From contig CP060758.1 in the NCBI GenBank assembly GCA_023205875.1, forward strand, positions 930,001 through 994,000: a stretch of DNA of 64,000 nucleotides. Reading direction: 5' to 3'. The position numbers and the translations under genes were made by a program. Below the pieces are notes generated by a model. That model ran no database searches, was not told where the DNA came from, and saw only the letters and a program-made list of their open reading frames with translations. Positions 1 through 64,000 of this stretch are shown one piece after another. The stretch's first letter is position 1; the number at the start of each line of letters is the position of its first letter. The stretch is from Chloropicon primus (lineage: Eukaryota).

Positions 1-3000
1 GATTGGCCTGGGGAGCCCAGAGCTGCTGCGACAGACGAAAACATGATAGAGGAGTCCAACCTGATGTTGGACGTGAATCTGCTGAGAATATCGAGTGCAC
101 GTTGCTTTGGAGCAAAGACACTTCTGCACTTCTGGATAGACTGCTTCAGCAGTGTTGCATCTGCTAGCACACCTCCTGCGTGAATCATCACATCAATTTG
201 GTGTTGCATCACTTGAACCACTCCTTCGACATCACTTGTCAAGGAAGCATCACACTTCATTAAGGATTGCACCATCAAGATCTGTGACGATCTGGAGCAG
301 ATCTTCTCAGCGTAAGTTGCACTCGCATGACCTGATCTGCCCAGAGCAACAGTGTGGTGGATGGGCAAGCCCGTGTTCCATGCACAAAGCGCAGAACCCA
401 ATGAGCCTGCACCTCCTGTGATCACAGCTGTCTCCTGCATTCCAAAGGAAACATCTCTTCCTGGGCATACAACAACTTTACCTACATGCTTGGCTTGGGA
501 CATTTGACGCAAGGCAGCATGTACGGAACCAAGACTGTGGATCACCTGAGGCAAAGGTCCAATGCTGCCAGAAGCGAGGAAGCGAGCCGTTTGCAACATC
601 ATCTGCTGCATTCTGTGTGGCGGCAAGAAATCCACAGCAAGCAGCTCGTATGTCACATCCTGACGCTCCATCCTCACAGACTGGCGTGACCAAATGTCAC
701 GCTTTCCAATCTCAACCATCCTACCTCCACTGCCCAAAGTGGACAAGGTTGCTCCTACCATACCTGACGACGTCAAGGAGTTCAAAGCAATATCCACACC
801 ACCAGTGTAGGACACCAACTCTGGATACCGGGTATCTCTCGAGTTCACCACATGCTGAAGCCCCAACGACCTCAGCAAAGAGCGCTTGCGGCTACTTCCA
901 GCCGTGGCCAAGGCGTTGGAACCACTGGCTTGGACAACCTGGAGAGCGGCAAGACCGACTCCTCCTGCTGCGGCGTGAATGAGGACATTGTCATTGCGCT
1001 GCATGCAAGACGCGTGGGAGAAGGCAATCTGCACTGTCACAAACACGGTGGGCACTGTGGCTGCGGCACTGAATCCAACATTACTGGGCAAGGGAACGAA
1101 CAAATCAGAAAGTGCATTCACTTCCGTACCAAGACAACCCTCTGCGAGGCCAAACACTGACTGACCAACACAGAAGCCGTCTGAACCCTTGGTCTCCACA
1201 ACCACACCAGAGCAATCGCCTCCTGGCAAACCTGGGTCCCCGGGATACATGTCCAAAATATTGAGAACATCACGGAAATTCAGTCCAATGGCGTGTACCT
1301 GAAGGATCATATCCATGGTGGTTTTGGAGAGGGGCTCTAAGGCTTGCAGGGCCAAGCTACTGAAAGAACCTCGTGGACTTGGAACAAGCTGCATGTGAGC
1401 TTGCTTCAAGTGAGCTCTGCTGGCGATGAGAGTAGGCACCAAGACCATTCCCCCACGGAGAGCTTCTCCTTGAACATCTGATTCTGCACTTCTCATCAGC
1501 AGAGAGTCGACAATCAACGCGTTCGCATTGGAACCAACGTTGATTGTGTCCTCGATAGATACGTCAACACCACCGCAGGTCAAATTCTGGCATTCCTGTG
1601 CTACAGTGCGCATCAGACCCCACAGGTGTCCCTGAGACGTGTTGACGTCGTTGATGGGGCAATCAAGAGCTCCATAAGCACCGAAGGTTTGAAGGTTCAT
1701 AGGCATATGACCCTTGTTGATCAAATCACGCACAACGCTGAGGGCCAACCCCATCGAGCTGATTTGAGAATCAGGTTCTAAAATAAGCATTGAATCGGTA
1801 GCAGAACCCAAAGGACTCGATGACTGAGCAAGACAAGCATTCCACTGCACAAAGTAGGTCGTGGATCTCTTTTCTTCAATGGATGCCTTGGAGACCGAGG
1901 TCCCTGAAGACATGCTCTTGGTCAACAAGTTGTACACAGTGCTTGAAGACAGGCCGTTTGGATCTTGAAGGCTATGCTGGCTCATGCTCTTCTGAGCCGA
2001 ACTAAACACAGTCTTTGCGACAGCATGCAAAACATTGGATTTGGTTCGCTGGTGCACAACAAAAGCGTCAATTCCAGCAGGAACTTGTGTTTGTTGATCC
2101 TCCCCTGATCCGTTATCGACCAAACTTGTAGCTCCAAGCTGGAGGCAACCATCCAGAGCGCTAGGGTGTGTATACATGCCATTCAAAGCACCACTCTCCT
2201 GGCCACCAATGTGAGCATACGCCTCACCCGACAGGTGTCCGTTGTGTCTTATGGCCTTCAGTACTTGGAACTTGGTCATGTAGTTCAAACCAACTTGATG
2301 CATCGCATCGTAAAGAACGACCGATGGAATGGGTACAGCAGATTTTACCCTCAAGTTTTCTTTGCTAAGAGACAATGAAGTCGATGCAATTTCTTCTGAA
2401 GGCTCGTCCACCGATTTGATCCAGCCCAAAGATGCCCTGAAATGAGCAGTACCAAAGCCCGTGCTGTTCCTCTTGGAAAGCGAGGAGATGTCGAACTTTG
2501 CATCGCCGAGCGTATGCACACTAATCTGAACCACAACATCATCCGCCTTGCCCATGGATTGAGGCAGTACAAGAGGGGCAGGAATGGCAGCCTGTTCCAC
2601 AACAATAGATTCAATCGCACCATCTGTCATGAGATGTCCAAGTGCCGAACCCATCTCCAGGTATCCCGCACCAGGGTACAAGGGTTTGTTTTGAATCTGG
2701 TGATCCCACAAGTAAGAATGCAAGGCCCTTGTCAACGTCGTCTCAAGCTTGACAACTCCATCGACATCCACGCGAGCACACTTCGACAACAAGGGGTGCA
2801 CAGGAGGCAAAACCCAGCACCTCTGTGGTCGCCAGCTCAGTACTGCATTCTCCTTGCTGAACACTGAAAACGGGGTACAACCCAAAATGGCATGACTGTT
2901 CGTTCCTTGGAACGCAAACGAGCTTACACCGCCCACAAGGTCGGCATCTGCGACATTTTGAGAGATACCAAAGGACAACTTTGGCAAGTTGTACTTCGAG

Positions 3001-4140
3001 TTCTCGTTTGATCCAATGATTTGGTGCAAGTGAGGGTTCACGCTACTCAAGTGAATTATGGGCGTGCTCGCTGCGTTCATCAAAGCGTCCATGGTGTGGA
3101 TGAGGCCGGCCGCACCTGCGCCTGGTTCAGTGTGACCAATGCTTGATTTACCTGCAGCCAAGTTCAGAGGGTGGTCTGCTACACGATTTCCCATCAACAC
3201 GGCATTCAAAGCACCGACTTCAATAGGATCGCCAAGTGGCGTTCCAGTACCGTGCATTTGCAGCAGACTTACGTCTGCACCGTCTAAAGACTTGTGTTGC
3301 AATGCTGCTCTTACGACCATTTGCTGTGCAGGACCATTAGGAGCAGTCAACGCACTGGATCTTCCGTCTTGATTTACAGCTGTTCCTAGCACGGCAACGG
3401 GCAGGCTGTCGCTGGAATCTGCTGCTCCACTGCTGTCATCAGCACTTTCCAAGCAAAGGGCACCGCAGAATTCTCCCCTCACATAGCCATCTGCTGAAGC
3501 ATCAAGGGTCTTGCACCTTCCGTCTGCACTGAGCATACCTGCCTTATGGAACATCATTGTTGTATCTGGTGTTGACAAGATGTTTACACCTGCAACAATG
3601 CTTGTCGTCTTCGAGAAGTTTCTCTGTGTGTTTGCAATGTGTGTTGTCACAAGGGACGAGGAACAAGCAGTGTCGATGCTCATGGCTGGTCCTCGGAAGT
3701 CAAACATGAAAGATATCCTTCCTGAAGCAACACTCAAAGCTCCTCCTGTTGCACTGTAAGTAGTCACTCCAGATTGATATTTACTGCACAGTCGGCCGTA
3801 ATCAGTGTTTGAGATTCCAACAAACACGCCGACGGGGCAGGTGTTATCAAGCGCCTTGCAACCAAACTTCAACTCAAGAATTATCTGAATCAATGCTCGT
3901 TGTTGCACGTCCATCAGCATGGACTCCCCTAGGCCAAGGCCTGTGCAGGAAATGTCAAAACCAGCGACGTTTTCCATGAAGGACCCATAAGTTGGAGGTC
4001 TCACATTACTGTATTCTTTCGATACTGAATCCAAATCCCACCGAGTAAACGGAACTCTTGAGATAGTATCAGTCCTAAGCCTTGAGGATGTTGTAATACC
4101 AGAGGGCCCCTTTAGCGCAATAGAGGTACATAACGTGTTC
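1..4140 (-). other. PKS module 8: KS-DH-ER-KR (truncated by the window edge)
   Basis: Near-identical to module 7. The KR is cut at FSSVAAALGSPGQ. Confidence 0.88.
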
Positions 4141-7100
4141 TGGACATCACCGAAAGTTTGTGAATCACAGCCCAAAGTCGTATCTGTGACTGTCACCTTC
4201 ACTCCTGACAAGGATCGCATACTGTCACATATGAACGTTTGCATTGAATCCAGCGTAGGATAGTCAAATACCACCGTCCCTGGAAGTTCAATCGCAAAAA
4301 CGCGTTCCAAATCTGTCCGCAACTCTGTGGCACCCAATGAATCCAAGCCAGCAGCCATGAGGGGCTCGTCCGGCTGGACATCATGACCAATAACGCCGCA
4401 GACGACTGACTTAAGATGACTTCGAATCTGGTCTTCATCCATGACAGGTGCTGCTCCTTGTCCAGTCACAAAACTGATATCTGGCACCTGTTGAGCAGCA
4501 CTAACAGCAAATTCAACTGAAGCATGCTCACTCAAGTAATGCGTCTTCTTTGGGATATGGCTCATGAACACAGGCCAATTAAATGGATTGACGACATCTA
4601 TCGGCGTGGGCGTCATGCTTTGCATGCTCTGCATGACACAAGCCAATGCAGACATACCCTCCTCGGCTGTCAAGGAGGACATTCCCGTCCTTTGCAAACG
4701 CAGAGCTGTCTGCTCGTTCTGCGAAGCCATTCCGCCTCCAGACCAGGCACCCCAGCAAATACTAGAAGCAGTAGATCCCATGCTCATTTGACGCACGGCG
4801 AAAACATCTAGGTACGCGTTGGCTGCACCATAGTTGGATTGGCCTGGGGAGCCCAGAGCTGCTGCGACAGACGAAAACATGATAGAGGAGTCCAACCTGA
4901 TGTTGGACGTGAATCTGCTGAGAATATCGAGTGCACGTTGCTTTGGAGCAAAGACACTTCTGCACTTCTGGATAGACTGCTTCAGCAGTGTTGCATCTGC
5001 TAGCACACCTCCTGCGTGAATCATCACATCAATTTGGTGTTGCATCACTTGAACCACTCCTTCGACATCACTTGTCAAGGAAGCATCACACTTCATTAAG
5101 GATTGCACCATCAAGATCTGTGACGATCTGGAGCAGATCTTCTCAGCGTAAGTTGCACTCGCATGACCTGATCTGCCCAGAGCAACAGTGTGGTGGATGG
5201 GCAAGCCCGTGTTCCATGCACAAAGCGCAGAACCCAATGAGCCTGCACCTCCTGTGATCACAGCTGTCTCCTGCATTCCAAAGGAAACATCTCTTCCTGG
5301 GCATACAACAACTTTACCTACATGCTTGGCTTGGGACATTTGACGCAAGGCAGCATGTACGGAACCAAGACTGTGGATCACCTGAGGCAAAGGTCCAATG
5401 CTGCCAGAAGCGAGGAAGCGAGCCGTTTGCAACATCATCTGCTGCATTCTGTGTGGCGGCAAGAAATCCACAGCAAGCAGCTCGTATGTCACATCCTGAC
5501 GCTCCATCCTCACAGACTGGCGTGACCAAATGTCACGCTTTCCAATCTCAACCATCCTACCTCCACTGCCCAAAGTGGACAAGGTTGCTCCTACCATACC
5601 TGACGACGTCAAGGAGTTCAAAGCAATATCCACACCACCAGTGTAGGACACCAACTCTGGATACCGGGTATCTCTCGAGTTCACCACATGCTGAAGCCCC
5701 AACGACCTCAGCAAAGAGCGCTTGCGGCTACTTCCAGCCGTGGCCAAGGCGTTGGAACCACTGGCTTGGACAACCTGGAGAGCGGCAAGACCGACTCCTC
5801 CTGCTGCGGCGTGAATGAGGACATTGTCATTGCGCTGCATGCAAGACGCGTGGGAGAAGGCAATCTGCACTGTCACAAACACGGTGGGCACTGTGGCTGC
5901 GGCACTGAATCCAACATTACTGGGCAAGGAAACGAACAAATCAGAAAGTGCATTCACTTCCGTACCAAGACAACCCTCTGCGAGGCCAAACACTGACTGA
6001 CCAACACAGAAGCCGTCTGAACCCTTGGTCTCCACAACCACACCAGAGCAATCGCCTCCTGGCAAACCTGGGTCCCCGGGATACATGTCCAAAATATTGA
6101 GAACATCACGGAAATTCAGTCCAATGGCGTGTACCTGAAGGATCATATCCATGGTGGTTTTGGAGAGGGGCTCTAAGGCTTGCAGGGCCAAGCTACTGAA
6201 AGAACCTCGTGGACTTGGAACAAGCTGCATGTGAGCTTGCTTCAAGTGAGCTCTGCTGGCGATGAGAGTAGGCACCAAGACCATTCCCCCACGGAGAGCT
6301 TCTCCTTGAACATCTGATTCTGCACTTCTCATCAGCAGAGAGTCGACAATCAACGCGTTCGCATTGGAACCAACGTTGATTGTGTCCTCGATAGATACGT
6401 CAACACCACCGCAGGTCAAATTCTGGCATTCCTGTGCTACAGTGCGCATCAGACCCCACAGGTGTCCCTGAGACGTGTTGACGTCGTTGGTGGGGCAATC
6501 AAGAGCTCCATAAGCACCGAAGGTTTGAAGGTTCATAGGCATATGACCCTTGTTGATCAAATCACGCACAACGCTGAGGGCCAACCCCATCGAGCTGATT
6601 TGAGAATCAGGTTCTAAAATAAGCATTGAATCGGTAGCAGAACCCAAAGGACTCGATGACTGAGCAAGACAAGCATTCCACTGCACAAAGTAGGTCGTGG
6701 ATCTCTTTTCTTCAATGGATGCCTTGGAGACCGAGGTCCCTGAAGACATGCTCTTGGTCAACAAGTTGTACACAGTGCTTGAAGACAGGCCGTTTGGATC
6801 TTGAAGGCTATGCTGGCTCATGCTCTTCTGAGCCGAACTAAACACAGTCTTTGCGACAGCATGCAAAACATTGGATTTGGTTCGCTGGTGCACAACAAAA
6901 GCGTCAATTCCAGCAGGAACTTGTGTTTGTTGATCCTCCCCTGATCCGTTATCGACCAAACTTGTAGCTCCAAGCTGGAGGCAACCATCCAGAGCGCTAG
7001 GGTGTGTATACATGCCATTCAAAGCACCACTCTCCTGGCCACCAATGTGAGCATACGCCTCACCCGACAGGTGTCCGTTGTGTCTTATGGCCTTCAGTAC

Positions 7101-10100
7101 TTGGAACTTGGTCATGTAGTTCAAACCAACTTGATGCATCGCATCGTAAAGAACGACCGATGGAATGGGTACAGCAGATTTTACCCTCAAGTTTTCTTTG
7201 CTAAGAGACAATGAAGTCGATGCAATTTCTTCTGAAGGCTCGTCCACCGATTTGATCCAGCCCAAAGATGCCCTGAAATGAGCAGTACCAAAGCCCGTGC
7301 TGTTCCTCTTGGAAAGCGAGGAGATGTCGAACTTTGCATCGCCGAGCGTATGCACACTAATCTGAACCACAACATCATCCGCCTTGCCCATGGATTGAGG
7401 CAGTACAAGAGGGGCAGGAATGGCAGCCTGTTCCACAACAATAGATTCAATCGCACCATCTGTCATGAGATGTCCAAGTGCCGAACCCATCTCCAGGTAT
7501 CCCGCACCAGGGTACAAGGGTTTGTTTTGAATCTGGTGATCCCACAAGTAAGAATGCAAGGCCCTTGTCAACGTCGTCTCAAGCTTGACAACTCCATCGA
7601 CATCCACGCGAGCACACTTCGACAACAAGGGGTGCACAGGAGGCAAAACCCAGCACCTCTGTGGTCGCCAGCTCAGTACTGCATTCTCCTTGCTGAACAC
7701 TGAAAACGGGGTACAACCCAAAATGGCATGACTGTTCGTTCCTTGGAACGCAAACGAGCTTACACCGCCCACAAGGTCGGCATCTGCGACATTTTGAGAG
7801 ATACCAAAGGACAACTTTGGCAAGTTGTACTTCGAGTTCTCGTTTGATCCAATGATTTGGTGCAAGTGAGGGTTCACGCTACTCAAGTGAATTATGGGCG
7901 TGCTCGCTGCGTTCATCAAAGCGTCCATGGTGTGGATGAGGCCGGCCGCACCTGCGCCTGGTTCAGTGTGACCAATGCTTGATTTACCTGCAGCCAAGTT
8001 CAGAGGGTGGTCTGCTACACGATTTCCCATCAACACGGCATTCAAAGCACCGACTTCAATAGGATCGCCAAGTGGCGTTCCAGTACCGTGCATTTGCAGC
8101 AGACTTACGTCTGCACCGTCTAAAGACTTGTGTTGCAATGCTGCTCTTACGACCATTTGCTGTGCAGGACCATTAGGAGCAGTCAACGCACTGGATCTTC
8201 CGTCTTGATTTACAGCTGTTCCTAGCACGGCAACGGGCAGGCTGTCGCTGGAATCTGCTGCTCCACTGCTGTCATCAGCACTTTCCAAGCAAAGGGCACC
8301 GCAGAATTCTCCCCTCACATAGCCATCTGCTGAAGCATCAAGGGTCTTGCACCTTCCGTCTGCACTGAGCATACCTGCCTTATGGAACATCATTGTTGTA
8401 TCTGGTGTTGACAAGATGTTTACACCTGCAACAATGCTTGTCGTCTTCGAGAAGTTTCTCTGTGTGTTTGCAATGTGTGTTGTCACAAGGGACGAGGAAC
8501 AAGCAGTGTCGATGCTCATGGCTGGTCCTCGGAAGTCAAACATGAAAGATATCCTTCCTGAAGCAACACTCAAAGCTCCTCCTGTTGCACTGTAAGTAGT
8601 CACTCCAGATTGATATTTACTGCACAGTCGGCCGTAATCAGTGTTTGAGATTCCAACAAACACGCCGACGGGGCAGGTGTTATCAAGCGCCTTGCAACCA
8701 AACTTCAACTCAAGAATTATCTGAATCAATGCTCGTTGTTGCACGTCCATCAGCATGGACTCCCCTAGGCCAAGGCCTGTGCAGGAAATGTCAAAACCAG
8801 CGACGTTTTCCATGAAGGACCCATAAGTTGGAGGTCTCACATTACTGTATTCTTTCGATACTGAATCCAAATCCCACCGAGTAAACGGAACTCTTGAGAT
8901 AGTATCAGTCCTAAGCCTTGAGGATGTTGTAATACCAGAGGGCCCCTTTAGCGCAATAGAGGTACATAACGTGTTCTGGACATCACCGAAAGTTTGTGAA
9001 TCACAGCCCAAAGTCGTATCTGTGACTGTCACCTTCACTCCTGACAAGGATCGCATACTGTCACATATGAACGTTTGCATTGAATCCAGCGTAGGATAGT
9101 CAAATACCACCGTCCCTGGAAGTTCAATCGCAAAAACGCGTTCCAAATCTGTCCGCAACTCTGTGGCACCCAATGAATCCAAGCCAGCAGCCATGAGGGG
9201 CTCGTCCGGCTGGACATCATGACCAATAACGCCGCAGACGACTGACTTAAGATGACTTCGAATCTGGTCTTCATCCATGACAGGTGCTGCTCCTTGTCCA
9301 GTCACAAAACTGATATCTGGCACCTGTTGAGCAGCACTAACAGCAAATTCAACTGAAGCATGCTCACTCAAGTAATGCGTCTTCTTTGGGATATGGCTCA
9401 TGAACACAGGCCAATTAAATGGATTGACGACATCTATCGGCGTGGGCGTCATGCTTTGCATGCTCTGCATGACACAAGCCAATGCAGACATACCCTCCTC
9501 GGCTGTCAAGGAGGACATTCCCGTCCTTTGCAAACGCAGAGCTGTCTGCTCGTTCTGCGAAGCCATTCCGCCTCCAGACCAGGCACCCCAGCAAATACTA
9601 GAAGCAGTAGATCCCATGCTCATTTGACGCACGGCGAAAACATCTAGGTACGCGTTGGCTGCACCATAGTTGGATTGGCCTGGGGAGCCCAGAGCTGCTG
9701 CGACAGACGAAAACATGATAGAGGAGTCCAACCTGATGTTGGACGTGAATCTGCTGAGAATATCGAGTGCACGTTGCTTTGGAGCAAAGACACTTCTGCA
9801 CTTCTGGATAGACTGCTTCAGCAGTGTTGCATCTGCTAGCACACCTCCTGCGTGAATCATCACATCAATTTGGTGTTGCATCACTTGAACCACTCCTTCG
9901 ACATCACTTGTCAAGGAAGCATCACACTTCATTAAGGATTGCACCATCAAGATCTGTGACGATCTGGAGCAGATCTTCTCAGCGTAAGTTGCACTCGCAT
10001 GACCTGATCTGCCCAGAGCAACAGTGTGGTGGATGGGCAAGCCCGTGTTCCATGCACAAAGCGCAGAACCCAATGAGCCTGCACCTCCTGTGATCACAGC

Positions 10101-13100
10101 TGTCTCCTGCATTCCAAAGGAAACATCTCTTCCTGGGCATACAACAACTTTACCTACATGCTTGGCTTGGGACATTTGACGCAAGGCAGCATGTACGGAA
10201 CCAAGACTGTGGATCACCTGAGGCAAAGGTCCAATGCTGCCAGAAGCGAGGAAGCGAGCCGTTTGCAACATCATCTGCTGCATTCTGTGTGGCGGCAAGA
10301 AATCCACAGCAAGCAGCTCGTATGTCACATCCTGACGCTCCATCCTCACAGACTGGCGTGACCAAATGTCACGCTTTCCAATCTCAACCATCCTACCTCC
10401 ACTGCCCAAAGTGGACAAGGTTGCTCCTACCATACCTGACGACGTCAAGGAGTTCAAAGCAATATCCACACCACCAGTGTAGGACACCAACTCTGGATAC
10501 CGGGTATCTCTCGAGTTCACCACATGCTGAAGCCCCAACGACCTCAGCAAAGAGCGCTTGCGGCTACTTCCAGCCGTGGCCAAGGCGTTGGAACCACTGG
10601 CTTGGACAACCTGAAGAGCGGCAAGACCGACTCCTCCTGCTGCGGCGTGAATGAGGACATTGTCATTGCGCTGCATGCAAGACGCGTGGGAGAAGGCAAT
10701 CTGCACTGTCACAAACACGGTGGGCACTGTGGCTGCGGCACTGAATCCAACATTACTGGGCAAGGAAACGAACAAATCAGAAAGTGCATTCACTTCCGTA
10801 CCAAGACAACCCTCTGCGAGGCCAAACACTGACTGACCAACACAGAAGCCGTCTGAACCCTTGGTCTCCACAACCACACCAGAGCAATCGCCTCCTGGCA
10901 AACCTGGGTCCCCGGGATACATGTCCAAAATATTGAGAACATCACGGAAATTCAGTCCAATGGCGTGTACCTGAAGGATCATATCCATGGTGGTTTTGGA
11001 GAGGGGCTCTAAGGCTTGCAGGGCCAAGCTACTGAAAGAACCTCGTGGACTTGGAACAAGCTGCATGTGAGCTTGCTTCAAGTGAGCTCTGCTGGCGATG
11101 AGAGTAGGCACCAAGACCATTCCCCCACGGAGAGCTTCTCCTTGAACATCTGATTCTGCACTTCTCATCAGCAGAGAGTCGACAATCAACGCGTTCGCAT
11201 TGGAACCAACGTTGATTGTGTCCTCGATAGATACGTCAACACCACCGCAGGTCAAATTCTGGCATTCCTGTGCTACAGTGCGCATCAGACCCCACAGGTG
11301 TCCCTGAGACGTGTTGACGTCGTTGGTGGGGCAATCAAGAGCTCCATAAGCACCGAAGGTTTGAAGGTTCATAGGCATATGACCCTTGTTGATCAAATCA
11401 CGCACAACGCTGAGGGCCAACCCCATCGAGCTGATTTGAGAATCAGGTTCTAAAATAAGCATTGAATCGGTAGCAGAACCCAAAGGACTCGATGACTGAG
11501 CAAGACAAGCATTCCACTGCACAAAGTAGGTCGTGGATCTCTTTTCTTCAATGGATGCCTTGGAGACCGAGGTCCCTGAAGACATGCTCTTGGTCAACAA
11601 GTTGTACACAGTGCTTGAAGACAGGCCGTTTGGATCTTGAAGGCTATGCTGGCTCATGCTCTTCTGAGCCGAACTAAACACAGTCTTTGCGACAGCATGC
11701 AAAACATTGGATTTGGTTCGCTGGTGCACAACAAAAGCGTCAATTCCAGCAGGAACTTGTGTTTGTTGATCCTCCCCTGATCCGTTATCGACCAAACTTG
11801 TAGCTCCAAGCTGGAGGCAACCATCCAGAGCGCTAGGGTGTGTATACATGCCATTCAAAGCACCACTCTCCTGGCCACCAATGTGAGCATACGCCTCACC
11901 CGACAGGTGTCCGTTGTGTCTTATGGCCTTCAGTACTTGGAACTTGGTCATGTAGTTCAAACCAACTTGATGCATCGCATCGTAAAGAACGACCGATGGA
12001 ATGGGTACAGCAGATTTTACCCTCAAGTTTTCTTTGCTAAGAGACAATGAAGTCGATGCAATTTCTTCTGAAGGCTCGTCCACCGATTTGATCCAGCCCA
12101 AAGATGCCCTGAAATGAGCAGTACCAAAGCCCGTGCTGTTCCTCTTGGAAAGCGAGGAGATGTCGAACTTTGCATCGCCGAGCGTATGCACACTAATCTG
12201 AACCACAACATCATCCGCCTTGCCCATGGATTGAGGCAGTACAAGAGGGGCAGGAATGGCAGCCTGTTCCACAACAATAGATTCAATCGCACCATCTGTC
12301 ATGAGATGTCCAAGTGCCGAACCCATCTCCAGGTATCCCGCACCAGGGTACAAGGGTTTGTTTTGAATCTGGTGATCCCACAAGTAAGAATGCAAGGCCC
12401 TTGTCAACGTCGTCTCAAGCTTGACAACTCCATCGACATCCACGCGAGCACACTTCGACAACAAGGGGTGCACAGGAGGCAAAACCCAGCACCTCTGTGG
12501 TCGCCAGCTCAGTACTGCATTCTCCTTGCTGAACACTGAAAACGGGGTACAACCCAAAATGGCATGACTGTTCGTTCCTTGGAACGCAAACGAGCTTACA
12601 CCGCCCACAAGGTCGGCATCTGCGACATTTTGAGAGATACCAAAGGACAACTTTGGCAAGTTGTACTTCGAGTTCTCGTTTGATCCAATGATTTGGTGCA
12701 AGTGAGGGTTCACGCTACTCAAGTGAATTATGGGCGTGCTCGCTGCGTTCATCAAAGCGTCCATGGTGTGGATGAGGCCGGCCGCACCTGCGCCTGGTTC
12801 AGTGTGACCAATGCTTGATTTACCTGCAGCCAAGTTCAGAGGGTGGTCTGCTACACGATTTCCCATCAACACGGCATTCAAAGCACCGACTTCAATAGGA
12901 TCGCCAAGTGGCGTTCCAGTACCGTGCATTTGCAGCAGACTTACGTCTGCACCGTCTAAAGACTTGTGTTGCAATGCTGCTCTTACGACCATTTGCTGTG
13001 CAGGACCATTAGGAGCAGTCAACGCACTGGATCTTCCGTCTTGATTTACAGCTGTTCCTAGCACGGCAACGGGCAGGCTGTCTCTGGAATCTGCTGCTCC

Positions 13101-16100
13101 ACTGCTGTCATCAGCACTTTCCAAGCAAAGGGCACCGCAGAATTCTCCCCTCACATAGCCATCTGCTGAAGCATCAAGGGTCTTGCACCTTCCGTCTGCA
13201 CTGAGCATACCTGCCTTATGGAACATTTGGGACAGATTTGGAAGCAGTATGGTCTTCACACCAGCTGATATCGATGTCGTTGATGATCGCTCTGTTTCCC
13301 TCAATGCCAAATGTATGGATACCAAAGAAGATGAGCAAGCGGTATCAATAGCTACCGATGGTCCCTTAAGATTGAAGAGGTAAGATACACGTCCACAAGC
13401 AACGCTTGTGGCACTCCCTGATGCTGTGTAAGCGGAAATTGCGCTATATTGTTGCACCATATCGGAATAGTCAACTGTTGAAATACCCAAGAAAAAGGCA
13501 ACGTAATTGGATTCGGACTTCCATGCTTTCTGCCAGGACAAAGCACTAATATCCTGCAGCATATGACGTTGCTCTGGGGACATGGTGACTGCTTCATTGT
13601 TTGATATTTGGAAAACACTGATGTCGAAAGAGTCCAAAATCTCAATGAAAGAACCAAAAGGACAAAGTGAACTTGATCCACTCAATAAAGTAGCATCCCA
13701 TCGACTGTAAGGAACCCTTGATAACGCATCCCCACAACATTGCAAATCTCCTTTTGTCGCAACGTAATCAGATATAGACACAAGAGCAGCACTTGCGTCA
13801 GTAGCCTTCACATCCATGTCTACATCGACGGCTGAAGCGCAACAATCATCCCCCATAGAAACACTCAAATATTCTGACAAAGAATGTACCGTTGGATAAT
13901 CAAATATCAATGTGCCTGGTAGTTGCAGACCCAGCACACCCTCAAGGGTGTTCCTGAATTCGACCGCACCAAGAGAATCCAAACCTGCATCCATCAATGG
14001 CTCGTGCAGACCAACATTCTTTCCAAGGACACTCTGTGTCACATCGAAAACGCTTTTCTCGACATCTTCTGGTCTCAAAGTTTTCATGTTGTTCCTAGAC
14101 AAGTCACTTGTGTTGTGAACGCTTGAAGATGTCTGCACTTGGACTGACACCTCAGATTCGAATTCCGCAAAGAATGGTGAACGCACAGAAGGATTGGCAA
14201 GGAACTTGGACCAATCAAATGGGTTCACACACTGGATAGGAGAAAGCGATTCCATGCTCTGAGTGCATGTCGCAAACGTACTTGCAAGTGTCGACAAGGC
14301 TTGCAAGCCTATCGCAGGACTCACGGCATTCATTCCAGTACGCTCAAGCTTCTGAAGCACCTTTGCTGATGCCATTCCACCACCAGACCACGCACCCCAT
14401 TGAATGCTCGATGCTCCAACACCGGTATGTTGAAGACTCACAGATAAGCTGTCAAGGTATGCATTTGCTGCACTGTATCCGCCTTGGCCAGGTGAGCCCA
14501 AGAGAGATGCAACAGAAGAAAAGTAAAATATCTGCTGTAAAGGATATTCACCCATGCCTTCATGAAGACGATGAGCTGCATCTACCTTTGATCCGTACAC
14601 CAACCTCTGAGAACGGACGGTTTGGTTGGACAAAGAGGCATCAGACAAAACACCACCAGAGTGAATCAAGCCTGTGAAGTCTTCTCCGACCCTCTTGAGA
14701 CCTGAAAGATCTTCCAAGCTCGATGCATCACACTTCAGCATGGTGACAAGACCTCTGATTCCAAGACCAAACGCAGACCTGTCGTGTAGTTGTGCGTTTC
14801 TACCTGAACGGCCCAACAGTGTGGCACTTGCACATCCAGATTTGCACAACCAACTTCCAACAAGTCTCCCTAAGGAGCCCATACCTCCTGTAATCATCAC
14901 CTTCGCATCACTAACGCTGTTCTCAAAAGTCAAGCTGTTGGTAAGCACAACTTTACCTACATGCTTGGCTTGGGACATTTGACGCAAGGCAGCATGTACG
15001 GAACCAAGACTGTGGATCACCTGAGGCAAAGGTCCAATGCTGCCAGAAGCGAGGAAGCGAGCCGTTTGCAACATCATCTGCTGCATTCTGTGTGGCGGCA
15101 AGAAATCCACAGCAAGCAGCTCGTATGTCACATCCTGACGCTCCATCCTCACAGACTGGCGTGACCAAATGTCACGCTTTCCAATCTCAACCATCCTACC
15201 TCCACTGCCCAAAGTGGACAAGGTTGCTCCTACCATACCTGACGACGTCAAGGAGTTCAAAGCAATATCCACACCACCAGTGTAGGACACCAACTCTGGA
15301 TACCGGGTATCTCTCGAGTTCACCACATGCTGAAGCCCCAACGACCTCAGCAAAGAGCGCTTGCGGCTACTTCCAGCCGTGGCCAAGGCGTTGGAACCAC
15401 TGGCTTGGACAACCTGAAGAGCGGCAAGACCGACTCCTCCTGCTGCGGCGTGAATGAGGACATTGTCATTGCGCTGCATGCAAGACGCGTGGGAGAAGGC
15501 AATCTGCACTGTCACAAACACGGTGGGCACTGTGGCTGCGGCACTGAATCCAACATTACTGGGCAAGGGAACGAACAAATCAGAAAGTGCATTCACTTCC
15601 GTACCAAGACAACCCTCTGCGAGGCCAAACACTGACTGACCAACACAGAAGCCGTCTGAACCCTTGGTCTCCACAACCACACCAGAGCAATCGCCTCCTG
15701 GCAAACCTGGGTCCCCGGGATACATGTCCAAAATATTGAGAACATCACGGAAATTCAGTCCAATGGCGTGTACCTGAAGGATCATATCCATGGTGGTTTT
15801 GGAGAGGGGCTCTAAGGCTTGCAGGGCCAAGCTACTGAAAGAACCTCGTGGACTTGGAACAAGCTGCATGTGAGCTTGCTTCAAGTGAGCTCTGCTAGCG
15901 ATGAGAGTAGGCACCAAGACCATTCCCCCACGGAGAGCTTCTCCTTGAACATCTGATTCTGCACTTCTCATCAGCAGAGAGTCGACAATCAACGCGTTCG
16001 CATTGGAACCAACGTTGATTGTGTCCTCGATAGATACGTCAACACCACCGCAGGTCAAATTCTGGCATTCCTGTGCTACAGTGCGCATCAGACCCCACAG

Positions 16101-19100
16101 GTGTCCCTGAGACGTGTTGACGTCGTTGATGGGGCAATCAAGAGCTCCATAAGCACCGAAGGTCTTCAGATGCACGCATTGGATTTCCTGTGCTTCTTGC
16201 TTCTGACATTCCTGGAAGTATTGGAGCTCATGAAAGATGTTGTCCTGACATGTAACTTCCATTCTGGGTTCCAAAGCGAGCATCTCAACTTGAGGCAATG
16301 ACGCGGTCCACGACATAGAGTATATTGTCTTTGTGACCGCAAGGCTTGTGCGGTCAACCTTCTTCTGGTCAATGGAGCGTGCCGACAATCCAGCAAGAGA
16401 CATCAGAGGGCCTGATCCAGACGTTTTAAAAGTGTAGTCCAGAGTGAAGGTATGGTTCACGGCACCGATGGAGGGCCTTTGAGTTGCTTCTACGGCGGTA
16501 TCTGCAGTGAAGGCATCACCATTCAAGAACAGCGCTTCAAACCCTGTTGGCACGCGTGATGACATTGAAACCTCCTCCAAGGATTGCACACATTGGCCCA
16601 GTTGTAGACCGCAGTCAAACATATGCGGATCAACTACGAACTTAGTTCGGTCGCTGAACGAAGATCGCACAAGGTTTGCCTGTAAAGACTCCGTTCTTTT
16701 TGACGACCCAATCTCGGATTGCATGGTAGTTGATTCCTTGATATTGATCTGTTGGACAGAAAAATGCACGACCTTGGAGTGTTTGGTCGAACTAGAAAGT
16801 GTGAGATCACCTTGATGAGAAACTTTTGTTTCTACATGTTGTCGGCTTCCTTGTACGATTTGGAGGGCTGCAGGGATAGTTCCAGCATTGTAACCAAAGG
16901 TCTCATTATTGGGATTTGCACTCTTTGCACTGGCTGCAACCACCTCAAGAAGACCAGTGAATGGCATGATGCATTTACCGTGCACAATGTGATCCAACAA
17001 TGTTTGCATACAAGGATGGGCAAGATCAGCAACAAAGGTGACATGATCAGGCGCTACAACAACCTTCCCCAGACTCAAAGATGTGAACGGTTTGAACTTG
17101 ATCAATGCTTGTTGTTGAATTTTGCGACCAATGACTCTCATCTCTGTATTCTGAGTTCCCTTGTGTATCGCAACATGTGAGTTTGTACCTTGGAACGCAA
17201 AAGAGCTTACACCAACAGAAATGCCATGGGTATGCTGGACATTTGAATACTCTCTTGGCATGTGCAACGCAAAAGACGCTGCATGTTGTCTGTCCCCAGA
17301 AGAAACCAGATTCGCAATATAGGGGTTAATCGATGTCAGGTGCAGAACAGGCCTAGAAGTATGCTTTGCTGCAACAGTAATTGCATTCAACAAACCGTTC
17401 ATGCCAGCAGCTGGTTCTGCATGTCCAACCCAAGACTTTGATGAGGATAAAGCAAGAGGAACAAAACTCGCCCTACTTTCAAAAACCTTCTTCAAAGCTC
17501 CCAATTCGATAGGATCGCCTAAGCTCGTACCAGTTCCATGCATTTCTATGCCACAGATATCCTCGGCAGATAGAGGACCATCTGCAAGACTACGACGGAC
17601 AACCTCTTGCTGTGAAGGACCATTGGGCGCAGTCAGCGTACTTGACCTGCCATCCTGATTAACAGAGGAACCAGCAATGACAATATGCCCCTCTTCGGAA
17701 CTGTTGCTTCCATCTACGAGAGGTTCTAACAGGAGCGTACCACATGATTCACCGCGCACGTAACCATCTGCTCTCGCATCAAGAGTCTTGCATCGTCCAT
17801 CTCGAGAGAGCATTTTCGCCATCGCCACATATAGTGTTGATGAACAATCAGACACGATATGAACACCTCCTGCAATGCTCTGGCAACTATACTCTTGAAC
17901 ATATTTCGAGGCCAAGGATGTAGCAACCAAACTTGAAGAACAAGCTGTATCCACAGCGAGAGAAGGTCCGCAAATACCCAGTGTGAACGAAATTCGACCA
18001 CAAGTCACACTCACACCCATACCAGTTGCATGGAATGGCGTTCCTTCGGAATGCTTCATCAACCCAATATTATGTCCTGTAGGAGCAACACCAACATACA
18101 CACCTGTATTCTTGCCCTGCATGTCACCAAAAGCAAAAGAATCATAACACATCTCAAGAAGCAAGTACTGCTGTGGATCCATGTAGGTTGCCTCGGCACT
18201 ACCAATCTGGAATGCTTCTCTGTCGAAATATTCGATATCTTCCATGAAAGAACCAAAGCGCGTTGTCAGCAAGCTACTATCAACAGTGTAAAGATCCTCA
18301 GCATCCCAACGGTTGTAAGGCACAACACGAATGCCATCTTTCCCTATCGAAGAAGTCTGCAATGCATGCTTTGGCTCAGAAAAATTGTAGTTGGAAATGA
18401 CACACGCAATATCAGATTGCGATCTAGGCACTAGTTCTTGATCTATCTTTGCCTCTTCTCTCATGCCTCCCAGCATTGTGATAACAAACTCAGATAGAGA
18501 ATGTACCGTTGGATAATCAAATATCAATGTGCCTGGTAGTTGCAGACCCAGCACACCCTCAAGGGTGTTCCTGAATTCGACCGCACCAAGAGAATCCAAA
18601 CCTGCATCCATCAATGGCTCGTGCAGACCAACATTCTTTCCAAGGACACTCTGTGTCACATCGAAAACGCTTTTCTCGACATCGTCTGGTCTCAAAGTTT
18701 TCATGTTGTTCCTAGACAAGTCACTTGTGTTGTGAACGCTTGAAGATGTCTGCACTTGGACTGACACCTCAGATTCGAATTCCGCAAAGAATGGTGAACG
18801 CACAGAAGGATTGGCAAGGAACTTGGACCAATCAAATGGGTTCACACACTGGATAGGAGAAAGCGATTCCATGCTCTGAGTGCATGTCGCAAACGTACTT
18901 GCAAGTGTCGACAAGGCTTGCAAGCCTATCGCAGGACTCACGGCATTCATTCCAGTACGCTCAAGCTTCTGAAGCACCTTTGCTGATGCCATTCCACCAC
19001 CAGACCACGCACCCCATTGAATGCTCGATGCTCCAACACCGGTATGTTGAAGACTCACAGATAAGCTGTCAAGGTATGCATTTGCTGCACTGTATCCGCC

Positions 19101-22100
19101 TTGGCCAGGTGAGCCCAAGAGAGATGCAACAGAAGAAAAGTAAAATATCTGCTGTAAAGGATATTCACCCATGCCTTCATGAAGACGATGAGCTGCATCT
19201 ACCTTTGATCCGTACACCAACCTCTGAGAACGGACGGTTTGGTTGGACAAAGAGGCATCAGACAAAACACCACCAGAGTGAATCAAGCCTGTGAAGTCTT
19301 CTCCGACCCTCTTGAGACCTGAAAGATCTTCCAAGCTCGATGCATCACACTTCAGCATGGTGACAAGACCTCTGATTCCAAGACCAAACGCAGACCTGTC
19401 GTGTAGTTGTGCGTTTCTACCTGAACGGCCCAACAGTGTGGCACTTGCACATCCAGATTTGCACAACCAACTTCCAACAAGTCTGCCTAGGGTTCCGAGA
19501 CCGCCTACGATGACGAATTTTTCAGAATTGAAGGTACTGTTGAAGTGCTGGAAATGCACTTTCGTTGGCTTTAGATGGGGATGGAAGGAAATTCCGTGAG
19601 AATTGCCACATTCCTGATGAATGATATCGGAGTGATGTGATTCTACGGTCAGTAAAACGGCATTGTGTTTTCCTCCAACTTCTTGCTTTGAAAAACTCGT
19701 TGACTTGAAATCAGTGTGCCTGATTTCCTGTGCTACAGTGCGCATCAGACCCCACAGGTGTCCCTGAGACGTGTTGACGTCGTTGATGGGGCAATCAAGA
19801 GCTCCATAAGCACCGAAGGTCTTCAGATGCACGCATTGGATTTCCTGTGCTTCTTGCTTCTGACATTCCTGGAAGTATTGGAGCTCATGAAAGATGTTGT
19901 CCTGACATGTAACTTCCATTCTGGGTTCCAAAGCGAGCATCTCAACTTGAGGCAATGACGCGGTCCACGACATAGAGTATATTGTCTTTGTGACCGCAAG
20001 GCTTGTGCGGTCAACCTTCTTCTGGTCAATGGAGCGTGCCGACAATCCAGCAAGAGACATCAGAGGGCCTGATCCAGACGTCTTAAAAGTGTAGTCCAGA
20101 GTGAAGGTATGGTTCACGGCACCGACGGAGGGCCTTTGAGTTGCTTCTACGGCGGTATCTGCAGTGAAGGCATCACCATTCAAGAACAGCGCTTCAAACC
20201 CTGTTGGCACGCGTGATGACATTGAAACCTCCTCCAAGGATTGCACACATTGGCCCAATTGTAGACCGCAGTCAAGCATCTCAACTGAAATGTTTGAATC
20301 AGTAGCGTAAAGCCCAGTTGTAATTGTCCCAACACTGTTAGGACCGATAGACTGCGGCTGCAAAGATTTATGCTTTTGATTTTCTTTGCTACTCTCGACT
20401 TCATGTACACGAGCGTGAGTAGCTTGCAAAACAACAATTTCATTGCTCAAGGAAGCTCTCTTCATCACTACCGAATCTTCTTCTAATGCAATTGTGATTG
20501 CCGTAGAATCACGCGGGTTGCGTTGATCGTGGGGGCATACCACAGAAGCATTACTAATTCCAACAGCTTCAGAGAATACCAACTTGGTTGCGTAGTACAT
20601 GGGAACAGCGTACACTCCCAAACTTGCGGTACTATGTGCAAAGCAACAACGAACCTCAAATTGTATCGGATGAGAGCTAGCCAACTTGAAGTCATTGAAT
20701 GGGTAAATGCTTTTGATGTGCCCGATGTTCGATATCCATTTGAAAGACAAATGGCGAATACTTGCGGTCAGGGTCACACAATGCCCACTAACACGTTCAG
20801 ACAAAACTGAATGGCCATTAGTTCCCTGAAACGCAAAAGAGCTTACACCAACAGAAATGCCATGGGTATGCTGGACATTTGAATACTCTCTTGGCATGTG
20901 CAACGCAAAAGACGCTGCATGTTGTCTGTCCCCAGAAGAAACCAGATTCGCAATATAGGGGTTAATCGATGTCAGGTGCAGAACAGGCCTAGAAGTATGC
21001 TTTGCTGCAACAGTAATTGCATTCAACAAACCGTTCATGCCAGCAGCTGGTTCTGCATGTCCAACCCAAGACTTTGATGAGGATAAAGCAAGAGGAACAA
21101 AACTCGCCCTACTTTCAAAAACCTTCTTCAAAGCTCCCAATTCGATAGGATCGCCTAAGCCCGTACCAGTTCCATGCATTTCTATGCCACAGATATCCTC
21201 GGCAGATAGAGGACCATCTGCAAGACTACGACGGACAACCTCTTGCTGTGAAGGACCATTGGGCGCAGTCAGCGTACTTGACCTGCCATCCTGATTAACA
21301 GAGGAACCAGCAATGACAATATGCCCCTCTTCGGAACTGTTGCTTCCATCTACGAGAGGTTCTAACAGGAGCGTACCACATGATTCACCGCGCACGTAAC
21401 CATCTGCTCTCGCATCAAGAGTCTTGCATCGTCCATCCCGAGCAAGCATACCAGATGATTCAAACATTAATGAAGTAGACTTCAAAATTGTAGTGTTCAC
21501 TCCTGAAACTGCTGACGATGATCCGACAGGTACCCTTATAACATTCTGCTTTGCAATACTAAGAGCAACCAAACTTGAAGAACAAGCTGTATCGATGGAA
21601 ACCGCAGGACCCTTCAAACCGAAAAAGTAAGAAACTCTTCCAGCTGCACAGCTCATCGCAATTCCAGTCGCAAGGAAAGGTGGAATCTTCGTGACCGATT
21701 TCAGCAACAGTGAATTGTAGTCCGAGCTCGAAATACCAACGAACACTCCAACATCACAGGATGCAAAGCCATTCCGATTTAAAACTATGGCATTCGAACC
21801 CAGCAGCAAGCAATGCTGTGGATCCATGTAGGTTGCCTCGGCACTACCAATCTGGAATGCTTCTCTGTCGAAATATTCGATATCTTCCATGAAAGAACCA
21901 AAGCGCGTTGTCAGCAAGCTACTATCAACAGTGTAAAGATCCTCAGCATCCCAACGGTTGTAAGGCACAACACGAATGCCATCTTTCCCTATCGAAGAAG
22001 TCTGCAATGCATGCTTTGGCTCAGAAAAATTGTAGTTGGAAATGACACACGCAATATCAGATTGCGATCTAGGCACTAGTTCTTGATCTATCTTTGCCTC

Positions 22101-25100
22101 TTCTCTCATGCCTCCCAGCATTGTGATAACAAACTCAGATAGAGAATGTACCGTTGGATAATCAAATATCAATGTGCCTGGTAGTTGCAGACCCAGCACA
22201 CCCTCAAGGGTGTTCCTGAATTCGACCGCACCAAGAGAATCCAAACCTGCATCCATCAATGGCTCGTGCAGACCAACATTCTTTCCAAGGACACTCTGTG
22301 TCACATCGAAAACGCTTTTCTCGACATCGTCTGGTCTCAAAGTTTTCATGTTGTTCCTAGACAAGTCACTTGTGTTGTGAACGCTTGAAGATGTCTGCAC
22401 TTGGACTGACACCTCAGATTCGAATTCCGCAAAGAATGGTGAACGCACAGAAGGATTGGCAAGGAACTTGGACCAATCAAATGGGTTCACACACTGGATA
22501 GGAGAAAGCGATTCCATGCTCTGAGTGCATGTCGCAAACGTACTTGCAAGTGTCGACAAGGCTTGCAAGCCTATCGCAGGACTCACGGCATTCATTCCAG
22601 TACGCTCAAGCTTCTGAAGCACCTTTGCTGATGCCATTCCACCACCAGACCACGCACCCCATTGAATGCTCGATGCTCCAACACCGGTATGTTGAAGACT
22701 CACAGATAAGCTGTCAAGGTATGCATTTGCTGCACTGTATCCGCCTTGGCCAGGTGAGCCCAAGAGAGATGCAACAGAAGAAAAGTAAAATATCTGCTGT
22801 AAAGGATATTCACCCATGCCTTCATGAAGACGATGAGCTGCATCTACCTTTGATCCGTACACCAACCTCTGAGAACGGACGGTTTGGTTGGATAAAGAGG
22901 CATCAGACAAAACACCACCAGAGTGAATCAAGCCTGTGAAGTCTTCTCCGACCCTCTTGAGACCTGAAAGATCTTCCAAGCTCGATGCATCACACTTCAG
23001 CATGGTGACAAGACCTCTGATTCCAAGACCAAACGCAGACCTGTCGTGTAGTTGTGCGTTTCTACCTGAACGGCCCAACAGTGTGGCACTTGCACATCCA
23101 GATTTGCACAACCAACTTCCAACAAGTCTCCCTAAGGAGCCCATACCTCCTGTAATCATCACCTTCGCATCACTAACGCTGTTCTCAAAAGTCAAGCTGT
23201 TGGTAAGCACAACTTTACCTACATGCTTGGCTTGGGACATTTGACGCAAGGCAGCATGTACGGAACCAAGACTGTGGATCACCTGAGGCAAAGGTCCAAT
23301 GCTGCCAGAAGCGAGGAAGCGAGCCGTTTGCAACATCATCTGCTGCATTCTGTGTGGCGGCAAGAAATCCACAGCAAGCAGCTCGTATGTCACATCCTGA
23401 CGCTCCATCCTCACAGACTGGCGTGACCAAATGTCACGCTTTCCAATCTCAACCATCCTACCTCCACTGCCCAAAGTGGACAAGGTTGCTCCTACCATAC
23501 CTGACGACGTCAAGGAGTTCAAAGCAATATCCACACCACCAGTGTAGGACACCAACTCTGGATACCGGGTATCTCTCGAGTTCACCACATGCTGAAGCCC
23601 CAACGACCTCAGCAAAGAGCGCTTGCGGCTACTTCCAGCCGTGGCCAAGGCGTTGGAACCACTGGCTTGGACAACCTGAAGAGCGGCAAGACCGACTCCT
23701 CCTGCTGCGGCGTGAATGAGGACATTGTCATTGCGCTGCATGCAAGACGCGTGGGAGAAGGCAATCTGCACTGTCACAAACACGGTGGGCACTGTGGCTG
23801 CGGCACTGAATCCAACATTACTGGGCAAGGGAACGAACAAATCAGAAAGTGCATTCACTTCCGTACCAAGACAACCCTCTGCGAGGCCAAACACTGACTG
23901 ACCAACACAGAAGCCGTCTGAACCCTTGGTCTCCACAACCACACCAGAGCAATCGCCTCCTGGCAAACCTGGGTCCCCGGGATACATGTCCAAAATATTG
24001 AGAACATCACGGAAATTCAGTCCAATGGCGTGTACCTGAAGGATCATATCCATGGTGGTTTTGGAGAGGGGCTCTAAGGCTTGCAGGGCCAAGCTACTGA
24101 AAGAACCTCGTGGACTTGGAACAAGCTGCATGTGAGCTTGCTTCAAGTGAGCTCTGCTGGCGATGAGAGTAGGCACCAAGACCATTCCCCCACGGAGAGC
24201 TTCTCCTTGAACATCTGATTCTGCACTTCTCATCAGCAGAGAGTCGACAATCAACGCATTCGCATTGGAACCAACGTTGATTGTGTCCTCGATAGATACG
24301 TCAACACCACCGCAGGTCAAATTCTGGCATTCCTGTGCTACAGTGCGCATCAGACCCCACAGGTGTCCCTGAGACGTGTTGACGTCGTTGGTGGGGCAAT
24401 CAAGAGCTCCATAAGCACCGAAGGTTTGAAGGTTCATAGGCATATGACCCTTGTTGATCAAATCACGCACAACGCTGAGGGCCAACCCCATCGAGCTGAT
24501 TTGAGAATCAGGTTCTAAAATAAGCATTGAATCGGTAGCAGAACCCAAAGGACTCGATGACTGAGCAAGACAAGCATTCCACTGCACAAAGTAGGTCGTG
24601 GATCTCTTTTCTTCAATGGATGCCTTGGAGACCGAGGTCCCTGAAGACATGCTCTTGGTCAACAAGTTGTACACAGTGCTTGAAGACAGGCCGTTTGGAT
24701 CTTGAAGGCTATGCTGGCTCATGCTCTTCTGAGCCGAACTAAACACAGTCTTTGCGACAGCATGCAAAACATTGGATTTGGTTCGCTGGTGCACAACAAA
24801 AGCGTCAATTCCAGCAGGAACTTGTGTTTGTTGATCCTCCCCTGATCCGTTATCGACCAAACTTGTAGCTCCAAGCTGGAGGCAACCATCCAGAGCGCTA
24901 GGGTGTGTATACATGCCATTCAAAGCACCACTCTCCTGGCCACCAATGTGAGCATACGCCTCACCCGACAGGTGTCCGTTGTGTCTTATGGCCTTCAGTA
25001 CTTGGAACTTGGTCATGTAGTTCAAACCAACTTGATGCATCGCATCGTAAAGAACGACCGATGGAATGGGTACAGCAGATTTTGCCCTCAAGTTTTCTTT

Positions 25101-28100
25101 GCTAAGAGACAATGAAGTCGATGCAATTTCTTCTGAAGGCTCGTCCACCGATTTGATCCAGCCCAAAGATGCCCTGAAATGAGCAGTACCAAAGCCCGTG
25201 CTGTTCCTCTTGGAAAGCGAGGAGATGTCGAACTTTGCATCGCCGAGCGTATGCACACTAATCTGAACCACAACATCATCCGCCTTGCCCATGGATTGAG
25301 GCAGTACAAGAGGGGCAGGAATGGCAGCCTGTTCCACAACAATAGATGCAATCGCACCATCTGTCATGAGATGTCCAAGTGCCGAACCCATCTCCAGGTA
25401 TCCCGCACCAGGGTACAAGGGTTTGTTTTGAATCTGGTGATCCCACAAGTAAGAATGCAAGGCCCTTGTCAACGTCGTCTCAAGCTTGACAACTCCATCG
25501 ACATCCACGCGAGCACACTTCGACAACAAGGGGTGCACAGGAGGCAAAACCCAGCACCTCTGTGGTCGCCAGCTCAGTACTGCATTCTCCTTGTTGAACA
25601 CTGAAAACGGGGTACAACCCAAAATGGCATGACTGTTCGTTCCTTGGAACGCAAACGAGCTTACACCGCCCACAAGGTCGGCATCTGCGACATTTTGAGA
25701 GATACCAAAGGACAACTTTGGCAAGTTGTACTTCGAGTTCTCGTTTGATCCAATGATTTGGTGCAAGTGAGGGTTCACGCTACTCAAGTGAATTATGGGC
25801 GTGCTCGCTGCGTTCATCAAAGCGTCCATGGTGTGGATGAGGCCGGCCGCACCTGCGCCTGGTTCAGTGTGACCAATGCTTGATTTACCTGCAGCCAAGT
25901 TCAGAGGGTGGTCTGCTACACGATTTCCCATCAACACGGCATTCAAAGCACCGACTTCAATAGGATCGCCAAGTGGCGTTCCAGTACCGTGCATTTGCAG
26001 CAGACTTACGTCTGCACCGTCTAAAGACTTGTGTTGCAATGCTGCTCTTACGACCATTTGCTGTGCAGGACCATTAGGAGCAGTCAACGCACTGGATCTT
26101 CCGTCTTGATTTACAGCTGTTCCTAGCACGGCAACGGGCAGGCTGTCGCTGGAATCTGCTGCTCCACTGCTGTCATCAGCACTTTCCAGGCAAAGGGCAC
26201 CGCAGAATTCTCCCCTCACATAGCCATCTGCTGAAGCATCAAGGGTCTTGCACCTTCCGTCTGCACTGAGCATACCTGCCTTATGGAACATCATTGTTGT
26301 ATCTGGTGTTTGAGTGAGATTGATCCCAAAGATACTTGCTCTTTTCATGCTGATGTTGGTGCTGAATGTAGAGGTTGCAATAGACAATGCTACAAGGGAC
26401 GAGGAACAAGCAGTGTCGATTGACATGGAAGGACCTGTCAATGCAAACATGAAAGATATCCTTCCTGAAGCAACACTAAGTGCGGATCCTGACGCGGAAA
26501 ATGGAGTGATTCGATTGCTGTATTTGTCCACCAATCGAGAATGATCAATACTGGATATTCCCACAAAGATACCTGTGTCCATATTGGTTCTTTCGTGCAG
26601 TAGTGAATTTGCACACTGAAGAAGTAACCTTTGCTGGGAGTCTATGAAAATAGACTCATTCTTCGATAGAGCAAACGCAGAATGATCGAACTCCTGAGAT
26701 CCACTGAGGAAACTACCAAAAGCTGGTAAGCCTTCAAATGTCGAAGATTCACACCATCTGTAGTACGGAACTCGAGAAAGGGCATCCTTTATGCAACCTG
26801 GACCTGAAGCAGGTACGTGATCCATTTTGTGATGAGCACAAATAGCAAGATTCAGATCTCGTGCCAAAGGTACTGACGTTTTGAGAGTTTCATCAACAGC
26901 CACAACTTCCTCAGTATTTACGAGAGATTGTATGTGTTCAACCAGAGAGGAAGGAGTAGGATAATCAAACGCAACAGTACCAGGGAGCTCTATCCCCAAG
27001 GTCTGCTCGAGTTGATTCCTCAGCTCGACTGACGAGAGCGAATCAAGTCCATTTTCCATAAATAGACCATCCTTCTCAATACTTCGACCCAAAATATTTT
27101 GAAGCGTCACACCTACAACCCTTTTAAGTTGTTCAATGTCAAAGTGACAGAGTGTGGTCGAGGGAACAGTGTCTCCCTTGATTGCATCTTCCAAAGTCTC
27201 TTTTCTGAAGTCATAGACACCTTCAAAGAAACACTCATTGTCATCATTCATATACGAGCCAAGGAATTTGTGCCAGTCAACATCTAGTGCAGCTATCGAA
27301 GAAGGTCTATGCTCAACACTTCTATTTGAATTCATGATGTACGTATTGAGAAGAACTCCTTTCATTGGATCTAGTCCAGAAAGGCCTATTTTCTCAAGCC
27401 TCCTCAAATTATCCTGATTTCTTGCTGCCATTCCCACCTCTGCCCAAGCACCCCATTGGATTGACGATGACTTGAGTCCACGTGAAGACAAATCTGATAA
27501 ATATGCATCCATGTACGCATTAGAAGCAGTATAAGAGCACTGGCCAGGAGATCCAAGCACCACAGAAAATGAAGAGAAAGCCACCTCAACGTCGACCGGA
27601 AGTCTTTCACAAGCATCATGGACATTTTGTATTCCAGAGGCCTTCGGGGCAAACACGCTCCGTGCCCTGTTCAAATCTGTTTTCAGAATTGAGCTGTCAA
27701 CCAAGATTCCACTTGCATGGATAACTGTCAATGGTGAAGAAGCAAGATGAATCTCCTCGAACGATGACACCTCGTCTTTGCTCGTAACATCAACTTTGGA
27801 AAGCATCAATGTGTTTCTGCCATAGCACAGATTCGTCAATTTCGAATCTTTACTTGCGCTTGAAGCTTTTCCTGAGCGCCCCGTAAGAATCAATTCGTTA
27901 AAGCACTCACTTTGCATGCACGATGAAACAAAGAGTCCCAAAGAGCCAAGTCCTCCAAACATCGCCAGGGACTTGCAAGAATCCAATACAGAGTGCGTCA
28001 CGGAATCCACTACAACTTTGCCGATTTGCTTTGATGAAGCTAATCCTTTCAGGGCTCTGACAACAGAATCCATACTGAAAGACGTAAAGGGAAGTGGCAC

Positions 28101-31100
28101 ACATTCACCCAAACCCAAAAACGCAGCAGCTCGTTCCAGATATCTCGAATTGATATGCTGCGGCAAGAAATCCACAGCAAGCAGCTCGTATGTCACATCC
28201 TGACGCTCCATCCTCACAGACTGGCGTGACCAAATGTCACGCTTTCCAATCTCAACCATCCTACCTCCACTGCCCAAAGTGGACAAGGTTGCTCCTACCA
28301 TACCTGACGACGTCAAGGAGTTCAAAGCAATATCCACACCACCAGTGTAGGACACCAACTCTGGATACCGGGTATCTCTCGAGTTCACCACATGCTGAAG
28401 CCCCAACGACCTCAGCAAAGAGCGCTTGCGGCTACTTCCAGCCGTGGCCAAGGCGTTGGAACCACTGGCTTGGACAACCTGAAGAGCGGCAAGACCGACT
28501 CCTCCTGCTGCGGCGTGAATGAGGACATTGTCATTGCGCTGCATGCAAGACGCGTGGGAGAAGGCAATCTGCACTGTCACAAACACGGTGGGCACTGTGG
28601 CTGCGGCACTGAATCCAACATTACTGGGCAAAACGGACAGTAAATTCTTTGAGGTCACTGCATGAGAAGCTAACGAACCAATTGCAAAGCCGAATACAGA
28701 TGTTCCTGGTGCAAAAGCACTGCAATCACCTGAATTGAACACTGTCCCTGAACAATCTGCGCCAGGCATTCCAGGCTCTCCGGGATACATGTCCAAAATG
28801 TTGAGAACATCACGGAAATTTAATCCCACGGACGCAATTCTTATCTCAACTTCCCCGCAACTTAAGGGTGTGGTTGATGGCGAATACTGCTTCAAAGCTA
28901 AGCTCGAGAAGGATCCTCTTGGCTGGGGAACAATCTGGAAGGCAGAGACCTTCATAGGATTGACTCTGTGAGAGTCTCTTAACCTGGTCATCTGTGAATG
29001 GTATTCTGTCGTTCCGTCCGTAGTCAGTATGCCTTGGCCCCAGTTGGAATAACCTCCAGGGGAGACAAACGTATCAGATTCTGGAATTGTTTGTGACACG
29101 TGGTAAATCTTGGAGCTGTAATTGCATTCCTGTGTGAATGACTTGACTGCACCCCATATAGCATGCTGTAAGCATCTTGAATCAAGACTCCCATTTTCTG
29201 CCACAATTTTGTTTGCATCAAAGACGGACTTCAATTTCAGATGATATCGATCAATCTTCAAAGTACTTTCCAGATCTTGCATCAAGCTGAATGACGTCCA
29301 CAGTCCTGGAACTCTGCTGTTTCTTTGAGGATTATCCAGATCGTGAACAACAGTAAAGTTATTCCTGTCACCGGTCTCAAAGGCGATAGAAGTCATTTCT
29401 TGCTTGCTCTCTACCAGTGTGTTCTGCACACATAACCACGAGACATGGTACATCGAATCAGTCTTCTCCACCTTCATTGTTGCCATTTGAGTTTTGGCTT
29501 TGACGGCATATCCAAGGATGGACTCGATACTCGCAACATTATCACCCGAGGCTGTAGTCAGATTCAAATCGTTTGAAGACCCTGCAACAATTTCGGGTGC
29601 CAATGATGCAGTAGCGTAAGTGCTACAGACATCACTGCATCTTGAACAAACGTAGACTTCTATGGACACTGGGATTTCCGAAGATGGCTCTTCACCCTTG
29701 TCGACCTTGGAGATGACATCTCTTCCTGCTATAACGTGCAATGCAGCGTCTAAGACAGCAGGATCGACCAAAAAGTCATTGCTATTGACGTTTGAGCCAA
29801 TCTTGCCCACTGCTGTTGAGTGGTCTCCAACCCAAAGAGTTTCCAAGAGTTTGAACGCATCTTTGTACTGCAAACCAAGGTTCGACAGCTTGTTGTACAG
29901 ATCAACAACATTGCAAGGCCTGTACACGGCTTGCCGCATGAGTTTCTCGCTTGCCAAGTCATTCTCCAAGGGCTCGATGACACTGTATGAGCCTGCAAAA
30001 TGTTCTTCCCTGTCCGATCTCGAACAAAACTCTCCAGATACGTTGTTTAGACAAAAAGTCAAAGGAGCAGATTCCATGTTCAACACCAGCGCAGACATGA
30101 AAGCAATCTTCGTTGCTACAACGTTTTGTGAAGTTCTTCTATCGGTGAGCGCAAAACATTCAGAAGCGCATTCCAGAAAGGCGGCTCCGGGCAAAATATG
30201 CATCCCTTGGACAATATGATCATGCAGAAAGCCCAACGACGGTGCTCCCAAGTTGATTTCAATCATGAGAGTAGCATCACCACCATGCTTCAATGATGTT
30301 GTGAAGGGTCCAACTGATTCTCCTATGCAATAGAAAGCCATTGTAAAGAGAGAGCTGGGATTGGTTCCTGTGCTGATGTTGTTTGGACCTTCTGCCATGC
30401 TCACAACCACATTTGCATTTGTTCCCTGAAATGCAAAGGAGCTCACAGACCCATGGGAGACGTGTGCAGCCAGTGACCTGTTCAGGACACGCTCTTCCCT
30501 TGGCACAGAGCTTTGCTTGAGTGCAGGCACGACGTACGGATTGACGGATTTGAGATGACCAAACGAAGCTGACCTGTGCATGGCTGCCTCACAAATGAGC
30601 TGAAACAAACCTGAAACACCTGCTGCAGCTTCAGTGTGGCCAATCTTTGACTTCACGGAACTCAGGTTCAAAGGATCATCAGTTTTCGTCTGGCGGTATA
30701 CTGTTGTGAGTGCATTTACTTCAATAGGATCTCCTAGCGGAGTTCCAGTTCCGTGCATCTCAGTAAAGAGTATCTCGCTTGGTAATATTCTCCCTTTTGA
30801 CACAGCCTCAGAGAGAACTTGCTGTTGAGCGACTCCACTAGGAGCAGTGAGAGAGCTTGACCGCCCATCTTGATTCACAACCGCAGATACTATATGGACT
30901 CCAGAAAATACGGATTCTTCGCCCTCGTCCAAATTGCGTCTAGACAGCAGCACGAGACCACAGGCATCACCCCTGACATAACCGTCTGCTGATTCATCGA
31001 GAGTTTTACACCTTCCATCTCGGGCAAGCATACCAGACTGGTGGAACATCAGCGTGACCTCAGGGGCCAGAATTATATTCACACCCCCTGAGATGGCAAA

Positions 31101-34100
31101 TCCATAACTCGAGAGAGCCATACACGATTCTGCGGCATGCATTGTCACAAGAGATGAAGAGCAAGCTGTATCGATTGACACTGAAGGCCCCGAGCACCCA
31201 AACAGATATGATAACCTTCCAGCAGCTGCGCTGTGTGCATTACCTGTGCCCATGTAGGCATCCACTCTTTGCAGCAACACCTTTGTCATTGCAAAATGAT
31301 CCATTTGCGATATTCCTACATAGCAACTACACTGTGACAGCATGTCGTCGCTCAAACCATTGAGTACATTCGTGGCGTGCTGAACAAGAATTCTGTGCTG
31401 GGGGTCCATCATACTCGCTTCTGTGGCGGACATGTTGTAGAGAAGCCTGTCGAAGTTGTACACATCTTTCATGAAGTTTCCAAACCTTGGGATGCTTCCG
31501 TATCTTTCCATCAATACCTCAGAATCCCATACGGCATATGGCACAGCAAAGATGGCATCGGAGGGTTCTACGAGAGCATCTATGTTGTCCACCATATTCT
31601 TATTTGCAGTTGCATATGAGTATGCAAGAGGAAGAGTAACGAAGTTGCCCCCATCTACAACTTGAAGATGCGCTAAACTGGTCACTTCAGCATCAACTGG
31701 CGCTGTCTCCGGAGAAGTTGCTAGAAGATGGTCTGAAAGTGATGAAATCGTGGGATGATCAAATGCAATGGTGGCAGATACATCAATGTCAAGAGAGTCC
31801 TGTAAACTTGTGGCAAGCGCAACAGCAGTTGAAGAGGTCAAGCCGAAATCCCACAGAGAGTCATCACTTGAAATGTTTGAAATGCCTAGACAATCCTCTA
31901 CAGTCTTGGATAGCACCTCCATCAAGCCCTTTCTCGCCGTTGAAGCAGCTAGTTGAGAGGTATGACCAGTCGTCTCCACAGGAGTCATTGCATTGCCAGA
32001 CGCTTCCTCTTTCTCAGTAGACTTTTCGCTAACAAAATTATAGATTTCGTCAACGGAGCTGTAGTCAAAAAGAAGAGTGGCAGGAACCTCAAACGACAAA
32101 GCACTCTCAAGATCAGTACTAACTTTCACTGCAAGCATGGAGGTCATACCAGCATCCCATACAGATTGCGAGGTGTCTTCAATGTTGACCGACTGAGAAA
32201 TGCAGTCAAGAAGAATGGTCTTCAAGATATCAGGACTTGCATGAGACTGCGAAACTGCAGGCATCTCAAGCTTCACGCTCAAGTCAGGCATTGACGCGAT
32301 CGACTCTAAAACAAACAAGCTCGACATGCCGAAATCATTCTCTGCTGAGTTGCCCACGACACAGCACACAAAAATGCCGTCGACATCATACTCTGCAAGA
32401 AGGTTGAGCGCCACGGCGAGATCCCCCTCGCTCTCGCATTCCACGAGAATGACGGCCTCCCCCTCCTCTGCTTCGACGCCACCATGCGAGACAACTTCCC
32501 ACAGGTCCTTGCAGTCCTTCAAGGAGAAAGTTGTGGCACTGCCTTCGCCCTTGGACGCAAGGTAATTCTTGCGCAACTCCGTCTTCAGGATCTTTCCTGA
32601 CCCCGTGGTGGGCATCTCGGACACGATCAAGATGCGGGAGGGAACCTTGTACGAGGACAAAGCTTTCTGGCAGTGCCTCACCAAGTCTCTCTCGCTTGCG
32701 GAGCTACCTGGCTGAATTCTCACCGCCGCGGTCACCATTTCGCCCATAACGCTGTTTGGCACGCCAAAGACTGCTGCTTGCATGACAGAGGGGTGCTCCA
32801 TCAAAGCAGCCTCGACTTCGACACAGTACACGTTCTCTCCCCCGCACAGAATCATGTCCTTGCACCTGTCGATCACAGTGATGTATCCAGAGCCATTCAC
32901 CGTGGCCAGGTCTCCCGTGCGGAACCATCCGTCACGGAAAGCCTCCTTGTTGGCCTCTGGGTTGTTGGCGTACCCATCAAACACGGTGGGTCCCCTGCAC
33001 AGCACCTCTCCAACTTCGCCACTGTCCGGCTTGGCCTCGGTGCCAGCGTCCGTGACCACCTTCACATCCATAAGAGAAAACGGCCTTCCCGAGGTGCAGA
33101 TGAGGTCCAACAGGCTCTGCACGTCGAGGCTGCGCAGCTCCTCCTCGGACAGGATCGACATGGAGATCTTCCCGCAGCATTCGGTCATTCCGTAGGACAG
33201 GAAGAACTCGCACCCAAACGTCCCAATCGCCTTCTTCACGGTCGCCGGAACGAGCGGGGACCCTCCGCAGGAGAGAATTCTCAGCGTGGTGAAGTCCAGC
33301 GCCTGGCACCAAGGGCTGCTCACCATCAGGGTGACCATGGTGGAAGCAACGTTGCTTATGGTCACGCCCTCCCTCTCCATCGTCTGCATCGTCCTCACCG
33401 AGTCAAAGCTTTCCAGCATCACGTGGGTGCCCTGCACGTGCGTCACCGAGTATATTGCGAAGGCGTCCACCAGGTGGAACATGGGCGCGAAGTGCCCCCA
33501 CACGTCACTCTTGTTGATCCTCATGGCATCGATCGCCCCGCCAGAGTGCTTGCAGACTATGCCCATGCTCAGAATGACGCGCTTCGGCTTCCCCGTCGTT
33601 CCGCTCGTGTAGTACACCTGGTACGGACTGGCCAGACCAAGATCAACCTTGTTTCCGAAGAAGATTCCCCTGAGATCTCCACCGCCAAAGGCGTCCTCGT
33701 ACTTTCTGCACGACACCTCGTCGTCGAGCAAGGCGCGAGGAACGCCCCCGGGGCCCGACCTCACGACAAGAAGCAGCTTCACACTGGACTCCTGGCCGGC
33801 CTCCCTCATGGCGTCCACCGCACGGTCAAGAAGATCTTGATGCACAATCACCGTCGACGGCAAGGAGTCTCCAAGGATGTACGCCAGCTCGTGAGCGACG
33901 AGGCGGGTGTTCAGATTCACGACGCTCGCCCCCAACCACGCCGCCGCAAAGTGAACCTCAATGGTTTCGTGGATGTTGGGGAGCAGCACGCCAACGCTCG
34001 ACCCTTGACCCACTCCGTGGCCCTGGAGGAAGGAACCTAGCTCGCTGCACCTGCCGTGGAGCTCCTGGTAGGTGAACTTGGAGCTGCCGTCGACCACCGC

Positions 34101-37100
34101 CACCTTGTCCGGCACCTCCAGCGCCGCCGAGACCAAGGAATTCCATGGATGGTCCACTTGTGTGGCTTGGGGCATGATGTGTATTTTGCTTGGCCTGTGA
34201 CTTTCTTTCCGGGACGCAAGTTTCAAGTCCAAGACAGTGTCCTCCCAGGGCATGTAAGCCAAGGTCTCCAGCACTCGCACCAGCATAACTTTTGTTTTCT
34301 GTGCCGTCTTTCTCGTGAAAGCGTGCGCGTCATATGTCAGCATTCCAACGAGGGACCCGTTAGACGCTTTTCCAAGTGCAAGCCAATAATCAAATGCAGA
34401 CTCGGGCATCGGAAGGGAAAAGTTGTCGTAGTTCTGAGACAAGAAACTGAAGCAGGTCGTAAACAAGGGATTGCTTCCCGCAATCGTTCGTTTGGGCTGC
34501 AACCTCTTCAGCAAGCTCAGCCACGGAACATCGGGATGGTCAAAGGAGTCCAACGTCCTCGTCATCAGAAGTCTCAAGAATTCCACAATGGATTGACTGT
34601 TCGTAATTTGGGCTCTGACAGGGAGGATGCTGGAAAAGCACCCGATGGACGAGCCTATTTGTGACAACTGGGTGCTCTTGGATCTCAAGTCGAAGGGTGT
34701 ACCAAGCGTGATGTCATCAACATCGTTCGCCATCATATGCAACGTGAGAAACCACGCTCCGAAGACTGCATTGAACAATGTCAGATTCTGACGGGAAGCC
34801 TGTTTGAGAAGCCTCTGCGTGAGGTCTACAGAAACACCAATTTGAATGCTTCCAGCCGCCGTGTGCAGGGAGAGCTGCCTCTTGAAATCACACTCCAGGT
34901 TCAAGATCTCGAATTTTCCTCTTCGATCTTCTGTGAGGTAATTGTACCAGTGATCAAGGTTCTGTTTGGCATCATCCGGATCCACCTCGTTCCTACGTAA
35001 TGTTGACTCTATGAACAAGAGATCGCTTTCGCCTCCACCTCCTGACGTTGGAGGATCAGGCCGCTTCTGCAATCTCTCCAGGTACTCGGTTTTGACATCT
35101 TCCGCAATGATCCCCATGGATCTCCAATCTGCAACAATGTGGTGCGTTATGAACAGAACATTGTTTCCGTGAACGTGAATCCTCGTGATCGGACCTCGCA
35201 CGAGGTCGAAGGGGTGACTCATGGCCTCACTGAATCCCTTCTCCTCCTCGTACACGACGAGGTCAACCAATTCGCTGCTCGGCTTCACTCGGAAGTGCGA
35301 ACCGTCTGAAGAAAACACCACTCTGAGGATAGGGTGCTTTCTAAGGACGGACATGTATGCAGAGCGCAGAATGTCCACGTCGATGGAAGTATCCAGGCTG
35401 ATTACGCAATTCATGTTGTAGCAACTTGAGTGCGGTTTGAGCGTGAAGTGTGTCCAAAACACGAGCTGCTCCTCCGTAAGAGGCCATTCAGTGTGCACGA
35501 GAATACTTTGCAGCACCTTCTGTGCCTGCGCGTCCTCTTCCTTTGGCTTCCTTGGGGCAGCTGTCTCAGCCGTCAGAGCAATTCCTGGCTGGACATCGTG
35601 TGATTGGACACTCTTGACTCCTCCACCAATGAACTTGCTTATGTCGTCAATGGAGGGGTAATCAAAGATCAGGGTATTCGGAATCTGCAAACCAAAGTCA
35701 GAAGTCAGCCTGTTCTGCAATTCCATACCGCCCAAGGAATCTATGCCCATTTCGATCAAGGACTTGTCCTCTTCAACGTCGTCGTCCAGAATCTGAGCGA
35801 CAATTTTCGATACTCGCTTCTTAATGCTTTCGAGCAGAGTCGCGGACTCCGCGATGGCGTGGGCAGGTGTTGATGCCGCTGCATTGTCATCGTTGACCCG
35901 GAGGACTTCCCTCTGAAACATAGCACCGACTTTGCTGACCTCCAATGGCGACGCAAGGATCTGGCTCTTCCCCGACAGCCACAACTTCTGCCTCACGAAG
36001 ACCTCGTTCAGAACTCGGAGTCCCTCTTGAGTTGGAAGAGTCCCCAAACCCTGGCGGTGCAACCGCTGCAAGACTTGCTTGTCCCTTGCCGCCATCCCCA
36101 AGTCTCTCCAGCCTCCCCACTGGATGCTCGTGGAAGGGACTCCGGACATCCTCAAGCTGTCGCACAGGAGATCCATGAAAGAATTCGCTGCAGAGTAATT
36201 GGCTTGGCCAGCTGTTGGAACCACTGACGCAATCGATGAGAAGCACACCAGCGACGTAATGGGCTGCAATGGAAGTGATACCAACCTCTGCAACCCTTCC
36301 ACCTTTGGTTGGAAGCAGCTTCGACTGCTTGACACAGTCTGCGACCTGAGCAGACCGTCAAAGAGACCCCCGGCAGCATGGACCACGCTCCTGATATCCG
36401 AGAAGGCGAACGGATGTGCAACATCTTCGGAGAAGGACACGTCGCAGAGCGAAGCCGTGTACGAGCACAAATCAGGCAACCTCCGAGAAGGCAACGTTCT
36501 GCCGACAAGGACCACGGACTTCCCTTGCCTGGATTGGTACCACCTGGCAGAGCAAAGACCAATATCCCCCATCCCGCCCGTAAACAGGCAGCTACCTCTG
36601 ACTTCGTGATCTGCACCAAGGGTGTTGGTTGCTAGGCGGTCGGACAGGATAGAAGAGTAGAGCACGTTCGATCTGCACGAGGATCCCAGCACACTGGTTC
36701 CCCCGAATTTTGCGGTGGAGGTTGAGTACACGTCCTGGTCCAAGGCCTCCAAAGTCGTTTGGGGATACTCCTTGAACATTGTTCGGAGCATGGACCAGTG
36801 GAAGACGCCATCACCTCCCCATCCCTTCTTCGCGTTTGTGACGCCACCCTTCGAAGATGGCAGCACGCTGAAGGTCTCAAGGCGCAGGCTCGTGCTCAGA
36901 TTCGTGCTCGCGATTCGAGTCGCGATGCTCAGAACGGCGAGATAAGTCCACAAAGGGGCGGCGCCCGCCTTGCTGTGGAACGTGTGCGCACTCCCAACGG
37001 TGAGATTGGCACTTCTGGAATCAAATGGAACAGAAGGCTCACTCGCACTAGGACCGAAGGCAAGATGACGGATTGTGTACATCATCTTGCTTTTCCTGGA

Positions 37101-40100
37101 CTTGCTCCTCAGTGCATCTCTGGAGCCAATTTCTTTCAGCAGCAGTCCAGTAGCCAGCAAGACCTGTGCGCCACCTCTTCTGATGTTGTGATCATGGCAC
37201 TCGTTGTCGCCAGTCGAATAAACCCTGTTGTGGCCCGAATAATAAACCCCAGCTTTCTTGCTCCCGAAACTCAAATAATCTGTGGCCACAGGGACCTTCA
37301 CACCCCACTTGCCTTTGCTGGTCATCTTGCAGGCCGCGTTGAAATGGATCGCGGCATCAGATATCGCGGGATGCATGTTGAAATAGTCCTCCGGCTCGCC
37401 CTCGTAGCTGATGGAACACAGTGGACTGCAGCTTGGGTCGGGAGATATCCTGGCCGAGCATGTTTGAGCATTCTCTGGTCGGTCGGTGACCTGCAACTCT
37501 TTCCTCGCGTACGCAGTACAGTGGACGTTGTTGTGGCTCGAGATGGTGACGTAGCCATTTCCGTCCACGCGAGTGGAGAGCAGTGTCTCAAATTCAAAAC
37601 CGGTGTGCTGAGGAAGGAGGCAGGGCAGCATAATTGACAAATCTTGCACTCCCATAGGACTCTTCGTGCCTTGCCTCGTGTTCTGAGACGTGAGCAGAGA
37701 CGAGAACGCCATCTCAAAGAACCCAGAGCCTGGAAACAGGCACCTGTTGAAAACCTTGTGGTCCCACAGAAAGGGCTGCCTCTCCACGGAGAAGCACACT
37801 TCGATCTGGTGTCCAGGCTCACCAGAGCTGGCCCCAAAGGACAGGAAAGGATGAGCGATCGGCAGGCTCCACAAATACGTGCTTTCCAGCAAGTGGAATC
37901 TCGCCTTGCTGCTTTTCCACACCACGCCATCGCTGACGGCGTCAGAAGTGAACGAAGCGTGGGCATTCGTTCCCTGGAAAGCGAACGAACTGACGTGGTG
38001 AGTCTTCCCGTGCCCCTGATAGACGTTGCACGCCTCCCTCGAGGACAGAACCGAATTCTTGTGCTGCTTCAATGTAGCGACCACATGAGCATTCATCTCC
38101 CTCAGGTGACACATTCCTCTAAAGTTGTTCAAGTCTTGACAGAGGGCCAGGACGCCCACGGCCCCGGCCGCGGGCTCGGCGTGCCCAACATTCGATTTCA
38201 CAGAGGACAAGGAGATGCAGGCATCTCCTGCACTCGAGCTGAACGCCGAAAGAGCTGCTCCAACCTCTATTGGATCGCCGAGAGCGGTTCCCGTTCCGTG
38301 CATTTGAAGGACAGCGGCGTCCTCGGGCAAGCTGCCTCCCCTGGCCATCACCTGCCTGATAATGTCCTGCTGAGAGGGGCCGTTCGGGGCCGTGAGGGAG
38401 CTCGATCTCCCGTCCTGATTCACCGACGAAGCCTTCGCAACTATGGTGTGCCCCCCGGACTCGTCGCTGTGCAGGGCAAAGGCGAGAGCGGCTTCGGCTC
38501 TGACGTAGCCATCCGCGGAAGCATCCAGAGTTTTGCACCGCCCTTCCGAGGACAGCATTCCAGCAAGTGAGCATGACTCCGTCCACTCCCTGGCGAGCGT
38601 GAGGTTCGCACCGCAGAAGAGGGAGCTCTCAGAACTCCCTGGTGACATCGCGATGTGCTCCCTGGCCACGTGCATACCCACGAGAGATGAGGAGCACGCC
38701 GTGTCTATTGTGAGCGAGGGCCCCGTCATGCCAAATGTGTAAGAGAGTCGCCCGGAAGTCACACTGAGGTGCCCACTCGTCGCGGAGAACGTGCCCAAAC
38801 CGTTGTGGGCCACGTTCATGCGAGAGTATTCCAGCATTGATATTCCCACGAACACTCCCGAATTCGTCGACAACGGTGCTGGAGACTCGGTCATGACCAC
38901 GGCCGTGGTCTCCAGCAGCATCCTCTGCTGGGGATCCATGAACCTGGCCTCGTTCGATGCAATTCTGAAAGCTTGGCAATCGAAATCTTCGATGGAGCTC
39001 AGGAAGGACCCGAAGTTTGCGCCGACCTTCTTGCTGAGCTGGTCCCTCCAATCCCACCTCGACAGAGGCACGGTGCTGATCGAGTCGAAGTTGCCTTCCG
39101 TGTTGCTGCAGGGCATCTTGCTGTCACAGCACGTGACGAAAACCGTTGTGGTCGCATCACCTTGGATTCCAGAGGCTGGAAGGGCGTCCAACTCGCCCCC
39201 CGCGAGAGGACCCACCTGATCCGCTGCGTCGCATTCGGAGATGTAGCCCAGCAACAGGTTCAACGTGGGGTAATCAAACGTCGCTGTCGCGGACAGCTCG
39301 ACGTCCACCTCCTCCTTGATCTCTTCCATCAGTTGGACGGCAGTAGAAGAATTCAACCCTGCATCCGTGAAGGGCTGATCCGGCTCCAAGGCAAAATCGA
39401 AAAAGGACTGAATAATGTGCTTCACGGAATCCAACTTTGCGTCCGTGCCCTCCGAGTGGTGTCCTGGCGCTTGCTGTGTGCCGCACAGCGCGACCAAGTT
39501 CTCAGAGATGCTGGAAATGTTGCCGTAGTCAAACACCAGGGTGGAAGGCAAGGACACGCTCAGCTTCTCGCCGAGCCTGTTCGACAGCTCAATCGCGGTG
39601 GCCGAGGTCATCCCGTTCTCCATCAGAGGATCCCCCTCCCCCACGGAGGCTCCTGTCAACTCTGCGACAATATCTGAGACCAGCGTCTTCCAGGACTCTG
39701 GCTCTGACTTCGGCTCGACCTCTCCCGCAGGTGCACAGCCCGCAATCACGAGCGACAGCAAGAACCAGTCGCTGAATTCCACGCTGGACACATGGACAAT
39801 CACAACCTGGCCCAACAAGGCGTCCAGCAGTCTCATCGTCTCCGCCTGGACTGCGTCCCCCTTGTACACAATGACTGTGCTTCGGTCTTCCTCGTGCTCT
39901 GCAAGGAGGTTGAGCGCCACGGCGAGATCCCCCTCGCTCTCGCATTCCACGAGAATGACGGCCTCCCCCTCCTCTGCTTCGACGCCACCATGCGAGACAA
40001 CTTCCCACAGGTCCTTGCAGTCCTTCAAGGAGAAAGTTGTGGCACTGCCTTCGCCCTTGGACGCAAGGTAATTCTTGCGCAACTCCGTCTTCAGGATCTT

Positions 40101-41663: not shown

Positions 41664-42634
41664 GGTGCGCTCGCGCACTCCCTGTACTCCCCTTCGAACG
41701 AAGCGGGCGTCAGAATCGCAATCGCAGCGTTCTCAGCGGAGTGAGGTTCTCGCTTACCTCGCGCCTATCCTGCGTTCGTCCTCGACACCCTCCCGAGAGC
41801 AAAAAAAAAACGTGAGTCCGATGAATGTAACCACTTACCACTCCCCAAACGTGTCGAGGAGGTTTAACTGAGCAACTGCGGATTGCCTCTGTATCCCGCC
41901 GACCCTTTTCGACGCGACTCGCTCGATCCCCAGCACTAGGAGGTCTGACCCGTCTGTTCCCCTGACTCCGACTGTATCAATGCACCCCGCAGCGCAGGCA
42001 TTCCTTGCGGCCAAACCCGGCAACCTCGCAACGCTCCCCTTCGCCCCGAGCTCCCCCAGCGACACGAAACTCAACTAAACCAGCGATGCGATGCGGTTGC
42101 GTCAGTACCTCTGCACCCGTCGAGCAGGCGCGCCAAAATCCGTCCCCCCAGCACGGCGGGCGACGAAACTCGCCGACTCGCGCGTCCCGTCCCGCCGAGC
42201 ACAATCTCCAGGCACTCACCGTTCTCTCGTCTCCCTTGACGCGCAGCGCGTGTCGTGTCGCGTCGTCGTGTCGTGTCGCCCTCGATCGATCGCTCCTCCT
42301 TCTCTCTCTCTCTCCTGCCTCGTCGCCGCCCGCTCTCTTCTGCTCTCCCCCCCTCGATCGATCGATCGATCAACCGTTTCTTTGGCGGAAAAGGGGATTT
42401 CCACTCGGTTGGCCTCTTTCGTGGATTTGAAAATCGATCGAGCCGCGGACCAGCCCTCGACGCGATGTGGGATATCTACACGAGGCGAAAGGCGTTACAT
42501 TTTTTCGGCATTTCGCGCCCAAATTCTGAAATCGAGCAGAGAGACAGAGAGACAGAGAGAGAGCCAAGAGGGTGAGACTGAGGCCATGGAGGGAGGACGG
42601 GAACACCACCCCGAGAAACGAACCCTTGCTTCCT

Positions 42635-42720
42635 TTTCTTCCTCCACCTCTTCCTCTTCCTCCTCCTCCTCCTCCTCCTCTTCCTCCTCCTCTTCTCTTC
42701 TTCTTCCTCTTCTCTTCTTC
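42635..42720. repeat. Pyrimidine-rich (TCC/TCT)n microsatellite
   Basis: tcctcctcctcctcc... run in the PKS / membrane-protein intergenic region. Confidence 0.85.
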
Positions 42721-43087
42721 AGGGAAGGGAAGTGTCTTCATCCGTTACTCTGCGTCAGAGTGCAATATGATTAATCCTTCTAATCTTCATCGGAATACAC
42801 TCCAAGATTCCATCTTGCTCTTGTTCCTCTTCTTCCTCTTGTCTCAATTCGAATTGAGACGCGGCCCCCTGCCTGGCGGAGTGAAACAACAGCTGGAAGG
42901 ATGGAGGAAGGTCTCCTTGCCTTGTGACGAACGGCGGGACGATGGAGCGATCGAACCAAGGGGAAGAACGAACGCGCGATGGACGGACACGTGTCCCGAG
43001 GCACCTCCCTCGGTGAATCATGTGTGAATCGTCGGTGAATTATCGGAGAAGAGACGGAGCACAAACCGAAGACGAAAAGCCAGGAAG

Positions 43088-43222
43088 ATGTGGACAAGGA
43101 AGCGAGTCCTCCTCGTCTTGGCCGCACTCTGCCTGGCGGGGAGGCTCGCGGGGGCGCAGGACGGTACGTGCCAGGACGAACCTTCGCTCTTCTTTCCGAT
43201 CTGCGTGATATCACTCTGACAC

Positions 43223-43299
<77 letters not shown>

Positions 43300-46200
43300 G
43301 ATGATGTCTACAAGCACTCCCAGTACGAGTACTACGGTCTGACGTACGACGGCATGGAGGACGGCGACGACGACTCGTTCGCGACGGCACCACCTCCAGT
43401 GGAATTCAACCCACCGCCACCGCCATTGGCTCCGGCACCACCGCCTCCCCCACCCCCACCATCGTCAGCAGAACCAAACCCAAACCCACCTCCACCACCT
43501 TCACCACCGCCTCCACCACCGTCACCACCGCCTCCATCACCCCCACCATCGTCAGCAGAACCAAACCCAAACCCACCTCCACCACCTTCACCACCGCCTC
43601 CACCACCGCCTTCGCCGCCTCCACCACCACCACCACCAGCGGCCGTCAAAGTCAGTGCGACTGTTTCCGTCAGCAAGGTCAAGCACAACGAAGTTCCTGT
43701 CCTCGTGCAAGTCGACTTCTCTCACGAGGTGTCCAACCTCGACCTTTCGAAGGTGATCGCGCAGGGAGCTGAGGTGTACATGGACCCGTCAAAGTGCTCG
43801 GAATTCTACCAGTCAGGGAGTGGATCCGGGCCCTACACGTTTGGCCTGGTCCCCCTGCTGCCTCACGCGGGCGCAAGGGCCATCAACGTGAGCCTGGCAG
43901 AGGGCGCGGGCTACAGCACGGCCGAGAACATGGTCTCGGAGGCGTCAAACACGATCACCTTGGACCACGACAGCACAGGCCCAGTCCCAATCTTGAAGGT
44001 CGCGGCTTCCTCCATCCCACACAACTTGACCTTGGCCATAAACTTCACCGAGCCGGTGGAAAACTTCACGAAGGAGGACTTCAGCACCAGGGGGTGTCGG
44101 GTGGACGAGCTGGATCCACCACAAGCGAATCCTGCGGCTGGGGAAGAGTGGCTGTACACGGCCCGAGTGACGTTGCTGAATGTCCGGGAGGACATCAGCA
44201 TCAAAATCCTGGAGAACGAGCTGGCGGATCAGTTTGGCAACGGCAACAAGGCCTCGAACGAAATCTATTACCCCAATGCGGGCTACCACTCCCCGGGCTT
44301 GACTTTCAGGGACTCCAAGGACGTCGATGTTTTCGTTCCCTCGGGAGGGACGTTTTGCATCACCCCCGACGCCGAGAGCCTCAGCGAGACGGGGGAAAGG
44401 TATCTCAAGGTAGGTTTTTTCTTCTTCGTGGTCGTCTAAATCTAAATCTGACCATCCTCTAAACTCCAGGTTTCCCTGCACGAAACAAATTACGGCAACG
44501 CGGACCTGGCGGCCGGACGGAAGAACTACCTCTTGTACGACGACGCCTTCTTGGCGGAGACCCTCAACTACCCTGTGGATCCCCTGGGCGTGAACGCCAC
44601 GGCCGCGAAGGACCTGACGGTAACCCTGAGCAGCATCGGGGGGCCCGCCGATGACGAGCTCGAGCACAAGCTCACCGTCATGCTGGATGCCAACGGCGCG
44701 GGCGTCCAGTCCGCCAGCGTGAAGCTCAAGCACTGCAACTATCCGGGCTACGAGGTTCAGTGCAGCTGCCTCCCAGACCTGGATTTGGGCCCGGACATTG
44801 TGATCGACGGCGAGAGGGTCCCATGGCAGGCAGAGCAAGCAGTTTGCATCCACCCGGAGAACGTGACCTACGAGTTGAACGCTCCGGTTCTGAGGGTGGG
44901 GTACACGGAAACGGAGATCAACCACATTTACGGACCTCCTGGCTTTTCCGCGGCCGCCAGCCCAGAATTCACGACCATGGCCATGGTGGACGGTGCTGCC
45001 GTTCACATCTCTGGCTCCAAGACCTTGAACGCGGGGGAATCCGCTGCGGTGAACTTTGGGTACGCCCTCGACCTTTCGAAGCTGGACAAGAACGCCCATA
45101 CCCTGGGAATCGAGGTTGACAACGGCAACGTAGTGCAAGAGTCGGACGAATCCAATGCCAAGGCAGTCTCCTTCAAGTACTGCTGGCCACCGGATCTCTC
45201 CTTCGATTCCTCCTGCGTCGTCATCGGGAACAGCGACAGCGAGACGATGGTTGGGCGCTGCATCTCTCTCGCCGATCCCGAGCACGTCCAGTGCGTCTAT
45301 CCGACAGACCTGGAGTCTGGTGGGGGGAAGGCATACCTCGATGTGAGGTACGGCGTGGTGAACGGCGGGACGCTCGACGCGGACCCGGGGTCGTGCGGGA
45401 AGCTGGACTCCGTGCTCACCGTGGATGGGCAGGTCCACGACGTCAAGAGCCACGGCAAGTTGCCAGGGAAGAGCACGTTCTGGGTCGGGCCCGTCAACAC
45501 GACTCTGGGGGAGCCCGACAGAAGCGTCCACGAGCTCGCCCTGAGCGTGACCGCCGAGGACCTCGTCGTCGGCGCAGCCTCGGGGAGCGCTCACGCTTCC
45601 ACCAAGTTTCGTTTTTGCGGCTTCTTCAACGAGCTCGATGGGGGGGCTGGCGTGAAAATCGGGAAAGCGTCGAGGTTCGTGAGCTGGGGGGAATCCGTTT
45701 GCATTCGGGACGAGGACGTCCACGTTTCGGAGACCCCCCAGGGCTCGAGGGAGCTGGTCTTCACGATGGAGTACACGGAGATCAACGTCGGCTCGATCGT
45801 GGCTGAGAACTTCTCGAACTCCATCTTCCTCAACAACACTCTGATCTTCACGGACAGGGACAGGCCGCCCGTGGACGTGGGAGTCGAGAGGAGGCAAGTG
45901 ATCGGAAACGTCGCGGTGAACGAAGCAGCCGTGAACGAGTACGAGCAAATCTTGAGGCTTCACTTCGATGCCATCCAGAACGACGTCGCCTCGAAGAACT
46001 CCATTGCCCTCAAGTTCTGCGTCGAGGCTCTCGGGCCCGAGAAGTGCGCGTGCAGGGCGGACTTGGCCGCGGGGGAAAAGATCCACATCGGCACGAAGAC
46101 GGCGCGCTGGGGCCAGAGCGAGACGGTCTGCCTGGAGCCGAAAGACATGAACGGGGACGGGACGTTCTCCGTGGCGCACTGGGAGAGTAACACGGGGGAG

Positions 46201-47730
46201 AGGGCCTTGAGCGCAGCCTCTGGGGGTTACGAGAACCGGATATACGTCGACGGCGAGTTGTGGAGCACGAGCACGGCGAGGCCCGAGCTCGAGGTGAACG
46301 AGACCCGCGGCCCGGTCTTCTGGGAGGAATCCTTGAACCTGATCCCGGGGCCGGGGACCCACACGATGACCCTCGAGTTGGATTACGCGGACATGGTGAA
46401 TGAATTCGGTTACGCGCAGGGCGCTGCGAACAACTTCACGTTCAACTTCAAGTTCTGTGGCTTCGAACCGGATTTGACGGCGGGTCAAGGGATTCAGCTC
46501 GGCAAGAAGTTCGTGCGCTGGAACGAGGTCGTGTGCTTGTCGGAGGACGACATCAAGATTTCTCCACTGGGTCAGTTGGGAGCCGTGGAGACCGGGATCG
46601 ACGTCGTTTACTACGAGCAGAATCTAGCACCGTACGAGAGTGGCAAAGACTGGTTGGTCACCGTTTGCTGGAACGATTACTTGAAGTTCATCAAGGCCGG
46701 CCGGCCGGCCCTGGCTGGGCGGTCTCAGCGGGATGTCAGCGTCCCTTACATCTTTGGGGCATCCATGGCCCTGAGAGTCGCGCCAAACGATCAGAAGAAC
46801 GTGCTCACACTGGTGATGGACGGAACGGAGTGCTCCGCGAACGCGACGGGCACCATCAAGGAGACCGACGAAGGGAACAACGTCAATAGCGTGTTCGTGT
46901 ACTTTGAGGAAGAGCTCGGTGGGTGCCCGTTGGTCCCCCCTCCCCCCCCACCTGAACCTTCACCCCCACCCCCACCGCCGTGGTTTCCGCCGGACTATCC
47001 TCCGAGCCCACCGCCCCCACCCCCACCTCCACCACCGAGCCCGCCGCCGCCACCTCCATCCCCACCTCCACCACCGAGCCCACCGCCACCACCATCCCCG
47101 CCGCCCCCGCCGAGCCCACCGCCGGCTCCGCTCCAACCGCCGCCCCCGCCACCGATCATCGAATCTTGCCCCGCCTGTCCCAGCGGCCAGGAGAGGAGGG
47201 GGACAGAAGCTGACCCTTGCATCTGCGTGGACGCTCTGAGGGTTGGGCTGAATTTTCCAGATGCAGACATCTCCACCTACGATGACACCACCTTTGCGGA
47301 GAGTCTGAGCGCTGCGCTGGGCGTGCCGCTGGAAAGCATCGTGATTGTCAGCGTGAGAGCGGGGAGCATCATGGTGGACTTTGTGATCCTGCCTCCAGCA
47401 GGGTCGATCAAGTTCAAGAGCGACGCGGTCTCGAGCCTGGAGAGGGTGCTCAGCCTCGGAACCTTGGACGTCCAGGGCTACGGGGCGGCGGTGGTGACGT
47501 CCTTCGAGTTGCCCCCGGGCGCGTCCTCGGACGTCCTCATCCTCGGGCTCTCCCTCATCGAGGTCTGCATCTGCTCGATCCTCTTCGTCTTTGTGGCCAT
47601 CTTCCTGGTGTTTTACTGGAGGAGGTCAAAGTCCAAGGTCGACTTCCTGAGGACCAAGCTCATAGAGACGGACCATCTCAGCTTTGACCCGGAGAGCGGG
47701 TACCCAAAGGGCGACGGCGTGTGGAAGTAA
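43088..47730 (+). CDS. Type I membrane/cell-surface protein, ~1481 aa: signal peptide, SPn extensin-like tracts, Ig-like region, ~6 CARDB-like repeats, C-terminal TM helix (exons 43088-43163, 43301-44409, 44470-47730)
   Basis: Exon 1 MWTRKRVLLVLAALCLAGRLAGAQD. Introns GTACGT...ctctag and GTAGGT...ctccag, both with CTGAC branch points, join the two long ORFs in frame. Repeats PDL..G..I.IG...W....C ending VDNGNVVQESDESN / IKETDEGNN. TM ICSILFVFVAIFLVFYW followed by RRSK. Confidence 0.82.
43229..43298 (+). repeat. (CT)n microsatellite forming the polypyrimidine tract of intron 1
   Basis: Long ct run between branch point ctctgac and acceptor AG at 43299-43300. Confidence 0.92.
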
Positions 47731-47808
47731 CCGCTGGCTCGCAGTGTACGATAGGCGAAATTACGTATAGTTAAATGTTTTTTTGTACCACCACACTAGG
47801 GAAGTGAA

Positions 47809-47813
47809 TGTAA
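47809..47813 (+). terminator. TGTAA green-algal poly(A) signal candidate
   Basis: TGTAA ~80 nt after the stop at 47730; another lies at 62428-62432 after the SAL1-like gene. Confidence 0.5.
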
Positions 47814-47883
47814 TTGTATTCATCAGCGACTACGACGAGTGTCCTCCGTCCGCGGACGGGCCTCCTCACACTCGCAGCCAAGT

Positions 47884-49350
47884 TCAGTCCTCCATGAAGA
47901 ACCTCTTCGACACGATGTTCTCCACGAAGGAAGAGATGGTCTGAACGGACGTCGTGTTGTTCCTGTGATAGTACGACATGATGTCCTCGAGCTTGGGCAG
48001 GGGGCACGTGAGCAAGTCATCGTAGGTCGAGCTCGCCTGCAGCACCCTCTCCACGGAAGCGAAGAACCTCTCGTGCATCCCCTCGAGAATGTTGGTGCAT
48101 ATCTGCAGGGAAATAGCGTCGCTTTTCCCGGCCTCGTCGGAATAGGCGTGGAAAGGCACGGGCTTGAGAACGGACTTGAGATCGCTGCTTTGCCAGATGG
48201 ACACCCCATCCAGATTCGAGGCGGACACGTCGCTGCCGTCGCAGAGGTCGTCGAGCCCCAACCAGCACCTCTCGGCCCTCGCCCCGGTGAGGTGAAACGC
48301 CTTGGTCACGACCCTTTTGTCCTTCCTGCAGACCGTCAGGACCTTCACCCCGTCCATGGCGCCTTCCTCCTGCTCGGGCGGCACCTGGACCTTGAGGACT
48401 CTGAGGGACAGCTCCGCGTGCATCCTGCTCGATTGGGTGATGAAGCACGTGAAGTACCTGTCTTGGATTCTCTCCACGAAATGGTCCCACCCGGGGCGGA
48501 TCCAAAAGAGCACAGCGCACCCGCTCGAGTACTTGGTGAAGACGAGGCGGCTGCCCCTCTCCCTGTCGATGCAGATCGCGTTCTCCTCCAGCCTCACGTT
48601 CTCCTTGCCGTACATCTCGAGCATGAACCAGGGGATCTCTCCGGCCAGCCTGTAGTTCTCCAGGGCAAAGTAGTGGGAGAGGGCGTAAGCCTTCACCCTC
48701 TCGCCCAGGCCCTTGTCCCTCACCAGCCTCAGCAGAGACTCCTGGGTGTACGAGTCGATGAGGGTCCGATCCAAGTCGACCGCCAGGTAGAGCTTCTTCG
48801 CGGAGAGCGCGTTGATCCAGGCGGCCCAAGTGGCGGATGGGCACAGGACGATCTCCATAGGCGCCCCGCCACACTGCCCGCCGCCGCAGGGGGAGGCCAC
48901 GATGATTGCCACAGTGCCCTTGTCCTTGATCCTCCCCCCGCAAGGTGATCCTCCCCCTCCCTCGGCGCGCCGATCGAGGGAAGAGAGGTTGGCGCGAAAG
49001 GGGTGGGCGAGAACCACCTTCATTTGGTCTCGAAGGTCCCTCCAAAAGGCCTCCAGCCTCTCGCCGGACGCCCGGGTGTTGAGGGTCGAGCCCCCACCCA
49101 CCTTGGCGCGATCGGAGAACGACGTCTCGCTGCACGCGTACCTGGCCGCGAGCACGGCCGATGGCCCCTGGGGCCCTGCGGCGATCTCCAGGTGGTTGTC
49201 GGTCCCGACCTTGGGCCTCCTGGGCCTCCCCTCCCGGGACTCGAGAACGAATTGGGGGCTCTCGGTCTTCCTGTCGTACACGTGAAAGCGGCAGGAGGCC
49301 CCCTGGTTCGGGTCGACGTTCTCCTTCTGCTCCGGCGGCTCCAGCATCAT
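47884..49350 (-). CDS. HAD-superfamily FCP1/CPL-like (RNA Pol II CTD phosphatase-like) protein
   Basis: LYLAVDLDRTLIDS (DxDxT motif), FWIRPGWDHF, LGLDD; resembles the plant CPL1/2 catalytic domain. Confidence 0.7.
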   Translation of the reverse strand: MMLEPPEQKENVDPNQGASCRFHVYDRKTESPQFVLESREGRPRRPKVGTDNHLEIAAGPQGPSAVLAARYACSETSFSDRAKVGGGSTLNTRASGERLEAFWRDLRDQMKVVLAHPFRANLSSLDRRAEGGGGSPCGGRIKDKGTVAIIVASPCGGGQCGGAPMEIVLCPSATWAAWINALSAKKLYLAVDLDRTLIDSYTQESLLRLVRDKGLGERVKAYALSHYFALENYRLAGEIPWFMLEMYGKENVRLEENAICIDRERGSRLVFTKYSSGCAVLFWIRPGWDHFVERIQDRYFTCFITQSSRMHAELSLRVLKVQVPPEQEEGAMDGVKVLTVCRKDKRVVTKAFHLTGARAERCWLGLDDLCDGSDVSASNLDGVSIWQSSDLKSVLKPVPFHAYSDEAGKSDAISLQICTNILEGMHERFFASVERVLQASSTYDDLLTCPLPKLEDIMSYYHRNNTTSVQTISSFVENIVSKRFFMED

Positions 49351-49396
49351 CGTGGGGTCCCAGCGGCGTCGGCGCTGGCGCTGGCGCTTTGCGCGC

Positions 49397-49642
49397 TCAA
49401 TCCTGCAGGAACTTCACCGTCACGTGGAGGACGTCCACTCCCTTGATCTCGGTCAGGGTCCTGCCCCTAGGCGCGTTCACCCTCGCCGTGTATCTCACCT
49501 CCGTGTCGTGGTTCGGCGTCTGCTGGGCCGTCAGCAGGGTGTACTCCTCCTGGTGAATCTGCAACTGGTGCGCGAGCCTTCGCAGCTTCCGGAAGAACTG
49601 GCAGTGCTGATCGAACCTCCTCTTCCTCGACGCCCTCTCCAT
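49397..49642 (-). CDS. Small hypothetical protein (81 aa) immediately upstream of the CPL-like gene
   Basis: ATG GAG AGG GCG TCG...GAT TGA. Most codons end in G/C, as in neighbouring genes. Confidence 0.55.
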   Translation of the reverse strand: MERASRKRRFDQHCQFFRKLRRLAHQLQIHQEEYTLLTAQQTPNHDTEVRYTARVNAPRGRTLTEIKGVDVLHVTVKFLQD

Positions 49643-50044
49643 CGCAGTCCCCGTCACAGCAGAGGGTCCCGAGAGGCTCGCCGCCACGCCACGGTGGTCT
49701 CACGGTGAGACTCTCAACCCCCTCCCTCTCGCCCCGATATCGCTCTTCGCTTCCTCACTCGAAGGCAAGACCGCTCGATCACGACAAGAGCGCGTGCGCG
49801 ATCGCTCGATCGCTCGATCCGATCGTATCGTATCGTATCGTTCCTCGACGACGCTCACTTCCTCGCCCCCCCGCCCGATCGCGATCGATCGATCAAACAC
49901 GACCCCGGTAACGCTCAGCCGCGGCCCTCGTGATCGGCGATCGCGATGATTTGAGTTTTTGAGTTTTTTTTGTCTGCAAAGGGACGTAGGTGGTGGTCGT
50001 GGTTGGTTGGGTGCGCGCGCGCCCGGCGAGGACGAGGACGCACG

Positions 50045-51988
50045 ATGGAGGAGCTGGTGGAGGATTTGGTGGAGGATTTGGTGGAGTTTTCGGGGGGGTC
50101 GACCGTGGCGCTGAGGACGGGGGGACCGACGGGGCCGAACTCGGGCAAGACGGATGACGAGATACAGGTCTGGATATCGTACGAGAGCCAGGACCGGAAC
50201 AGCTTGCAGACGGGGACGACGACGACCGTGTTTCGCATGCTTCCGACGGAGACGATCGCGGACGTGAAGCTGCGGGTGCAGGCGAAGAAAGGGTGGTTCG
50301 CGTCGCAGCAGAGGCTGAGCTTCGGTGACATGGAGCTGGAGGACGCCAAGACGATTGAGCTCGTGGCTCGGGCAGCGGGCGTGGCTGAGGAGGCGGGGGA
50401 GGGGGAGGAGAGCAACCACGTGCACCTCACCGTCCGCCTGGCAGACATTATGAACGTGAAGATAAAGACGCTGCAGGGGGAGACGACGCTGTCCGCCCAG
50501 CCGGAGACGACGACGGTGAGGGAAATCAAGGAGGCGGTGAGTCTCATGAATGGGTACTTACCCGACCACCAGCACGTCTTCCTGGAGGGCAAAATGCTCG
50601 AGGACAACAAGGCCCTCGCGGAGGTTTCCCCCCTCTCGCGGTCCCCGATCGTCCACGTCCTCGTCAAGAGGACGACCAAGGTGAAGATCCTGCCCAACAG
50701 CGGGAACGAGTTCGAGCTCTCGATATCCGCGGCGGAGACGGTGGAGTCCCTGAAGAGGAGGATCGAGGTGGCGGAGGGCATCCCGGCCCTGACGCACCGG
50801 GTGGTTCACAACGGCCAGTACCTGCCCGAGACGGCCTCTTTGGCCGATTACGGCGTCGATAAGGACTCCGTCCTGGTCCTGGAGCCCATCGGGAAGCACG
50901 GGAGGCTGGTGCCGGAGGGGAGCGAGGAGCTCGAGAACGTCGACAGGAGCCTCCAGAACTGCGTGAAAATGCTTCAGCAGGCCCAGGCGGGGTTTGACGT
51001 CCACATGGCGCCCTGCCTGGCGTCGGCGGGAACGGGCGGCGCGTACTTCCTCCTTGGCCCCAGGGGAAACAAGGTGGCGGTCTTCAAGCCGGAGGACGAG
51101 GAGCCGAACGCCGAGAACAACCCGAGGGGAAGGAGCCAGCCCGTGGGGATCCCTGGCAGCGCTGGGAGGGAGGGCCTGAGAAAGGGAACCCTCCCGGGAG
51201 AGGGGGCGAGCAGGGAGTTTGCGGCGTACATCCTCGACCACGACAACTTCGCGAGAGTTCCTCCGACCGCCATGGTGTGCCTGAAGCAGACCTCCAACAA
51301 GAAGTACGCGAGCGTCACGGACTGGAACGGCTCTCAGGGGAAAAGGGGGAGCATCCAGACGTTCGTTCCGTACGAGTCGGACTGCGAGGAGATGGGGATC
51401 TCGCAGTTCTCGAGGCAGGGGGTGCACAGGATTGCCGTCTTGGACATCAGGCTTGCGAACACCGACAGAAACGGGTCGAACGTGCTGGTGAGGAGGGAAG
51501 CGGAGGGGGAGTGGTCCCTCACGCCGATCGACCACGGGTACTGCCTGCCTGGCTCCTTGAGCGACATCTGCTTCGACTGGATTTACTGGCCACAGGCGAG
51601 CCAGCCCTTCGACCAGGAGGTGCGCGACTACATCGCCAACCTGGACGAGGAAAAGGACCTGGAGAAGCTCAAGATGCATGGAATCAATCTGAGACCGGAG
51701 TGCCAGCTCGTCTTCAGGGTTTGTAACATATTACTGAGACTAGGTTTGCAGAAGGGGCTCTCTGCGTACGACATCGGGAATATTATGTGCAGGCAGACCT
51801 TGCAGCAGTCGATTTTGGAGAAAATGTCCCACCACGCCCTGAAGAAGCTCACCAAAGGAAGGATCCAGGGCACGGGGAAACTGCAGCTTCACGAGCTCGA
51901 CCACCGCTCGAGCGAACTCTACCTGGAGGAGATTACCCAGCAAATGAAGACTTACATGAAGGAGGTCTTCGATGAGGATGAGGTCTGA
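50045..51988 (+). CDS. Type II PI4-kinase gamma-like protein with N-terminal ubiquitin-like domains
   Basis: UBL segments (ETIADVKLRVQ...QQRLSF; TTVREIKEAV; ETVESLKRRI...SLADYGV). Kinase motifs GTGGAYF, AVFKPEDEEP, REFAAYILDH, LDIRLANTDRNGSN, PIDHGYCLP. Confidence 0.9.
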   Translation: MEELVEDLVEDLVEFSGGSTVALRTGGPTGPNSGKTDDEIQVWISYESQDRNSLQTGTTTTVFRMLPTETIADVKLRVQAKKGWFASQQRLSFGDMELEDAKTIELVARAAGVAEEAGEGEESNHVHLTVRLADIMNVKIKTLQGETTLSAQPETTTVREIKEAVSLMNGYLPDHQHVFLEGKMLEDNKALAEVSPLSRSPIVHVLVKRTTKVKILPNSGNEFELSISAAETVESLKRRIEVAEGIPALTHRVVHNGQYLPETASLADYGVDKDSVLVLEPIGKHGRLVPEGSEELENVDRSLQNCVKMLQQAQAGFDVHMAPCLASAGTGGAYFLLGPRGNKVAVFKPEDEEPNAENNPRGRSQPVGIPGSAGREGLRKGTLPGEGASREFAAYILDHDNFARVPPTAMVCLKQTSNKKYASVTDWNGSQGKRGSIQTFVPYESDCEEMGISQFSRQGVHRIAVLDIRLANTDRNGSNVLVRREAEGEWSLTPIDHGYCLPGSLSDICFDWIYWPQASQPFDQEVRDYIANLDEEKDLEKLKMHGINLRPECQLVFRVCNILLRLGLQKGLSAYDIGNIMCRQTLQQSILEKMSHHALKKLTKGRIQGTGKLQLHELDHRSSELYLEEITQQMKTYMKEVFDEDEV

Positions 51989-52036
51989 ACAACAGCTCTT
52001 TAATATATATATATACACACCCACACCTCTTAATAC

Positions 52037-53557
52037 TTAGTCGGCCCAGGCAAACGACCTCGTTACGGCATCAAGATACTTGTCGTACTTGGCCCTCCTC
52101 TCGTCCTCCCCCATCGCCGGACTAAAGTCCTTCTGCCCTTGCATGAAATCGGGGTGGAAGATTTTCTCCTCGGTGAACATGCCCAGGAAGATTCCCGCGG
52201 CAAAGGCCGCTCCTATCGCGGTGCTCTCCACGTTGTCTGGCCTCGTGATCGGGATGCCGAGGATGTCAGACTGAAACTGGAGCAGGAAATCGTTGGAACT
52301 GGCTCCTCCGTCGACCCTAAGGGCCGTGAGTTTCTCCCCGTAGTCCTCCGCCATGGCATCGAGAACTCCCCTCGACTGGAAGGCCAAAGCCTCCAGGGTC
52401 GCCCTGGCGATGTGGGCCCTGGTCGTGTACTGGGTCAGTCCAATGAGCAGCCCGCGGGCATCCTCCCTCCAGTAGGGGGCCAGGAGTCCACTGAAGGCCG
52501 GGACGAAGACGACGCCACCAGTATCCTCGACGCTCTCTGCCAGCGCTTTCGTTTCCTTCGGATCATCTATGATGTTTATGCCGTCCCTGAGCCAGCTCAC
52601 GGACACTCCACCCGTAGCCACGGCGCCCTCCAGGGCGTATTGGGGCTCCTTGCCCTTCCCGAGCTGGAAGCACGCCGTGGTGAGCAGACCGTGCTTGGAC
52701 GGCACCAAGTTCTTCCCCGTGTTCATGAGCAAGAAGAGTCCGGTTCCGTAGGTGTTCTTCGCCTCCCCGGGCCTGCACCTCTGTCCAAGGGTGGCGGCCT
52801 GCTGGTCGCCGATGCACCCGCAGATGGGAGTGCCCTCCAGGCTGCCGCTGGCCACCTTGCCGTACAGCTCAGAGTTACTCACGATGGCGGGAAGGGTGCC
52901 GACGTCGATGTCGAACTTGGCCGCGACCTCCTCATCCCACTGCAGGGTCTCGAGATTCATCAGGAGGTACCTCGAGGCGTTCGTGATGTCAGAGACGTGC
53001 ACCCCGCCCTTCGCGCCCCCGGTCAAGTTGTAGAGCAGCCAGGAGTCCACCGTGCCGAACTTGCAAGTCTTCGCTTCCACTGCCTTGGCGACCGCAGGCA
53101 CGTTGTCTATGAGCCACCTTATCTTCACGGCGCTGAAGTAGGTGCTCAGAGGCAGGCCAGTGGACTTGCGGAACGCGTCCCTGTTCCCGCCGTTCTCCTC
53201 GAGAATTCTCTTGACAACACCCGTCGTCCTCAGGTCGTGCCAGACGAGGGCGTTGTGCAGGGCCTCCCCGGTCACGCTGTCCCAGGCTATCGTGGTCTCC
53301 CTCTGGTTCGTGATCCCTATCCCCTTGACAACGACGTTGGAGACGCCGTGCTTCTTCTTCGCCTCCTCGACGCAGATCGCCATGCACGACTCGACGCTCT
53401 GGAACAACTCCCAAGGGTCCTGCTCGGCCCAACCAGGGTGGGGGACGATGGACTTCACCTCGATCTGATGCGACGCGATGACCCGTGCGTGCTCATCATA
53501 CAACACGAAGCGGGTGGACTGCGTCCCCTGATCGATAGCGCCAACCAGCTCAAGCAT
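52037..53557 (-). CDS. GK: Glycerol kinase (FGGY family)
   Basis: GAIDQGTQSTRF, GITNQRETT, SDITNASRYLL, GDQQAA, KNTYGTG, FVPAFSGLLAPYW, LRVDGGAS; ATG at 53557. Confidence 0.95.
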   Translation of the reverse strand: MLELVGAIDQGTQSTRFVLYDEHARVIASHQIEVKSIVPHPGWAEQDPWELFQSVESCMAICVEEAKKKHGVSNVVVKGIGITNQRETTIAWDSVTGEALHNALVWHDLRTTGVVKRILEENGGNRDAFRKSTGLPLSTYFSAVKIRWLIDNVPAVAKAVEAKTCKFGTVDSWLLYNLTGGAKGGVHVSDITNASRYLLMNLETLQWDEEVAAKFDIDVGTLPAIVSNSELYGKVASGSLEGTPICGCIGDQQAATLGQRCRPGEAKNTYGTGLFLLMNTGKNLVPSKHGLLTTACFQLGKGKEPQYALEGAVATGGVSVSWLRDGINIIDDPKETKALAESVEDTGGVVFVPAFSGLLAPYWREDARGLLIGLTQYTTRAHIARATLEALAFQSRGVLDAMAEDYGEKLTALRVDGGASSNDFLLQFQSDILGIPITRPDNVESTAIGAAFAAGIFLGMFTEEKIFHPDFMQGQKDFSPAMGEDERRAKYDKYLDAVTRSFAWAD

Positions 53558-53725
53558 TCTCCTCTCCCCTCCTCGTCTCGGACTGCGAAAACCGTGGCGG
53601 TCTTCTTCCTCTCGTGCGCGACCCGAACGCGAAACCAGCTTCCCTCTGAAACCCAAAAACCTTTGGCTCTCTGCCTGCCAAGGGGACGAGGACGAGGACG
53701 CGGAGGAAACCAGGTCCTTGGAAGT

Positions 53726-55813
53726 ATGAGCGGCAGCGCGACGGTCCAAGGGACGGGGACGACGGGTCCGCCGTCGAAAGCTCAAACTGCTTCTACTTCT
53801 TCTTCTTCCCCTTCCCCAAGCAGACCGAAGCAATTTGGTGGGCTCGGAGGAGAGAACGCGGTGATCAAGAAGAGGGTGAAGAACTTGCTTTCGAAGACTT
53901 CCCCGTCTTCCAGGACGGAGGTCCTCGAGTCCCTCAAGGGTCTCGCCGCGACTTCCTCGACCGTGATCCACCCGAGTCGCCAAGTCGGCAAATCATTCCT
54001 CAAGCAGCAGCTGGCGAGGACCCCTGAGGTCTCCATCCTGGACTCCGTCCTGGCCAACTCGGCTGACCTTCTCTCGGACCTCGAGACGCTGGAGAGGGAC
54101 ATCTCCGCGATATACAGCCTGGCCGACGAGCTGGACGCCGCCCTCTTGTCCGCCCGCCTGTCCTCGAAGGCGATGCTGGCGGACCGCAGCAGGCTCCTGG
54201 AGAACCAGAGGAAGGCCAAGGACCAGGCTGAGGTGCTGGAGAGCTTCAACGTGCTCTTCAACGTGAGCGAGGAGCACCTCGCGGCGTTGGACAGGGCGTC
54301 CTCGAGCCCGCTGCAGGACGTCAAGTCGCCCCTCATCACGGTGTCCTTCTTCGAGGCCCTCGAGAGGGTCCAGGCGGTCCACGCGAACTGCAGGCTCTTG
54401 CTCCGGGGGAACCACAGGAGGGCGGGCCTGGCCCTCATGGACCGCATGTCGGGGCTGCAGGAGAAGGCCTACGAGTCCCTGTGCCGGTGGGTCCAGACGG
54501 GGATGAGCCTGAACGACGGAGGGGAGGGGGAGGGCGAGGGCGATGACAGCCTGCTGCACCGGGCGATCGCGGCCTTGCGGACGAGGCCCGTCCTCCTCAA
54601 GTACTGCGCGGAGGAGGTGGCCTCCGCGAGGCACAACAGCTTCTTCAGGAAGTTCTTGGACGCCCTGACGGCGCCCGCCATGGAGAGGGAGCGGATCTCG
54701 AGGCCCTCGTCGTACGTCTCCAAGGTGTTCGACTGGATCTCGGGCAACATGGACAAGGAGAGGAGGCTCTTCCACAGGCTCTTCTCCGAGAGCGGCTCCT
54801 CGGGGAACATCGCGTCCCTCCTGGACAGGGTCTTCGAGGGCGTCTGCAGGCCGCTGTCGACTAGAATCGAGCAGGTGCTTCAGGTGAACAACGCGACTAG
54901 GCAGCTCGACTTGTTTCAGATCTGCCTTACCCTCTCCACCTACTCTGGGCAGCTGCGGGAGGCCCTTGGGGAGGAGAGCGCTCTGGCAAAGACCACGAGG
55001 GAGTACTACGGGAAGGCCGTGGAGGCCTTCGAGGTGGAGATGACACAGAGGCAAAGCAAGAAGCTGTTGGCGTCCTCAGAGGCGTCCTTCGAGCAGGAGC
55101 TGAAGGTGCTGGCGGACCTTGGGTCGTTGTCCTCCAAGTCCCTGGATTCGGGGAAGGAAGGCGGAGACATCGGTGTCCTGGAGGCCGCTTTGAGCCGATG
55201 CGTGGGCCGACTGTGCGACTTTTGTGAGTCCATGGCGGACCACCAAGCGAGGAACCAGTCCAAGGGGGAGAAGGGCTTCTCCCTTGGGAAGATATCAAGC
55301 TCCGGCGGTGGCGCAGGTTCGGACTCCACCATTCTCCTCATCAACGCGTTGTTCCGGGTCTTGGGCACGCTGGAAAAGGAGGAGGGCGGCTTGCTGGGGG
55401 GAACGGGGGTCCGGGAAAGAGTCTCAGGCCTTCTTGAGGGACTGGTCTCGAGCTTCCAGCCCACTGGGCTGCGGGAGAGGTTGGAGAGGATCGGGATGTA
55501 TCAAGGAGAGAACGGCCAGTTTTCGGCGGAAATCTCTAGAGACCCCGACCTGTCCCTGGACATTCTGAGGACCCAGCTCGATGACATCCACAACTACCTG
55601 CTGGAGCTGCTCAGGGGGGAGAAGGACGACAAGCTGAAGCAGCTCGACCTGCTCGCCGCGCCAGAGGCGAGGTCCATGGCACAGAACAAGGTTCTCGTGT
55701 CCTTCTCGGATGCTTACGCGTGCATCTATTCTTCCATCGCCGCTCAGGGCAAAGCGGGTCACATCCAGCACTCCCCTGACTACATCAAGGACTTGGTCAA
55801 GACTCTCTGCTGA
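53726..55813 (+). CDS. COG6: Conserved oligomeric Golgi complex subunit 6
   Basis: FFEALERVQAVHANCRLLL...AGLALMD...QEKAYESLCRWVQ; RPVLLKYCAEEVASARH; LLDRVFEGVCRPL. Start taken at MSGSATVQ. Confidence 0.85.
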   Translation: MSGSATVQGTGTTGPPSKAQTASTSSSSPSPSRPKQFGGLGGENAVIKKRVKNLLSKTSPSSRTEVLESLKGLAATSSTVIHPSRQVGKSFLKQQLARTPEVSILDSVLANSADLLSDLETLERDISAIYSLADELDAALLSARLSSKAMLADRSRLLENQRKAKDQAEVLESFNVLFNVSEEHLAALDRASSSPLQDVKSPLITVSFFEALERVQAVHANCRLLLRGNHRRAGLALMDRMSGLQEKAYESLCRWVQTGMSLNDGGEGEGEGDDSLLHRAIAALRTRPVLLKYCAEEVASARHNSFFRKFLDALTAPAMERERISRPSSYVSKVFDWISGNMDKERRLFHRLFSESGSSGNIASLLDRVFEGVCRPLSTRIEQVLQVNNATRQLDLFQICLTLSTYSGQLREALGEESALAKTTREYYGKAVEAFEVEMTQRQSKKLLASSEASFEQELKVLADLGSLSSKSLDSGKEGGDIGVLEAALSRCVGRLCDFCESMADHQARNQSKGEKGFSLGKISSSGGGAGSDSTILLINALFRVLGTLEKEEGGLLGGTGVRERVSGLLEGLVSSFQPTGLRERLERIGMYQGENGQFSAEISRDPDLSLDILRTQLDDIHNYLLELLRGEKDDKLKQLDLLAAPEARSMAQNKVLVSFSDAYACIYSSIAAQGKAGHIQHSPDYIKDLVKTLC

Positions 55814-55839
55814 AGGGGACTAAGGTTTTAGGGGGAAAA

Positions 55840-55846
55840 TACATAC

Positions 55847-55882
<36 letters not shown>
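55840..55882. repeat. (TACA)n/(TA)n microsatellite between convergent genes
   Basis: acatacatac...atatatatat. Confidence 0.85.
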
Positions 55883-55883
<1 letters not shown>

Positions 55884-55943
55884 TATTGAAACGTGGCGTG
55901 TGCGTGGAGAAATTTTTTTTGCCCATTCTCGTCGTCGTCGTCC

Positions 55944-57168
55944 TCAATTCTCCTTGACCTGGATGACCACCTTTCCCGAGGTTTGGCCAGATTGGAAGAG
56001 GCTTTGCGTGGAGAAAACAAGTCAGGCCGCTTGCACAAAATGTCCCGTTCAAGCGATTCACTTTCACTCACCGTAACGCTCCTGGCAGCTCCTCAAAGTC
56101 AAACGTGTTTCCGACGAGAGGTGGCTTCAGGTTCATCTCATAGAGCTGGTCCAGCAAAGCTGCGAGCTGACCGACCTTGGAGAACATCCAGATCAAGTTG
56201 AACCCCATCACGCTCTTGTTCTGGGCGGGGAGCTCGAGGGGATCCACCTTGGGCCTCGTAAGATATTTGTAAGCGAGCTTAAGGCCCACCATGGGATTCA
56301 AGAGCGTCCAAACCTTGTCCCCCTGCGGAGTCATGTCCGCAGCCCCGTACACGACGTGCCTGCCTCCCGGCCCAAGGCAGTCGAAGGTCGGCTGAAAGTA
56401 CTTTCCAGCAACGGCATCCAGGGCAATGTCGAAGCTGGCGGCACCCAAGAACCTCAAGGAAGTTCTCAGCTGATCTTGGTACTCTGCAGGTGAGCTAGAG
56501 CGCACGATGACTTGCTCCTTGCTCATGTAGCCTGGAAACCGGTCCAGGACCACGTCAACTTTTGAGCTCGAGCCCACCGTACCTATGGCTTTGGCTCCCA
56601 AGGCTTTCAATATGGCCAGCGCCAAGAGGCCGCAGCCCCCCGCGCAGGAGTGAACGAGGACGACCTGCCCCGGCTTGACATTTCCCAGCTCCTTCAGTCC
56701 GTAGAAGCTTGTGAGCGCCTGGACGTTGAACGCAGCGCCTTGCTCGAAGGACCAGCTCTTGGGAATGTGCCGGAGTTGGTGTGCAGGCGCCAGGATCGAC
56801 GTGGAGTAGGCCCCGAATCGAACGACCCCGCTGACCCTGTCTCCTGGCTTGAAGGAACTCGCCTCCCTCTCGGCCCTCTCCCTGGCATCAGCGCACGCAA
56901 ACTCCACCGTCGTCTCTACGTCGGGCGAAGGCTTCGTCCCAACCGCCGCAACAACGCCGCTGAACTCGAGTCCAGGTACGAACTCCCCCTTTGGCGTAGC
57001 CGAATACAGCCCGAGGACTGAGAACACGTCGGCGAAGTTCAAACCGATGCACCTCACGTTGATGAGGACCTCGCCGTGCCCCGGCCTCTCCACCTGGCGC
57101 AAGCTCTTGAGCTGGAGGTTCTTCACACTGCCAGCCCTGAGAACCCAAGCCTTCCTCGTTCCATTCAT
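55944..57168 (-). CDS. MDR-family NADPH:quinone/enoyl oxidoreductase (VAT-1-like), exons 57168-56072 and 56001-55944, ~384 aa
   Basis: IGLNFADV, VPGLEFSG, VLVHSCAGGCG. A 70-nt intron GTGAGT...cctgac...AAAG restores the typical end ALRLFQSGQTSGKVVIQV. Confidence 0.85.
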
Positions 57169-57694
57169 CTCGCAGCAGCGAGCTGCGCCTTGCTGCTGCT
57201 GGAGACTCCTGTCTTGGTTTTGATGGGACTCAAACACGAAGAGATGATGATGAAGCAGACTGGTGATGGTGAGAGAGATGAAAGAGATGAGACTTCCAAG
57301 TCCTGCCCAGTCGTCTCGTCCACAACAATGGAAAAGAGTGAATCGGAATCGGAGTCGGAATCCTCTCTTTGGCTGTCTTGGCTCTTCGGCTCGCGCTGTT
57401 GTCTCTGGGGGTCCGCGTCCCAAGGAAAGGATTTCAAGGATTTGAAACTGAACTGGCAGCAAGGCAAAGGTGAAGACGGCAGAAGGGAGAGGACCACCAC
57501 CGACCACCACAACGACGACGAGGAGGGGGGCAGAAGGGGGGAGGAGGACAATGACGGCCTGAGGGACGGTGGGTGCTCGTTGGAGAGTCGAGAGGTAGGG
57601 AGGGGAGGGGAGGTTTGTTGTGTTTGGGCATCGTCATCAACAACAACGTATCATCATCCCAAGGGAAGATTTGTTGTGTTTGTCCACCACGAAG

Positions 57695-60293
57695 ATGTTG
57701 AGGAACAAGCCGGACTGGACGGAGAAGGGGAGCCGGGGGGTGGGGTTTCAGACGGTGGTTCACGTGAAGAGCGCGAGGGACAAGGACACAAAGCAGCTTG
57801 TGCTGTCGAGGAACGCCGTGTCCATTCTCAAGCCAGGGAGGGCGAGGGTGGAGCCTGAAGACGAGTTCGTGGTGGACGCCGTGTTCGGGCAGGAGACGAC
57901 GGCGTCGGACGTGGCGAGGAATGCGATCAAGCCGCTGGTGACGAAGCTGGTGGGCGGGGAGAACGTCTACGTCTTCCTCTTCGGGGCGGCGGAGACCAGC
58001 AAGACGGACCTGCTGGAGGGCGACGGGGAGAAGGGCGGCAGCAACCTGGTGGACCTCGCGGCGTCAGAGCTCTTCCGCGCCCTCAGCGCGAAGAACAAGG
58101 ACGTGATGGATTACCTCGCCACTGTTAGGGACCAGGGCCAGGGTTCGAGGAGTCACCAGTACGACTTCTTCGTGGAGTCCTCCTTCGCGGAGGTCTACAA
58201 CGAGAGGTGCAGGTGCCTCTTCTCGCCGGGGGGGAGGCCGGACGAGCTCTCCGTGGCAGAGGACGAGAACGAGGGGTACAGGCTGCAGGGCCAAGTGATG
58301 AAAACGTGCAGCGACGCGCAGGAGCTGTCGAGGGATTACGCCAAAGGGCTGTCCAACAGAGACAAGAGGATGACTGACATCGGAAACTCGGAAGAGAGGA
58401 CCTCCACGGTCTTCTCCATCTCGGTGGACCAGCTGGTCCCCCCTGCCTACCTTAGCCAAAGGAGGCAGCAGGGCGGCGCCTCCTCGTCCTCCTCGTCCTC
58501 CTCGGAAGCGGCGGCGGGGACCCAGAAGAAGCACCAAGTTCACTTGAAGTCGAAGCTCACTTTTGTCAACTTGCCTGGCACGGAGAGGCTCCTGATGGAC
58601 CCGGACGTCTTGAGGGCGAGGGAGGGGGTGAGCCTGAACAAGTCTCTGCTGACGTTTGCTCAGTGCTTGAGGAGGTTGGGATCGGGGGAGATGGACGCTG
58701 GCACGGACTTCCTTGCGGAGGAATCGACGCTCACCAAGCTCGTTCAAGACGGTTTGGGCGGGAATGCCAACTGCTTGATGATAGCGACGCTGAAGACGGA
58801 CTCTAGAAACGATTGGCAGCAAAACATTGCGACCATGAGGTACGTCAGCTTGGCGAGGAGGGTTCGCAACTTCCCTTGCTGCAACGATGATGCCACGAGG
58901 GCGCTCTTCAAGCGGCTGAGGAGCAGGCTGATCCACTTGAAGGACCAGAGGGAGAGTCTGTCAGACCACCTTAAGGACGTCCCAGCGTTCGGGGACGTCG
59001 AGGCTGGAGCGAATTACGCGGCCAAGTTGCACCAGATGGAGCGCCTCCTCCTTGAGGAAAAGGAGAGGTCTGCAGACGTCCTGGAGGAGTGCCACGCCCT
59101 CCAGTCTCGCCTGAATGACAGCGCCGAGAGGGACAAGGAGGTGTCCCTCGAGAAGGTCAATCTCCAGGAGGCCCTGATCAAGAGCGAGGAGGAGAGACTG
59201 GAGATCGCCAAGGCCCTGATTGACTTCCAGGTGGAACACAACCAGGGCATCGCCGAGGCCGAGAGAACCAAGTTTGACCTCGAGAAGCGCGTCCTGGAGC
59301 TGGAGACGCAGGTGGTGGAGCGGGAGGTGAAGGAGGGGGAGCACGAGAGGGCGCAGGGGGAGCTCAAGGACCAGGCCCACAAGCTGGAGGAGGAGAAGCA
59401 GAATTACCAGGCGGAGTCAGAAAAGCTCACGGACGAGCTGGAGCCGCTGAGGGAGAAGGTCAAGGCCCTGGAGGTCGAGAACGAGGACTTCAGGTCGAAA
59501 TCAGAGCTTTACGAGGCGGCCTTGGACGAGAACAGAAACCTTCGATCCGACAACTCCCAGAAGGACACGCAGGTGCAGGAGCTCCAGAGCGAGGCCTCGG
59601 ATCTCCGCAGGGAGTTGGACAGGCTCAGGAACGACCTTTCCCTGCTCAGGCTGGACAGGGACGGGGAGCAGGAGAGCCACGTCAAACAGCTCGAGGGTCT
59701 CTTCCAGGAGGTGAGCGAGCTGAACCGGTTCGTCCGCCTGTCGTACACCGATCCGGAGAGCGAGGTGGTGAAGGCCAGGGGAATCACCTCGCCGACCGCC
59801 CTCAGTGAAAAGTCCGAGGAGCTCTTGCAGGCCCTGGAGGACGTCCAGGTGAAGAGGCACAAGACCCTCCGCACGGAACTGGAATCCGTTCAGCAGAGGT
59901 ACGGCGACCTCTCGAGGCGGTTCCGGGCGCTTTACAGGGCGTACAGGGAGCTACGGTACAGGTTCGAGGAGGGGGAGGAGCTTGGCTCCTCCTCCACTGA
60001 CGCCGTTGCCGGTCAGGCGGAGGGCGGGCACGTGGTGATGCACGAGGACGACATCTGCAAGGGGGACGAGCCCCTGCCGCCCGGCGAGGCCCACCTCCGG
60101 AAGGAAATCTTGGAGGCCGAGGAGAAGATCATCAAGCTGGAGAGGAAGCTGAAGAGGCAGGAGATCATGCTGGAGAACACGGCGAGGGACCAGGACACGA
60201 GGTACGACGAGGTGGTGGAGGGCGCGAACTACAAGTCAGTCGCTCCCCCTCCCTCCCTGGGCCTGAGCGGCGTGCCCGCGAATCCCGCGGCGG

Positions 60294-60327
<34 letters not shown>

Positions 60328-60820
60328 CGAGGGGGACTCCCAGCTCGCCATGGAGAACCAGAGGCTGAAGAAGGAGATCGAGGCCCTCAAATCCCGGCCG
60401 CCGAACACGCCGGAGGACAGGGTCCGGCGAGAGAACGAGGTCTTGCACGCCCAGCTCCAAGAGTTGGAGGGGGCCGACAGGACGAGGGTCCAGCTGTCTA
60501 TGGACATCGTGAAGCTCAAGGCCGAGATCGACAAGCTGAGGCAGGGCGCCAACTTTGGAGCGAACGACCTGCAGCAGCAGCTCAAGGAGTTCACGATGCA
60601 GACCCAAGTCGAGCTGGAGACGGAGATCGCATCCCTGGAGTCCCGGTGCGCAATGGCGGAAGAGCAGCTCAACTCGACCAACCGGTACTGGGCCCAGGCC
60701 AGCCTGGCGTACCAGAAAGAGATCATGAGGCTCCGCACCGTCGTGGGCAGGTACGACCCGGACTCTCTGAACGGCGACCTCAACAGTGCGATGGGTCTCG
60801 CCGGTCTCCCGTCCCATTAA
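57695..60820 (+). CDS. Degenerate kinesin-motor-like protein with a long CCDC78-like coiled coil
   Basis: Kinesin hallmarks FVVDAVF, SFAEVYNE, NKSLLTF, ESTLTKLVQDGLGGNA; C-terminal coiled coil; poly-Q (CAG) near 60296-60324. Confidence 0.78.
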
Positions 60821-61187
60821 ATGACTTGCATTCGTTGTAGTACAAGTGAGGCGTGACGACGTAACGTCCAGACCTTCCACCATTGCATTCCCCTCGTGGA
60901 CGTCTTGGATCTCATTTTTCAAGGAAGGAACGAGAGGCTGGCGACTGCGGAGACCGGGGGAGAGGGAGATCGGATCGAGTCGAGCGACGGCCGGCCACCG
61001 ACGACACGGCGACAGACGAGCGCGACGACGGGGAGGGTCGGTTTTAGGGAGGGGAGCGAGAGGAGTTGTTCCGTTACTTAACTCGCCCGGCGGCGCGTGT
61101 CCCCGAGGTAACGGCGCGCTCTTGCGGCAAGAACGTATCGATCGACAGCGAGAGGCACAGGGGTAGGCGCGCGAAAGGAAAGATAAG

Positions 61188-62381
61188 ATGGTGAACCAGA
61201 CGCAGGTGAGGCTGAGGAAGAAGGGGACGGCGTCGATGGCTGTGGCGTCGAAGAATGCGACGAGAGGCTTCGCGGGGGGGAGGTACGAGGCGGACCTGAG
61301 GGTCGCGTGCGAGGCGGTGCGTCTCGCGAGCAAGCTCTGCCGGGCGAGCCAGCTCCAGCTCAAGGAGAACGAGAACACGAACCAGACCAAGGCCGACAAG
61401 CTGAGCTCGCCCGTGACGGTGGCGGACCTCGGGGCCCAGGCGATCGTGTCGTGGGCCCTGCAGAACCTCGAGGGGGAGGCCAGGACGGCGGCGCGGGGGG
61501 ACTCGTTCTCCCTGGTGGCGGAGGAGGACTCTGACTTCCTGCGCAGCGAGGAGGGGAGCGACCTCAGGAGGAGGGTGGTGGACCTGGTGAACACGACGCT
61601 GGCGAGCACGGACCTGCCGGCTCTGACGGAGCAGGAGGTCCTCAGCGCGATCGACGAGGGGAGGAGCGAGGGGGGGAGCGACAGGAGGCACTGGGTTCTG
61701 GACCCGATCGATGGCACGCGGGGCTTTGTGGGCAACAGGCAGTACGCCATCGCCCTAGCCTTGCTGGACGACGGCGAGCCCGTGCTCGGGGTTCTGGGCT
61801 GCCCAAACCTCTCCCTGGAGACGGAGGACCTCGACGCTAGGAGCGCCAGGGGGTCCTCCCCCTCCTCCTCCAGCTCCGAGGCGGCGGAGGACCAGAGCGG
61901 GTACCTCTTCCTCGCCGAGAAGGAGCGGGGCGCCTTCGCGGTCGGGATCTCCTCCAGCGAGGACGAGAACCCGGCCGTGCAGAGGATCAAAGTCGACGAG
62001 GTTGCGGCGGAGGAAGCCGTTTACATGGAGTCGGTCGAGTCCAAGCACAGCGACCACGCCTTTGCGAGAAGGGTCGCGGAGAACTCTGGAATCACGGCGC
62101 AGTCCCTCAAGCTGGACTCCCAGGTCAAGTACGGGGTGATCGCCAGCGGCAAAGCCTCGGCCTTCATGAGGTTCCCCGACCTGGACTACAAGGAGTGGAT
62201 CTGGGACCACGCCGCGGGCGCCATCATCATGGAGGAGGCCGGGGGCGTGGTTACCGACGCGGCGGGAAAGAAGCTGGACTTCAGCAAGGGCAGGACCCTG
62301 AACAACGGCAACGGTATCGTGGCCGCCCCCCCAAAGCTCCACAAGAAGCTCATAGACTCCATCAGGGCCCTGAAGAACTAG
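61188..62381 (+). CDS. SAL1: 3'(2'),5'-bisphosphate nucleotidase (SAL1/HAL2-like PAP phosphatase)
   Basis: SPVTVADLGAQA, LVAEEDS, WVLDPIDGTRGF, GVLGCPNL, DSQVKYG, WIWDHAAG. Confidence 0.92.
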   Translation: MVNQTQVRLRKKGTASMAVASKNATRGFAGGRYEADLRVACEAVRLASKLCRASQLQLKENENTNQTKADKLSSPVTVADLGAQAIVSWALQNLEGEARTAARGDSFSLVAEEDSDFLRSEEGSDLRRRVVDLVNTTLASTDLPALTEQEVLSAIDEGRSEGGSDRRHWVLDPIDGTRGFVGNRQYAIALALLDDGEPVLGVLGCPNLSLETEDLDARSARGSSPSSSSSEAAEDQSGYLFLAEKERGAFAVGISSSEDENPAVQRIKVDEVAAEEAVYMESVESKHSDHAFARRVAENSGITAQSLKLDSQVKYGVIASGKASAFMRFPDLDYKEWIWDHAAGAIIMEEAGGVVTDAAGKKLDFSKGRTLNNGNGIVAAPPKLHKKLIDSIRALKN

Positions 62382-62734
62382 AGATACACCTTATGGATCC
62401 ATTATTCTGGATTGATGCCTCACCGTTTGTAAAATTACTGCTTGCAAAATTCCAGTTATTACTTTTGTCTCTCCTGAACACCCCACCCCCCAAAGAGAGT
62501 GAGGGACAAGAGGGGACCGCCAAAAGAGGTCGCGTTGCAGGAAACTTGCGCGGGGCTCCTCCTCCTGCTGTCTTTGCCGCCCTGATCCGGGTTTCGGTCC
62601 GACGAAAAAGACGCCACCTTGGAGGACGAGCTCAACCGCTTGGCACCACCAACGATGCTGGTGGAGGTGTGCAGCAGTGGAGGGGAGGGAGCAGGCAGGT
62701 CGAGAGGATAGAGAATGCGACGACGACCGAGGTG

Positions 62735-63542
62735 ATGGACTGGAGCAGGCAGAAGAAGAAGACGAAGCCGAGGGTGCCCCAGCCGAGGCCGAGCGCCAAG
62801 GCTGTGGTTCCCAAAGCCCGTCCCTTGGGTCGAAGCAGGAGCAACTCCTTTGTGCTGTCCAGAGTATTCGATGAGACGATAGAGAGCGAGTCCAAGAGGA
62901 AAGACACGCCCACAAACTTCTTGGCCCGGGATGGTGAAGAAATCATTGAGCTCCAAGACGTGGAGTACGACTTTGGGTCCGAATGGTAAGTTCTCAACGA
63001 GCGTTCTGATTTCTCGAGGAATTCAGACTGACAACCAAGTCTCGAATTGTGCACACCGCAGGTTGGTCAAGTCCCCTCCCGAGAAGAAGCCTGTCCCTCG
63101 CATTGAGGAGAGGGAGATCCCCACGCCGGCCCCGGACGAAGTCGCGAGGCATAAGCTGCCTCCCCTTCCCAGGAAGAACCAGGAGCCGCGGGGCGAGGCT
63201 GCGGGGAAGCCGCCGAGATCGAAGGCTGCCGTTGCCAGGCGGGTGTCCTCGCTCCCCAAGCCAATCCAGCAGATTCCAAAGGGCTCCCCCGAGAATCACG
63301 GCAGCAAGCAGAGGAACGCGGAGACGCAGACCGAGCAGAGCGCGGAGGACGCCCCAGGCAAAGTGAAGGCGAACTCCACCAACAAGGAGTTCTTTGGGGA
63401 CTTTGATATTCTCAAGGAGATCAGGCTCTGCGGCGACCTGCTGCAGGAGATGGTGGAGAGCGCCTGTGATCTGAGCGAGTTGTACCAAAAGGAGCGGAGG
63501 AGGACCTCGAGGAAACAAAAGGCTTGTTGTACTATAATGTAG
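62735..63542 (+). CDS. Hypothetical low-complexity protein with C-terminal CaaX (exons 62735-62985, 63062-63542; ~243 aa)
   Basis: Intron GTAAGT...actgac...cgcAG joins the two ORFs in frame (GSEW-LVKSPP). Ends RRRTSRKQKACCTIM. Confidence 0.65.
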
Positions 63543-63640
63543 AAAAAAGGTCGCTGCAACATTTTGTGCAGCCCCCGGGAATAATATTCTTACAAGCGGA
63601 GAAGCACTTCCTGCCCCCCCGCCTTTTACTCTTTGCCGGT

Positions 63641-64000
63641 TCAACCTTCAAAGTCGCCCCACTGGTCATCCTCAAACCCCTCGCCACCGGCGTTGCTGGC
63701 TTTGGCCACCTCTGGCGCCGCAGGTGCTGCTTCGAAGCTGTCGAAGTCAGCCACCCAGTCCCCCTGAGCTGCCGCCGCTGGTGCGGGCGGTTTCTTCTGG
63801 GCCGCGGCAACTGGCGGTGGCGGAGCAAGCAATCCTCCGCCTGTGATCACCGGCTTCGCCCTGCCGTCTCCCACACTCAAGCGACTCTTGAGCTTGGAGG
63901 GGGACGCCCCCGGGGACTTCTTTATCTGAATCGTTATTTTCTCTCCCTCCTTCAAGCTGTAGTCCTTCTGGGCCTCAGTTGATTGCGCGAACTTCTCCTT
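63641..64000 (-). CDS. NECAP: Adaptin ear-binding coat-associated protein, 3' part
   Basis: KDYSLKEGEKITIQI, LLAPPP, acidic WxxF motifs DWVADF and DDQWGDF at the C-terminus; ORF open to the right edge. Confidence 0.8.
   Translation of the reverse strand, partial: KEKFAQSTEAQKDYSLKEGEKITIQIKKSPGASPSKLKSRLSVGDGRAKPVITGGGLLAPPPPVAAAQKKPPAPAAAAQGDWVADFDSFEAAPAAPEVAKASNAGGEGFEDDQWGDFEG

What the first reader, a model, noticed from the sequence alone, without database searches (positions are those of the whole stretch)
1..41663. Hidden >41.6-kb intronless ORF: giant AT-less PKS/NRPS megasynthase in a compact algal-type genome
Seen: one minus-strand frame carries 2 A, 1 C, 8 KS, 8 DH/DH-like, 6 ER, 8 KR and 11 ACP domains and stays in phase from ATG 41663 to the window edge. 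No AT (GHSxG) or methyltransferase segment was recognised between the domains. Known: AT-less giant type I PKSs occur in algae (Chlamydomonas PKS1, Prymnesium PKZILLAs), and most have no assigned product. Inference: a single polypeptide above ~1.5 MDa making an unknown lipid-like hybrid metabolite. ORF callers miss it here because the stop is outside the window.
Basis: partly seen in the sequence, partly recalled or inferred. Interest (0 to 1): 0.85.

Follow-up and report, generated by a model that had tools for sequence, protein, structure and literature searches.

The report
Giant two-starter algal polyketide assembly line
A tiny green alga has one unbroken reading frame of at least 13,887 amino acids, split into pieces in a public annotation, that encodes a polyketide assembly line with two identical starter-loading enzymes and likely joins two chains into one still unknown lipid.

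Summary
The ORF is real: 41663 to the left edge, 13,887 codons, no stop. The domain count is right and there is no cis-AT. It is a Chloropicon primus trans-AT PKS. It is not hidden: a public 3,314-aa model matches its start but skips one ACP by a predicted intron and stops early, and published SNPs imply at least 46.3 kb. Giant AT-less, self-duplicating algal PKSs are known. What stands out: both 'A' domains are acyl-CoA-ligase-type loaders, not amino-acid NRPS domains, identical in protein; the second sits behind a C domain as a GC3 island, likely overwritten by gene conversion. A distant marine relative has the same layout, again with 99% identical ligases. Best reading: the same OH- or NH2-bearing acid is loaded twice, C joins a short enoyl chain to the second copy, and seven or more reducing modules add a long, nearly saturated tail. 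Starter and product are unknown. New variant of a known kind; interest 0.5.

The parts
3..41663 (-). Giant trans-AT PKS ORF, 13,887 aa in the window, open at the left edge
42075..42219 (-). 145-bp GT-AG intron with a TACTGAC branch point, likely in the 5' UTR of the PKS transcript; two further donor-like sites at 41838 and 41757 and a 21-codon upstream ORF at 42001 are untested
   Evidence: joint 42074>42220 with ends CT..AC in one contig of run X5; sequence
40059..41651 (-). Ligase 1 (acyl-CoA-ligase-type adenylation domain, aa 5-535; motifs PMFHLVD, SYGMTECCGK)
39228..39695 (-). Loading ACP1 and ACP2 (GMTS, GLNS motifs)
35628..39131 (-). Module 1: KS-DH-KR-ACP, no ER (predicted enoyl product)
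34194..35501 (-). Condensation domain, HHIVADW
   Evidence: Pfam PF00668 E 1.9e-37; PDB C domains E 3.5e-21; motif
32391..34156 (-). Ligase 2 tract: 1,766 bp, 1 synonymous mismatch to 39897-41662; GC3 0.78 between 0.62 and 0.44
   Evidence: read depth 306 versus 127-139 in unique DNA
31716..32231 (-). Second loading pair ACP4 and ACP5 (GMTS, GLTS); ACP5 and part of ACP4 lie in the intron predicted by the public model (31602-32126)
26922..31631 (-). Module 2: KS-DH-ER-KR-ACP
22119..26816 (-). Module 3: KS-DH-ER-KR-ACP
18474..22010 (-). Module 4: KS-DH(no His)-KR-ACP (predicted to leave one hydroxyl)
13857..18365 (-). Module 5: KS-DH-ER-KR-ACP
9057..13766 (-). Module 6: KS-DH-ER-KR-ACP
4221..8933 (-). 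Module 7: KS-DH-ER-KR-ACP; one unit of the 4,836-bp tandem repeat
3..4097 (-). Module 8: KS-DH-ER-KR, cut by the window edge; 2 codon differences from module 7 in 1,611

Best explanation
This is one Chloropicon primus gene for an AT-less type I polyketide synthase with two identical acyl-CoA-ligase-type loading domains on either side of a short module and a condensation domain, and it likely joins two chains primed with the same starter acid into one long-tailed lipid. Inferred steps: (1) ligase 1 adenylates a carboxylic acid X that also carries a free OH or NH2 and loads it on ACP1/2; (2) module 1 adds one malonyl unit (delivered by a free-standing FabD-type AT) and reduces and dehydrates it to X-CH=CH-CO-ACP3; (3) ligase 2 loads a second X on ACP4/5; (4) C transfers the enoyl chain onto the OH or NH2 of that X as an ester or amide; (5) modules 2-8 add at least 14 carbons, fully reduced except one hydroxyl left by module 4; (6) further domains beyond the window finish and release it, likely as a cell-wall or surface lipid by analogy with Chlamydomonas PKS1. 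Gene conversion likely keeps the two ligases, and patches of the modules, identical. X is unknown; glycolate and hydroxy- or amino-aryl acids are the lead candidates.
For: Shown: open frame and intact catalytic motifs; no AT, with controls; ligases identical in 587 of 587 residues; best solved relatives are feruloyl-CoA and fatty-acyl-CoA ligases (E 2e-68, 1.8e-61), NRPS A domains rank last of the 60 shown (fold search agrees). The ligase sits in a 45-row clade (SH-aLRT 96) of protist and Corallococcus PKS starters, apart from NRPS A domains, with H228, D231 and K330 each in 27 of the 29 eukaryote-type rows counted. The C-ligase junction is conserved: P0247, P0254/P0370/P0373, P0257, P0284/P0375/P0376/P0387 and loci L021, L022; their visible C motifs keep HHxxxD. 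L022 repeats the whole first unit at 34-49% identity, and its post-C ligase is 99% identical in DNA to its first ligase (117 bp in L022; 1,637 bp using L021). ACP4/5 carry the same non-GxDS motifs as ACP1/2, marking a second loading unit. In Corallococcus the same ligase is fused to an ACP and a PapA-type acyltransferase domain beside PKS genes, which fits a starter that accepts an acyl chain. Precedent: DTX side chains are glycolate-primed and esterified through the glycolate OH to glycolate-primed okadaic acid (PMC2866473 passages). Two FabD genes and one PPTase are listed elsewhere in the C. primus genome. One gene: an X5 contig runs unspliced over 31108-31396, across the donor at about 31243 where the public model leaves the frame.
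Against: No substrate, product or enzyme assay exists for this ligase family (PMC10366177 passage), so steps 1-6 are inferred. C has Trp where NRPS C domains usually have Gly after HHxxxD (canonical motif recalled). KS2 groups with post-C KS domains only weakly (SH-aLRT 81), and P0247's post-C KS groups with KS1 instead (100). L022 has a stop inside its C domain. Published RNA depth is 3.05 for the first gene model and 36.04 for the second, which could mean two transcripts rather than 3' bias. X5 is only guessed to be RNA and covers 20 of 30 bins. The end of the gene is outside the window.
Confidence: 0.55

Rival explanations
1. Two fused but loosely coupled lines: C does not act on the second starter but puts the short chain on the hydroxyl left by module 4, or releases it to a free acceptor, while ligase 2 primes an independent PKS1-like long-chain line.
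For: Ligase 2-ACP-ACP-KS-DH-ER-KR matches the stand-alone start of core-chlorophyte PKSs (P0002, P0019, P0026); module 4 is predicted to leave a free OH; identical ligases need no nucleophile on X in this model.
Against: C sits directly between donor ACP3 and a reloaded ACP, the normal donor-acceptor geometry; the junction is kept in relatives with different downstream modules; KS2 falls outside the starter-KS clade that holds KS1.
Confidence: 0.22
2. A standard hybrid: C-A-PCP inserts an alpha-amino acid, as the first reader's PKS/NRPS label implies.
For: Pfam Condensation plus AMP-binding plus carrier in NRPS order; C is closest to bacterial NRPS C domains.
Against: No FDxS/Asp235 motif; PxFH CoA-ligase motif; 23-27% identity to most NRPS A domains against 40-64% to protist PKS loading ligases; identical to the loading domain.
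Confidence: 0.08
3. The locus makes two or more proteins by splicing, as in the public gene models.
For: P0246 is a 3,314-aa model with two introns; RNA depth differs twelvefold between the two models; one SNP beyond the window is labelled intronic.
Against: The predicted introns hold no stop and remove a motif-intact ACP and the KS2 catalytic Cys; X5 reads through the second donor and shows no GT-AG joint inside 23001-41663; split models are a known artefact for algal PKSs (PMC4661987; PKZILLA preprint).
Confidence: 0.08
4. The near-identical modules or the second ligase are assembly artefacts.
For: 66% of the ORF lies in repeated exact 30-mers; 8,390 bp match at 99.95% at offset 4,836.
Against: Read depth of the repeats is about 2.3x (ligase, 2 copies in window), 4.7x (KS-DH, 4), 6.1x (5) and 9.5x (ER core, 6) of unique DNA (X1 may be the source sample); 16 of 16 published SNPs match the window at one offset down to position 3959; allele frequencies 0.25 and 0.24 at two sites 4,836 bp apart fit one allele in four; 0 of 12 chromosome-5 large indels lie in the gene.
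Confidence: 0.07

Closest known systems
Chlorophyte giant trans-AT type I PKSs (Shelest et al. 2015, PMC4661987), including Chlamydomonas PKS1
   Same: MDa size, multimodular, no AT, no MT, N-terminal AMP-dependent ligase, near-identical duplicated modules (89-98% in OluPKS3), product unknown.
   Different: An internal C domain followed by a second, identical ligase and tandem ACPs. The paper's table notes only a central C without A (OluPKS3) and an N-terminal C-A (MicPKS2); its supplementary domain table was not read. PKS1 itself was not among my sequences.
Chloropicon primus QDZ21473.1 (P0246; locus A3770_05p39910) and next model A3770_05p39900
   Same: Same locus: aa 1-3179 differ at 2 residues; published SNPs map at one offset.
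   Different: The public model drops aa 3180-3354 and ends after aa 3473; the window is one open frame. Whether another annotation holds the full-length protein is unknown: the longest of the 120 hits listed was 7,981 aa, so very long proteins may not be held.
Prymnesium PKZILLA-1/-2 (bioRxiv 10.1101/2024.01.29.577497)
   Same: Giant algal trans-AT PKS first annotated as fragments.
   Different: 45,212 aa, 34 introns over three genes, KS0 bimodules, known polyether product; here all 8 KS are intact and the chain is highly reduced.
Dinoflagellate DTX-4/-5 chemistry (PMC2866473) and Karenia tpp-A-KR-PP-KS-PP-C transcript (PMC5725682)
   Same: Two polyketide chains with the same starter joined by an ester; a TPP-ligase-KR start like relatives in this ligase clade.
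   Different: No gene is linked to DTX in what I read; the link to this locus is an analogy, and the Karenia sequence was not compared.
Burkholderia BurA (PMC7496086)
   Same: CoA-ligase-like adenylation domain lacking Asp235 that primes a PKS with a non-amino acid (DMSP).
   Different: Has a cis-AT; no Burkholderia locus was among the 19 loci found with the ligase patterns; sequence not compared.

Membership tests
Algal multimodular trans-AT type I PKS | Several KS-ACP modules on one polypeptide | tested here: met
   8 modules in one open frame
Algal multimodular trans-AT type I PKS | No integrated AT | tested here: met
   Pfam none; own profile below 0 bits, 5 of 5 AT-bearing controls 200-331 bits; 15-31 aa KS-DH gaps
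Algal multimodular trans-AT type I PKS | Free-standing AT and PPTase in the genome | tested here: inconclusive
   Two FabD genes and one PPTase in the paper's gene table; none in the window; which AT serves this PKS is untested
Algal multimodular trans-AT type I PKS | N-terminal AMP-dependent ligase loading unit | tested here: met
Algal multimodular trans-AT type I PKS | Green-algal nuclear context | tested here: met
   Flanking PI4K-ubiquitin, COG6, glycerol kinase, kinesin; named 98% match from C. primus
Canonical NRPS C-A-PCP module | C domain with HHxxxD | tested here: met
   HHIVAD at aa 2174; following residue W, not G
Canonical NRPS C-A-PCP module | A domain with the alpha-amino-binding Asp (FDxS) | tested here: not met
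   PMFHLVD instead; CoA-ligase best hits; separate clade
Orthologue of Chlamydomonas PKS1 | Module-by-module KS orthology with core-chlorophyte PKS1-type proteins | tested here: inconclusive
   KS1 is in the starter-KS clade with core chlorophytes and others (96, 93); KS2-8 do not join their KS2/KS3 clades; PKS1 itself was not in the data
Orthologue of Chlamydomonas PKS1 | Role in resistant wall formation | not testable with these tools
   Role of PKS1 seen only in citing passages
BurA-type DMSP-loading domain | Pocket acid equivalent to BurA D606 and DMSP activation | not tested
   BurA sequence not retrieved; D231 is conserved but equivalence is unknown

The most novel reading that the evidence does not exclude
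The C-ligase junction is a conserved, undescribed way for picoalgae to build a two-chain polyketide ester or amide on one protein: the same starter is loaded twice by ligases that gene conversion keeps identical in separate lineages. Because this ligase shares its pocket motif with the unassigned starter domains of chlorophyte, haptophyte, pelagophyte and dinoflagellate PKSs, one assay on this 59-kDa domain would name the starter for the whole family, possibly glycolate as in dinoflagellate polyketides.
Probability: 0.3. Interest if true: 0.75.

Novelty: new variant of a known kind. Interest (0 to 1): 0.5.

Why it matters
Most green-algal giant PKSs have no known starter or product. This gene has no coding introns in the window, lies in a small cultured genome, and has a readable module order, so it predicts a specific lipid. 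Its doubled ligase constrains the starter (it should accept an acyl group) and gives a small, testable domain. It also corrects a split gene model and is a clear case of module homogenisation inside one eukaryotic gene.

Tried and rejected
No whole genome is held for the window, so the 3' end could not be read. The profile search of protein representatives never ran, so the spread of the C-ligase junction rests, each of which scores only a capped candidate set. Read depth over window 1-23000 was not obtained, so copy numbers there rest on repeats shared with 23001-29000 and on published tables. No RNA holder is listed on record; run X4 could not be read; small-share marine metagenome runs were not used. 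DMSP/BurA idea: not supported or excluded. 4-guanidinobutyrate idea from the fused TPP domain: its NCBIfam lead (1e-67) ties with acetolactate synthase (2.2e-67) and PDB prefers BbmA, with no paper held on it; dropped. No biosynthetic partner genes among 16 flanking frames scanned. Bacterial origin or contamination rejected: eukaryotic flanks, contiguous frame, named algal match. Earlier scan notes: none found.

Full report
Observation. The minus-strand frame from ATG 41663 to the left edge is open for 13,887 codons (1.48 MDa), while the other five frames carry 368-671 stops over the same bases. Pfam on eight overlapping pieces and self-templates give: ligase-ACP-ACP | KS-DH-KR-ACP | C | ligase-ACP-ACP | KS-DH-ER-KR-ACP twice | KS-DH(like)-KR-ACP | KS-DH-ER-KR-ACP three times | KS-DH-ER-KR cut by the edge. 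All 8 KS keep Cys-His-His, all 11 ACP keep Ser, 7 of 8 DH keep the His motif, and 7 KR show their Tyr. No AT: no GHSxG, a control-tested profile scores nothing, and KS and DH lie 15-31 aa apart.

Organism and prior annotation. The flanks are eukaryotic housekeeping genes; 4 of 8 flank proteins looked up are already in NCBI. A search with aa 1690-3320 returned a 98% match named 'polyketide synthase [Chloropicon primus]', 3,314 aa (P0246, QDZ21473.1). It equals aa 1-3179 of the ORF but for 2 residues, skips aa 3180-3354 and leaves the frame after aa 3473. The genome paper (PMC6731263; passages) reports low-GC PKS regions on chromosomes 3, 5 and 8 and lists 12 type I PKS models (Supplementary Data 3, read whole), among them neighbours 05p39910 and 05p39900; I equate P0246 with 05p39910 by its serial number 3991 and by the SNP match. 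All 16 of the 19 SNPs of these two models that fall in the window match it as reference or alternative base at one offset; 36 of 30,001 shifted offsets also fit the 10-SNP block, so chance is about 0.1%. The other 3 SNPs lie up to 4,669 bases beyond the edge, so the locus is at least 46.3 kb (15,444 codons if still open); one of them is labelled intronic. The locus is known, but split in that annotation.

One gene, real repeats. 66% of the ORF lies in repeated exact 30-mers, against 1% of the flank. Modules 7 and 8 differ in 2 of 1,611 codons, modules 3 and 6 in 7 of 1,026, and a 157-codon ER core is identical in modules 2 and 3 although their KS are 40% identical: sharp-edged patches, the pattern expected of gene conversion or unequal crossing-over (inference). 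Depth in DNA run X1 (which may be the window's source sample) is 127-139 in unique DNA, 306 in the ligase, 632 and 818 in module repeats and 1,271 in the ER core, at least as many copies as the window shows; the excess may be copies beyond the edge, other PKS loci or bias. Allele frequencies of 0.25 and 0.24 at two sites 4,836 bp apart fit two copies in a diploid, and 0 of 12 chromosome-5 large indels fall in the gene. Run X5, guessed to be RNA, has one contig with a spliced GT-AG joint at 42075-42219 upstream of the ATG, short pieces of depth 2.7-5.6 in the 5' part, one of which crosses the public model's second donor unspliced, and depth 61 over the collapsed repeat. This fits one long 3'-biased transcript but does not prove it. 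No ATG other than a 21-codon upstream ORF lies in 41664-42400, so no transit peptide is evident and the protein is likely cytosolic.

The two loaders. They are identical in 587 of 587 residues. GC3 falls from 0.78 in ligase 1 to 0.62 in the ACP3-C region, returns to 0.78 in ligase 2 and drops to 0.44 after it; seven flanking genes are 0.76-0.93. Ligase 2 was therefore likely overwritten by ligase 1. They are CoA-ligase type: best solved relatives are feruloyl-CoA and fatty-acyl-CoA synthetases, the motif is PMFHLVD, not FDxS, and they fall in a 45-row clade of 56 rows tested (quick tree; the careful search did not finish) with chlorophyte, haptophyte, pelagophyte and dinoflagellate PKS starters and a Corallococcus TPP-ligase-ACP-acyltransferase protein. 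PMC10366177 states that none of these algal N-terminal domains has been characterised (passage). The C-ligase junction is not unique: it is in P0247, P0254/P0370/P0373, P0257 and the P0284 cluster, and marine locus L022 carries the whole first unit at 34-49% identity, with a post-C ligase 99% identical to its own first ligase (117 bp directly; 1,637 bp via L021). L022 has one stop in C. P0247 runs from C through the ligase into sequence like that after ligase 1 (49% against 32%), which is either a chimeric assembly through identical ligases or a real repeat of the first unit.

Mechanism. Shown: architecture, intact motifs, ligase identity and type. Inferred from standard PKS/NRPS chemistry: the same acid X primes both lines; module 1 gives X-CH=CH-CO-; C joins it to an OH or NH2 of the second X; modules 2-8 add at least 14 carbons, saturated but for one OH from module 4. 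KS1 sits in the starter-KS clade while KS2 sits outside it, weakly with post-C KS domains, as expected if KS2 accepts an acylated starter. A precedent for two same-starter chains joined by an ester is DTX (PMC2866473 passages). A wall or surface role is borrowed from Chlamydomonas PKS1 (citing passages; the original paper was not seen). The aryl-CoA-ligase hits favour an aromatic X, the dinoflagellate precedent favours glycolate; neither is tested.

Novelty. Giant AT-less, MT-less PKSs with module duplications and split gene models are described for chlorophytes (PMC4661987, parts 1-4 of 7 read; supplements not read). It mentions C domains in OluPKS3 and MicPKS2 but, in the parts read, not a C followed by a copy of the loading ligase. 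My searches found no account of this locus as one gene or of this junction; the library lacks most subscription papers. Other papers were seen as passages only (PMC12633428; PMC7496086; PMC8283056; PMC5725682). Verdict: real, ordinary in size and kind for a green alga, but a new variant in layout, with a testable constraint on an open question. Interest 0.5.

Noticed in passing
window 39790-40020 (aa 549-624): Between ligase 1 and ACP1 lies a small folded alpha/beta segment (pLDDT about 56-77) of unknown origin; relatives with ligase-KR-ACP starts have a longer spacer and a KR here.
   Followed up: partly
L001:5121-11261 and L002 (Corallococcus sicarius, C. terminator): Bacterial TPP enzyme-ligase-ACP-PapA-like acyltransferase fusion, 43-44% identical to the algal ligase, next to KS-KS-DH, PPTase and DH genes; a possible tractable model for the starter.
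   Followed up: partly
P0271, P0293, P0332, L025: TPP-ligase-KR-ACP starts in protist PKSs of the same ligase clade, some with left-handed beta-helix domains.
   Followed up: partly
P0284 cluster (82 members): A C-ligase-ACP-KS protein whose KS domains pair with those of Bathycoccus P0255 includes members labelled as bacteria, likely mis-binned algal contigs.
   Followed up: no
window 43354-47730 (+): Two adjacent ORFs with Ig-like Big_12 and CARDB domains and a Pro-rich repeat, perhaps one spliced surface-protein gene.
   Followed up: no
window 49955-62381: Compact housekeeping block: ubiquitin-domain PI4 kinase, glycerol kinase, COG6, Zn alcohol dehydrogenase, kinesin with DUF4472, inositol monophosphatase family.
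   Followed up: no
beyond the left edge: The published gene next to the PKS 3' end is an aldo/keto reductase (A3770_05p39890); relation to the pathway unknown.
   Followed up: no
other C. primus loci (P0248, P0285/P0366): Other C. primus PKSs start with the same ligase family (46-47% identical); one is annotated as 804 aa in one record and 2,982 aa in another, and chromosome 8 has seven close PKS models that may also be one gene.
   Followed up: partly

Follow-up and report, generated by a model that had tools for sequence, protein, structure and literature searches.

Near-identical patches with changing partners suggest recombination between modules of a giant PKS gene in Chloropicon primus

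A giant AT-less PKS gene of the chlorophyte Chloropicon primus contains blocks of 472-8390 nt that are 99.6-100% identical between modules, against a background of 25-65%, and the partners of a module change from one block to the next. The DNA comparison makes it very probable that these patches reflect recent intragenic recombination, which would have overwritten long-diverged modules with neighbour sequence through gene conversion, together with unequal crossing-over for a tandem triplet of modules. Bacterial assembly lines are already well known to undergo this process, of which the gene would be a clean eukaryotic case, so the surprise is modest. At the base-pair level, the gene makes the case for inter-module recombination in the evolution of giant algal PKS genes, beside the module duplication that is the usual account for chlorophytes.

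Architecture of the giant PKS gene

The window, a 64,000-nt stretch of C. primus contig CP060758.1, contains the following features of the gene:

3..41678, (-): giant AT-less PKS/NRPS-like gene, a single frame of 13,892 codons that extends past the window end
32401..34156, (-): internal acyl-CoA-ligase-like domain after the C domain, 1756 nt identical to the N-terminal ligase at 39907-41662
26889..31643, (-): module 2, KS-DH-ER-KR-ACP, single-copy apart from the ER core, with single-copy contigs at 26448-28189 and 28602-32430
18423..22064, (-): module 4, KS, DH without His motif, no ER, KR, ACP
13818..18422, (-): module 5, KS-DH-ER-KR-ACP, sharing KS and DH patches with module 4, ER with modules 3 and 6-8, and KR-ACP with modules 3-4
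13227..13880, (-): N-terminal half of the module-6 KS, single-copy and not homogenised, anchoring the tandem array
1..13226, (-): modules 6-8 in a tandem array that repeats every 4836 nt, with 4 differences in 8390 nt

The frame is uninterrupted over 41.7 kb (>13,800 aa) with a likely start at ATG 41663, and its domain order is ligase-ACP-ACP-KS-DH-KR-ACP-C-ligase-ACP-ACP, followed by modules 2-8 (M2-M8). Each of the eight KS domains carries the Cys-His-His motifs, and the AT family is absent from three Pfam scans covering the in-window part of the frame, the 3' end of which lies outside the window. Many KS modules on one polypeptide, no integrated AT and a chlorophyte host are among the features of chlorophyte multimodular trans-AT type I PKSs, to which a free-standing AT elsewhere in the genome also belongs. 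The C. primus protein QDZ21473.1 is 99% identical to the 5' part of the gene, which the published annotation, in its gene models for this locus, divides in two. Green-lineage neighbours likewise fit a chlorophyte host. Chlamydomonas PKS1, a giant chlorophyte type I PKS, is cited for zygote wall formation in two papers (PMC11808170, PMC12633428), and by analogy with it the C. primus product may have a wall-lipid role. The predicted product is a long chain, for the most part saturated, whose single hydroxyl comes from module 4.

Shared blocks and partner switching

Four blocks in modules 2 and 3 illustrate the patchwork:

28160..28631, (-): ER core of module 2, a 472-nt patch that M3, M5 and M6 carry unchanged and M7 and M8 with one base different
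24426..26310, (-): block P in module 3, KS C-terminal half and DH, partners M6, M7 and M8
23209..24425, (-): block X in module 3, pseudo-KR and ER, partners M5-M8, and M4 too for the first 96 nt
21814..23208, (-): block Q/R, module 3 KR-ACP and the next KS start, with partners M4 and M5 for Q and the M4-M5 joint for R

The preliminary description of this DNA had portrayed the modules as mosaics in which module 3 shares KS-C, DH and ER with modules 6-8 and KR-ACP with modules 4-5, and this partner switch is present as described. The six offsets named there are likewise all found: 3636 (17194-17801), 3645 (18169-19484), 3657 (16068-16600), 8262 (13881-16163), 22737 (472-3573) and 27540 (620-1091). 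Offsets are divisible by 3 in 33/33 listed off-diagonal blocks. As evidence for the mosaic this regularity was dropped, because homologous copies inside a single open frame make such offsets obligatory and hence uninformative.

The M2 ER core is bordered on both sides, in register, by module 2's own sequence. Between M4 and M5, patches of 99.6-100% identity (21814-22142, 20830-21437 and 19725-20257) alternate with diverged stretches (16601-17193, 17802-18168, 20258-20829 and 21438-21813). Across the gene, KS-C and KR-ACP each fall into three types plus M1; the KS N-terminal halves are mostly unique and 30-55% alike between modules. In the single-copy stretch 13227..13880, a single contig (13197-13910) is found at the lowest depth, with a GC3 of 0.38. 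The ligase pair is represented by one collapsed contig at ∼2x single-copy depth.

Silent sites, exact runs and segment trees

Identity above 80% between paralogous modules extends beyond conserved motifs and includes silent sites. At four-fold-degenerate third positions, the M2/M3 ER core matches at 88/88, and the comparisons outside the core match at 11/28, 20/60 and 32/89. Silent-site identity within blocks amounts to 88/88, 102/102 and 96/96, as against 31-54% outside them. Outside the blocks, exact runs in aligned segments peak at 6-14 nt in 11/14 comparisons; the other three contain short patches, with runs of 20, 30 and 34 nt. Judged on these alignments, block identity is far beyond chance.

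A GENECONV-style check agrees with the mosaic structure: its runs of matching polymorphic sites are 164-1574 long in 8/15 pairs, where permutation reaches at most 16-123; M4-M6 and M4-M7 give runs of 31 versus 11-13 under permutation. This check is blind to the M2 core, where the six modules have zero polymorphic columns. The segment trees were built on DNA without M7 and M8, as identical rows made protein-tree clade tests uninformative. The KS-C tree groups (M3,M6) and (M4,M5) and rejects the constraint M3+M4+M5 (AU p 0.0105). The KR-ACP tree places M3, M4 and M5 together (97/95), the constraint M3+M6 being narrowly not rejected (AU p 0.051). One duplication tree therefore does not fit all blocks, since segment trees and partner sets conflict, and module trees, like automated gene models, can mislead for this gene.

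Block copies differ by 0-2.3 per kb in 9/10 comparisons (3.75 in one short block) and the tandem copies by 0.48 per kb. C. primus, a mainly diploid species, has 0.54 variants per kb according to its genome report (PMC6731263), and heterozygous sites in single-copy parts of the gene occur at 0.57 per kb. Because copies differ about as much as diploid homologues do, a recent date for the exchange between modules is supported. The earlier claim of recombination rather than simple serial duplication is thus upheld by the conflicting trees, the M2 patch and recency, and its suggestion that the process is ongoing is weak.

Variable sites and the four-gamete pattern

That suggestion had been drawn from single-letter variants among the copies:

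942, (-): silent CTC/CTT, G in M8 and M7, A in M6, M5, M3 and M2
1094, (-): Pro/Ser, G in M8, M5 and M3, A in M7 and M6, both alleles present in contigs
1654, (-): Ile/Thr, A in M8, M5 and M4, G in M7, M6 and M3, the A allele not among the contig readings listed

The combinations at 942 and 1094 read as previously claimed, with G/G in M8, G/A in M7, A/A in M6 and A/G in M5 and M3. Site 1654, presented as a third pattern, conflicts with 942 but is compatible with 1094 (three gametes). All four gametes are therefore seen in the assembled letters, but they form a weak signal, as there are three informative sites and one event suffices. The whole signal hinges on 942, since only this site conflicts with the others; a different base there in M7 or M8, or an exchange of that base between two copies, abolishes it. 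As evidence for an exchange that continues today, the single letters are thin. With correct phasing, for which the chances are slightly better than even, the pattern would represent one more short conversion among M5-M8.

There is somewhat less than an even chance that the mosaic is real and the four-gamete pattern a consensus artefact, with homologue or tandem-copy alleles mixed in M6-M8. A single change at 942, in either M7 or M8, or a single swap would clear both incompatible pairs, M7 lies 6-7 kb away from unique anchors, and diploid variation as published (0.54 per kb, PMC6731263) is near the 0.48 per kb between tandem copies. When alleles are scrambled among five copies, a four-gamete pair arises in 90% of trials. 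The site homologous to 3411 reads T in contigs of runs X3, X4 and X5, whereas the window has T in only 1/4 copies, so that allele placement among M6-M8 may differ from the window. Polishing errors, however, are excluded as the source, since both alleles of 942, 1094 and 3411 are present in public contigs, G at 942 being read only in two runs guessed to be RNA (none is on record as RNA). Unique sequence also lies within about 3 kb of M6 and M8, and M8 or M6 matches M5 at 1094 and 1654 even when re-phased, which requires an exchange. The published SNP table has zero rows at 942, 1094, 1654 and 3411, where repeats are masked.

Junctions and mechanism

Independent of these letters, recombination between modules may be pictured as starting with a break in one of them; a paralogous module, located on the same chromosome or on the homologue, would serve as the repair template, and strand exchange would resolve within or beside conserved motifs. 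Short tracts would leave patches with the recipient module on both sides, as at the M2 ER core, and a misaligned crossover likely produced the M6-M8 triplet with its 4836-nt unit. Like-for-like replacement would keep the fully reducing modules uniform, with each KS N-terminal half mostly escaping. Block edges lean to conserved motifs, with a mean percentile of 0.65 on the inner side of the edge (P 0.027); this value comes from a window picked after a first, symmetric window had given P 0.052, and three edges share one motif. Three junctions lie in mid-KS at GML(S/A)xDGRCKT. GC-biased conversion appears as a weak trend only.

An account without conversion, in which unequal crossing-over with breakpoints inside modules repeatedly duplicated and deleted tandem units, is unlikely. 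It would suit the plain tandem triplet M6-M8 and the near-equal offsets (3636-3657) of M3, M4 and M5. On the other hand, each patch at the M2 ER core and in M4/M5, where identical stretches alternate with saturated ones, demands two in-register junctions, and the exact patches of 30-41 nt found within conserved motifs suit small tracts. Such an account would still be recombination, and a single module tree would still be rejected. Sequence alone does not separate conversion from successive unequal crossovers, and the transfer is only putatively non-reciprocal.

Whichever form inter-module recombination took, the preliminary description's "domain shuffling" is not borne out if it is taken to mean new function: the exchanged domains are all like-for-like and the net effect is homogenisation. 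This points to concerted evolution and not to visible new chemistry. The surviving junctions mark spots where a eukaryotic AT-less assembly line seems chimera-tolerant, which offers an engineering lead. It is possible, though doubtful, that conversion still running in vegetative diploid cells reshapes green-algal giant PKS genes, with junctions recurring at few motifs and selection shielding the KS N-terminal half, which meets the incoming carrier and chain. Were this motif-junction reading true, eukaryotic assembly lines would have a natural map of splice points that departs from the bacterial behind-the-KS rule, and homologues could carry different module haplotypes. The published heterozygous sites make the exchange rate measurable with long reads.

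Assembly and contig depth

Misassembly of collapsed repeats as the source of the entire patchwork is very improbable. Long near-identical repeats do assemble poorly, and the published annotation has the gene in two, but the junctions appear in short-read contigs, including those of other samples' runs (X4, X5). Public contigs cover 9/13 main junctions, the four M4/M5 junctions (16600, 17194, 17801 and 18169) falling outside the compared stretches, and 9/9 show as contig ends, joints or loose ends. The block P edges (26291/26310 and 24425) are visible in contigs, and the module 5 joint 14940->10144 occurs in 4/4 runs. Two of the DNA runs carry a flag as the potential origin of the window sequence itself. 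Contig depth grows with copy number in the window, as a rough guide, with X1 ratios 10-30% over nominal and an X2 value of 3.6 for a five-copy block. Between 3959 and 40236, 16/16 published heterozygous sites share a single offset, so the published assembly agrees in length along the gene (over 36 kb), and the frame stays open for 41.7 kb. Heterozygous sites include 3959/8795 and 16469. The 12 chromosome-5 rows of the published table list no large indel in the gene.

A copy-number difference in the organism of run X4, where repeat blocks reach 7-10x single-copy depth, was considered and dropped, as 3' bias accounts for the depth. The rise in X5 is steeper still, and the published RNA depth for the two gene models is 3.05 in the 5' model versus 36.04 in the 3' model. 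Metagenome run X6 yielded short pieces only, at depth 2-4, from which no inference is drawn. A plasmid search gave zero matches.

Strong protein conservation or recurrent mutation with no DNA transfer is hardly credible as the cause of near identity: many edges adjoin conserved motifs, but silent sites are wholly identical in blocks and saturated outside, and a same-base repeat hit at one ER-block site has a rough probability of 0.004-0.022.

Comparison with known systems

Conversion between modules of assembly-line PKS genes, GRINS included, is described by Nivina et al. (2021, PMC8256042), with high-identity regions in 93% of the 203 known clusters. These regions share with the C. primus blocks a domain-sized extent, very high DNA identity between paralogous modules and a reading as conversion, but are mostly bacterial and cis-AT, whereas the C. 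primus gene is eukaryotic, AT-less and 99.6-100% identical. Under the GRINS size criterion (>500 bp, >80% identity), 8/10 blocks examined are long enough. Identity as GRINS was rejected, since 0/10 blocks have the full set of features, which includes mean absolute GC and TA skews both >0.15; the skews (GC/TA) are 0.152/0.146 in the ER block and 0.18/0.155 in the ER core, which is only 472 bp.

The mycolactone genes mlsA1/A2/B, as portrayed in PMC2569948, resemble the C. primus gene in having near-identical domains, identity ending at domain or module borders, and single-base variants. At that locus like domains are all >98.5% identical, strains show chemical change, and ongoing replacement was inferred from the single-base variants (PMC2569948). 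In contrast, the C. primus gene is homogenised in patches only, short of such whole-locus homogenisation (>98.5% in all like domains), and no functional swap is seen.

For chlorophyte trans-AT type I PKSs, Shelest et al. (2015, PMC4661987) described module duplications from protein comparison; the main text invokes duplication and uses 'conversion' and 'recombination' 0 times. Unlike the modules described there, the C. primus sub-module patches with conflicting partners require recombination. Compared with the bacterial trans-AT recombination sites given in PMC7930024 and PMC11260071, junction 17194 lies at a KS C-terminal motif corresponding to NAHVILEE; those exchanges occur between clusters and behind the KS, whereas the C. 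primus junctions lie within one gene, three of them in mid-KS.

No sister-species orthologue of the giant PKS was found, and a metagenome scan with module 2 gave no relative. P0007 and P0357 (another C. primus PKS, in two assemblies) are collinear, with 4 differences in 3693 aa and no rearrangement. The same patchwork is present in the proteins P0007 of C. primus and P0003 of a pedinophyte, the latter with one edge at the same KS motif, GML(S/A)xDGRCKT.

Domain organization of the PKS gene

The polyketide synthase (PKS) gene reads as a single open frame, and its 5′ part shares 99% identity with QDZ21473.1, a record titled polyketide synthase from Chloropicon primus. Pfam and motif scans gave the domain order ligase-ACP-ACP-KS-DH-KR-ACP-C-ligase-ACP-ACP, followed by modules 2-8 (M2-M8), and found no acyltransferase in the frame within the window.

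Past the window edge to 41678, minus strand: PKS frame, 13,892 codons
28160-28631, minus strand: ER-core patch of module 2 (M2 core)
13227-13880, 17802-18168, 21438-21813 and 26311-26888, minus strand: KS N-terminal halves, the least homogenised part

The Cys-His-His residues are kept in all eight KS domains and the DH His motif in 7 of 8, the exception being module 4, which is also without an ER. Read from this order, the product is predicted to be a long chain, saturated for the most part and bearing a hydroxyl that stems from module 4.

Modules share recent blocks with conflicting partners

All six shared-block offsets, module 3's change of partners and the bases at the variable sites were reproduced as in the preliminary description, which had read the modules as in-frame mosaics. 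The divisibility of the offsets by three, offered there as evidence, adds no weight, because homologous copies sharing one open frame are necessarily in frame. Of the first 28,631 bases, 24,220 belong to shared blocks. Elsewhere, module DNA is about 25-65% alike, and the longest exact match spans 6-14 nt in 11 of 14 comparisons. Four-fold-degenerate sites match completely in three blocks (88/88, 102/102 and 96/96), versus 31-54% in seven outside segments; the identity is therefore DNA-level and recent, and protein conservation is ruled out as its cause.

For KS-C (the C-terminal half of KS) and DH, M3, M6, M7 and M8 group together and M4 and M5 stand apart as a pair; for KR-ACP, M3, M4 and M5 group together and M6-M8 stand apart; the ER core is common to M2, M3 and M5-M8. 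In AU tests on the DNA of M1-M6 (M7 and M8 excluded as near-copies of M6), forcing M3, M4 and M5 together was rejected for KS-C (p 0.0105), and forcing M3 with M6 for KR-ACP gave p 0.051. These results and the conflicting partner sets bear out the claim that the modules do not follow one duplication tree. The proposed GENECONV-style permutation agreed in part: runs lay far above the maxima in 8 of 15 pairs (164-1574 sites versus 16-123) and reached 31 versus 11-13 in two more, but stayed near them in the five pairs with M2 (8-11 versus 10-11), the test being blind to the M2 core. On either flank of that patch, module-2 sequence continues in register, the arrangement expected from a conversion tract or a double crossover.

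The KS N-terminal half is single-copy in M2-M6, except for the first 329 nt, common to M4 and M5. Ahead of the active Cys, the M5 KS deviates more than any other; it is the predicted recipient of M4's hydroxyl-bearing chain. Selection for substrate fit possibly lies behind these unhomogenised or deviant halves.

The patchwork in public assemblies

Two stretches were compared with short-read contigs from public sequencing runs (X1-X5). All nine junctions compared, of 13 main ones (or their homologous positions), appeared as contig ends, joints or loose ends; the four M4/M5 junctions lie outside these stretches. In X1, blocks with two copies reached 2.1-2.3 times the depth of single-copy sequence, those with three copies 3.5 and 4.0 times, with four copies 4.6 and with five copies 6.0; the ratios in X2, in the same rising order, were 1.8, 2.9, 3.2, 3.5 and 3.6, although contig depth is not copy number and both runs are possibly the window's own source. 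All 16 published heterozygous sites at the locus within the window span fall at one offset, with one of the listed alleles present in the window each time; a published assembly therefore matches the window in length from 3959 to 40236, and its table, 12 rows for the chromosome, lists no large indel within the gene. An X1 contig differs from the window at six positions in 34127-39896, five of them listed alleles, which marks differences of this kind as allelic and not as errors.

Contigs branch at 9159, 12570-12602, 13978-14012 and 30408-30443 into sequence beyond the compared stretches. ER-core depth suggests 2-3 copies beyond the window's six, and the gene and its patchwork likely extend past position 1.

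Age of the exchanges and the four-gamete pattern

C. primus is described as a mainly diploid alga in which variants number 0.54 per kb (PMC6731263). In the single-copy parts of the gene, 13.9 kb contain 8 heterozygous sites (0.57 per kb). Nine of ten block comparisons give 0-2.3 differences per kb; the remaining short block has 3.75 per kb, one of its two differences being a listed allele. Block differences are thus close to heterozygosity, so that the exchanges and the divergence of the homologues fall within one age range. At heterozygous sites 16469 and 40236, one allele is the paralogue's base, which fits either new mutation or conversion of one homologue.

The ER and KS-C/DH blocks contain ten variable sites, three of them informative: 942 conflicts with 1094 and 1654, which are mutually compatible. 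A single event explains both conflicts, for example an M5-to-M8 tract over 1094-1654, and recurrent mutation at these sites is an unlikely source, with a rough probability of 0.004-0.022. The signal is lost if M7 or M8 is omitted, or if the base at 942 in either is altered, and random scrambling of alleles yields it 90% of the time. Both alleles were found in the contigs at 942, 1094 and 3411, and the A allele of 1654 was absent among the alleles listed from the compared contigs; the M6-only allele at 3411 occurred, unexpectedly, in X3, X4 and X5. The phase behind the pattern has slightly better than an even chance of being correct. As proof of ongoing exchange, for which it had been advanced, the pattern is present and plausible but hangs on one base.

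Mechanism and comparison with known systems

With sharp patches, conflicting partners and recency, recombination between modules is well supported and very probable. It may proceed by homology-directed repair from paralogous modules, and the M6-M8 triplet likely arose by unequal crossover. Junctions appear to lie beside conserved motifs (GML(S/A)xDGRCKT at three junctions, FQGTN, HVGKVV, the KR glycine motif and FDYPT), with modest statistical support: P 0.052 for a symmetric window, and P 0.027 when the ten residues on the block's inner side were scored, a test picked after the first result. ER motifs are identical in all six copies and an LxD motif, which we take to be B-type, occurs in all KR domains; the exchanges therefore homogenise, with no visible change in chemistry. 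The suggested domain shuffling, taken as a change of function, finds no support, since like is exchanged for like.

Conversion between modules is described as established in bacterial assembly lines (PMC8256042; PMC2569948). GRINS are reported to be rarer in trans-AT systems (PMC10394414); the blocks fall outside the definition of GRINS and were rejected as such. Near-identical modules in chlorophyte PKSs have been interpreted as duplications (PMC4661987), and a literature search, with most subscription journals beyond reach, found no paper that treats conversion inside the PKS genes of green algae. Exact internal repeats of at least 30 aa occur in 9 of the 36 best protein matches examined. 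In two of them, P0007 of C. primus and P0003 of a pedinophyte, the repeats lie at several offsets; some of the others come from short contigs, prone to break at repeats.

Ligases and neighbouring genes

39907-41662, minus strand: N-terminal ligase
32401-34156, minus strand: ligase after the condensation domain
43090-47730: two frames with Ig-like (Big_12) and CARDB matches
49970-62381: ordinary eukaryotic genes (type II PI4-kinase with ubiquitin-like domains, COG6, zinc alcohol dehydrogenase, kinesin, inositol monophosphatase)

Over 1756 nt, the internal ligase copies the N-terminal one at 100% identity, starting with the latter's second codon, and its GC3 of 0.79 amid GC-poorer surroundings suggests that it was copied from the 5′ end. 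Both are closer to fatty-acyl-CoA ligases than to amino-acid adenylation domains, in matches below all cut-offs; a possible role of the C-ligase unit is to link two acyl chains. The ligase and module 1 have a GC3 of 0.7-0.8, which drops to 0.3-0.6 in modules 2-8, four neighbouring genes having 0.74-0.88; multi-copy blocks tend slightly above their single-copy counterparts. In the published annotation the gene is divided between two models, A3770_05p39910, which is 3314 aa long and is given a predicted splice and an early stop, and A3770_05p39900; the single frame in the window spans both.

Genes adjoining the PKS are of the green lineage. The two frames in 43090-47730 are probably one spliced gene for a cell-surface protein; a CT microsatellite lies near 43230-43300 in this region, and 43400-43640 is a proline-rich repeat.

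Follow-up and report, generated by a model that had tools for sequence, protein, structure and literature searches.

Gene organization

The window analysed, a 64,000-nucleotide stretch of Chloropicon primus contig CP060758.1, contains on its minus strand an AT-less hybrid PKS ORF of at least 13,892 aa that is open at the window start and was covered by a domain map and Pfam scans:

3..41678, minus strand: giant PKS ORF

The domain order begins with CoA-ligase-ACP2, KS1-DH-KR-ACP, C-CoA-ligase-ACP2 and KS2-DH-ER-KR-ACP, and continues with KS3-DH-ER-KR-ACP, KS4-DH0-KR-ACP and KS5-DH-ER-KR-ACP, then KS6, KS7 and KS8, each followed by DH-ER-KR(-ACP). Pfam scans spanning the entire ORF detected no AT family in it. 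This multimodular KS-(DH-ER)-KR-ACP arrangement without an integrated AT is that of the chlorophyte trans-AT modular type I PKSs, which are likewise described as AT-less giants with near-identical modules (Shelest et al. 2015, PMC4661987). The closest named relatives are from Chloropicon, Trebouxia, Cymbomonas, Pedinophyceae, Monoraphidium and Bathycoccus, with KS identities of about 40-47%. Eukaryotic genes adjoin the PKS (COG6, ubiquitin-PI4K and kinesin), and a glycerol kinase gene is also a neighbor.

A first-pass annotation had KS5 following a KR-only module. Module 4 indeed has no ER, but its DH persists as a dead remnant, so that it is not strictly KR-only. KS4 and KS5 are fed by ACP3 and ACP4, whose sequences are identical.

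19485..19724, minus strand: module 4 unique junction, at the ER position of other modules (tract and domain maps)

Shared tracts in modules 3 to 8

The tract map of module 3 and modules 6-8 contains the following features:

1..13226, minus strand: tandem array of modules 6-8, period 4,836 nt, 99.95% identical
13227..13880, minus strand: KS6 linker, N-flank and segment, unique
23209..26310, minus strand: module 3 KS C-half-DH-ER tract, common to modules 6-8
26311..26765, minus strand: KS3 N-half/segment, unique save for patches at 26444-26477 and 26392-26420 matching KS7/8

KS7 and KS8 are wholly identical because the array unit begins inside the KS, at MFHKAGML. The sharing goes beyond one tandem duplication: module 3 has split kinship, with its KS-DH-ER common to modules 6-8 and its KR-ACP common to modules 4-5, and KS4 and KS5 match on either side of a segment in which they differ. 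The first-pass annotation had KS3, KS6 and KS7/8 sharing the C-terminal half only, which understates KS3 and KS7/8, since these also share two patches of 34 and 29 nt inside the segment and a tract that reaches 17 codons into it. DH and linker regions, with 13-30% background identity, are homogenized between some modules, whereas the KS segment, with 29-46%, is not homogenized between modules except in KS7/8. Modules 3-8 are a mosaic of near-identical tracts that likely arose by repeated gene conversion.

The KS4 and KS5 pair

The boundaries that the first-pass annotation gave for the differing segments of KS4 and KS5 proved exact to the base, and the motifs it quoted were found. The tracts in and around these segments are:

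16601..17193, minus strand: N-half of the module 5 DH, a second spared stretch, holding its catalytic His (DHIVHGKCIMP)
17194..17801, minus strand: C-half tract of KS5, spanning DGRCK and both catalytic His, a single mismatch in 608 nt to 20830-21437
17802..18168, minus strand: KS5 spared segment, post-KR clade, single-copy at 17802-17921 and 17952-18168
17922..17951, minus strand: 30-nt patch on DTACSSSLVA, KS5 copy, identical to 21564-21593
18169..19484, minus strand: upstream shared tract, KR4-ACP4-KS5 N-flank, a single mismatch in 1,316 nt to 21814-23129
20258..20829, minus strand: N-half of the dead module 4 DH, a second spared stretch, HxxxGxxxxP motif absent
20830..21437, minus strand: KS4 C-half tract, pairs with 17194-17801
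21438..21813, minus strand: KS4 spared segment, single-copy at 21438-21563 and 21594-21813
21564..21593, minus strand: 30-nt patch on DTACSSSLVA, KS4 copy, identical to 17922-17951
21814..23129, minus strand: upstream shared tract, KR3-ACP3-KS4 N-flank, pairs with 18169-19484

The spared segment is 367 nt long in KS5 and 376 nt in KS4, and the two versions are 35% identical in amino acids and 48% in nucleotides. The KS5 version carries a G-VAPT-GH loop (18072-18092), FHAT, GVH, YV and the catalytic Cys (17940-17942), and the KS4 version a G-ISSS-DY loop (21717-21737) and the catalytic Cys (21582-21584). The same codon is used at 21 of the 42 residues common to both, and 10 of these 21 lie inside the 30-nt patch, which we infer to be a micro-conversion tract. 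For DTACSSSLV, two partner pairs share 9/9 and 8/9 codons, against 1-5/9 in the other 19 pairs. Given such identical internal patches, recombination likely reaches inside the segment. Modules 4 and 5 differ at three sites, the KS segment, the DH His half and the ER, all of which bear on hydroxyl retention.

Identical-looking flanks could also be produced by collapsing or polishing of repeats during assembly, a concern raised by the single base difference per tract and by the fact that none of the listed contigs covers the entire region. However, contig depth in run X1, perhaps the source sample, steps through about 140x/275x/470x, the levels of one, two and three copies, and one contig ends at 17801; a contig from a separate study (X4) covers 20830-23238, which holds the KS4 segment and both flanks, with 2 differences. 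Moreover, the ORF is intact over 41 kb and segment ancestry matches module order in other algae. Coverage of the KS5 segment is thin in X4-X6, where X5 has a 233-nt piece over its upstream edge. The KS4/KS5 pattern is thus probably not an assembly artefact, an explanation to which we give very little weight.

Age of the spared segment

Segment-wise phylogenies, which the first-pass annotation had proposed, give segment and C-half trees that conflict. In the segment tree KS5 groups with P0246 (100/97) within an 11-row clade of algal KSs (98/96) and KS4 groups with P0241 (100/99), while in the C-half tree KS4 and KS5 are sisters. Monophyly of KS4+KS5 was rejected for the segment by the AU test on the tree including P0246 (p=0.0038), although not with sparser sampling (p=0.123). 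A KS3+6+7 grouping was not rejected (p=0.221), and the placement of KS6 is unstable between trees. In a first tree KS5 was attached to a long branch from Bathycoccus; we discarded this grouping, as it was gone once those rows were left out and once P0246 was added. As to the direction of transfer, the best C-half tree favors KS4 to KS5, but the AU test did not reject the alternative (p-AU 0.103).

KS5 carries 5/5 rare clade residues; only 6 of 188 KSs have all five, and every one lies within the KS5 clade. The upstream module is known for six members of this clade, and in five of them it is a KR module whose DH is dead. P0132_KS2 has a segment of the post-KR clade yet an ER module upstream. 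Other post-KR KSs carry a different motif (IQH/QxEY). The clade members are probably orthologues rather than independent origins. The C-halves of KS4 and KS5 are 99.8% identical in nucleotides to each other, against 77% amino acid identity to P0241, a close relative's KS, to which the KS4 segment is 83% identical. These comparisons indicate that the segment is old rather than recently diverged.

The segment holds the gatekeeping loop

The segment includes positions 1-4 of the dimer interface loop, as well as the catalytic Cys. Mutagenesis has identified this loop as a KS gatekeeper, with VMYH and TNGQ motifs (Ray 2024, PMC11321453); the loop position is alike here, G-ISSS-DY in KS4 and G-VAPT-GH in KS5, but the algal residues differ, the signature of the algal post-KR clade being FHAT, CGR, GVH and YV. 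In KS4, 49 residues separate loop position 2 from the Cys that follows it, the same spacing as between the VMYH position and the Cys (PMC13347036). An AlphaFold model made with an 82-row alignment (pLDDT 88.5) finds its matches among KS folds, one of them PksKS2 with its intermediate bound.

Recurrence across algal PKSs

Nine of 321 within-protein algal KS pairs combine a C-half at least 80% identical with a segment below 65%, and the reverse pattern occurs in 0/321. Six of these pairs are from this window and three from two other proteins (P0123 and P0057), with P0127 and P0132 narrowly missing the cut-offs, in a set where most proteins are fragments. Using automated class labels, the segment predicted the class of the upstream module in 69 of 92 cases and the C-half in 51 (p=0.002), or in 60 and 39 when neighbors above 50% identity were barred. 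KS4 and KS5 differ at all six top-ranked columns. Segment sequence therefore appears to track the incoming intermediate.

The first-pass annotation proposed a specificity cassette of ~120 aa. The spared segment does hold the known gatekeeping loop, and the old post-KR clade, the recurrence and the internal patches speak for the proposal in part; a fixed length is not supported, because the downstream boundary of the spared part varies between alignment columns ~110 and ~270 from one example to the next. All partly shared pairs that were mapped have only columns ~50-105 spared in common, about 55 residues following MDPQ. An identity dip at columns 80-100 (34%) is also present in the cis-AT comparison set. 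The annotation further attributed the difference to hydroxy versus saturated substrates, which is not the entire cause: KS3, KS4, KS6 and KS7 all come after DH-ER-KR and still differ, so the beta-carbon state alone is insufficient.

Origin of the spared segment

We favor gene conversion, with selection on the substrate tunnel acting as the filter, as the explanation for the spared segment, with a probability of roughly two in three on the sequence evidence. The stretch after MDPQ is likely position-specific because the tunnel for the incoming chain is formed there. KS5 would be the resident beta-hydroxy-accepting KS, its flanks overwritten with KS4-type DNA. Tracts crossing the tunnel loops would stall or mis-gate the chain and be removed, while those altering only invariant motifs or the C-half could be fixed. 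KS3, KS4, KS6 and KS7 would stay distinct because chemistry further along the chain, or chain length, differs, and KS7 and KS8 could be identical because both would receive the same saturated chain.

Recombination geometry could instead leave the variable part over without selection, if tracts simply start and resolve at MDPQ, DTACSSSL and GML-DGRCK. Neutral crossover likewise predicts breakpoints at conserved motifs, where most of those mapped do fall (columns 160-177); the C-half is the more conserved part overall (median identity 42%, segment 35%), the array of modules 6-8, with its 4,836-nt period, would take no more than unequal crossover at one mid-KS site, and sparing is flanked on both sides in KS4/KS5 only. 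Low similarity is nevertheless a poor explanation for sparing, since DH and linker regions, although much more divergent, were overwritten between some modules. Neutral geometry also sits badly with the patches inside the segment and the missing reverse asymmetry, with the like sparing, in modules 4 and 5, of the ER and the His half of the DH, and with a KS4 segment at least as conserved as its C-half in P0241. We consider it unlikely.

KSs form dimers, and the segment would make up much of the homodimer interface and possibly the docking face for the upstream ACP. Selection might then act on protein contacts, keeping a repetitive dimer in register, rather than on substrate. This would account for KS3, KS4, KS6 and KS7 differing at the same beta-state, and it agrees with the naming of the dimer interface loop (Ray 2024, PMC11321453) and with KS differences reported at pocket and dimer interface alike (Medema et al. 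2014, PMC4256081). Yet identical KSs exist within proteins (KS7/KS8, KS1/2 of P0128, and four KSs of P0007 at 98-100% identity), ACP3 equals ACP4, and the segment carries a chemistry signal across proteins. Selection on contacts is rather improbable as the cause.

Relation to known systems

The ideas behind the favored explanation have precedents in bacterial PKSs. Homogenized modules are described in cis-AT systems, with KS differences confined to the pocket and dimer interface; conversion of KSs was proposed to be less neutral, and the trans-AT pederin and psymberin clusters lack cluster-specific branching (Medema et al. 2014, PMC4256081). The present gene differs in being eukaryotic and trans-AT, and in having tracts, resolved to the base, on either side of an old segment. 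For chlorophyte PKSs, the main text of Shelest et al. (2015, PMC4661987) describes module and domain duplications, with neither sub-domain mosaics nor the word 'recombination'. GRINS, repeats of >500 bp and >80% identity ascribed to gene conversion (Nivina 2021, PMC8256042), resemble our tracts in length and identity; we rejected this assignment, as 0/8 tracts exceed 0.15 in both skews.

A mid-KS fusion point, which the first-pass annotation offered as useful for engineering, is not new: working junctions inside the KS have been published (Wlodek 2017, PMC5663706; Su 2022, PMC8792006), and the KS midpoint was put forward as a place for fusion that might be general (Su 2022, PMC8792006). Those junctions came from laboratory recombination in Streptomyces cis-AT systems, whereas the tracts here are natural. 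In the mostly open-access main texts covered, we found no paper in which conversion tracts below the level of the KS domain are mapped for an algal PKS. The ideas of conversion and gatekeeping are thus already published for bacterial PKSs, while a sub-domain map in a eukaryotic trans-AT gene was not found in print; it extends concerted evolution to eukaryotic trans-AT PKSs.

KS gatekeeping is a main cause of stalling in engineered PKSs. KS4 and KS5 are identical save for one segment, putatively old hydroxy-accepting and saturated-accepting versions, so whether the segment suffices for specificity is directly testable. It is possible, though doubtful, that the evolutionary module boundary of algal trans-AT PKSs lies mid-KS and that ~55 (up to ~120) post-MDPQ residues act as a gatekeeping cassette that is portable and enough by itself to reprogram a shared scaffold; if so, KS4/KS5 would be a natural isogenic pair isolating KS specificity and would supply a general rule for swaps in PKS engineering. 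Trees built on entire algal KSs blend two histories, and the segment is preferable for algal product prediction.

The PKS gene and its module chemistry

The giant PKS gene is a stop-free ORF of 13,892 aa with eight KS domains (KS1-KS8, numbered with their modules in ORF order). It lacks AT and carries a near-identical pair of acyl-CoA-ligase-type domains, a C domain standing before one of them. Its adjoining genes are eukaryotic, and its closest named relatives are chlorophyte AT-less PKSs, which points to a green alga as the likely host. Modules 2, 3, 5, 6 and 7 all contain ER, KR and a DH that retains its His and Asp. Beside its KR, module 4 has only a DH remnant that lacks the His motif, and ER is missing; KS5 is therefore predicted to receive a beta-hydroxyl from this module.

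Features discussed here
41678 to beyond the window start, minus strand: PKS ORF
39897-41662 and 32391-34156, minus strand: acyl-CoA-ligase-type domain copies, a loading domain duplicated inside the line (99.94%)
39249-39683 and 31731-32222, minus strand: ACP pairs after both ligase domains, motif G(M/L)(T/N)S
21438-21813, minus strand: KS4 segment, between near-identical tracts
17802-18168, minus strand: KS5 segment, between near-identical tracts
20258-20829 and 16601-17193, minus strand: DH N-halves of modules 4 and 5, also spared from sharing
43090-47730, plus strand: ORFs upstream of the PKS with Ig-like (Big_12) and CARDB hits and no NCBIfam match

Identical tracts flank divergent KS segments

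The segment of each KS runs from after MDPQ up to GML/DGRCK, around the active site, and the C-half lies beyond it. As the first-pass annotation had described, KS4 and KS5 are nearly identical on both sides of the segment and differ within it. The shared tract measures 1,316 nt on the upstream side and 608 nt on the downstream side, with a single mismatch in each. Apart from a 30-nt patch on DTACSSSLVA that matches exactly, the two segments have 35% protein and 48% DNA identity. KS3, KS6 and KS7/8 have C-halves that are 100% identical and segments that are 43-55% identical; KS7 equals KS8 over its whole length, and modules 6-8 require no more than a simple tandem duplication whose junction lies mid-KS. 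Tract identity between KS4 and KS5 is unlikely to be an assembly artefact, since contig depths of ~140/275/470x fit single, double and triple copy number, and the KS4 segment lies together with both its flanks on one contig of another study. The spared DH N-half is dead in module 4 and has its His in module 5; the DH C-half is common to both. Relatives also have a dead DH at the module 4 position.

One of the only two tract mismatches, at 21161, changes HGTGT-S to HGTGT-G in KS4. The close relative P0241 has S at this site and a contig of X4, another study's sequence set, has the KS5 base; the difference is a recent mutation, a strain difference or an error.

Age and ancestry of the segments

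We compared 188 KSs, taken from 47 eukaryote-like proteins without AT that were picked by hand, the window included; four of 17 loci were taken into this set, the others having no long ORF or duplicating locus L003. In segment trees KS5 grouped with fragment P0246 (support 100/97) within an 11-row clade (98/96), and KS4 with fragment P0241 (100/99). A constraint that unites KS4 and KS5 was rejected (p-AU 0.0038, 39 rows); with the four fragments removed it did not reach significance (0.123), and neither did the test of KS3+6+7 (0.221). KS5 has all five rare clade residues, which occur jointly in 6 of the 188 KSs. The upstream module is known for six clade members: five come after a KR module whose DH is dead, and the sixth, P0132_KS2, after an ER module. 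The clade members are probably orthologues, and the segment is old.

The C-half tree joins KS4 and KS5 as sisters, beside P0241 and outside the KS5 segment clade (p-AU 0.103, not significant). P0241 is 83% identical to the KS4 segment, 33% to the KS5 segment and 77% in the C-half; the KS4/KS5 homogenisation is therefore younger than that split, and its direction was likely KS4 to KS5. KS6 joined the next-position clade in one tree and not in another. In the equivalent neighbouring pair of another alga, P0132 KS2/KS3, sharing is limited to the last third of the KS and the post-ER member bears a post-KR-type segment, which suggests transfer in the opposite direction.

The segment predicts upstream chemistry

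By nearest neighbour, the upstream class was assigned correctly for 69/92 dereplicated KSs from the segment and for 51/92 from the C-half (p=0.002), with class labels automated and relatedness controlled in part. These 92 were drawn from 118 of the 188 KSs, four proteins having been left out along with the unknown, loading and no-KR classes. Fifteen of the 25 most informative columns fall in the segment, and KS4 and KS5 are unlike at all of the top six.

A second group of post-KR KSs (for example P0001_KS4, P0007, P0023_KS5 and P0134_KS3) has the loop motif G-I(Q/E)(H/Q)x-EY and is unrelated to the KS5 clade; green algae possibly hold two separate solutions for beta-hydroxy acceptance.

An AlphaFold model of KS5 (82 rows, pLDDT 88.5) places the segment at about residues 78-199, with catalytic Cys153 within it, while the two His (287, 326) belong to the shared C-half. 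The model matches KS structures including PksKS2 with its intermediate bound. Position 2 of the KS4 loop lies 49 residues before the Cys, the spacing from G111 of the VMYH motif to C160 in the available text of PMC13347036; gatekeeping by a VMYH-type loop was shown in Ray 2024 (PMC11321453).

Probable selection and recombination, and the cassette boundary

Recombination geometry could itself leave a segment unshared; we prefer selection. DH halves and linkers with background identity of 13-30% were overwritten between modules, whereas the segment, at 29-46%, escaped except in KS7/8. The DTACSSSLV codons are common to partner pairs (KS4/5 9/9, KS3/7 8/9; the other 19 pairs 1-5, background 0.29 per codon), and recombination therefore likely reaches inside the segment and is fixed only over conserved motifs. 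Modules 4 and 5 are unlike at the KS segment, at the DH His half and at the ER, three places with a bearing on hydroxyl retention. The KS4/5 tract ends just past the helix with the clade's Y-V pair, and in post-ER KS3/6/7 the tract extends 10-17 codons further in. Among 321 within-protein algal pairs, nine share the C-half only (six from the window, three from P0123 and P0057) and none the segment only; P0127 (segment 66%) and P0132 (C-half 79%) are near misses.

The fixed cassette of ~120 aa that had been proposed was not borne out, as sharing begins at different columns: ~110 in P0127, 160 in KS3/7, 167 in KS6, ~175 in KS4/5, P0123 and P0057, and ~270 in P0132. Columns ~50-105 alone differ in every partly shared pair mapped. 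Nor can hydroxy versus saturated substrate be the whole cause: KS3, 4, 6 and 7 differ although all lie behind fully reducing modules, so more than beta-state is needed, and distal chemistry or chain length would keep them distinct. Dimer register, the main rival cause of the segment differences, is weakened by identical KSs in KS7/8, P0128 and P0007.

Concerted evolution sparing a putative KS gatekeeping region is thus well supported, and KS4/KS5 form a clean natural test pair. The concept is anticipated: Medema 2014 (PMC4256081) describes concerted evolution of bacterial PKSs, locates the KS differences close to the pocket and the dimer interface, and proposes selection against KS conversion. 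Functional mid-KS junctions (Wlodek 2017, PMC5663706; Su 2022, PMC8792006), conversion tracts extending from the KS C-terminus across AT (PMC12391348), redox-specificity motifs mapped by mutagenesis (Hu 2025) and algal module duplications (Shelest 2015, PMC4661987) are also described. The available sections of PMC9899208 and PMC13691573 add little to the comparison. Among the main-text passages and listings searched, none mapped conversion below the domain level in an algal trans-AT PKS. This case is set apart by its eukaryotic trans-AT context, by sparing on both sides, by the micro-tracts inside the segment and by ancestry traced across species. Under the definition in the available text of Nivina 2021 (PMC8256042), the window tracts were rejected as GRINS.

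Ligase modules and base composition

The inner copy of the loading ligase directly follows a C domain whose HHxxxD motif is intact. Together they form a C-CoA-ligase-ACP module, not the standard amino-acid NRPS type, and one that may link two acyl chains. Elongation ACPs have GxDS, in place of the G(M/L)(T/N)S of the ACP pairs behind the ligase domains. GC is ~60% in the flanking genes and 45-51% in modules 2-8 (window 35600-64000 versus 1-32000); unique KS segments have a GC3 of 0.34-0.38, shared tracts one of 0.37-0.55, and module 1 and the ligase one of 0.68-0.78.

What the first reader, a model, noticed from the sequence alone, without database searches (positions are those of the whole stretch)
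31720..41663. The same CoA-ligase-type loading cassette is used twice, the second time behind a condensation domain
Seen: A-ACP-ACP-KS occurs at the N-terminus and again internally as C-A-ACP-ACP-KS. The two A domains are near-identical over ~1.77 kb, while the paired ACPs are diverged paralogs. The A domain has acyl-CoA-synthetase signatures (APMFHLVDAF, YGMTE, GGENV) rather than the NRPS FDxS motif, yet it partners a C domain with intact HHIVAD. Inference: one bifunctional block X (an amino- or hydroxy-acid) is loaded and extended once to an enoyl (KS-DH-KR). It is then joined by amide/ester to a second X, and the chain is elongated by reducing modules. I do not recognise this assembly logic from characterised systems; it is the strongest candidate for an undescribed biosynthetic system here.
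Basis: partly seen in the sequence, partly recalled or inferred. Interest (0 to 1): 0.88.

Follow-up and report, generated by a model that had tools for sequence, protein, structure and literature searches.

The report
Algal PKS reuses one starter loader
A giant polyketide synthase of a tiny marine green alga carries two identical starter-loading enzymes, one at its start and one behind a bond-forming domain, and likely joins a short chain to a second copy of the same, still unknown, probably hydroxylated starter before building a long lipid tail.

Summary
Real and conserved. The ORF (at least 13,887 aa, Chloropicon primus-type trans-AT PKS) reads A-ACP-ACP-KS-DH-KR-ACP-C-A-ACP-ACP-KS, then at least six more mostly fully reducing modules. 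The two A domains share 1,766 nt with one mismatch. A public C. primus protein holds both copies. A distant relative (L001, 40-49% identical) has the same order, and its contig starts on a 97% copy of its own A tail. KS1 and KS2 group by position, A domains by species, and A2 is a high-GC3 island: an old layout in which A2 is likely overwritten from A1 again and again. Only A is duplicated, not the cassette. The parts are in print: N-terminal ligase loaders (uncharacterised) and an internal C-A-ACP2-KS in Micromonas; C-catalysed ester fusion is known from BurF. The same loader at both places was not found in my searches. The substrate is not determined. An invariant pocket lysine, no NRPS aspartate, a HHxxxDW C motif and A-KR or TPP-A-KR fusions in relatives point to a small hydroxy acid and an ester link (about 50%); an amide or an off-line C acceptor remain open. 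New variant of a known kind.

The parts
3..41663 (-). Giant trans-AT PKS/NRPS-hybrid ORF, at least 13,887 aa, 8 KS, open at the window edge (release domain not in the window)
40065..41663 (-). A1: acyl-CoA/acyl-ACP-ligase-type loader (LC-FACS/AasS/DmdB-like), P-loop, YGMTE and catalytic Lys522 present; pocket D231, F233, K330
39897..41662 (-). Homogenised tract, copy 1 (1,766 nt; likely donor)
39495..39695 (-). Loader ACP 1a (GMTS)
39234..39431 (-). Loader ACP 1b (GLNS)
38019..39056 (-). KS1 (DTACS, HGTGT, GH intact); groups with other N-terminal-loader KSs
37224..37856 (-). DH1 (His and Asp present)
36099..36596 (-). KR1 (YSAAN); no ER in this module, so an enoyl product is predicted
35628..35828 (-). 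Module-1 ACP (GIDS), predicted donor for C
34203..35492 (-). Condensation domain, HHIVADW (Gly replaced by Trp, same in L001)
32559..34157 (-). A2: identical to A1; GC3 0.78 between 0.62 and 0.44
32391..34156 (-). Homogenised tract, copy 2 (likely recipient)
32028..32228 (-). Loader ACP 2a (GMTS)
31725..31925 (-). Loader ACP 2b (GLTS)
30504..31571 (-). KS2; groups with L001 KS2 and, more weakly, with the KS behind another C-A-ACP2 cassette
26931..30296 (-). DH-ER-KR-ACP of module 2 (fully reducing)
3..26900 (-). Modules 3-8: fully reducing except module 4 (KS-KR-ACP, about 18,400-22,100; a hydroxyl is predicted); modules 6-8 are near-identical 4,836-bp repeats

Best explanation
This giant trans-AT PKS carries the same ligase-type loader twice, kept identical likely by repeated gene conversion from A1 to A2, and is predicted to load one small starter, likely a hydroxy acid, at both places and to esterify the once-extended first copy onto the second before elongating it into a long, mostly saturated chain. 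Shown: domain order, identity of A1 and A2, intact catalytic motifs, the same order in a distant relative. Inferred: (1) A1 adenylates acid X and loads ACP1a/b; (2) KS1-DH-KR adds one malonyl unit from a trans AT and gives an enoyl on ACP1c; (3) A2 loads the same X on ACP2a/b; (4) C transfers the enoyl chain onto a hydroxyl of that X; (5) KS2 and at least six more modules extend the ester-capped chain, module 4 leaving one mid-chain hydroxyl. The product would be a two-unit ester lipid; its release and role are unknown.
For: Same order A-tail-ACP2-KS-DH-KR-ACP2-C(HHIVADW)-A-ACP2-KS-DH-ER-KR in L001 at 40-49% identity, with no ER found in module 1 there either. L001's first 78 nt are 97.4% identical to the tail of its own A2; P0045 joins an A 96% identical to L001 A2 to L001-type ACP1 and KS1. 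KS tree: KS1s 95/95, KS2s 98/92 by position; A tree: by species. GC3 of A2 is an island in both organisms (0.78 between 0.62 and 0.44; 0.86 between 0.69 and 0.56). ACPs right after this A clade carry T, N or S before the serine in 60 of 60 caught, ACPs in KS modules D in 16 of 16; both window pairs are of the loader type. C stands directly before this A in L001, P0001, the P0051 cluster and L091, and C-A-ACP2-KS is listed for MicPKS2 and MccPKS5. Pocket: Lys at the position where LC-FACS has Val and AasS Ile, in 143 of 143 proteins caught by the clade motif, Tyr or Phe in 32 of 32 stand-alone bacterial relatives. 17 of the 65 best long hits have a KR between A and the first KS, 13 with a canonical Tyr motif; many are fused to a TPP enzyme whose best solved match is BbmA: in these relatives the loaded unit likely carries a carbonyl that is reduced to a hydroxyl. 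Changed HHxxxDG motifs are enriched where the acceptor is small (PMC8097023, passages).
Against: No substrate was tested or modelled; the structure call gave no coordinates to inspect. The window's own cassettes have no KR or TPP domain, and my test for a KR remnant behind A had no power (its own control scored -2.1 bits). The C domain's best solved matches are amide-forming (Txo1, fuscachelin; E 3e-21, 3e-20), and SgcC5-type 4znm scores only 1e-6. Only three full or near-full double arrangements were seen (window, P0275 of the same species, L001, in which A1 itself is cut off). Identity of A1 and A2 may be a by-product of the repeat-prone gene (modules 7 and 8 differ at 2 of 4,836 nt), not of selection. 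In mupirocin the in vitro data favour extension before esterification (PMC10098928, passages), the reverse of the order proposed here.
Confidence: 0.5

Rival explanations
1. X has no nucleophile. The two loaders start two separate chains, and C transfers the short enoyl chain to another acceptor: the mid-chain hydroxyl left by module 4, the released long chain, or a free alcohol or amine.
For: The A domain's nearest solved relatives are fatty-acyl ligases (LC-FACS 1ult, AasS, feruloyl-CoA synthetase). Module 4 lacks DH and ER. In Stigmatella the same A clade is followed by ACP and a PapA-like acyltransferase.
Against: C sits directly before A-ACP2-KS in several lineages, some with different downstream modules. 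The module-4 ACP lies about 5,500 residues from C. A Lys in the acyl tunnel does not suit plain alkyl chains.
Confidence: 0.2
2. X is a beta- or omega-amino acid (or an amino acid with an anionic group) and C forms an amide.
For: The C domain resembles amide-forming LCL-type domains most. An invariant Asp lies near the pocket.
Against: That Asp is shared with stand-alone bacterial CoA ligases and aligns with the N/H of V-N/H-A-W; the PheA Asp235 position is Leu; the added pocket residue is Lys. A-KR and TPP-A-KR fusions point to carbonyl or hydroxyl chemistry.
Confidence: 0.18
3. C is inactive or only structural: A2 restarts the line and the first module is a leftover or feeds a separate small product.
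For: MicPKS2 has a deviant HHIVCE motif (PMC4661987); Gly of the motif is replaced by Trp here.
Against: HHIVADW, the whole C domain (40%) and module 1 are kept in L001 although A, KS and C have drifted to 40-49% identity.
Confidence: 0.09
4. The duplication is an assembly artefact.
For: The gene is full of near-identical repeats. P0001 (C-A followed by ACP1/KS1-type domains) looks like a short-read jump across the A repeat. Raw reads could not be checked.
Against: C. primus QDZ21473.1 (P0275) has both copies, differs from the window at 2 of its first 3,180 residues, one of them in A2 alone. L001 has the same order. The flanks of both copies are unique and in frame.
Confidence: 0.03

Closest known systems
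Chlorophyte trans-AT PKSs with an N-terminal ligase (CrePKS1, VcaPKS1, CvaPKS1; PMC4661987 Table S2; PMC7073580)
   Same: Ligase-ACPn-KS start, no AT, long run of fully reducing modules with one KS-KR-ACP module; loader of the same clade in Chlorella, Picochlorum and Ostreobium proteins. Starter unknown there too.
   Different: One loader only and no C domain in the listed architectures.
Micromonas MccPKS5 and MicPKS2 (PMC4661987 Table S2)
   Same: KS-ACP-C-A-ACP2-KS inside, or C?-A?-PCP2-KS at the start, of a prasinophyte trans-AT PKS.
   Different: No second loader is listed in those gene models (MccPKS5 starts at an ACP and may be incomplete). I did not have their sequences, so that their A is of this clade is inferred from the unnamed P0051 cluster (HHIVCD, A 39%).
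BurF of malleicyprol (PMC12304814, abstract)
   Same: A non-canonical C domain of a PKS-NRPS hybrid joins two thioester-bound chains through an ester.
   Different: Two different chains, then reductive release and ring closure; here the same loader twice and further elongation by at least seven modules.
Mupirocin/thiomarinol hydroxy-fatty-acid arm (MupQ/MupS/MacpD; PMC10098928, passages)
   Same: An adenylating enzyme, a reductase and an ACP make a 3-hydroxypropionyl or 4-hydroxybutyryl starter that is extended to a saturated omega-hydroxy chain and esterified to a polyketide acid.
   Different: Separate proteins, no C domain, extension likely before esterification; MupQ was not compared by sequence.
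TPP-A-KR-ACP starts (Karenia brevis contig 34829, PMC5725682; Diplonema, Effrenium, Stigmatella proteins)
   Same: In the proteins I held, the same A clade and pocket motif.
   Different: TPP enzyme and KR fused to the loader; single copy; uncharacterised. The Karenia sequence itself was not examined.

Membership tests
Chlorophyte multimodular trans-AT PKS (CrePKS1 type) | Multimodular, no integrated AT | tested here: met
   8 KS; no AT in Pfam scans of 9000-41663; 3-9000 not scanned, it repeats module 6
Chlorophyte multimodular trans-AT PKS (CrePKS1 type) | N-terminal ligase followed by tandem ACPs and KS | tested here: met
   KS1 falls with other post-loader KSs at 91/82
Chlorophyte multimodular trans-AT PKS (CrePKS1 type) | KS-ACP-KS-ACP-TE end | not testable with these tools
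   ORF runs off the window; no genome held
Canonical NRPS elongation module (C-A-T) | A domain with Asp at the PheA 235 position | tested here: not met
   Leu at that column against FDASVWE rows in the same alignment; best families are acyl-CoA ligases, all below their cut-offs
Canonical NRPS elongation module (C-A-T) | C domain with HHxxxDG | tested here: inconclusive
   PF00668 E 5.5e-39; HHIVADW keeps His and Asp, Gly is Trp; activity untested
BurF-type thiotemplated chain fusion | C domain between a PKS module and an A-loaded carrier | tested here: met
BurF-type thiotemplated chain fusion | Ester formation by C | not testable with these tools
   needs assay
BurF-type thiotemplated chain fusion | Reductive release directly after the fusion | tested here: not met
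   KS2 and further modules follow
MupQ/MupS/MacpD priming cassette | Reductase acting with the adenylating enzyme and its ACP | tested here: not met
   No KR between A and ACP in the window; present in 17 of 65 relatives
MupQ/MupS/MacpD priming cassette | Sequence kinship to MupQ/TmlQ | not tested
   No MupQ sequence obtained; the 15 plasmid hits listed of 879 did not include one
FAAL loading module | FAAL-specific insertion | not tested
   No FAAL among the listed best matches; insertion not examined

The most novel reading that the evidence does not exclude
The ligase-type loader shared by algal, diplonemid, dinoflagellate and myxobacterial megasynthases is a dedicated hydroxy-acid primer, and this enzyme is a templated oligoester synthase: it uses that primer twice, with gene conversion locking both loaders to one substrate, to make an ester-capped omega-hydroxy very-long-chain lipid. 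The one-loader relatives such as Chlamydomonas PKS1 would then make the omega-hydroxy monomers of algaenan-type walls.
Probability: 0.22. Interest if true: 0.85.

Novelty: new variant of a known kind. Interest (0 to 1): 0.62.

Why it matters
The starter of the N-terminal ligase of algal giant PKSs is an open question: none had been characterised as of 2023 (PMC10366177), and the Chlamydomonas enzyme is needed for the zygote wall (PMC7073580). Because the identical domain also sits behind an intact C domain here, its substrate most likely carries a nucleophile. This narrows the candidates and gives a small four-part assay (A, ACP1c, C, ACP2) for the whole family. It is also a clear natural case of one domain kept identical inside a megasynthase while its neighbours diverge.

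Tried and rejected
Whole genome: none held. Read check of the assembly: not available. HMMER search of the C domain over 1.84 billion representatives: machine busy on 7 tries, so the spread of this C clade is known only (1,823-5,000 aa; after the C. primus protein only bacterial NRPSs at up to 29%; it missed the known relatives P0051 and L001, so it is not evidence of rarity). ESM Atlas: unreachable. TPP-A protein P0023 in 401 genomes of the phylum of G002: 0 of 401 at 1e-200 under a stricter first look, no positive control, so uninformative; no gene neighbourhood obtained. Metagenome scan with generic motifs: 79 loci, mostly distant ligases; only L081, L083, L088, L091 examined. Of 80 genome loci only L001 was read. 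KR-remnant profile: no power. AlphaFold model (pLDDT 89) and Foldseek confirm the ANL fold only. Earlier findings of this scan: none. Rejected: Asp231 as an amino-group binder; whole-cassette duplication; neighbouring genes as a biosynthetic cluster (housekeeping genes). BbmA paper not found: its function as an alpha-hydroxy-beta-keto acid synthase is recalled.

Full report
What is there. One stop-free frame on the minus strand runs from the ATG at 41663 to the window edge, 13,887 aa. Pfam on 13 pieces covering 9000-41663 gives A-ACP-ACP-KS-DH-KR-ACP-C-A-ACP-ACP, then KS-DH-ER-KR-ACP twice, KS-KR-ACP, and further fully reducing modules; no AT was found. Eight KS domains carry DTACS and HGTGT. 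The two A copies match over 1,766 nt with one silent mismatch; the tract starts at the second base of the start codon and ends about 55 residues behind A. The four loader ACPs are 23-30% identical to one another and KS1 and KS2 40%. So the loader is duplicated, not the cassette.

Organism and artefact. The C domain is 100% identical to Chloropicon primus QDZ21473.1 (P0275). That protein holds both A copies and differs from the window at 2 of its first 3,180 residues, one in A2 alone; after that its gene model skips 178 residues and ends. The 2019 genome paper lists these genes only as 'polyketide synthase' (PMC6731263, passages and Supplementary Data 3). By my inference from the EukProt number the gene is A3770_05p39910, RNA-seq depth 3.05. 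Raw reads were not checked.

Conservation. L001, a 14.56-kb contig filed under a marine bacterial MAG but likely algal (my inference from its best matches), is one open frame with ACP-ACP-KS-DH-KR-ACP-ACP-C-A-ACP-ACP-KS-DH-ER-KR-ACP-KS; identity to the window is 49% for A, 40% for C, 48% for KS1; its C motif is also HHIVADW. Its first 78 nt are 97.4% identical to the tail of its own internal A, as expected if the contig broke at a near-identical A1. P0045 links an A that is 96% identical to L001 A2 with L001-type ACP1 (82%) and KS1 (92%); it could itself be a jump across the repeat. P0001 has C-A followed by KS1-type domains, which is such a jump or an extra unit. Among the 143 clade proteins held, two full copies are seen only in P0275; most proteins held are fragments.

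Concerted evolution. In a tree of 24 KS domains, window KS1 groups with L001, P0045 and P0001 KS1 (95/95) and window KS2 with L001 KS2 (98/92); the KS behind the C-A-ACP2 cassette of P0254 joins KS2 at 87/86 on a long branch. In a tree of 31 A domains the copies group by organism; the deep forks are open. GC at third codon positions falls along the gene, and A2 is an island with the A1 value: 0.78 between 0.62 and 0.44 in the window, 0.86 between 0.69 and 0.56 in L001. The layout is therefore older than the split of the two lineages and A2 is likely overwritten from A1. This need not be selected for: modules 7 and 8 differ at 2 of 4,836 nt. Whatever the cause, identical domains should take the same substrate.

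The loader. It scores best with acyl-CoA ligase families, all below cut-off; nearest solved relatives are LC-FACS 1ult, feruloyl-CoA synthetase and acyl-ACP synthetase AasS. It belongs to a clade marked by PMFHLVD and YGMTECCGKISMS found in Chlorella, Picochlorum, Ostreobium, pelagophytes, diplonemids, a dinoflagellate and Stigmatella. The Asp is shared with stand-alone bacterial ligases (32 of 32 caught) and aligns with V-N/H-A-W, so it is not an amino-acid code; the clade's own mark is Lys330 where those ligases have Tyr or Phe, LC-FACS Val and AasS Ile (the counts include close duplicates, and the clade motif itself allows only K or H there). That this column lines the acyl pocket (PheA position 331) follows from the alignment and recalled structures. 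ACPs right after this A have T, N or S before the serine (60 of 60 caught), ACPs in KS modules D (16 of 16); both window pairs are loader-type. Of the 65 best long hits, 17 have a KR between A and the first KS (13 with a canonical Tyr motif), 31 go from A to KS without one and 17 show neither. Many carry an N-terminal TPP enzyme, whose best solved match is BbmA (E 3e-45; function recalled). A KR before any KS implies a loaded unit with a reducible carbonyl, hence a hydroxy acyl starter in those relatives. The window lacks that KR, so it would take a ready-made hydroxy acid; this step is inference.

The C domain. PF00668 E 5.5e-39; best solved matches are amide-forming domains, at E 1e-20. His and Asp are kept; Gly is Trp in both lineages. 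Changed motifs are enriched for small acceptors (PMC8097023, passages). C stands directly before this A clade in L001, P0001, the P0051 cluster and the intron-split L091.

Mechanism. Most likely (0.5): X loaded by A1, extended once to an enoyl, esterified by C onto a second X loaded by A2, then extended by at least seven modules to a saturated chain with one hydroxyl. Rivals: off-line acceptor for C (0.2), amide with an amino acid (0.18), inactive C (0.09), artefact (0.03). Product, release domain and role are unknown. A link to wall polymers is a guess: algaenan is described as ester-linked C30-C34 omega-hydroxy fatty acids (PMC10762512, passages), and I found no statement that Chloropicon has it.

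What is known. Shelest 2015 (PMC4661987; parts 1-3 of 7 and Table S2 read) lists ligase-ACPn-KS starts for CrePKS1 and others, KS-ACP-C-A-ACP2-KS inside MccPKS5 and C?-A?-PCP2-KS in MicPKS2; no row has two loaders. O'Neill 2020 (passages) says the starter cannot be predicted; a 2023 paper (PMC10366177, passages) says no such domain is characterised. tpp-A-KR-PP-KS was noted in Karenia (PMC5725682, passages). C-catalysed ester fusion of two chains is shown for BurF (PMC12304814, abstract); hydroxyacyl priming for mupirocin (PMC10098928, passages). Searches for the double loader found nothing ('Chloropicon', 'polyketide', 'adenylation': 0 papers), in an open-access library only.

Verdict. A real, conserved and testable variant of a known but uncharacterised family: new variant of a known kind, interest 0.62.

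Noticed in passing
window 1-14500: Modules 6-8 are tandem 4,836-bp repeats (2 mismatches between the last two); the number of copies, and so the chain length, may be unsure in the assembly.
   Followed up: partly
window 13800-28500: Patchwork of 99-100% identical tracts among modules 2-6 (ER, KR-ACP, KS halves), a sign of frequent gene conversion across the gene.
   Followed up: no
window 1-41663: GC falls from about 0.59 at the 5' end to 0.45-0.50 downstream, against about 0.60 in neighbouring genes; low-GC PKS regions are noted in PMC6731263.
   Followed up: partly
window 41690-42230 (-): Two likely 5' UTR introns (GTGAG or GTAAG ... CTGAC ... AG) upstream of the start codon; no N-terminal extension, so a cytosolic enzyme is likely.
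   Followed up: no
window 43039-47730 (+): Proline-rich, CARDB-containing, likely secreted or membrane protein(s) divergently next to the PKS.
   Followed up: no
window 56068-57168 (-): Stand-alone zinc-binding-dehydrogenase-family (MDR) oxidoreductase; an enoyl-reductase-like fold, link to the PKS unknown.
   Followed up: no
L001 1-14560: An algal-type PKS contig sits in a GTDB MAG named 'bacterium TMED88'; likely eukaryotic contamination of the bin.
   Followed up: partly
P0023, P0017, P0050, P0270: A doubled TPP enzyme (two PYR domains, one with the catalytic Glu, one GDG motif in P0023) fused to this loader clade in Stigmatella, diplonemids and dinoflagellates: an uncharacterised starter-making unit shared across bacteria and protists.
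   Followed up: partly
P0051/P0254 cluster: An acyltransferase-like segment (GQSQG) stands before C-A-ACP2-KS, suggesting acylation of the loaded starter at the very start of another algal PKS.
   Followed up: no
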